Below are positions 1 to 11,783 of a stretch of 11,783 nucleotides of DNA, in pieces. This DNA is from a virus. Positions within the stretch are counted from its first letter, which is position 1; each line of letters opens with the position of its first letter. Made by a program: the position numbers and the translations under genes. A model generated the notes under the pieces. It ran no database searches. It saw only the letters and a list, made by a program, of their open reading frames with translations, and was not told the DNA's origin. Location: IMG/VR virus record IMGVR_UViG_3300022235_000070. The stretch is one strand, 5' to 3'.

Positions 1-119
1 GGCCGCCATATCGTTAATTACCAGGGCCAGCGCAAGGACGGCGACCCTGTACTTAATAGACTTCTGCAGGTGCAGCCTAACCCGTACATGACGGCCTACG
101 ACCTGCAATATAAGCTGGT
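1..119. repeat. Terminal overlap: nt 1-119 identical to nt 11665-11783 (circular closure or assembly overlap; unit length 11,664 bp)
   Basis: Base-by-base comparison of the first and last 119 nt shows identity throughout. The repeat lies inside one continuous reading frame (portal). Confidence 0.95.
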
Positions 120-1029
120 TGTTCACTACTACCAGCACAACACTTCTTTTGCCTTCCTGCAGAAGAACGAGCGGGGCGACCTAGAAGCAATATGGCCGCT
201 GAAGCCTTTAAGCATGGAGTTTGTAACAGACCCGACTGGGGAACTTTATTGCAGGTTCATATTCGCAGGCGGTAGGACAGTTATTCTGCCCTTCCGCGAT
301 GTGCTGATCCTGCGCAGACACTTTAACACCAATGACCTGCTGGGGGACACCAACACGGCCATTCTGCCGACCTTAGACCTGGCCCATACGCAGAGCGAAG
401 GCCTGCGGAACGCCATTAAGCAGGGCGGTACTGTTCGCGGCATATTGAAATATAACCAGGTTTTGAGCGATGAAAAGCTGCGGGAAAGCAAGGAAGCCTT
501 TATTCGTGATTACTTGACCGTGGCCAATGAGGGCGGTATTGCGGCCCTGGACGCGAAGGCCGACTATGTACCACTTGAGATGAAGCCCTATTCTATTGAC
601 GATAAGCAGCTGAAGGCCATTAAAGACAAGGTTTACAGTTACCTGGGTATTAGCGAGGCCATTGTAACCAGTAGCTATGACGAAAACGAATGGGCTGCCT
701 TTTATGAAAGCGTGTTGGAACCCATAGCCCTGCAATTAAGCCTGGAGCTAACCAGCAAGGTGTTTACACCGCGGGAGCAGGGTTTTGGGAACATGATTAT
801 TTACGAGAGCCAGCGGCTGCAGTACGCCAGCGCACAGAGCAAGGTAAACATCATCAAAGAGCTGCTGCCCTATGGCCTATTCACTATTAACGAGGCCAGG
901 GAAATTTTGAACCTGCCTGCGGTAGAAGGCGGCGACAAGCGGCTGCAGACCCTAAACGTTGTTAGTGCAGACCTAGCGGACAAGTATCAGATGGAAGGTG
1001 ATCTGGATGAAAGAAATTCGGATAGCTGA
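1..1029 (+). CDS. Portal protein, HK97 family: C-terminal 342 codons. The ORF continues from 11491..11664 across the circular junction (400 aa total).
   Basis: Frame 1 is open from nt 1 to TGA 1027-1029, and the same frame runs from TTG 11491 through the overlap. The joined translation (MSIFSRLFGR...GKLKGRHIVNYQG...QPNPYMTAYDL...YESQRLQYASAQ...) has the size and N-terminal pattern of HK97-type portals. It sits directly upstream of a prohead protease and an HK97 capsid gene. Track ORF 70..1029 is only the internal GTG-to-stop part. Confidence 0.85.
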   Translation, partial: GRHIVNYQGQRKDGDPVLNRLLQVQPNPYMTAYDLQYKLVVHYYQHNTSFAFLQKNERGDLEAIWPLKPLSMEFVTDPTGELYCRFIFAGGRTVILPFRDVLILRRHFNTNDLLGDTNTAILPTLDLAHTQSEGLRNAIKQGGTVRGILKYNQVLSDEKLRESKEAFIRDYLTVANEGGIAALDAKADYVPLEMKPYSIDDKQLKAIKDKVYSYLGISEAIVTSSYDENEWAAFYESVLEPIALQLSLELTSKVFTPREQGFGNMIIYESQRLQYASAQSKVNIIKELLPYGLFTINEAREILNLPAVEGGDKRLQTLNVVSADLADKYQMEGDLDERNSDS

Positions 1030-1594
1030 ATTAAGGGCTATTGGAGACCCGATTGATGATAACGCTTTAATTCTGGAGGGCAGGCCCTTAGTGTATGACC
1101 AGCCCACGGTAATTAAAGAGAAGTTTGGCAGCTTTACAGAAGTGATCCGCGCAGGTGCCCTGGACGGTGCCGACCTATCGGATACGCGGTTACTATACAA
1201 CCACGATTTAAGCAGGATTCCGCTTGCGCGGACACCCAAAACAATGCGGCTGAGCGTAGATCAGGCAGGCCTGCGCATGGTGGCATTGTTGCCTGATACA
1301 GAAGAGGGCCGCAGCGTGTATACGGCAGTAAAACGCGGCGACCTTTCAGGCATGAGCATTGCGTTCGTGGTGGCCGATGGCGGCAGCCATTACGACCCGC
1401 GGACGAACACCAGGACTATAACCAAGATCAAGAAGATCCTGGAGTGCAGCGTGGTTCCGTTCCCTGCATACCCTACGACTTCGGTAGAAGCTAGGGCAGA
1501 GATACAGGGGGCCTGGGACAAGCTGAACGACCCTGCAAGAAAAGCCCTTATTATCAGGGCTAACCGAATACGATTAAGGAGTGTTGACATATGA
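1007..1594 (+). CDS. Prohead (capsid maturation) protease, HK97 family (S78/U35)
   Basis: ATG 1007 is preceded by GGAAGGTGA; GTG 998 is an alternative start. The ORF overlaps the portal stop. It has the motifs LLYNHD (catalytic His context) and GMSIAF (Ser context). Its stop overlaps the capsid start (ATGA at 1591-1594). Confidence 0.85.
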   Translation: MKEIRIAELRAIGDPIDDNALILEGRPLVYDQPTVIKEKFGSFTEVIRAGALDGADLSDTRLLYNHDLSRIPLARTPKTMRLSVDQAGLRMVALLPDTEEGRSVYTAVKRGDLSGMSIAFVVADGGSHYDPRTNTRTITKIKKILECSVVPFPAYPTTSVEARAEIQGAWDKLNDPARKALIIRANRIRLRSVDI

Positions 1595-2808
1595 GATTCA
1601 AGACTGTTCAAGAGGCGTTTAACTTTTACCGCCATTTTAGCGTTGAGGACATAGAGAAACGGGCCGCTGCCATTATTGACGAAGTGAATTCTAACCCAGA
1701 GGCCAACATTGAGGCCCTGAACATTGAGCTGGAGGCCCTGGAGCAGGTAAAGCAAAACTGGGAGGACAAGACGGCTGAAAAGCGCAGCCAGTTTAACCCC
1801 ATTACTGGCATGAACTTCGATCAGCCCAGGTTCACTAATGACAACGTGTTTGCTAGTGCCGAATACAGGAGTGCGTTCTTCAAGACCCTGTTGGGCCAGA
1901 AGCTGATGGATCAGGAGCAGCTGGCCTGGAACAGGGCGATGGAATTGGCCGAGAAGCGCGCTAACCTGTTTAACGTGGTAAGCGATAGCGCAGCGGTGAT
2001 TCCTACGCAGACCCTGAACGAGATTGTAAGCAAGGCCAGGGACATGGGCGGCATTATTGCCGAAGCCAGACAGTTTAATGTTCCTGCCAGCTTGAAGGTT
2101 CCTATTGCTACTCCTATTGGAAGGGCAAGCAGGCACCAGGAAGGCCAGCCCGTGGAAACCCAAAAGGTGGGCCTGGCAAGCGTTACCTTCGCACCGCTGG
2201 AGCTGATCAAGGTTATTTCCATGAGCGCAGCCGTTCGGCATACGGCCATTGACGCGTTCGAGAAGTACCTTGTGGAGGAACTGGCCACTTGCGTATTAGA
2301 GCAGATCGCTTATGAGCTTGTGAATGGCCAAGGTTCCGAAAAAGGTGAAGGCCTGGGGGTGCTGGCAGGTGTAACCTGGACGACAGACAACAGCGTAAGC
2401 TATGAGGACGCTCCAGCTTATACCGACTTCGCCAAGATGATGGGCCTTCTGAAGCGCGGTTATGGGCGTAATGCTAAATGGGCCATGAACACTTCCACCT
2501 TGTATAACCAGGTTTACACCTTAACCGACCAGAACGATAGACCCATTTTCGTACCTGACCCAAGGAATGACGAAGTGGGCCGTATCCTGGGCCGCGAGGT
2601 TATCATTGATGATTACCTGGATGACGGAGTTGTGCTGCTGGGCGACTGGAAGTACATGGGCTGGAACCTGGCTAACGGCATTATGATTGAAGTTAGCAGG
2701 GAAAGCAGCTTCAAGAGCGGCCTAATTGATTACCGCGCATTGGCTATTGCCGACACTCAGGTTCTAGTGGCAGAGGCCTTCGCCAAACTGAGCGAAGCCG
2801 AGGGCTAG
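1591..2808 (+). CDS. Major capsid protein, HK97 fold, with N-terminal delta/scaffolding-like segment
   Basis: 405 aa with RBS AAGGAG at 1576-1581. The N-terminal ~100 aa look like coiled coil (EALNIELEALEQVKQNWEDKTAEKR). Typical HK97 capsid stretches follow (NGQGSEKGEGLGVLAG; LLGDWKYMGWNLANGIMIEVSRES). The position after the protease is canonical. Confidence 0.9.
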   Translation: MRFKTVQEAFNFYRHFSVEDIEKRAAAIIDEVNSNPEANIEALNIELEALEQVKQNWEDKTAEKRSQFNPITGMNFDQPRFTNDNVFASAEYRSAFFKTLLGQKLMDQEQLAWNRAMELAEKRANLFNVVSDSAAVIPTQTLNEIVSKARDMGGIIAEARQFNVPASLKVPIATPIGRASRHQEGQPVETQKVGLASVTFAPLELIKVISMSAAVRHTAIDAFEKYLVEELATCVLEQIAYELVNGQGSEKGEGLGVLAGVTWTTDNSVSYEDAPAYTDFAKMMGLLKRGYGRNAKWAMNTSTLYNQVYTLTDQNDRPIFVPDPRNDEVGRILGREVIIDDYLDDGVVLLGDWKYMGWNLANGIMIEVSRESSFKSGLIDYRALAIADTQVLVAEAFAKLSEAEG

Positions 2809-2905
2809 AGAGCCGCGGAACTGGAACCTGTTTTGTTGGAAGTGGGCTGCGGATTGCCAAGCAGTTTTGCGGCTTTTCTAGCAAGGTTCACTTCTTCTAG
2901 TAGCT

Positions 2906-2944
2906 GGGAAAGGGGAGCCGAATTGACTTCGGTTCCTCTTTCCC
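2906..2944 (+). promoter_or_regulatory. Strong plus-strand RNA stem-loop downstream of the capsid gene (16-bp stem, 7-nt loop, no U-tract)
   Basis: GGGAAAGGGGAGCCGA (2906-2921) pairs with TCGGTTCCTCTTTCCC (2929-2944). The two non-Watson-Crick positions are G-U in the + transcript but C-A on the minus strand, so the structure is strand-specific. It is followed by CCCAAAAAAAGGGG rather than a T-run. Confidence 0.5.
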
Positions 2945-2966
2945 CCCAAAAAAAGGGGTGATAAGC

Positions 2967-3263
2967 ATGATTCTAAGCCTTGAAGAAGCCAGAGAAGCAT
3001 TGAGAATAGACGGCGAAGATAACGATACGATCATTGTTCCGCTTGTGCTGGCTATTCCCAAGTACCTGGAGATAACGACAGGGAACAGCTGGATGAATGA
3101 GGACGACCATTGCACAAATGAGCTGGCAAAGGTGGCGGCCAAGTTTATCCTGCAGCTGTGGTATTACCCGCAGAGTGAGGACGCAGTAAGGATACAGCGC
3201 ACCATTGACAGCCTGCTTTTAACATTAGGCGCAGAAGCCAGGGGTATGAATGGATTACCGTGA
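2967..3263 (+). CDS. Head-tail connector / DNA-packaging protein, gp6-like (QLRG-type)
   Basis: ATG 2967 is preceded by AAAGGGGTG; the track start GTG 2958 is less likely. The N-terminus MILSLEEAREALRIDGEDNDTIIVPLV and the later AAKFILQLWYY stretch match the pattern of gp6-like connector proteins. It lies immediately after the capsid gene. Confidence 0.65.
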   Translation: MILSLEEAREALRIDGEDNDTIIVPLVLAIPKYLEITTGNSWMNEDDHCTNELAKVAAKFILQLWYYPQSEDAVRIQRTIDSLLLTLGAEARGMNGLP

Positions 3264-3555
3264 GTATGCTAAAGCCTTCTACGGCAGCACGGCCTGGATC
3301 AAGTGCAGAAATGGTTACATGCAAAGCAGGAACTATGTTTGCGAGTTATGCGGCGGTGTGGCCACGATATGCCACCACAAGGTTCCACTAACACCTGAAA
3401 CTATTAATAACCCTGAAATAGCTTTGAATTGGGATCTGCTGCAGGCCCTTTGCCACGAGTGCCACAACAAAATTCACTTCACCGCTTCGCCAACACCAGA
3501 CGGCTTGATATTTGACCCTGATGGAAACCTTGTGCAGCACACCCCCCAGGCCTGA
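3250..3555 (+). CDS. HNH endonuclease (packaging-associated type)
   Basis: 101 aa with CELCG...ICHHKVPL...N...LCHECHNKIH, i.e. paired CxxC plus the H-N-H signature. It lies directly upstream of the terminase genes, as in HK97-like cos phages. It overlaps the preceding stop by 14 nt. Confidence 0.85.
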   Translation: MDYREYAKAFYGSTAWIKCRNGYMQSRNYVCELCGGVATICHHKVPLTPETINNPEIALNWDLLQALCHECHNKIHFTASPTPDGLIFDPDGNLVQHTPQA

Positions 3556-3751
3556 GCAGGCGCGGGGGCCTTCCAGGGCGGGGCGGGCGGCACCTTTCTT
3601 TTCCTCCAAAGGGAAGATCATATCAGGCGAGGGTTTACATTGTAAATATTGTAAACATGGAGAAGCTGAAGAAGGAACAACATGGCAGAAGATAGGCCGG
3701 TTTAGCAGGGGAAAGGCAGATTTAACAATAGCGGGGGAGAGGTGAATAGAA
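3556..3751. other. HNH-terS intergenic region; candidate cos/packaging-site region
   Basis: A 196-nt gap sits exactly where cos lies in HNH-dependent cos phages. It contains a GC-rich run GGCGCGGGGGCCTTCCAGGGCGGGGCGGGCGGCACC (3559-3594) and the 25-nt box at 3633-3657. There is no convincing coding ORF: track ORF 3512..3745 lacks an RBS and is low-complexity. Confidence 0.35.
3633..3657. repeat. 25-nt box GTTTACATTGTAAATATTGTAAACA (copy 1 of 2; inverted arms GTTTACA/TGTAAAC)
   Basis: Identical at 24 of 25 positions to 11197-11221 (A at 3645 versus G at 11209). It has an internal direct repeat ATTGTAAA x2 and terminal 7-nt inverted arms. Confidence 0.85.
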
Positions 3752-4102
3752 GTGAGCAAAATTCCATATAAAGACCTGCCCAAGGAGTTAAAGCAGCTTA
3801 AAAAGGTGCTGAAGAATGTACCAAAAGACAGGCGACCCATAGCGGAAAACCTGTTTGATGAGCTTGCTTTTATGGATCAGACAATGCAGAAGCTAAGGGA
3901 ACAGGTGAACGCGGACGGGCCTATCAGCCTATTCAAGCAGGGCAAGCAGGAATTCCTGCGGGAGCACCCAGCATTAACGGCCTACAACAAAACCGTTCAA
4001 CGGTACAACCAGACCCTGAAGCAGCTTATTGACCTGCTGCCCAAAGCAGACGGCCAGGGGGACGCTGATCCGCTGCTGGAATTCATTAAAGGCGGCGAAT
4101 AG
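3752..4102 (+). CDS. Terminase small subunit, P27-like
   Basis: GTG 3752 is preceded by GGGGGAGAGGTGA. The product is 116 aa, basic and helical, with ...EHPALTAYNKTVQRYNQTLKQLIDLLPK resembling P27-family TerS. It lies between the HNH and large terminase genes. Confidence 0.6.
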   Translation: MSKIPYKDLPKELKQLKKVLKNVPKDRRPIAENLFDELAFMDQTMQKLREQVNADGPISLFKQGKQEFLREHPALTAYNKTVQRYNQTLKQLIDLLPKADGQGDADPLLEFIKGGE

Positions 4103-4103
4103 A

Positions 4104-5744
4104 TTGAACTATGTGCTGGAGTATTGGCAGGCCATAGAAACGGGGCAGGTAGTAGTTTCCCGAAGGGTGCGGCAGATATACGAACGACTGACACGGGAAA
4201 TAGAAAGCCCTGGCCGATACGTCTTTGACCCAGAGAAGGCCAGCAGGCCTATTGAATTCATTGAAAGGTTCTGCCGCCATAGCAAAGGAGAATGGGCGGG
4301 CCAGCCTGTGAAGCTGGAGCTGTGGCAAAAAGCCTTTATTTCGGCCCTGTTCGGCTTCGTGGACAGGGAAACAGGGCTGAGGCGGTTCCGTGAAGCCATG
4401 TTCTACTGCGGACGCAAGAACGCCAAAACTACGCTAATGAGCTGCCTAGCCTTATACATGTTGGTGGGCGATGGGGAAGCTGGCGCAGAAGTGTATTCCA
4501 TAGCCACGAAGTACGACCAGGCCAGGATACTTTTCGATGAGGCCCATAACATGGTACGGCAAAGCCCATACCTGTCTAAGCATGTTCGGAAGCGCAAAAC
4601 CGACCTTTACTTTGACGCAACCATGAGCCTATTCAGGCCGCTGGGCAAGAACAGCAATACCCTGGACGGCCTTAATGCCCATTGTGTGATTATAGACGAG
4701 CTACACAGTATTAGGGATAGGAACCTGTATGAGGTAATGAAGCAGTCCATGAGCGCAAGACGGCAGCCGCTTCTGATTATCATAACTACCGCTGGAACCG
4801 TTAGGGAAGGCGTGTTTGATGACATTTACAGCTATGCTACGCAAGTAGTGGACGGGACATTCGAGGATGACACTTTCCTGCCTGTCCTGTACGAACTGGA
4901 CAGCAGGGACGAATGGACAGACCCCAGCGCATGGCCCAAAGCTAACCCTGGCCTGGGGGTAATTAAGAAGCTGGACGACCTGCAGCAGAAGGTGGAAAGG
5001 GCCAAGAACAACCCCAGCGAGCAAAGCGGCGTATTAACCAAGGAATTCAATGTGCGGGAAACAACGGCGCGGGCATGGCTAACCTTCGAGCAGCTGAACA
5101 ATGAGGAAACCTTCGACCTGGAGGACTTCCGCGGCTTCTACGCCATAGGGGGTGCGGACTTGAGCCGCGTTTACGACCTAACCTGTGCCACTTTGCTGAT
5201 GGTAGACCCCAAGACTGAGAAGCGGTATGTTCACCAGATGTACTGGCTTCCAGAGGACGGCTTCATGGAGCGCGTGGAGCAGGATAAGGTTCCGTATGAC
5301 GTATGGCACAGCCGTGGCCTGCTGCGCTTGACCCCAGGCAACACAATAGACTACCGCTTTATCACGCGCTGGTTCTTGGAAATGATCGAGCAATACAGCA
5401 TAGTGCCATTATGGGTGTTTTACGATGCCTGGAGTGCGACCTTTTGGGTTCAGGACATGGAGGCCCAGGGCTTTAACATGGTTCCTGTGCGCCAGGGGGC
5501 CAAGACTTTGAGCATACCCATGCAGCAGCTGGGCGCAGACCTTACGGCAAAGAAGGTAAATTACGGGAACCACCCGATCCTAAAATGGTGTTTGGCCTGC
5601 ACGGAAGTGGTGCAGGATCGTAACCAGAACTGGCTGCCTGCTAAACCGAAGAATTCCAAGATGAAAATTGACGGCATGGCGAGCCTGCTAAACGCTTATG
5701 TTGGCTTGATGGCGAGATACCAGGAATACCTGGGCGCACTATAA
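4104..5744 (+). CDS. Terminase large subunit (Terminase_1-type ATPase/nuclease)
   Basis: The likely start is TTG 4104, one nt after the terS stop and preceded by AAAGGCGGCG; the track start at 4029 would overlap terS by 74 nt. It has Walker A-like CGRKNAKTT and Walker B HCVIIDELH. The N-terminus FDPEKASRPIEFIERFCRHSKGEWAGQPVKLELWQK is typical of this family. Confidence 0.9.
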   Translation: MNYVLEYWQAIETGQVVVSRRVRQIYERLTREIESPGRYVFDPEKASRPIEFIERFCRHSKGEWAGQPVKLELWQKAFISALFGFVDRETGLRRFREAMFYCGRKNAKTTLMSCLALYMLVGDGEAGAEVYSIATKYDQARILFDEAHNMVRQSPYLSKHVRKRKTDLYFDATMSLFRPLGKNSNTLDGLNAHCVIIDELHSIRDRNLYEVMKQSMSARRQPLLIIITTAGTVREGVFDDIYSYATQVVDGTFEDDTFLPVLYELDSRDEWTDPSAWPKANPGLGVIKKLDDLQQKVERAKNNPSEQSGVLTKEFNVRETTARAWLTFEQLNNEETFDLEDFRGFYAIGGADLSRVYDLTCATLLMVDPKTEKRYVHQMYWLPEDGFMERVEQDKVPYDVWHSRGLLRLTPGNTIDYRFITRWFLEMIEQYSIVPLWVFYDAWSATFWVQDMEAQGFNMVPVRQGAKTLSIPMQQLGADLTAKKVNYGNHPILKWCLACTEVVQDRNQNWLPAKPKNSKMKIDGMASLLNAYVGLMARYQEYLGAL

Positions 5745-5757
5745 GGAGGGCTGACTT

Positions 5758-6081
5758 ATGAGGTTGAAGGACAAAAAAATAAGCCTATTAGAACACCGCG
5801 AAATTGGCAGAAACGAGTTAAACCAGCCCATTTACGGCTGGGGGCCAAAGGACGGAGGCGAGAATATTTGGGCCTATGTTAGGCAGCTGAGCGGCAGGGA
5901 AATTCATTCGGCGCGCATGGTACAGGCCGAGGAAGAAGTTTTGTTTGAAATTAATTGGCGTGATGATGTGAATATGACAGACAGGGTGCTATTCCGCGGG
6001 GAAGAATATGACATTGTGAGGATTGATCCGTTCGAGTTTAACAAGACCGATATTCGCATTTTCGCAAAAAGGAGGAAATAG
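5758..6081 (+). CDS. Head closure / head-tail adaptor protein (Phage_H_T_join-like)
   Basis: RBS AAGGAGGG is 7 nt upstream. The product is 107 aa. The pattern IWAYVRQLSGREIHSARMVQAEEEVLFEINWRDDVNMTDRVLFRGEEYDIVRIDP matches the conserved layout of SPP1 gp16/HK97-type head-closure proteins. Confidence 0.75.
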   Translation: MRLKDKKISLLEHREIGRNELNQPIYGWGPKDGGENIWAYVRQLSGREIHSARMVQAEEEVLFEINWRDDVNMTDRVLFRGEEYDIVRIDPFEFNKTDIRIFAKRRK

Positions 6082-6083
6082 GC

Positions 6084-6314
6084 ATGGATATGGAGCTTCC
6101 AGAAAAGCTGCAACAGCTTAATGATGACCTGGAGGAAGTGCTTTTGGAGTTTCAGGACAGCGTGAGACGGCAGGTTGTGTTGATGGGAACCAGGGCGGCC
6201 ACGGCCAGCGATTTCAACGAGCTAGGCAAGAACCTGGACAGCGTATTAGCGAGTTTCAAAGAGGCCCTTATTGACTATCTAAACGAGCTGGAATATGACA
6301 TAGGCAGGAATTAG
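6084..6314 (+). CDS. Hypothetical acidic helical protein (76 aa)
   Basis: RBS AGGAGGA is 6 nt upstream of ATG 6084. It is tightly packed after the head-closure gene. No recognisable motif. Confidence 0.6.
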   Translation: MDMELPEKLQQLNDDLEEVLLEFQDSVRRQVVLMGTRAATASDFNELGKNLDSVLASFKEALIDYLNELEYDIGRN

Positions 6315-6375
6315 CGGGCAGGAAAACCTTGCGGCCCATGGAATGTAATCCTTGTAAACCAAGGGGGGAAAACTA

Positions 6376-6573
6376 ATGGAGGATGAAAGACAAAACTGGG
6401 CAAAACATGGGCTGCCTGAAGGGTGGACAAGGGCCACCTTTATTGTTCGCCAGGACTTGCTGGAGAAGCTGAAAGATCATGCCTGGACGGAGCGAATGAC
6501 CCTCAAAGAGGCCGTGGAGCAGATGATGGCCGATTATTTGGCAGACAAAAGCCCGCTGCCGCGCAGAAAGTGA
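6376..6573 (+). CDS. Ribbon-helix-helix (CopG/Arc/ParG-like) DNA-binding protein
   Basis: RBS AAGGGGGGA is upstream. The product is 65 aa. RATFIVRQDLLEKLKDHAWTERMTLKEAVEQMMADYL fits a beta-strand plus two helices, the RHH layout. Confidence 0.6.
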   Translation: MEDERQNWAKHGLPEGWTRATFIVRQDLLEKLKDHAWTERMTLKEAVEQMMADYLADKSPLPRRK

Positions 6574-6602
6574 TTTTTTGCGGACGTTGGCTGAAAAACG
6601 AA

Positions 6603-6700
6603 GCCCTAGAATGGCCCAGGACGGGCGAAAACGCATGGGGTAAGGGTTTTATATGCCTGTTTAAAATGGCCCTTAGAGCGCACCAGGCGGCCCAGGAGCA
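6603..6700. repeat. Two tandem partial copies (A1, A2) of a repeat whose third copy (B) follows the primase-polymerase stop
   Basis: ATGGCCCAGGACGGGCG at 6611-6627 is identical to 10779-10795, and similarity continues to about 6648 versus about 10822. A2 (GCCCTTAGAGCGCACCAGGCGGCCCAGGA, 6668-6696) parallels GCCCTCTGACGCACCAGGATGGCCCAGGA at 10762-10789. Confidence 0.85.
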
Positions 6701-6714
6701 AAGAAGGGGTTTAG

Positions 6715-6972
6715 CTGGGCATTTGCTACGCCGCGAGCTGCACTGAGGATGAGTTCAGTTCAACTGAAGTCATCGAGCAAACCCCGCGCGCGCGCGAGCT
6801 GCACCAGGTGTCCGATTTCGGACACGTCATCGTGCACCGAGGCAAACCCCACGCGCAGGGGTGAGACCGGGGTGTGGAAATATTTCCACACCCTGCTTCT
6901 GCGCCTTTGTCGCTTAGGGAAATGTTTCCCGAAGCGTTTTTAGGGCAAACCCCATGAGCGCGAGAGCTACAG
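6715..6972 (+). repeat. Array of four degenerate ~29-nt direct repeats separated by palindrome-containing spacers (32, 36 and 74 nt)
   Basis: Repeats: R1 6715-6743 (only its 3' 12 nt CGCGAGCTGCAC match R2), R2 6776-6804, R3 6841-6869, R4 6944-6972. GCAAACCCC is exact in R2, R3 and R4. R2 versus R4 is 22/29 and R2 versus R3 is 18/29. Spacers hold a 27-nt near-palindrome (6748-6774), GTGTCCG-ATTT-CGGACAC (6808-6825), a perfect 24-nt palindrome GGGTGTGGAAATATTTCCACACCC (6870-6893), and the hairpin at 6911-6936. Confidence 0.8.
6911..6941 (+). terminator. Candidate intrinsic terminator inside the repeat block
   Basis: CGCTTAGGGAAA-TG-TTTCCCGAAGCG forms a 12-bp stem with one A/G mismatch, followed by TTTTT (6937-6941). 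Confidence 0.5.
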
Positions 6973-7025
6973 TTTACAGAATACGGTGGCAGTTTTCATA
7001 ATGTTAGTTATGCGAAGTAACAGCA

Positions 7026-7047
7026 AGCCCTCTAGCTGGGCTTTTTT
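7026..7047 (+). terminator. Candidate intrinsic terminator closing the long rightward (late) transcription unit
   Basis: AGCCC-TCTAGCT-GGGCT is followed by TTTTT(T). A second small GCG-TTG-CGC hairpin plus T6 follows at about 7048-7070. The next promoter starts about 55 nt downstream. Confidence 0.5.
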
Positions 7048-7106
7048 GCGTTGCGCTTTTTTATTCATTCAGACGCACAAATAAAGAATATTTATTAGGG
7101 GTGTTT

Positions 7107-7149
7107 ATGTGAAAATGGGGTTGACTATATGAAAATGTTACGCTATACT
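7107..7149 (+). promoter_or_regulatory. Sigma-70/SigA-type promoter (TTGACT-17-TATACT) flanked by two 11-nt direct repeats
   Basis: -35 TTGACT at 7121-7126, a 17-nt spacer, -10 TATACT at 7144-7149. ATGTGAAAATG (7107-7117) and ATATGAAAATG (7127-7137) are 10/11 identical and 20 nt apart, bracketing the -35. Confidence 0.7.
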
Positions 7150-7168
7150 ATAGATGGAGGTGCAAGGA

Positions 7169-7357
7169 ATGGAAAAATTACTAACCACCCAAGAGGTAGC
7201 AGACTATTTGGGACTAACACGCAGAACCATTTACACCTATATCGAAAGCAAAACCTTGCCAGCAGTTAAGATCGGCAAAGAATGGAGGATAAAAAAGAGC
7301 GAGCTGGAGGCGTTCATTAACCGCGGCAGCGGTGAGATAAAAGACAAGGAGGATTAG
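7169..7357 (+). CDS. Excisionase/MerR-superfamily HTH DNA-binding protein (AlpA/Xis-like, 62 aa)
   Basis: ATG 7169 is preceded by GGAGGTG; track start 7154 is upstream of that RBS. LLTTQEVADYLGLTRRTIYTYIESKTLPAVKIGKEWRIKKSELEAFI is the classic excisionase-family HTH pattern. Confidence 0.8.
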   Translation: MEKLLTTQEVADYLGLTRRTIYTYIESKTLPAVKIGKEWRIKKSELEAFINRGSGEIKDKED

Positions 7358-7361
7358 AACG

Positions 7362-7598
7362 ATGACAAAATGGGAAGTTGTATCAGTGAGGCCCATACCA
7401 GGAAGTAATGGCCGTGGGTTTGAGGTGGAGGTTCGGGAAACGATGAAGGAAACGATTAAGGAAGGATGGATGGGCGAACTTATTGAGATTGCGAGCAGGC
7501 TGCCGAATGTTGAGTTGAAAAGATTGTTGTGGTTCGCCAGAGCCTTCGAGAAACAAGTAAAAGAGGGCGCACCAGCGGGAACCAGTGAAGCCCTCTAA
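7362..7598 (+). CDS. Hypothetical protein (78 aa)
   Basis: RBS AAGGAGGA is upstream of ATG 7362. It is tightly spaced after the HTH gene. No recognisable motif. Confidence 0.55.
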   Translation: MTKWEVVSVRPIPGSNGRGFEVEVRETMKETIKEGWMGELIEIASRLPNVELKRLLWFARAFEKQVKEGAPAGTSEAL

Positions 7599-7675
7599 AG
7601 GACACCAAAGCCCTTTTGCCAATTATATCACGGCGAGAGGGCCTTTTACCATACTGAAACGGAGGAACCGAAGGA

Positions 7676-7885
7676 ATGTACAGAGAGCATGTAAACGAGC
7701 GCATACAAGAGCGAGCCAACGAGCTAATAGCCTTGATGAAGAAAGAAGTGGAAGTTGCCGAAAGTGTTCACGGCCAGGTTCCCATTGATGATCTTGATTA
7801 TTGGAGCCTATTGGCCTATAAGTGCGCCATTATGTTATGGAAAAAGCGCAGGGGAGGGATACCTTGGACAAGTGTCCAAGGATAG
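7676..7885 (+). CDS. Hypothetical protein (69 aa)
   Basis: RBS ACGGAGGAA is upstream of ATG 7676. The N-terminal half looks helical. The 3' end overlaps the TGTCYA half-site cluster. Confidence 0.5.
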   Translation: MYREHVNERIQERANELIALMKKEVEVAESVHGQVPIDDLDYWSLLAYKCAIMLWKKRRGGIPWTSVQG

Positions 7886-7971
7886 TGTCCAGGGGTAATT
7901 GTCTAGGGTAGACACGATGACCAGGGGTGCCGTACAGGGTAGACAGGAAGGGTGGACAATGTGCAGGGGTA
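7862..7971. promoter_or_regulatory. Dense cluster of TGTCYA/TRGACA half-sites and CAGGGGT repeats (operator array or iterons)
   Basis: Half-sites: TGGACA 7865, TGTCCA 7873, TGTCCA 7886, TGTCTA 7900, TAGACA 7909, TAGACA 7940, TGGACA 7953. There is a 20-nt palindrome CCTTGGACA-AG-TGTCCAAGG (7862-7881) and an inverted repeat TGTCTA-GGG-TAGACA (7900-7914). AGGGTAGACA occurs twice (7906, 7937). CCAGGGGT occurs at 7889 and 7921, and GCAGGGGT at 7963. Confidence 0.7.
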
Positions 7972-8341
7972 TTTGACAGTTAGAGAAGCTGCAGAACAGC
8001 TAGGTATTAGTGAAAAAACAGTACGCAGACGCATTAAGAACGGTTCCCTTCCTGCCGAGCTGAAGCAAGGGGACTATGGACAACAATACTTTATTCCTGC
8101 CGATGCTATCGAAACAGCCCAAGCCATTACAGACGTTGTGGAAGTTAAGCGTGTACACGATGTCCAGGCCTTGTCTATGGCCGTTGTCCAGGCCCTGGAC
8201 GAAAGAAACAAGACCCTGGAGAGTGAGCTTGCAACCATTCGTGAGGAATTGGCAGCCACAAGGGAGGCCTTGCAGAAGCTGCAGGAAACATTAACCCAAC
8301 AACAGCGACCAAGGGCGTGGTGGAGGTTCTGGGAGAAATAA
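7961..8341 (+). CDS. MerR/excisionase-type HTH protein with C-terminal coiled coil (126 aa)
   Basis: GTG 7961 is preceded by GGAAGGGTGG; GTG 7952 and TTG 7973 are alternatives. LTVREAAEQLGISEKTVRRRIKNGSLPA is an HTH. The C-terminus LESELATIREELAATREALQKLQETL has a heptad-like pattern, followed by an aromatic/basic tail RPRAWWRFWEK. Confidence 0.7.
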   Translation: MQGYLTVREAAEQLGISEKTVRRRIKNGSLPAELKQGDYGQQYFIPADAIETAQAITDVVEVKRVHDVQALSMAVVQALDERNKTLESELATIREELAATREALQKLQETLTQQQRPRAWWRFWEK

Positions 8342-8402
8342 TTCTTAGTTGGGTGAACAAAACAAGGCGAATTCCATAGAAGGAGTTTTTTTGAGAAGAT
8401 GG

Positions 8403-8432
8403 TTGACAAGCCCATAGTTGGGGGTTTATACT
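8403..8432 (+). promoter_or_regulatory. Sigma-70/SigA-type promoter (TTGACA-18-TATACT)
   Basis: -35 TTGACA at 8403-8408 and -10 TATACT at 8427-8432, with a T-rich tract upstream. It sits ahead of the MerR-like gene and the primase-polymerase. Confidence 0.65.
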
Positions 8433-8491
8433 AATGAAAAAGGCTTTCGCTTACAACAGCGCAAGAAGTGTGCCCTTCTGGAGGTGATTGT

Positions 8492-9037
8492 GTGCAACAA
8501 GCTGCGGAAACGTTGTTTGCCGATAATGTGAACTATAACAGCCAGCTGATGAAGCGCAGAGCTGCTAAACGTACAAAGGTAGGAGAGCACAAAGTGGGGC
8601 CTGAAGAAGCGGTGCAAAGGTTAAGTGAGCTGGGAATTGAAATAACTGGACGAACCCTGCAAAACTGGGCATACCGCTATAAGGTGATAACCAAGCCCAA
8701 GACAGGAAGCTATGGAAAGGGCCGCGGACGTTGGGCACATTACAGCGAAGTAGCAATTAAAGAAGCGGTTACGGTACACATTTTGCGAGAAAAGCACCGC
8801 ATGACCATAAAAGAAATAGCTGAGGCCAGGAAGAACCCTGACACCGACCACGGCATTATATGGGCCTTCCACTATGCGCTGTTTGAACTAAGCGGCGACC
8901 TGGAGAATTCAATGAACCCTTCCTTCGACTTCTTGAAGCAGTACAGCGACCACCCAGCGGTTAGGCGGTATTTCAAGCGCAGCATGGAGAAGCTGCAGGA
9001 AATGTTCCCGGGGGCAATAATGGGGACGTATAGATAG
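8492..9037 (+). CDS. MerR-family HTH domain protein (181 aa)
   Basis: GTG 8492 lies 5 nt after GGAGGTG (8480-8486); track start 8468 lies upstream of that RBS. LGIEITGRTLQNWAYRYKVITKPKT...GRGRWAHYSEVAIKEAVTVHILREKHRMTIKEIAEA follows the MerR wHTH layout (RTLxxW...Y...L...I.EI). Confidence 0.6.
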   Translation: MQQAAETLFADNVNYNSQLMKRRAAKRTKVGEHKVGPEEAVQRLSELGIEITGRTLQNWAYRYKVITKPKTGSYGKGRGRWAHYSEVAIKEAVTVHILREKHRMTIKEIAEARKNPDTDHGIIWAFHYALFELSGDLENSMNPSFDFLKQYSDHPAVRRYFKRSMEKLQEMFPGAIMGTYR

Positions 9038-9084
9038 TAAAAAAGGATCAATGCACCAAGACGGCGAATTGAGCCTACACAAAA

Positions 9085-9135
9085 TAAAATAAAAAAAGGG
9101 CCACTCTTTAGCTTTTTGGCAGAGGCTAGAGTGGC
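9085..9135 (-). terminator. Canonical intrinsic terminator oriented on the minus strand
   Basis: The minus-strand RNA reads GCCACUCU-AGC-(12-nt loop)-GCU-AA-AGAGUGGC, followed by CC-UUUUUUU-A-UUUU-A-UUUU. On the + strand the same hairpin is followed by ACAAGGGCTG with no U-tract. Confidence 0.65.
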
Positions 9136-9202
9136 ACAAGGGCTGAAACTTGAACACGCTGACGGGCGTTTTGTTCAAGCTATAAGGTTTTGGAAACCTT
9201 GT
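9085..9202 (-). ncRNA. Putative ~115-nt antisense RNA complementary to the primase-polymerase leader
   Basis: A minus-strand extended -10 TGgTATACT (9217 down to 9209) predicts a start near 9200. The transcript would carry hairpins AAGGUUU-CCA-AAACCUU (9184-9200) and CUUGAACA(AAA)CGC...GCGUGUUCAAG (9149-9179), plus the terminator hairpin. The -35 is poor, so the promoter call rests on the extended -10 only. Confidence 0.35.
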
Positions 9203-9267
9203 GGATATAGTATACCACAAAAGAGGAGTAAATTCCTCCTTACAAAGGATATTTTTCAAAACCCTGC

Positions 9268-9293
9268 CCTGCAACACAAGTGCAGGTTTTTTT
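9268..9293 (+). terminator. Short plus-strand terminator/attenuator just upstream of the primase-polymerase RBS
   Basis: CCTGCA (9268-9273), ACACAAG, TGCAGG (9281-9286), then seven T (9287-9293). A third segment CCTGCA at 9298-9303 can pair with TGCAGG instead, giving mutually exclusive structures. Confidence 0.45.
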
Positions 9294-9333
9294 ATTACCT
9301 GCAGCCACCCAAGCAAACGAGGGGGAAGAATGA

Positions 9334-10761
9334 ATGGCAAAACTAACGGCAGTAAGACAAGTACCAAGCGAAACATTGAAGAAGGCCACGGAATACATAA
9401 CTCGCGGATGGGCCTTAATACCCTTTTCGCCAATAAGCAAGAACCCGTTATTTGACCTGCTGCCACTTTCAGAGGACGGCCAAGGCGTAAGCTGGAAGCC
9501 ACTGGCCAAGAACAAGGCCACAGTAGAAGTTGTTCAAAGGTGGCTAGAAGCATGGCCTAATATGAATTTGGGCATTATATGCGGCCAGGCAAGCGGGATC
9601 GTTATCATTGATACTGATAAACCTTTAAGGTGGCCGATGGAATACCTCACCCCAACGGTTAAGACTAGGCGAGGCTATCACTATTACCTAAAAACCGACC
9701 GGCCTTATAAGAGCGTGGTAATTAAAAGCAAAACGGGCGAAGCATACGGAGAACTTAGAGCCGAAGGAAACGTTACAATAATTCCACCTTCAACACACGT
9801 TGAAACAGGCCAGCCCTATGAATGGGTGGATGGTTTAGGAATAGATGATGTTCCTATGCAACCGATCACCAAAAACCTTATAAAAGCCTTTGTTAAGCTG
9901 AACCCTCACCTTGAAGAAATAACCCTGGAAGAAGATCGAAAACGGATTGAAGCAAGAAAGAATATTCTTCCTTGCTTCAATGAACCCAGGCCCTATAATT
10001 CTGAGCAAGACGCGGTGGTTCGTTCCAGTATTCCCTACATGGAATACCTTCAGGATCCGCGCGTGGTAATTAGCATAATGCAAGAAATGGGTTGTGATGT
10101 GAAGGCATTGGGCCAGGCGTTTAGTTGCCCTATTCATGGCCCAGATGAACACCCCAGCGCAGCGTTATATGTTCCTCATGACGAAGGTTTTATTTCCATG
10201 ATGGACTTTCACAATAGAAAACTAGTGCCTATTCCTGATCTTTACGCGGCCCACGTTAAAGGCAAATATGAACCGTTAGGCACAGGTGAAAGGGCCTTGT
10301 GGTGGATTCGCTGTTTGGTGGATCACGGCTACATTGATTACCCCAGAATATTAGCACGACCGTTACCCGAAGAAGCACCTGAAGCGGCTAAAGAGCTTTA
10401 CAAGGGTTTTGTCATGCTGCTGGGAATTCGCAAGCTGTACAATGCAGATCAGACAGCAACACCATTTTCCTGGCGGTTCGCGGCTGGATGGTGTGGCGGT
10501 TTAACTAACTACAAGATCAAACAAGGCATGGCCTGGTTATTAAAGCACGGCTTCATTCACAAGACGGGAACCACTTCAAGCAGAACGGCCCTATTTGCTT
10601 TACAGCCTGCCGAGGAAACTGCTGCTGTGGCCACGACAGAGGCGGGAAAAACGCAGGTGTACAATTTTGTACACCACGCAAATCAGGATCACCCCGCGCA
10701 TGCGGGAACAGACATCCGGGAAAATTTTCCCGGAAGTGAGCTTGTCCCTTTTCCAGAATAG
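9334..10761 (+). CDS. Primase-polymerase (AEP superfamily, Prim-Pol N-terminal domain) with uncharacterised C-terminal half; no helicase motifs seen
   Basis: RBS GAGGGGGAAG is upstream of ATG 9334. The motifs are RGWALIPFSP, NLGIICGQASGIVIIDTDKP (DxD), TRRGYHYYL (sGxH) and VTIIPPSTHVETGQPYEW. No GxxxxGK[ST] motif occurs anywhere in the 475 aa. Confidence 0.85.
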   Translation: MAKLTAVRQVPSETLKKATEYITRGWALIPFSPISKNPLFDLLPLSEDGQGVSWKPLAKNKATVEVVQRWLEAWPNMNLGIICGQASGIVIIDTDKPLRWPMEYLTPTVKTRRGYHYYLKTDRPYKSVVIKSKTGEAYGELRAEGNVTIIPPSTHVETGQPYEWVDGLGIDDVPMQPITKNLIKAFVKLNPHLEEITLEEDRKRIEARKNILPCFNEPRPYNSEQDAVVRSSIPYMEYLQDPRVVISIMQEMGCDVKALGQAFSCPIHGPDEHPSAALYVPHDEGFISMMDFHNRKLVPIPDLYAAHVKGKYEPLGTGERALWWIRCLVDHGYIDYPRILARPLPEEAPEAAKELYKGFVMLLGIRKLYNADQTATPFSWRFAAGWCGGLTNYKIKQGMAWLLKHGFIHKTGTTSSRTALFALQPAEETAAVATTEAGKTQVYNFVHHANQDHPAHAGTDIRENFPGSELVPFPE

Positions 10762-10822
10762 CCCTCTGACGCACCAGGATGGCCCAGGACGGGCGGAAAT
10801 ACACAGGGGGTAGTTAGGGGTT
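10762..10822. repeat. Copy B of the GCCCT...CGCACCAGG...ATGGCCCAGGACGGGCG repeat
   Basis: It starts immediately after the primase-polymerase stop. The 17-nt exact match (10779-10795) to 6611-6627 is flanked by imperfect similarity on both sides. Confidence 0.85.
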
Positions 10823-10909
10823 GCCTTAATCACTTCGGGGCCTAGAAACGGCTTAAAAACGCTTGGAGGTGTTGGATATGCCTAAAACCATACAGAAGGG
10901 ATGGCCGTA

Positions 10910-11032
10910 ATGAGTAGAATTTGCACGATGTGCAAGAAGAACTGTAAGCAGGTTATAGGGCAAGTGGTGAGCTGCCTAAAGTTTGAAAAGAAGGAGCGAG
11001 CGAGTAATGAAAAAGACAAAACCAGGGGGTGA
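10910..11032 (+). CDS. Possible 40-aa Cys-rich micro-protein (MSRICTMCKKNCKQVIGQVVSCLKF...)
   Basis: It is below the track cutoff. ATG 10910 overlaps the TAA of a 10-codon ORF (10878-10910, MPKTIQKGWP) that has a strong GGAGGTG RBS. It contains CxxC-x3-C-x9-C. Support is only ORF plus coupling geometry. Confidence 0.3.
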   Translation: MSRICTMCKKNCKQVIGQVVSCLKFEKKERASNEKDKTRG

Positions 11033-11195
11033 GCTGAACATGGCCGAACAGAAGGCCAAAGACATTGTTTGTGCTTGCGATAAGTGCGGCCTTGCTAATT
11101 ATCCATTCAAGACAGAGCTGGAGAACCTGGGGGTAATTAAGGGCTTTTATCGGTGTAAGCGGTGCGGCTGGAGTTATCTATTTTTTTGGCGGTAA
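11007..11195 (+). CDS. Small zinc-ribbon protein (62 aa)
   Basis: ATG 11007 lies 9 nt after AAGGAG (10991-10996); track start TTG 10983 is less likely. CACDKCG ... CKRCG gives two CxxC knuckles about 30 residues apart. Confidence 0.55.
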   Translation: MKKTKPGGELNMAEQKAKDIVCACDKCGLANYPFKTELENLGVIKGFYRCKRCGWSYLFFWR

Positions 11196-11196
11196 T

Positions 11197-11221
11197 GTTT
11201 ACATTGTAGATATTGTAAACA
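11197..11221. repeat. 25-nt box GTTTACATTGTAGATATTGTAAACA (copy 2 of 2)
   Basis: 24/25 identical to 3633-3657. It begins 2 nt after the preceding stop and overlaps the -35 of the promoter below. A 10-nt palindrome AACAATTGTT follows at 11223-11232. Confidence 0.85.
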
Positions 11222-11241
11222 GAACAATTGTTTGGTATAAT
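11213..11241 (+). promoter_or_regulatory. Promoter with extended -10 (TTGTAA-17-TGgTATAAT) for the csd-portal-head operon
   Basis: -35 TTGTAA at 11213-11218 and -10 TATAAT at 11236-11241, with TG at 11233-11234. It lies 30 nt upstream of the CSD gene start. Confidence 0.65.
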
Positions 11242-11270
11242 TAAACTAGGGTGCAAAGGAGCTGGTGAAA

Positions 11271-11489
11271 ATGACACTAGAGCAAAAGAAGGGCGTTGTG
11301 AAAACGCAGTTTCGTGATCGTGGATATGGGTTCATTGTGGGCGAAGATGGCGAAGACTACTACTTCAACAAAAGCGGGTTCAGGGGCAGCTGGAAAGAGC
11401 TAACCGAAGGGGATCGAGTTACCTTTGAGCTGGTTCCAGACGGCGAAAAAATGAAGGCGGTAAACGTTAAGCTGTTGGGCGGTGAATAG
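11271..11489 (+). CDS. Cold-shock-domain (CspA-like OB-fold) protein (72 aa)
   Basis: ATG 11271 lies 9 nt after AAGGAG (11256-11261). GVVKTQFRDRGYGFIVGEDGEDYYFNKSGF...LTEGDRVTFELVPDGEKMKAVNVKLL parallels the CspA layout (G.VKWF...GFGFI...D.FVH.S......L.EGQ.V.F....G..G..A.NV). Confidence 0.75.
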   Translation: MTLEQKKGVVKTQFRDRGYGFIVGEDGEDYYFNKSGFRGSWKELTEGDRVTFELVPDGEKMKAVNVKLLGGE

Positions 11490-11490
11490 G

Positions 11491-11783
11491 TTGAGCATAT
11501 TCAGCAGACTGTTTGGACGAACGAAGCAGCCAGAGGGAGCTGCCAGGGCCGAAGTATTGAGCGGCAGCCCAGCGTTCTTTACACCATTTAGCGGGAACGC
11601 ATGCGAAAACGATATTTTTAGGGCCGCGGTGGACGCGATAGCCAGGAACGCAGGCAAGCTAAAGGGCCGCCATATCGTTAATTACCAGGGCCAGCGCAAG
11701 GACGGCGACCCTGTACTTAATAGACTTCTGCAGGTGCAGCCTAACCCGTACATGACGGCCTACGACCTGCAATATAAGCTGGT
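11491..11783 (+). CDS. Portal protein N-terminal part (continues at nt 120 after removing the duplicated 119 nt)
   Basis: TTG 11491 lies 5 nt after GGCGGTGA and 2 nt after the CSD stop. The frame is open to the window end and is in frame with nt 1..1029. The track does not list it because it has no stop inside the window. Confidence 0.75.
   Translation, partial: MSIFSRLFGRTKQPEGAARAEVLSGSPAFFTPFSGNACENDIFRAAVDAIARNAGKLKGRHIVNYQGQRKDGDPVLNRLLQVQPNPYMTAYDLQYKL
11665..11783. repeat. Terminal overlap, second copy (identical to 1-119)
   Basis: See the first feature. Confidence 0.95.

Follow-up and report, generated by a model that had tools for sequence, protein, structure and literature searches.

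The window analysed here, a stretch of 11,783 nucleotides taken at its full length, begins and ends with the same 119 nt (bases 1–119 exactly match 11665–11783) and therefore closes into a circle of 11,664 bp. Independent contigs (L002 and L006–L010) run unbroken from window positions 11473–11664 into positions 1–2782 and thus cross the junction, which is not peculiar to the window's own assembly. Contig L006 (13,173 nt, from another sample) makes more than one turn round the same gene circle, and L012 carries TerL-Hc1-o65-HTH-PrimPol in direct linkage. The closure proposed in the first-pass annotation was confirmed by the exact match and the junction-crossing contigs, as was the restoration of a single portal ORF, although its length is 403 rather than 400 codons. 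All 18 supported genes lie on the plus strand, as had been claimed. Concatemers, or virion DNA joined at its cos ends, could also yield a circle; circularity is uninformative on the carried state.

Table 1. Genes and other features of the window.
Position	Strand	Feature	Evidence or remark
1..119	.	Terminal overlap	Identical to 11665-11783; circle closes inside portal gene
1..1029	+	Portal, remainder	Whole ORF 11482 -> 1029, 403 aa; PF04860 E=6e-52
998..1594	+	Prohead serine protease (S78)	PF04586 E=7e-32
1591..2808	+	HK97-fold major capsid protein, N-terminal delta-like region	PF05065 E=6e-30; phrog_10 E=6e-48
2958..3263	+	Head-tail adaptor Ad1 (gp6-like connector)	phrog_40 E=2e-9; TIGR01560 above its cut-off
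3250..3555	+	HNH endonuclease of packaging machine	phrog_144/119 E~1e-16; PF01844 weak
3633..3657	.	25-nt near-palindrome GTTTACATTGTAaATATTGTAAACA, copy 1	HNH–TerS interval; candidate operator, or site associated with TerS/cos
3752..4102	+	TerS, P27/Terminase_4-like (weak)	phrog_1066 E=2e-33; PF05119 E=3e-4; TIGR01558 E=9e-4
4104..5744	+	TerL (ATPase + nuclease)	PF03354 E=1e-38; PF20441 E=3e-33
5758..6081	+	Head closure/completion protein Hc1, tail-docking face	PF05521 E=8e-11; phrog_25 E=5e-15
6084..6314	+	o76, small helical protein, function unknown	ORF
6376..6573	+	o65, putative centromere-binding, RHH-like by pattern	Homolog of small protein whose gene directly follows parA in relatives
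6575..7120	.	Largest non-coding stretch	Candidate ori, cos or centromere-like region
6611..6627	+	17-nt conserved motif ATGGCCCAGGACGGGCG, copy 1	38 nt past o65 stop
7121..7149	+	Sigma-70-like promoter TTGACT-17-TATACT	Ahead of regulatory/replication genes
7154..7357	+	HTH_17 (AlpA/excisionase-family) DNA-binding protein, 67 aa	PF12728 E=4e-20; phrog_66
7362..7598	+	o78, function unknown	ORF
7676..7885	+	o69, function unknown	Conserved in L006 (94%) and L021 (43%)
7952..8341	+	HTH_17 protein with coiled-coil tail, 129 aa	PF12728 E=3e-11
8403..8432	+	Sigma-70-like promoter TTGACA-18-TATACT, 11/12	Best such match in window; ahead of o189
8468..9037	+	o189, ORFan all-alpha protein	AF2 model
9334..10761	+	Primase-polymerase (AEP) replication protein (PrimPol), 475 aa	PF09250 E=2e-21; phrog_1156 E=7e-18
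10779..10795	+	17-nt motif ATGGCCCAGGACGGGCG, copy 2	18 nt past PrimPol stop
10983..11195	+	Zn70, small CxxC...CxxC zinc-ribbon-like accessory protein	Weak phrog_1315
11197..11241	+	25-nt near-palindrome, copy 2, and promoter TTGTAA-17-TGgTATAAT	Palindrome overlaps -35 box
11265..11489	+	Cold-shock-domain (CSD) protein, opens structural gene row	PF00313 E=3e-11
11482..11783	+	Portal, 5' part	Continues at base 120 past overlap

Genes were assigned by Pfam, PHROGs and NCBIfam profile searches, which recovered all the functions listed earlier (portal, protease, capsid, connector, head closure, HNH, TerS, TerL, PrimPol and CSD). Judged by these matches, the window carries a full HK97-type head-assembly set together with cos-type packaging genes (HNH, TerS and TerL), Ad1 and Hc1. 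Against deposited phages and plasmids, the capsid reaches at most 31% identity. The identity of TerS is tentative, being based on weak profile matches and on its position ahead of TerL, a slot conserved in all relatives. TerL has 546 aa, as in relatives, if read from the TTG start directly past the TerS stop. Hc1 is only 47% identical in L006, although the capsid of that contig is 96% identical. The CSD protein also gave sub-threshold matches to CspE and the retron Se72 effector. The promoter at the end of the window heads the row CSD-portal-protease-capsid-Ad1-HNH, and the arms of the palindrome, 63–68 nt 5' of the CSD start, are kept in 10 relatives, while its centre varies.

In the replication and regulatory part, PrimPol has no helicase domain and no PDB sequence match. 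Of the four small DNA-binding proteins proposed previously, the two HTH_17 proteins were borne out by profiles, while the RHH-like and zinc-ribbon assignments of o65 and Zn70 reflect sequence patterns. The o65 protein lacks the N-terminal tail of about 45 aa of its homologs in relatives, and ParA is absent from the window; Pfam, a PDB sequence search and AF2 were all uninformative for o65. Homologs of o76 come after Hc1 in five relatives (L027, L116, L034, L085 and L102), and neither o76 nor o78 had a family match in profile searches. The largest non-coding stretch contains three GCAAACCCC...AGCTgCA repeats (at 6777, 6842 and 6945), an exact 12-mer present twice (6732 and 6793), a perfect 24-bp palindrome (6870–6893), a hairpin (6748–6774) and a terminator (7025–7043). 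The ORFs inside it had no supporting family match, the single match to WhiB being sub-threshold.

Tail, lysis, integrase and ParA genes were sought in the window with Pfam, PHROGs and NCBIfam profiles, by tblastn with recombinases of the family and by a hydrophobicity scan, and none was found. The tblastn searches with the relatives' tyrosine integrases, large serine integrases, short tyrosine recombinases and ParA returned nothing at E<0.1, and no family match was obtained for the large minus-strand and alternative-frame ORFs. No transmembrane-like segment was predicted in the products of coding-strand genes, profile searches revealed no P4 marker genes, and the window contains no tRNA and no Rfam match; neither a resolvase, nor a toxin–antitoxin pair, nor a divergently transcribed repressor was found in it. 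The statement of the first-pass annotation that tail, lysis and recombinase genes are missing therefore holds, all these searches being empty. The profile check of the ORFs that it had proposed likewise gave no such family. For o189, the one sizeable protein with no assigned function, which has homologs in only 3 clusters, all at least 87% identical, AF2 produced an all-alpha model with nine helices (pLDDT 70) and no PDB fold match at E<=0.001. This protein is probably regulatory; nothing in the helical model points to a recombinase, a tail component or a lysis function.

About 1,945 capsid homologs were found, and for about a quarter of the best 120 the longest contig is 10.6–14.8 kb. An eight-gene block is kept in nearly all loci of at least 9 kb; by this shared content and its unusual order, the window belongs to a large Bacillota family, apparently undescribed, which switches between a chromosomal-island and a plasmid-like circular form. 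Among the sampled members, a tyrosine or large serine integrase is present in all 32 loci with chromosomal context, and homologous integrase-bearing islands occur in Clostridium, Bacillus, Cohnella and others. In the Clostridium botulinum island L019, int-XRE-HTH_17-rep is followed by the same eight-gene block, and no tail genes were found there. Exact terminal overlaps in 12 contigs yield circles of 11,664–14,160 bp, none with a full-length integrase; two of them come from cultured isolates, Bacillus ectoiniformans DSM 28970 (L027) and Clostridium sp. K13 (L084).

Eight of the 12 circles encode ParA, a short tyrosine recombinase or both, and two closer relatives have the recombinase alone or neither. 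In several members (L027, L062, L162 and others), parA and the small tyrosine recombinase lie within the head module. ParA, confirmed by Pfam, is found in integrase-free members, with the one exception of L078, and is encoded directly upstream of the o65 homolog. The non-core ORFs of 20 integrase-free relatives encode helicases, primases, regulators and nucleases, and their top 25 families include one IS21 transposase (rve) and none for tails, lysis or site-specific recombination. A scan of 185,579 species-representative genomes revealed no relative with more than 58% capsid identity, integrated or not. No candidate helper phage was found, and Hc1 homologs are present only on contigs of up to 11 kb. 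By gene content, the window is the most reduced form seen, with no ParA, no recombinase and PrimPol only.

Taken together, we consider it likely (probability about 0.68) that the window represents a whole phage-satellite genome from an uncultured Bacillota host, capsid-forming, devoid of integration machinery and most likely persisting as an extrachromosomal circle. The earlier reading, a cf-PICI-type head and packaging logic on a non-integrating, PrimPol-replicating circular backbone, is supported by the occurrence of the same block both in integrase-bearing Bacillota islands such as L019 and in the 12 integrase-free circles. The circularity and the lack of an integrase stand; we infer the episomal state from the absence of the integrase and by analogy with relatives. 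Unlike its ParA-bearing relatives, however, the window encodes nothing recognisable for partition or multimer resolution. The usual plasmid-stability functions are unrecognisable, ParA and the short recombinase being absent and the N-terminal tail of o65 lost, which speaks against episomal carriage; the failure to find a candidate helper likewise counts against the satellite reading.

Replication would start with PrimPol, probably in the repeat-rich stretch at 6575–7120, and use the helicase and polymerase of the host. The strong promoter of the structural genes has its -35 box inside the conserved palindromic candidate operator, so that these genes would stay off until repression is relieved, probably by a signal linked to a helper phage. 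Capsid, protease and portal could then form small proheads, probably T=4 and sized for about 12 kb, into which HNH, TerS and TerL would cut and package unit-length cos genomes. The tail-less head, finished by Ad1 and Hc1, would be docked onto tails of the helper phage, on which the element would presumably depend for lysis as well. Inside a newly infected cell, the injected DNA would recircularise and be carried as a plasmid-like replicon, probably depending on copy number in view of the lack of an active partition system.

Alternatively, the window could represent a 'virulent' or hit-and-run satellite that lacks a stable carried state and occurs only as DNA in virions and as a circle replicating in helper-co-infected cells, as published for the integrase-less MiniFlayer of Streptomyces (PMC10690885). 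The absence of an integrase, ParA, resolvase, toxin–antitoxin pair and divergently transcribed repressor, the loss of ParA and truncation of its partner relative to plasmid-like relatives, and the cataloguing of many close relatives as viral contigs agree with this. However, MiniFlayer compensates by means of a short tail and fibre of its own, which fasten it to the helper, and has no replication genes, whereas the window has no tail or fibre gene but its own PrimPol and promoter region. Moreover, the conserved operator at the structural promoter implies a silent state, and a tail-less element with no carried state would need simultaneous co-infection, which nothing in the window would ensure; we therefore regard such a lifestyle as unlikely.

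Less probable still is an integrative island that borrows a recombinase in trans, either a helper integrase or host Xer, the circle being its excised, replicating or packaged state and the HTH_17 pair acting as directionality factors. Elements exploiting host Xer recombinases are known, HTH_17 belongs to the excisionase/AlpA family, and integrated relatives are common. Nevertheless, all 32 integrated family members have their own integrase, and HTH_17 is found in integrase-bearing islands too, beside the XRE repressor in the position of an AlpA-like regulator. The genome scan described above gave no close integrated relative, and both conserved repeated motifs occur twice per circle in direct orientation, which would make an att or dif-like role self-destructive. 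Misassembly of the circle, or its derivation, as a fragment or defective remnant, from a larger tailed phage with tail, lysis and lysogeny genes elsewhere, is very improbable and by now largely refuted: an overlap of 119 nt is of the k-mer-sized kind that repeats can also yield, and the related contig L004 exits the circle into IS21/IS256 sequence, but independent contigs of other samples span the junction with the entire gene order kept (L006 over more than one turn), L012 joins TerL to PrimPol directly, 11 more family circles of 11.7–14.2 kb have the same content, no tail module was seen beside Hc1 in about 150 related loci (mapped gene by gene for only some), and the departure of L004 is due to transposase genes that interrupt portal, not to phage genes.

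Among known satellites, P4 is a genome of about 11.6 kb with its own primase-type replicase, an integrase, cos packaging into T=4 heads and a multicopy plasmid state; it has no capsid, portal, protease or terminase and remodels P2 heads with Sid/Psu. The preferred reading of the window, a non-integrating capsid-forming satellite, shares with P4 the size of about 11.6 kb and the primase-type replicase and, as proposed, cos packaging into T=4 heads and carriage as a plasmid, and differs in lacking an integrase and in having its own capsid, portal, protease and terminases. Persistence as a plasmid is possible for P4 (PMC10690885). Like the window, MiniFlayer and MulchRoom of Streptomyces have capsid, portal, terminase and adaptor genes of their own, and MiniFlayer is likewise integrase-less; their low-GC genomes, matched to a virulent helper, have direct terminal repeats and no replication genes, and MiniFlayer has a tail fibre and adsorption module (PMC10690885). 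The window differs from them in its PrimPol, its HNH/cos-type packaging genes and the absence of any tail component.

The heads of cf-PICIs are T=4, hold 15.5 kb and, being tail-less, pirate tails (10.1101/2025.02.11.637232); in a SatelliteFinder survey, all 177 Type A cfPICI were found in Proteobacteria, and Bacillaceae members are rare (PMC10085698). The window falls in the same 10–18 kb size class, combines a replication gene of the primase type with a regulator of the AlpA family, lacks lysis genes and a tail module, and has homologous integrase-bearing islands. Unlike cf-PICIs, it lacks site-specific recombinases, integrases included, and is not a chromosomal island; its capsid stays at or below 31% identity to any deposited phage.

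The first-pass annotation was aware of no described satellite class with this combination, a claim now superseded by the cf-PISPs described in 2025–26, episomal capsid-forming satellite-plasmids of Vibrio, which are circular, tail-less and integrase-less, carry parA/repA and a small tyrosine recombinase in the head module, and were found by their authors only in Vibrio (PMC13230959). Like them, the window is a small circular contig with no tail genes or integrase and with cf-PICI-type capsid, portal, protease, adaptor, closure, HNH and terminase genes; the relatives L027, L062 and L162 match them in the parA and recombinase noted above, and both are proposed to pass vertically as replicons and to spread horizontally in self-made heads fitted with pirated tails. 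Unlike cf-PISPs, the window has Bacillota-type relatives, by analogy with which its plasmid carriage is proposed, is smaller (11.66 versus 15.8 kb), has the gene order portal...Ad1-HNH-TerS-TerL-Hc1, possesses a helicase-less PrimPol, and lacks parA, a repA-type initiator and the small recombinase. The alternation between islands and plasmid-like circles has so far been published only for Vibrio, and the window is the Bacillota counterpart of cf-PISP.

The first 119 bases of the window are identical to its last 119, which gives a circle of 11,664 bp with a G+C content of 50.2%. Closure joins the two halves of the portal gene into one open reading frame; the first-pass annotation was right about the closed 11.66-kb replicon and the restored single frame, but the latter has 403 codons rather than 400. 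The junction (11473–11664 continuing into 1–2782) is traversed without a break in contigs L002 and L006–L010, which come from other samples. Contig L006 (13,173 nt) comprises more than one turn of the same gene circle, and its two ends share about 750 nt at 87% identity, the pattern to be expected from an assembler that had circled a molecule common to two strains, while contig L012 directly links the genes for TerL, Hc1, o65, HTH and PrimPol. The independent contigs across the junction, together with L006 and L012, therefore establish that the circular or concatemeric topology of the window is real. In contig L004, from a close relative, IS21-family genes (IstA/IstB) together with an IS256-type transposase break the portal gene at about position 11558 of the window; the contig is either chimeric or carries a copy inactivated by IS elements.

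The circle carries 18 genes covering 84% of its length, and all 18 lie on the plus strand, as had been noted previously. Searches with Pfam, PHROGs and NCBIfam profiles assigned 12 of them, namely an eight-gene block for head formation and packaging, an AEP primase-polymerase (PrimPol) with no helicase domain, two HTH_17 proteins of the AlpA/excisionase family, and a cold-shock-domain (CSD) protein (see the table). Six proteins were left without a family: the short o76, o78, o69 and Zn70 (69–78 aa), o65 (65 aa), and o189. The latter is an ORFan whose only relatives are at least 87% identical, and its AlphaFold (AF2) model is all-alpha with a moderate pLDDT of 70; since Foldseek found no match to this model in the PDB with E ≤ 0.001, o189 was rejected as a carrier of one of the missing functions. 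The residue pattern of o65 suggests an RHH-like protein, but this was not accepted as established, as no Pfam or PDB matches were found and the single-sequence AF2 model contains helices only and says nothing about a dimeric fold.

No tail, lysis or recombinase family was matched on either strand when all plus-strand ORFs were compared with Pfam and PHROGs, and large minus-strand and alternative-frame ORFs with Pfam; no genes for a holin or endolysin, or for a tail tube, tape measure, baseplate or fibre, were found in the window. A tblastn search of the window with ten family proteins (tyrosine and serine integrases, short recombinases and ParA) gave only E values above 0.1. Hidden recombinase, tail or lysis genes were rejected on the basis of these profile and tblastn results. 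A hydrophobicity scan detected no transmembrane-like segment in any coding-strand gene product, and the holin candidates it produced were discarded, being antisense ORFs with no supported gene among them. Tail and lysis families are likewise absent from the top 25 families matched by non-core ORFs of 20 related elements. Neither tRNA genes nor Rfam matches were found in the window, and the search for defence cargo with PADLOC and NCBIfam gave only sub-threshold matches of the CSD protein. The circle, the gene content and these absences therefore confirm, small details aside, the first-pass annotation of an element devoid of tail, lysis and integrase genes.

The non-coding sequence contains two copies of a 25-nt near-palindrome, GTTTACATTGTA-N-ATATTGTAAACA. 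One copy shares bases with the –35 box of a promoter close to consensus (TTGTAA-17-TGgTATAAT) that heads the CSD–portal–protease–capsid–Ad1–HNH row, and the other is located between HNH and TerS. In ten relatives the arms are kept 63–68 nt before the CSD start, while the centre varies; conserved arms with a variable centre typically mark an operator bound by a protein, which suggests a candidate operator shared by the structural and packaging genes. A dif-like Xer site was rejected in view of the two direct copies per circle, the –35 overlap and the operator-like variable centre. Promoter-like sites precede HTH67 and o189, a terminator ends the late row, and an intergenic gap, in which a perfect 24-bp palindrome accompanies iteron-like repeats, could be an origin, cos or centromere-like region. 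A 17-nt motif, ATGGCCCAGGACGGGCG, forms part of an imperfect repeat of 41 nt. Its two copies, in direct orientation, follow closely on o65 and on PrimPol and are kept at the same two places in related contigs (L006, L012, L023, L097 / L002, L007, L009, L010, L095). Its copies divide the circle into a replication and regulation half and a structural half.

Features of the window and of related elements, with coordinates where available
Feature	Element	Position (nt)	Support or remark
Portal	window		PF04860
S78 prohead protease	window		profile-supported
HK97-fold capsid	window		profile-supported
Head-tail adaptor Ad1	window		phrog_40, TIGR01560
HNH	window		profile-supported
Small terminase subunit TerS, P27/Terminase_4-like	window		weak profile matches, but phrog_1066 at E=2e-33 and conserved position
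Large terminase subunit TerL, ATPase and nuclease	window		profile-supported
Head closure protein Hc1	window		PF05521
PrimPol	window		PF09250
Two HTH_17 proteins	window		PF12728
CSD protein	window		profile-supported
o65	window	6376–6573	N-terminal tail missing
o65 homologs with N-terminal tail	L132; L027; others	10883–11197; 11812–12135	ParA-linked
Hc1/o76 exchange	window vs L006	5750–6341 vs 11246–11635	putative cassette
Near-palindrome, copy between HNH and TerS	window	3633–3657	candidate operator
Near-palindrome, copy at promoter	window	11197–11221	candidate operator
Promoter-like site before HTH67	window	7121	
Promoter-like site before o189	window	8403	
Terminator	window	7025–7043	
Repeat-bearing gap	window	6575–7120	candidate origin, cos or centromere-like region
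17-nt motif	window	6611–6627; 10779–10795	direct orientation
Insertion at PrimPol 3' end	L006	3469–4209	
Accessory cassette	L006	4386–5446	at the place of Zn70
Portal broken by IS genes	L004	1–4826	
HK97-gp10-like protein	L048	7183–7836	upstream of portal
Sigma-70-like factors and Card1-type nuclease	L019	15153–17764	after Hc1
Short tyrosine recombinase	L027; L084; L019; L021; about 30 others	6388–6960; 6038–6613; 11668–12210; 10612–11166	

For the capsid protein, about 1,945 homologs were counted, and identity to it among the top 120 is 52–98%; for about a quarter of these 120, the longest contig measures 10.6–14.8 kb. Others reside in genomes of Bacillus, Clostridium, Cohnella, Priestia and Virgibacillus. 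The best capsid match among INPHARED phages and PLSDB plasmids reached no more than 31% identity, no relative with more than 58% capsid identity was present among 185,579 species-representative genomes, and exact-protein look-ups for further context returned short contigs only. Scans with the capsid alignment retrieved 70 genome loci and 80 metagenome loci, and the eight-gene block is found in nearly all loci of at least 9 kb. All identifiable hosts belong to the Bacillota, apart from a few MAGs binned otherwise: members at 46–50% capsid identity occur in MAGs labelled Campylobacter (L066, L067, L070–L072) and Bacteroidaceae (L051), several with a 421–422-aa integrase and one adjoining a threonyl-tRNA synthetase gene, which reflects either mis-binning or a wider host range.

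The Clostridium botulinum locus L019 is a classical island, in which a tyrosine integrase, an XRE repressor, an HTH_17 protein and a 586-aa protein with no Pfam match are followed by portal, protease, capsid, connector, HNH, small terminase-like protein, TerL and Hc1, with sigma factors and a Card1 nuclease 3' of the latter; it contains no tail genes. Its block shares the unusual order of the window, with Ad1 before HNH–TerS–TerL and Hc1 after TerL. Cargo differs among members, and includes sigma-70-like factors and the Card1-type nuclease in L019 and PBECR-family nuclease domains in some circles of the L084/L130 group; these could be defence or regulatory payloads. An additional HK97-gp10-like protein, for the neck or for tail completion, is encoded upstream of the portal in some integrated relatives, and therefore the set of head-tail joining proteins varies across the family.

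Exact terminal overlaps allow twelve contigs, including the window, to be closed into circles of 11,664–14,160 bp. Two of these come from cultured isolates, Bacillus ectoiniformans DSM 28970 (L027, 14,160 bp) and Clostridium sp. K13 (L084, 12,576 bp), in whose assemblies each forms a contig of its own. Tyrosine recombinases and large serine recombinases were sought with iterated profiles, the serine class being confirmed by the Pfam domains Resolvase, Recombinase and Zn_ribbon_recom. A full-length integrase was detected in all loci with wide chromosomal context (32 of 32) and in none of the 12 circular contigs. In the chromosomal loci the integrase is mostly at the left edge, next to the repressor in those mapped. 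Many circles instead carry a ParA gene (AAA_31/CbiA/ParA) directly upstream of the o65 homolog, followed by a 360–500-aa protein with no family match and a primase–DnaB-type helicase fusion; ParA (L027, L062, L116, L132, L162) is seen, with one exception, in integrase-free members. On an average-linkage dendrogram of capsid identities, the integrase-bearing and integrase-free groups adjoin each other at a similar distance from the window.

Many members also encode, between Ad1 and TerS, a short tyrosine recombinase of 180–198 aa consisting of the catalytic domain only (PF00589). It is present in both integrase-bearing islands and integrase-free circles, including 8 of the 12 circles, in 7 of which it lies within the head module. 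Since it accompanies a full-length integrase in L019, L044 and L113, it is not the integrase; multimer resolution is one possible role.

The window belongs to a clade, together with L006, L021 and L023, in which ParA is absent. In this clade o65 is reduced to its conserved C-terminal domain, while ParA-linked homologs keep an N-terminal tail of about 45 residues with a GRPR motif, a pattern consistent with loss of partition and retention of a putative DNA-binding function. The window and L023 (11,666 bp) also lack the short recombinase and are the smallest and most reduced members. Between the window and L006, capsid, protease and portal are 94–96% identical and PrimPol 99%, yet identity in Hc1 falls to 47% and o76 is replaced; the tail-facing connector thus appears to have been exchanged as a cassette, which fits a role of Hc1 in setting compatibility with helper tails. 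The CSD genes are 30% identical and the accessory region from PrimPol to CSD is swapped as well, so that the differences look like cassette exchange affecting the tail-docking face and an accessory hotspot. L006 also has an insertion of about 740 bp at the 3' end of PrimPol, leading to a 534-aa protein with a different C-terminus, and, where the window has Zn70, an accessory cassette with an XRE-type HTH and a minus-strand lipoprotein-like ORF.

Beyond the gene set, topology and family context observed for the window, a life cycle can be proposed from established knowledge of HK97-type assembly, cos packaging with HNH and P27-type TerS, and capsid-forming PICIs (cf-PICIs). Replication would be primed by PrimPol and the head genes kept under operator control; small heads, probably T=4, would receive unit-length genomes by cos packaging, and the tail-less heads, finished by Ad1 and Hc1, would dock onto tails of a helper that also supplies lysis. 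In the cf-PICI EcCIEDL933, 15.5 kb is packaged in a 47.5-nm T=4 head, and the use of helper tails by tail-less cf-PICI heads is known as "tail piracy" (10.1101/2025.02.11.637232). No candidate helper phage was found, the Hc1 homologs being on small contigs only.

Taken together, the data could point to a lineage of capsid-forming satellites that is widespread in Bacillota and has not yet been described, and in which an integrase–repressor module has repeatedly given way to a plasmid module (composed of ParA, its small partner protein and either a primase/helicase or an initiator); we assign this reading a probability of about 0.45. The window would then be a still more minimal form, stripped of the partition and recombinase genes as well: it would persist as a multicopy circle replicated by PrimPol, in which the conserved operator keeps the head genes silent until the arrival of a helper, and Hc1 cassette exchange would retarget satellites to different helper tails. 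A hit-and-run, "virulent" satellite would agree with the lack of stability genes, but seems unlikely, since the window has its own replicase, a putatively operator-controlled structural promoter and no co-infection device. Integration in trans is somewhat less plausible still and without support: the integrated relatives all carry their own integrase, and an integrated close relative was not found. An assembly artefact or a fragment of a larger phage is highly improbable, being effectively refuted by the independent contigs and the eleven sister circles.

According to published criteria (methods of 10.1101/2025.02.11.637232; PMC10085698), cf-PICIs are about 10–18 kb in size, a range that includes the window, and possess a head and packaging set, all eight genes of which were recognised here by Pfam, PHROGs or NCBIfam (TerS weakly, and by position). 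They have neither lysis genes nor a complete tail module, as in the window, and their replication module and AlpA-type regulator correspond to PrimPol and the two HTH_17 proteins. However, cf-PICIs are chromosomal islands with att sites and an integrase, whereas the window lacks an integrase and assembles as a circle. Judged from its genes, the window would resemble cf-PICIs in every respect save the integrase and, possibly, chromosomal residence. Other hallmarks of cf-PICIs are that a helper phage induces them, that their capsids are small (T=4) and that they use helper tails. It differs from a complete HK97-like tailed phage, whose tail and lysis genes were not found.

The 2023 SatelliteFinder survey listed integrases among the core genes of all phage satellites (PMC10085698), and a 2025 review presented only one plasmid satellite, of an inovirus, as demonstrated, adding that there may be more that are still unknown (PMC12282955). 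The view of the first-pass annotation that such a combination had not been described is now dated, because a plasmid-borne capsid-forming satellite, cf-PISP, was reported in 2025–26, in Vibrio only. This episomal 15.8-kb circle of Vibrio crassostreae lacks tail genes and an integrase, has parA and repA together with a small tyrosine recombinase located in the head module, and was found by its authors only in Vibrio (PMC13230959). Plasmid carriage in cultured strains and a capsid placed inside the Vibrio/gammaproteobacterial cf-PICI clade also characterise cf-PISP. By description, it is the closest known kind to the window. No report of satellite-plasmids in Bacillota was found in the searchable literature; the family around the window suggests that digesters, guts and soil commonly harbour Bacillota elements with this lifestyle, which adjoin integrated cousins on the capsid dendrogram, and it offers a natural system for studying how satellites switch between chromosome and plasmid. 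Given this suggested lifestyle, part of the many 10–15-kb metagenomic circles classified as "viral" or "unclassified plasmid" could be tail-pirating satellites, and the idea can be tested in the cultured carriers B. ectoiniformans DSM 28970 and Clostridium sp. K13. The window matches cf-PISP, at the assembly level, as a small extrachromosomal circle with neither tail genes nor integrase, but in place of parA it has only the N-terminally truncated homolog of a ParA-adjacent protein, its replicase is PrimPol rather than RepA, and it lacks the small tyrosine recombinase that many of its relatives have. While the relatives closely mirror the description of cf-PISP in a different phylum, the window, their most stripped-down version, is devoid of the plasmid-maintenance genes by which cf-PISP is defined, prompting the question of how it can persist, and its family context is new.

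Follow-up and report, generated by a model that had tools for sequence, protein, structure and literature searches.

What is the cluster of short repeats and palindromes that lies at the 3′ end of the late operon in IMG/VR virus record IMGVR_UViG_3300022235_000070, and how far does its resemblance to a CRISPR array go? The window studied here is the whole 11,783-nt stretch of that record, and the cluster occupies positions 6715-6972 in it. A first-pass annotation, made from the sequence alone, had offered three roles for this block: a structured multi-hairpin ncRNA, a solitary-repeat RNA decoy of the RNA anti-CRISPR (Racr) type, or an array of operator or centromere-like sites for an adjacent RHH protein.

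Anatomy of the array

Exact copies of GCAAACCCC occur three times in the 11.8-kb window (at 6777, 6842 and 6945), all within 6777-6953, against an expectation of 0.20 (shuffle mean), and at least three copies were reached in 0 of 200 shuffles, so the repeat cluster described in the first-pass annotation is real and far beyond chance. CGCGAGCTGCAC is present as exact copies at 6732 and 6793, and the reported recurrence of GTCATCG was found at 6769 and 6826. The regular placement of the repeats was likewise seen correctly, with gaps of 33, 37 and 77 nt instead of the 32, 36 and 74 nt first given, the repeat boundaries having been drawn differently (Table 1). The description of four repeats of about 29 nt needs more revision: R2 and the terminal repeat measure 28 nt and R3 26 nt, and R1 is repeat-like over half of its length. 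R1 has form A in about half of the relatives, the remainder carrying a hairpin-containing form B. Tandem Repeats Finder did not pick up the array in the window.

The stretches between the repeats are palindromic, as had been noted, with 8-bp rather than 7-bp arms in the second hairpin. Unit 1 folds with an MFE of -14.1 (z = -5.4), and the same unit (family f) is also present in L226, L285, L286, L287, L288 and L290. The family of unit 2 (C) occurs in both orientations among relatives, as does family G of the 77-nt stretch, whose second palindrome has 12-bp arms with one mismatch at 6911-6936 followed by T5. In L208, two inverted I-E-type repeats flank the homologue of this second palindrome, which carries a compensatory change from G-C to C-G. 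The 77-nt stretch is two units fused through loss of the intervening repeat and, with one repeat lost and one hybrid, the window holds a short, partly decayed array. Compared with shuffles, the fold of the block has z = -5.6 and -6.0 on the two strands. The block had rightly been called noncoding, since relatives differ in the number and content of units and the sole ORF across it (6749-6943) therefore cannot be conserved; it had also been described as closed by terminators, and one + strand terminator was found, at 7025-7049.

Table 1. Features of the two arrays and their surroundings in the window
Feature	Position	Strand	Description
65-aa gene	6376-6573	+	Final gene of the late (capsid/packaging) operon; from the ORF list
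Conserved leader	6574-6718	+	Between the 65-aa gene and the array; nearly invariant among relatives
Decayed copy of the late-operon terminator, AAGGGGTTTAGCTGGGCATTTGC	6704-6726	+	Left arm and T-run gone
R1, GCATTTGCTACGCCGCGAGCTGCAC	6719-6743	+	Leader-proximal, diverged; 3′ half alone matches the family repeat
Unit 1, 33 nt	6744-6776	+	Palindrome 6748-6774, 13-bp arms, 1 mismatch
R2, GCAAACCCCGCGCGCGCGCGAGCTGCAC	6777-6804	+	Canonical 28-nt family repeat; without stem-loop
Unit 2, 37 nt	6805-6841	+	Palindrome GTGTCCGA/TCGGACAC at 6808-6825, 8-bp arms, then tail
R3, hybrid, 26 nt	6842-6867	+	5′ half is family repeat; 3′ half AGGGGTGAGAC is I-E-type repeat
Fused double unit, 77 nt	6868-6944	+	Perfect 24-nt palindrome 6870-6893, plus palindrome and T5 6911-6941
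Degenerate terminal repeat, GCAAACCCCATGAGCGCGAGAGCTACAG, 28 nt	6945-6972	+	Fixed in nearly all relatives
Conserved trailer	6973-7049	+	Ends in an intact intrinsic terminator, stem 7025-7043 and T-run
Second array	10641-10735	-	Overlaps the 3′ end of the PrimPol ORF
Second array, truncated repeat	10641-10652		Listed in + strand order
Second array, palindrome	10656-10675
Second array, full I-E-type repeat	10686-10713	-	Reads GTCTGTTCCCGCATGCGCGGGGTGATCC on the - strand
Second array, palindrome	10715-10734

A family of variable arrays with type I-E dimensions

Two DNA pattern scans, one of IMG/VR for a 14-nt pattern and one of a metagenome collection for a gapped pattern, were unspecific and gave mostly chance matches, and a script picked out the arrays among the matches listed. 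The 41 related arrays, from at least 20 metagenomes, have near-identical flanks, while the internal units between them vary in content and number from 0 to 7, with none in L249. The layout runs from the leader through a diverged first repeat, 0-7 units and a fixed degenerate terminal repeat to a terminator. Each family unit consists of the repeat GCAAACCCCACGCG(CG)CGAGCTGCAC and an insert, and the earlier description of a unit as a hairpin plus a conserved linker fits the whole family well. The repeat, of which the 41 arrays hold about 130 copies, is 26 or 28 nt long (rarely 25, 27 or 29), the 26-nt form having lost one CG. Insert length ranges from 27 to 46 nt with a mode of 33 nt (50 of 124 short inserts), which together with the 28-nt repeat gives the 61-nt period of type I-E systems; the type I-E geometry first suspected in the window alone thus extends across the relatives.

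Type I-E arrays of the E. coli type have a 28/29-nt palindromic repeat, 32/33-nt spacers, a leader and a degenerate last repeat, and Cas6e recognizes a 6-7-bp stem with a tetraloop. Shared with them are the 28-nt repeat (26 nt without one CG), the 33-nt modal insert and the 61-nt period, a leader on one side with a fixed degenerate terminal repeat opposite, the insertion of one unit in both orientations and, in relatives, mixing and hybrid repeats with genuine I-E repeats. The differences are equally clear. The dominant family repeat has no Cas6e-type stem-loop (-4.7 kcal/mol, z = +0.9), so Cas6e/Cascade should ignore most of the array; the inserts (27-46 nt overall; 33, 37 and a fused 77 in the window) follow a looser ruler than is usual for Cas1-Cas2 and, instead of being unique foreign sequences, belong to a common stock of palindromes; the element has no cas genes; and the scan of 185,579 species genomes gave the family repeat in two contigs only, both copies of the element. 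A hypervariable orphan array, which we read as CRISPR-derived, is a hallmark of this element family, and the block in the window is its copy.

The order of units points in two directions. In the pairs L272/L191, L286/L237 and L126/L119, units are shared on the trailer side and differ on the leader side, which is a CRISPR-like polarity. Other arrays share both end units and not the middle, hold one unit family twice or are partly inverted, and such patterns fit recombinational shuffling better than polarised acquisition. In L270 and L275, arrays are inverted relative to the operon.

Palindromic inserts maintained by compensatory change

Palindromes with arms of at least 8 bp account for about 80% (58 of 71) of the unique inserts, which argues against free sampling of DNA by an integrase, as this should give ordinary sequence. 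The inserts form 35 families common to multiple arrays, and their palindrome centres always consist of an A-run followed by a T-run, many being perfect through the centre. Watson-Crick pairing at arm positions 5-12 was 0.69-0.97 compared with 0.26-0.39 for shuffled arms, and four pair types occur, indicating that the palindromes are under constraint and kept by compensatory changes. The stems show no G·U enrichment, with 8 G·T and 7 A·C mismatches among 579 pairs. Median MFE of the inserts is -14.1 kcal/mol versus -5.8 for genuine I-E spacers. Members of the pool are exchanged among elements, between both arrays within an element and from one orientation to the other; for example, the first 33 nt of a unit in L237 and L286 recur in L127 as an exactly reverse-complementary 33-mer. 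No protospacers outside the arrays were found in related loci or in IMG/VR. Because the dominant repeat lacks the Cas6e stem-loop and the inserts are palindromic, lie in both orientations and have no outside protospacer, this is not a working type I-E array; the palindromic spacers suggest instead that it mimics the host type I-E machinery or arises from it as a by-product.

Stable hairpins at the end of an operon might instead act in RNA, as a structured 3′ untranslated extension that shields the late mRNA from 3′ exonucleases in REP-like fashion or as the multi-hairpin ncRNA of the first-pass annotation. The hairpins are very stable, their arm complementarity is maintained by compensatory change and, with the upstream terminator decayed and the downstream one intact, the array should be co-transcribed with the operon. 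Against this stand the missing G·U enrichment among stem mismatches, the perfect centres in which loop positions are themselves complementary in many units, the strand-symmetric folding, the units in both orientations and, in L270 and L275, arrays that run opposite to the operon. Protection would also need no more than one or two hairpins, and L249 exists without internal units. An Rfam scan of the window returned nothing, although Rfam missed the genuine I-E array of L191 as well, so that this null is uninformative on CRISPR repeats. We consider a role of this kind improbable, and the ncRNA claim is poorly supported.

The same observations sit better with palindromes that matter as DNA. The REP/BIME sequences of enterobacteria are palindromic units with conserved linkers at operon 3′ ends; their palindromes have one or few sequences per genome in alternating orientation, and the genome encodes a RAYT transposase. 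A REP/BIME-like palindrome array that doubles as a cargo hotspot, the intergenic region between late and early operons being prone to recombination and open to exchange of accessory DNA such as CRISPR arrays, with the I-E repeats as passengers and the units either selfish or serving recombination, replication priming or DNA topology, would account for the lack of a G·U excess, the A-run/T-run centres, the equal folding of both strands, the mosaic unit order and the occurrence of units and array segments in both orientations. Like REP/BIME, the arrays are tandem palindrome-plus-linker units in an operon 3′ untranslated region, vary in copy number and receive insertion sequences in palindrome centres. 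Cargo lies between or inside units: in L126, 560 bp of inserted DNA that contain a Zn-ribbon membrane ORF; in L274, a lipoprotein-like ORF; in L222/L276, an RHH antitoxin-like ORF; in L263, an IS1595-like transposase that has entered a palindrome at its centre; and in L191, a whole I-E array. Array-less relatives have similar palindromes in the same region: in the distant relative L266, which lacks the repeat, they are scattered through the same intergenic region, and the palindromes may therefore predate, and be independent of, the CRISPR-like repeats. However, a purely DNA-level array leaves unexplained the 28-nt repeat with its 33-nt modal insert and 61-nt period, the hybrids with I-E-type repeats and the asymmetry between leader and terminal repeat. 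REP units of one genome share one sequence, whereas the palindromes here all differ (at least 35 families) and the linker is the conserved part, and the window yielded no gene for a transposase, a recombinase or a RAYT-like protein. On balance this account is possible, if rather unlikely.

An integron cassette array was also considered and rejected. Integrons pair an IntI integrase with attC sites in which R″/R′ core sites (RYYYAAC ... GTTRRRY) flank an imperfect palindrome. Here no integrase was detected in the window or in close relatives read full-length, the flanks (…GCTGCAC / GGCAAAC…) by inspection are neither mutually complementary nor of the core consensus, and long inserts lie in palindrome centres or replace units instead of being bounded at a fixed core site.

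Genuine type I-E repeats and a second array

L191 contains 17 copies of GTTTACCCCGCATGCGCGGGGATCGACC with a 61-nt period and ordinary spacers, nested in the same locus, and these spacers had no match in related loci. The hybrid repeat R3, GCAAACCCCACGCGCAGGGGTGAGAC, is also present in L127, L152, L258, L264, L270 and L275, and in L264 it heads four I-E-type repeats (CGGTTCCCCCCACGCGCAGGGGTGAGAC) with a 61-nt period. The I-E-like character attributed to R3 thus stands for its 3′ half, while its stem of 5 bp around a 7-nt loop is weak and folds no better than shuffles. No exact match to the R3-type sequence was found in IMG/VR.

A better solitary I-E repeat lies outside the block first annotated, at 10686-10713 on the - strand, within a second array (Table 1). 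It has a 6-bp stem and a tetraloop (-10.2 kcal/mol, with -12.7 for the L191 repeat), and unrelated viral contigs (L291/L292) share its 21-nt core including the stem-loop, with repeats of this family arranged in a mini-array or standing alone. In L152 and L283, the second-array repeat is present in 2-3 copies at a period of about 61 nt (59-61 nt start to start) with palindromic spacers. Coding constraint on the second array (the ‘ENFP’ motif at the end of the PrimPol ORF) was rejected, as paired substitutions ignore codon position. Duplex pairing of the family repeat with I-E repeats was about 2 sd better than shuffles, both strands alike, and an ‘anti-repeat’ pairing idea was dropped because the duplex energies were uninformative.

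These repeats bear directly on the proposed Racr-type RNA anti-CRISPR, in which transcripts of R3 and/or of the 10686-10713 repeat would bind Cas6e/Cascade in dead-end complexes, the inserts being non-targeting filler. Racrs are single repeats that need an intact Cas6-binding stem-loop, have a promoter of their own directly upstream and are often found beside acr genes, and Racrs active on I-E systems have been demonstrated (Camara-Wilpert et al. 2023, PMC10651486). Like Racrs and viral mini-arrays, the locus places sequences similar to CRISPR repeats on a mobile element that lacks cas genes. The family arrays truly include I-E-type repeats, and in unrelated viral contigs a solitary repeat of the 10686-10713 family directly precedes a gene. 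Only that repeat keeps the canonical stem-loop, which neither R3 nor the family repeat has, whereas a published Racr was inactive once its stem-loop was disrupted (PMC10651486). A simple consensus scan found no promoter directly upstream of R3 or on the - strand near the second array. R3 as a Racr-type decoy is accordingly not borne out, with a stem no better than shuffles, no promoter of its own and no R3-type sequence in IMG/VR; the arrays are mostly stem-less, reach 7 units and have palindromic spacers without identifiable targets, and neither the palindromes nor the 0-7 unit variation is explained. Taking both repeats together, we regard a Racr function as unlikely.

Some viruses bear mini-CRISPR arrays whose spacers target their relatives (Medvedeva et al. 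2019, PMC6858448), and the second array invites the same reading here, namely a working mini-array directed at palindromic elements of rival satellites. The commonest array-1 unit among relatives is matched at 24/24 positions, in reverse complement, by window 10712-10735, and array-1 units of some elements match the array-2 palindromes of other elements and not their own; thus, the L119 unit TTCCGGGAAAATTTTCCCGGATGT matches window 10712-10735 at 24 of 24 positions, while L119's own copy differs at two symmetric positions. These matches, however, end at the palindrome core plus a few nt and are flanked by repeat-like sequence, which makes them homologous units rather than protospacers, and the flank at the would-be PAM position resembles a repeat end. 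As Cas6e cannot process the dominant repeat and no outside protospacers were found in related loci or IMG/VR, active targeting is scarcely credible.

Upstream gene, leader and terminators

The 65-aa gene is invariably found directly upstream of the array, and its homologues are confined to this element family; more distant homologues (P0002 and P0005) are present without the repeat array. The first-pass annotation had named it an RHH gene, an assignment that our searches did not sustain: the 65-aa protein had no match in Pfam, PHROGs or PDB sequence searches, and with its AF2 model (pLDDT 77) Foldseek gave Arc/CopG-type matches, mostly RHH repressors, that were non-significant (E > 2). An RHH fold may be suspected.

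An operator or parC-type centromere would be expected to pair an RHH DNA-binding protein with a cognate set of identical sites and, where it serves partition, with an NTPase. The 65-aa putative RHH protein might use the array in this way, as a late/early switch or for partition of an integrase-less circle, and a circular element without a detected integrase may indeed need a maintenance function. The constant position and restricted distribution of the gene and the RHH repressors among its weak structural matches fit such a role, and the direct repeats are identical enough to be candidate sites. Yet the fold is not established, no partition ATPase or GTPase is present in the window, the distant homologues lack the array and repeat number varies from 0 to 7. 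The palindromes, moreover, all differ and their arms co-vary freely, unlike sites for one protein, so the operator or centromere role first proposed appears very improbable.

Within the conserved leader, a motif of about 50 nt occurs twice, with the core ATGGCCCAGGACGGGCGAAA (6611-6630) and a third copy at 10779-10798, and the leader RNA is unstructured (fold z = +1.0). In the alignment, array-less relatives L266 and L268 have an intact hairpin, AAGCCGTTTAGCTGGGCTTTTG, where the window has the decayed terminator, which also aligned to the window's own terminator at 7025-7049. A + strand scan found no terminator between the 65-aa gene and the array. With the upstream copy decayed, transcription should read into the array, and the intact terminator downstream further argues for read-through transcription across it.

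The element that carries the array

Carrier elements are circular and about 11-13 kb in size (about 11.7 kb for that of the window). Their gene set comprises HNH, TerS, TerL, portal, protease, major capsid, connector and head-completion genes, together with a primase-type replicase and AlpA/excisionase-like HTH genes; genes for tail, lysis or Cas proteins are absent. They resemble phage satellites with capsid and packaging genes only. Similar to cf-PICIs, they combine the capsid/packaging set with a primase-type replicase and an AlpA/excisionase-like HTH gene at about 11.7 kb and lack tail and lysis genes. They differ in that no integrase was detected in the window or in close relatives read full-length, the contigs being circular or concatemeric, in their host, an uncultured anaerobic-digester bacterium, and in the CRISPR-like arrays, which have not been described for cf-PICIs as far as literature searches went.

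Megablast of the whole window against GenBank phages gave no match, and no tRNA or tmRNA was found in it. No identical protein turned up for the HTH gene, whichever start codon was assumed, and the relatives were reached via homologues. The array of L270, inverted and beside a tRNA-Trp on a 38-kb chromosomal contig, might mark an integration site; the tRNA 3′ end is unmatched in the window, and close relatives are circular or concatemeric. Genome bins conflict on the host, short contigs falling in Chloroflexota bins and one 38-kb contig carrying sporulation-associated genes, Coat_F among them.

Origin and possible role of the array

Our preferred reading, held tentatively and at a little under even confidence, is that the locus is a CRISPR-derived orphan array that was built by host Cas1-Cas2 and acts as a non-targeting mimic or lure for the host I-E machinery. 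We infer the involvement of Cas1-Cas2, and any decoy effect, from the form of the array: Cas1-Cas2 is proposed because it duplicates a 28-bp repeat, inserts 33 bp either way, binds cruciforms and integrates beside cruciform-prone inverted repeats. E. coli I-E adaptation inserts one protospacer in both orientations (PMC4027179), and Cas1 and Cas1-Cas2 have cruciform affinity and a corresponding integration preference (PMC5389526). The duplicated terminator around the array fits seeding beside a cruciform-prone hairpin, given this preference (PMC5389526).

As a CRISPR-derived lure, the array would have been seeded at the late-operon terminator and then built or reshuffled by the host type I-E Cas1-Cas2 integrase. 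It would be transcribed by read-through from the late operon. Both its repeat-like sequences and its palindromes, which are prone to form cruciforms, might lure or occupy the host I-E adaptation and crRNA machinery, while the self-complementary spacers and the stem-less repeat would keep the products harmless to the element and its helper. That the array is specifically a decoy or ‘spacer sink’ for Cas1-Cas2 (and, via the I-E-type copies, for Cas6e/Cascade), or alternatively a neo-CRISPR birth at the terminator hairpin, is a possibility that we regard with some doubt.

Nivala and co-workers are said to have described, in 2018, off-target ‘neo-CRISPR’ integration by Cas1-Cas2. Off-target integration beside cruciform-prone inverted repeats was described by Nunez et al. 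2015, as summarised in PMC5389526. Common to such events and the present arrays is a 28-bp non-canonical sequence duplicated around inserts of about 33 bp and, going by that summary, a start at a cruciform-plus-AT-rich site of the kind preferred in vitro, here a decayed terminator hairpin with its T-run. In contrast, those events, as summarised, arose in vitro or under over-expression and involved single ordinary spacers, whereas the arrays here are natural, widespread and multi-unit, with palindromic inserts.

Viruses are already known to carry orphan CRISPR arrays, mini-arrays and solitary repeats. As far as literature searches went, what appears to be unreported is the combination seen here: an array of I-E geometry with almost exclusively palindromic spacers maintained by compensatory change and a repeat without its former processing hairpin, carried by a capsid-only satellite-like element that has genuine I-E repeats as well. 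Should Cas1-Cas2 be lured by the palindromes or act on them, the locus would represent a new anti-CRISPR or anti-adaptation strategy and a natural test bed for array birth at non-canonical sites and for cruciform recognition in spacer integration. A decoy or sink would amount to a novel type of anti-CRISPR working through both DNA and RNA, and a neo-CRISPR birth would reveal a hitherto unknown bias of the adaptation machinery for palindromic substrates. If the palindromes are independent REP-like units, the locus would show a satellite cargo slot that recruits and degrades CRISPR arrays. With short sequences and clear assays the locus is experimentally tractable in either case.

A hypervariable, CRISPR-shaped array at the end of the late operon

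The block 3' of the 65-aa gene (array 1) belongs to a family of CRISPR-shaped, hypervariable arrays with type I-E metrics. The repeats and palindromes reported for it (6715-6972) in the first-pass annotation are present as stated: the window has three exact copies of GCAAACCCC, at 6777, 6842 and 6945, against a mean of 0.20 per dinucleotide shuffle and as many copies in none of 200 shuffles; the repeat tail CGCGAGCTGCAC has exact copies at 6732 and 6793; and a repeat finder returned a 27-nt family and four palindromes. The block folds far more stably than its shuffles, to a similar degree on the two strands (z = -5.6 and -6.0), and the 170 nt 5' of it fold poorly (z = +1.0).

The first relatives aligned have near-identical flanks and differ in repeat number and intervening sequences. 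Across 41 non-redundant related arrays, the shared plan runs from a leader through a first repeat that is diverged (a hairpin form takes its place in some arrays), 0-7 units and a degenerate, fixed terminal repeat (GCAAACCCCATGAGCGCGAGAGCTACAG) to a trailer with a terminator, each unit being a 26/28-nt family repeat, GCAAACCCCACGCG(CG)CGAGCTGCAC, plus an insert; one relative (L249) has zero internal units. Short inserts range from 27 to 46 nt, with exactly 33 nt in 50 of 124, and 28 + 33 nt gives 61 nt, the type I-E period. Three array pairs (L272/L191, L286/L237 and L126/L119) have common trailer-side units and different leader sides, other pairs are mosaics, and two arrays (L270 and L275) are partly inverted; metagenome assembly may mis-join at repeats, but the same junction types occur in independent samples.

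Coordinates of the array features, related loci and inserted sequences
Feature	Contig	Position	Strand	Description
R1	window	6719-6743		diverged first repeat
R2	window	6777-6804		canonical repeat
R3	window	6842-6867		hybrid repeat
Terminal repeat	window	6945-6972
Palindrome	window	6748-6774		13-bp arms, one mismatch
Palindrome	window	6808-6825		8-bp arms
Palindrome	window	6870-6893		perfect 24-mer
Palindrome	window	6911-6936		12-bp arms, one mismatch, then T5
Leader motif, two copies	window	6600-6718		core ATGGCCCAGGACGGGCGRAAA
Leader motif, third copy	window	10760-10830		beside second array
Upstream terminator copy	window	6704-6726		AAGGGGTTTAGCTGGGCATTTGC
Trailer	window	6973-7049		invariant
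Promoter-like site	window	6973-7002		TTTACA-18-CATAAT
Terminator	window	7025-7049	+
Tandem 20-nt repeats, two	window	7098-7137		GGGGTGTTTATGTGAAAATG / GGGTTGACTATATGAAAATG
Predicted early promoter	window	7121-7149		TTGACT-17-TATACT
Short 12-nt tandem repeats	window	7436-7463, 8161-8194		Tandem Repeats Finder
Second array	window	10641-10735	-	truncated repeat, palindrome, full repeat, palindrome
Full I-E-type repeat	window	10686-10713	-	GTCTGTTCCCGCATGCGCGGGGTGATCC
End overlap	window	1-119, 11665-11783		direct, 119 nt
Canonical I-E array	L191	about 540-1545	-	in place of one unit
Two-ORF insert, 560 bp	L126	608-1171		includes Zn-ribbon membrane ORF; exactly at A/T-rich palindrome centre
IS1595-like transposase gene	L263	3240-3637		exactly at A/T-rich palindrome centre
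Gene fragment	L127			between/inside units
Lipoprotein-like ORF	L274			between/inside units
RHH-antitoxin-like ORF	L222/L276			between/inside units
GTATTCCCCGCATGCGCGGGGTGATCC copies	L291	1006-1026, 3190-3410		unrelated viral contig
GTATTCCCCGCATGCGCGGGGTGATCC copy	L292	625-645		unrelated viral contig
Third repeat type	L119	3960-4110		GCCACATTGTCSCKGG... on one strand
Third repeat type	L283	4520-4680		GCCACATTGTCSCKGG... on one strand
Symmetric assembler N	L289	4680-4760		TTCCGNNAAAATTTTCNCGG; CCCCNGGAAAATTTTCCNGGGG
Element copy	L270	8989-9830		mostly inverted array and early region

Type I-E repeats in both arrays

The likeness to type I-E repeats noticed earlier reflects a real link, with hybrid and genuine I-E repeats sharing the array-1 locus across the family. 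In one relative (L191), a canonical array of 17 GTTTACCCCGCATGCGCGGGGATCGACC repeats at a 61-nt period replaces exactly one unit between two family repeats; its 33-nt spacers are ordinary, and none of the 16 matched the loci examined here. Another (L264) has four CGGTTCCCCCCACGCGCAGGGGTGAGAC repeats at the same period, headed by the hybrid GCAAACCCCACGCGCAGGGGTGAGAC, which is identical to R3 and is also found in L127, L152, L258, L270 and L275.

The L191 repeat and the full repeat of the second array fold into a 6-bp stem with a tetraloop, as expected of Cas6e substrates, and so does the E. coli repeat used as a control. The best that R3 achieves is a 5-bp stem closing a 7-nt loop, equalled by shuffles, and the dominant family repeat gave no stem on folding. 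Published RNA anti-CRISPRs (Racrs) require a stem-loop (PMC10651486); the proposal of a Racr-type decoy is weak for R3, with its poor stem, but plausible for the second locus, which has a canonical stem-loop and is the better solitary-repeat or Racr candidate.

The second array, with this proper I-E repeat, extends over the end of the PrimPol ORF on its 3' side. Relatives contain its repeat in 2-3 copies with palindromic spacers, the repeat starts being 59-61 nt apart (a ~61-nt period). The same repeat family occurs as a solitary repeat and a four-repeat mini-array in two unrelated viral contigs, classic cases of either kind. The solitary unit lies just 5' of a gene judged portal-like by eye, and the mini-array spacers are ordinary. 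Beyond the second array, some relatives have a third repeat type that also alternates with palindromes, so that palindromes are what several repeat families have in common.

Palindromic inserts and the origin of the array

The first set of 55 unique inserts had a median MFE of -14.1 kcal/mol with a mean z of -3.5, compared with -5.8 and -0.65 for L191's 16 genuine spacers. In a larger set of 71 unique units, palindrome arms reached at least 8 bp in 58 and at least 10 bp in 52. At arm positions 5-12, where all four Watson-Crick pair types are present, pairing was 0.69-0.97 versus 0.26-0.39 with right arms shuffled among units, and orthologous palindrome positions contain double substitutions. 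For example, the palindrome beside the second array is CCGGG...CCCGG, CCAGG...CCTGG or CCGCG...CGCGG depending on the element, changes that disregard codon position in the overlapping ORF. In one related contig (L289), assembler N at symmetric positions in two palindromes suggests that compensatory variants co-exist within one sample.

Mismatches in 579 stem pairs comprised 8 G·T, 7 A·C, 12 C·T and 5 A·G, with no enrichment of G·T; at palindrome centres an A-run always precedes a T-run (for example AAAATTTT and AAATGTTT), and in many palindromes the symmetry continues unbroken across the centre. Such features mark DNA palindromes, not RNA hairpins, and, together with the inverted arrays, disfavour a multi-hairpin noncoding RNA. 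Operator or centromere sites for an RHH protein are disfavoured because the palindromes are so diverse, an NTPase is absent, the RHH fold is unproven, and homologues of the 65-aa gene exist without the array.

The locus also receives other sequences, and the inserts in L126 and L263 lie exactly at palindrome centres, which therefore act as insertion targets. Under the main rival explanation, which we consider improbable, the palindromes are autonomous REP/BIME-like DNA units, and the CRISPR repeats came along as passengers in a cargo slot prone to recombination. No unit copies were found outside arrays in the related loci examined or in IMG/VR scans, except for one similar palindrome in an array-less relative (L266). 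The units form ~35 families, common to different elements and to both arrays; at least six occur in both orientations, asymmetric tails included, and one 33-mer, when reverse-complemented, is identical to another unit's first 33 nt. In E. coli, I-E adaptation is known to place one protospacer in either orientation (PMC4027179).

We tentatively favour a CRISPR-derived orphan array that the host's I-E integrase would have created and reshuffled, that would be transcribed by read-through, and that may act as a non-targeting mimic or decoy. Most of the weight of this possible reading falls on the CRISPR-derived orphan array, and the decoy function taken alone is rather unlikely. Arrays with palindromic, hairpin or self-complementary spacers were not found described in full-text literature searches; the nearest known cases are virus-borne orphan arrays, mini-arrays, solitary repeats and Racrs, off-target Cas1-Cas2 integration, and REP/BIME arrays.

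Flanking terminators

A simple scan identified one plus-strand terminator 3' of the block and none between the 65-aa gene and the block. The last 23 nt of the leader align both with this terminator and with the intact hairpin-plus-T-run AAGCCGTTTAGCTGGGCTTTTG located directly 3' of the 65-aa gene in array-less relatives, so the array and trailer sit between two terminator copies. Both the left arm and the T-run are missing from the upstream copy, from which we infer that late-operon transcription reads through the array, and the flanking copies suggest that the array may have been seeded where a T-rich run adjoins a hairpin prone to cruciform formation. Published work describes Cas1-Cas2 integrating at this type of site with no CRISPR present, and cruciforms bound by Cas1 (PMC5389526).

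The promoter-like site in the trailer lies ~20 nt before the strong terminator and, if used at all, would give an RNA of ~40 nt. The ~50-nt leader motif is without RNA structure, and its third copy is reversed in orientation relative to its array; candidate roles are integrase anchoring, a promoter or a protein site.

Carrier element and host

The overlap of its ends shows that the window represents a whole circle of ~11.66 kb. It encodes portal, prohead protease, major capsid, connector, HNH, small and large terminase and head-completion proteins, along with two excisionase-type HTH proteins, a PrimPol-type replicase and a cold-shock protein; genes for tail, lysis and Cas proteins are absent, and the analysis detected no integrase. 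Given this capsid and packaging set, and relatives assembled as circles or one 18-kb concatemer, the element looks like a cf-PICI-like capsid-forming satellite and may be episomal.

The family comes from biogas, wastewater and digester metagenomes, and the host assignments within it conflict. Two contigs of <2 kb are binned in Chloroflexota. A 38-kb chromosomal contig (L270; NCBI JBJSVV010001155.1) with sporulation-associated genes (Coat_F, for example) and a tRNA-Trp gene abuts an element copy, which may be an integrated relative and hint at the host. This copy lies ~240 nt downstream of the tRNA-Trp gene, and the contig terminates within the element. In the window, the tandem 20-nt repeats overlap the predicted early promoter before an excisionase-type HTH gene and are probably an early-operon operator, and the short 12-nt tandem repeats lie within early-region ORFs.
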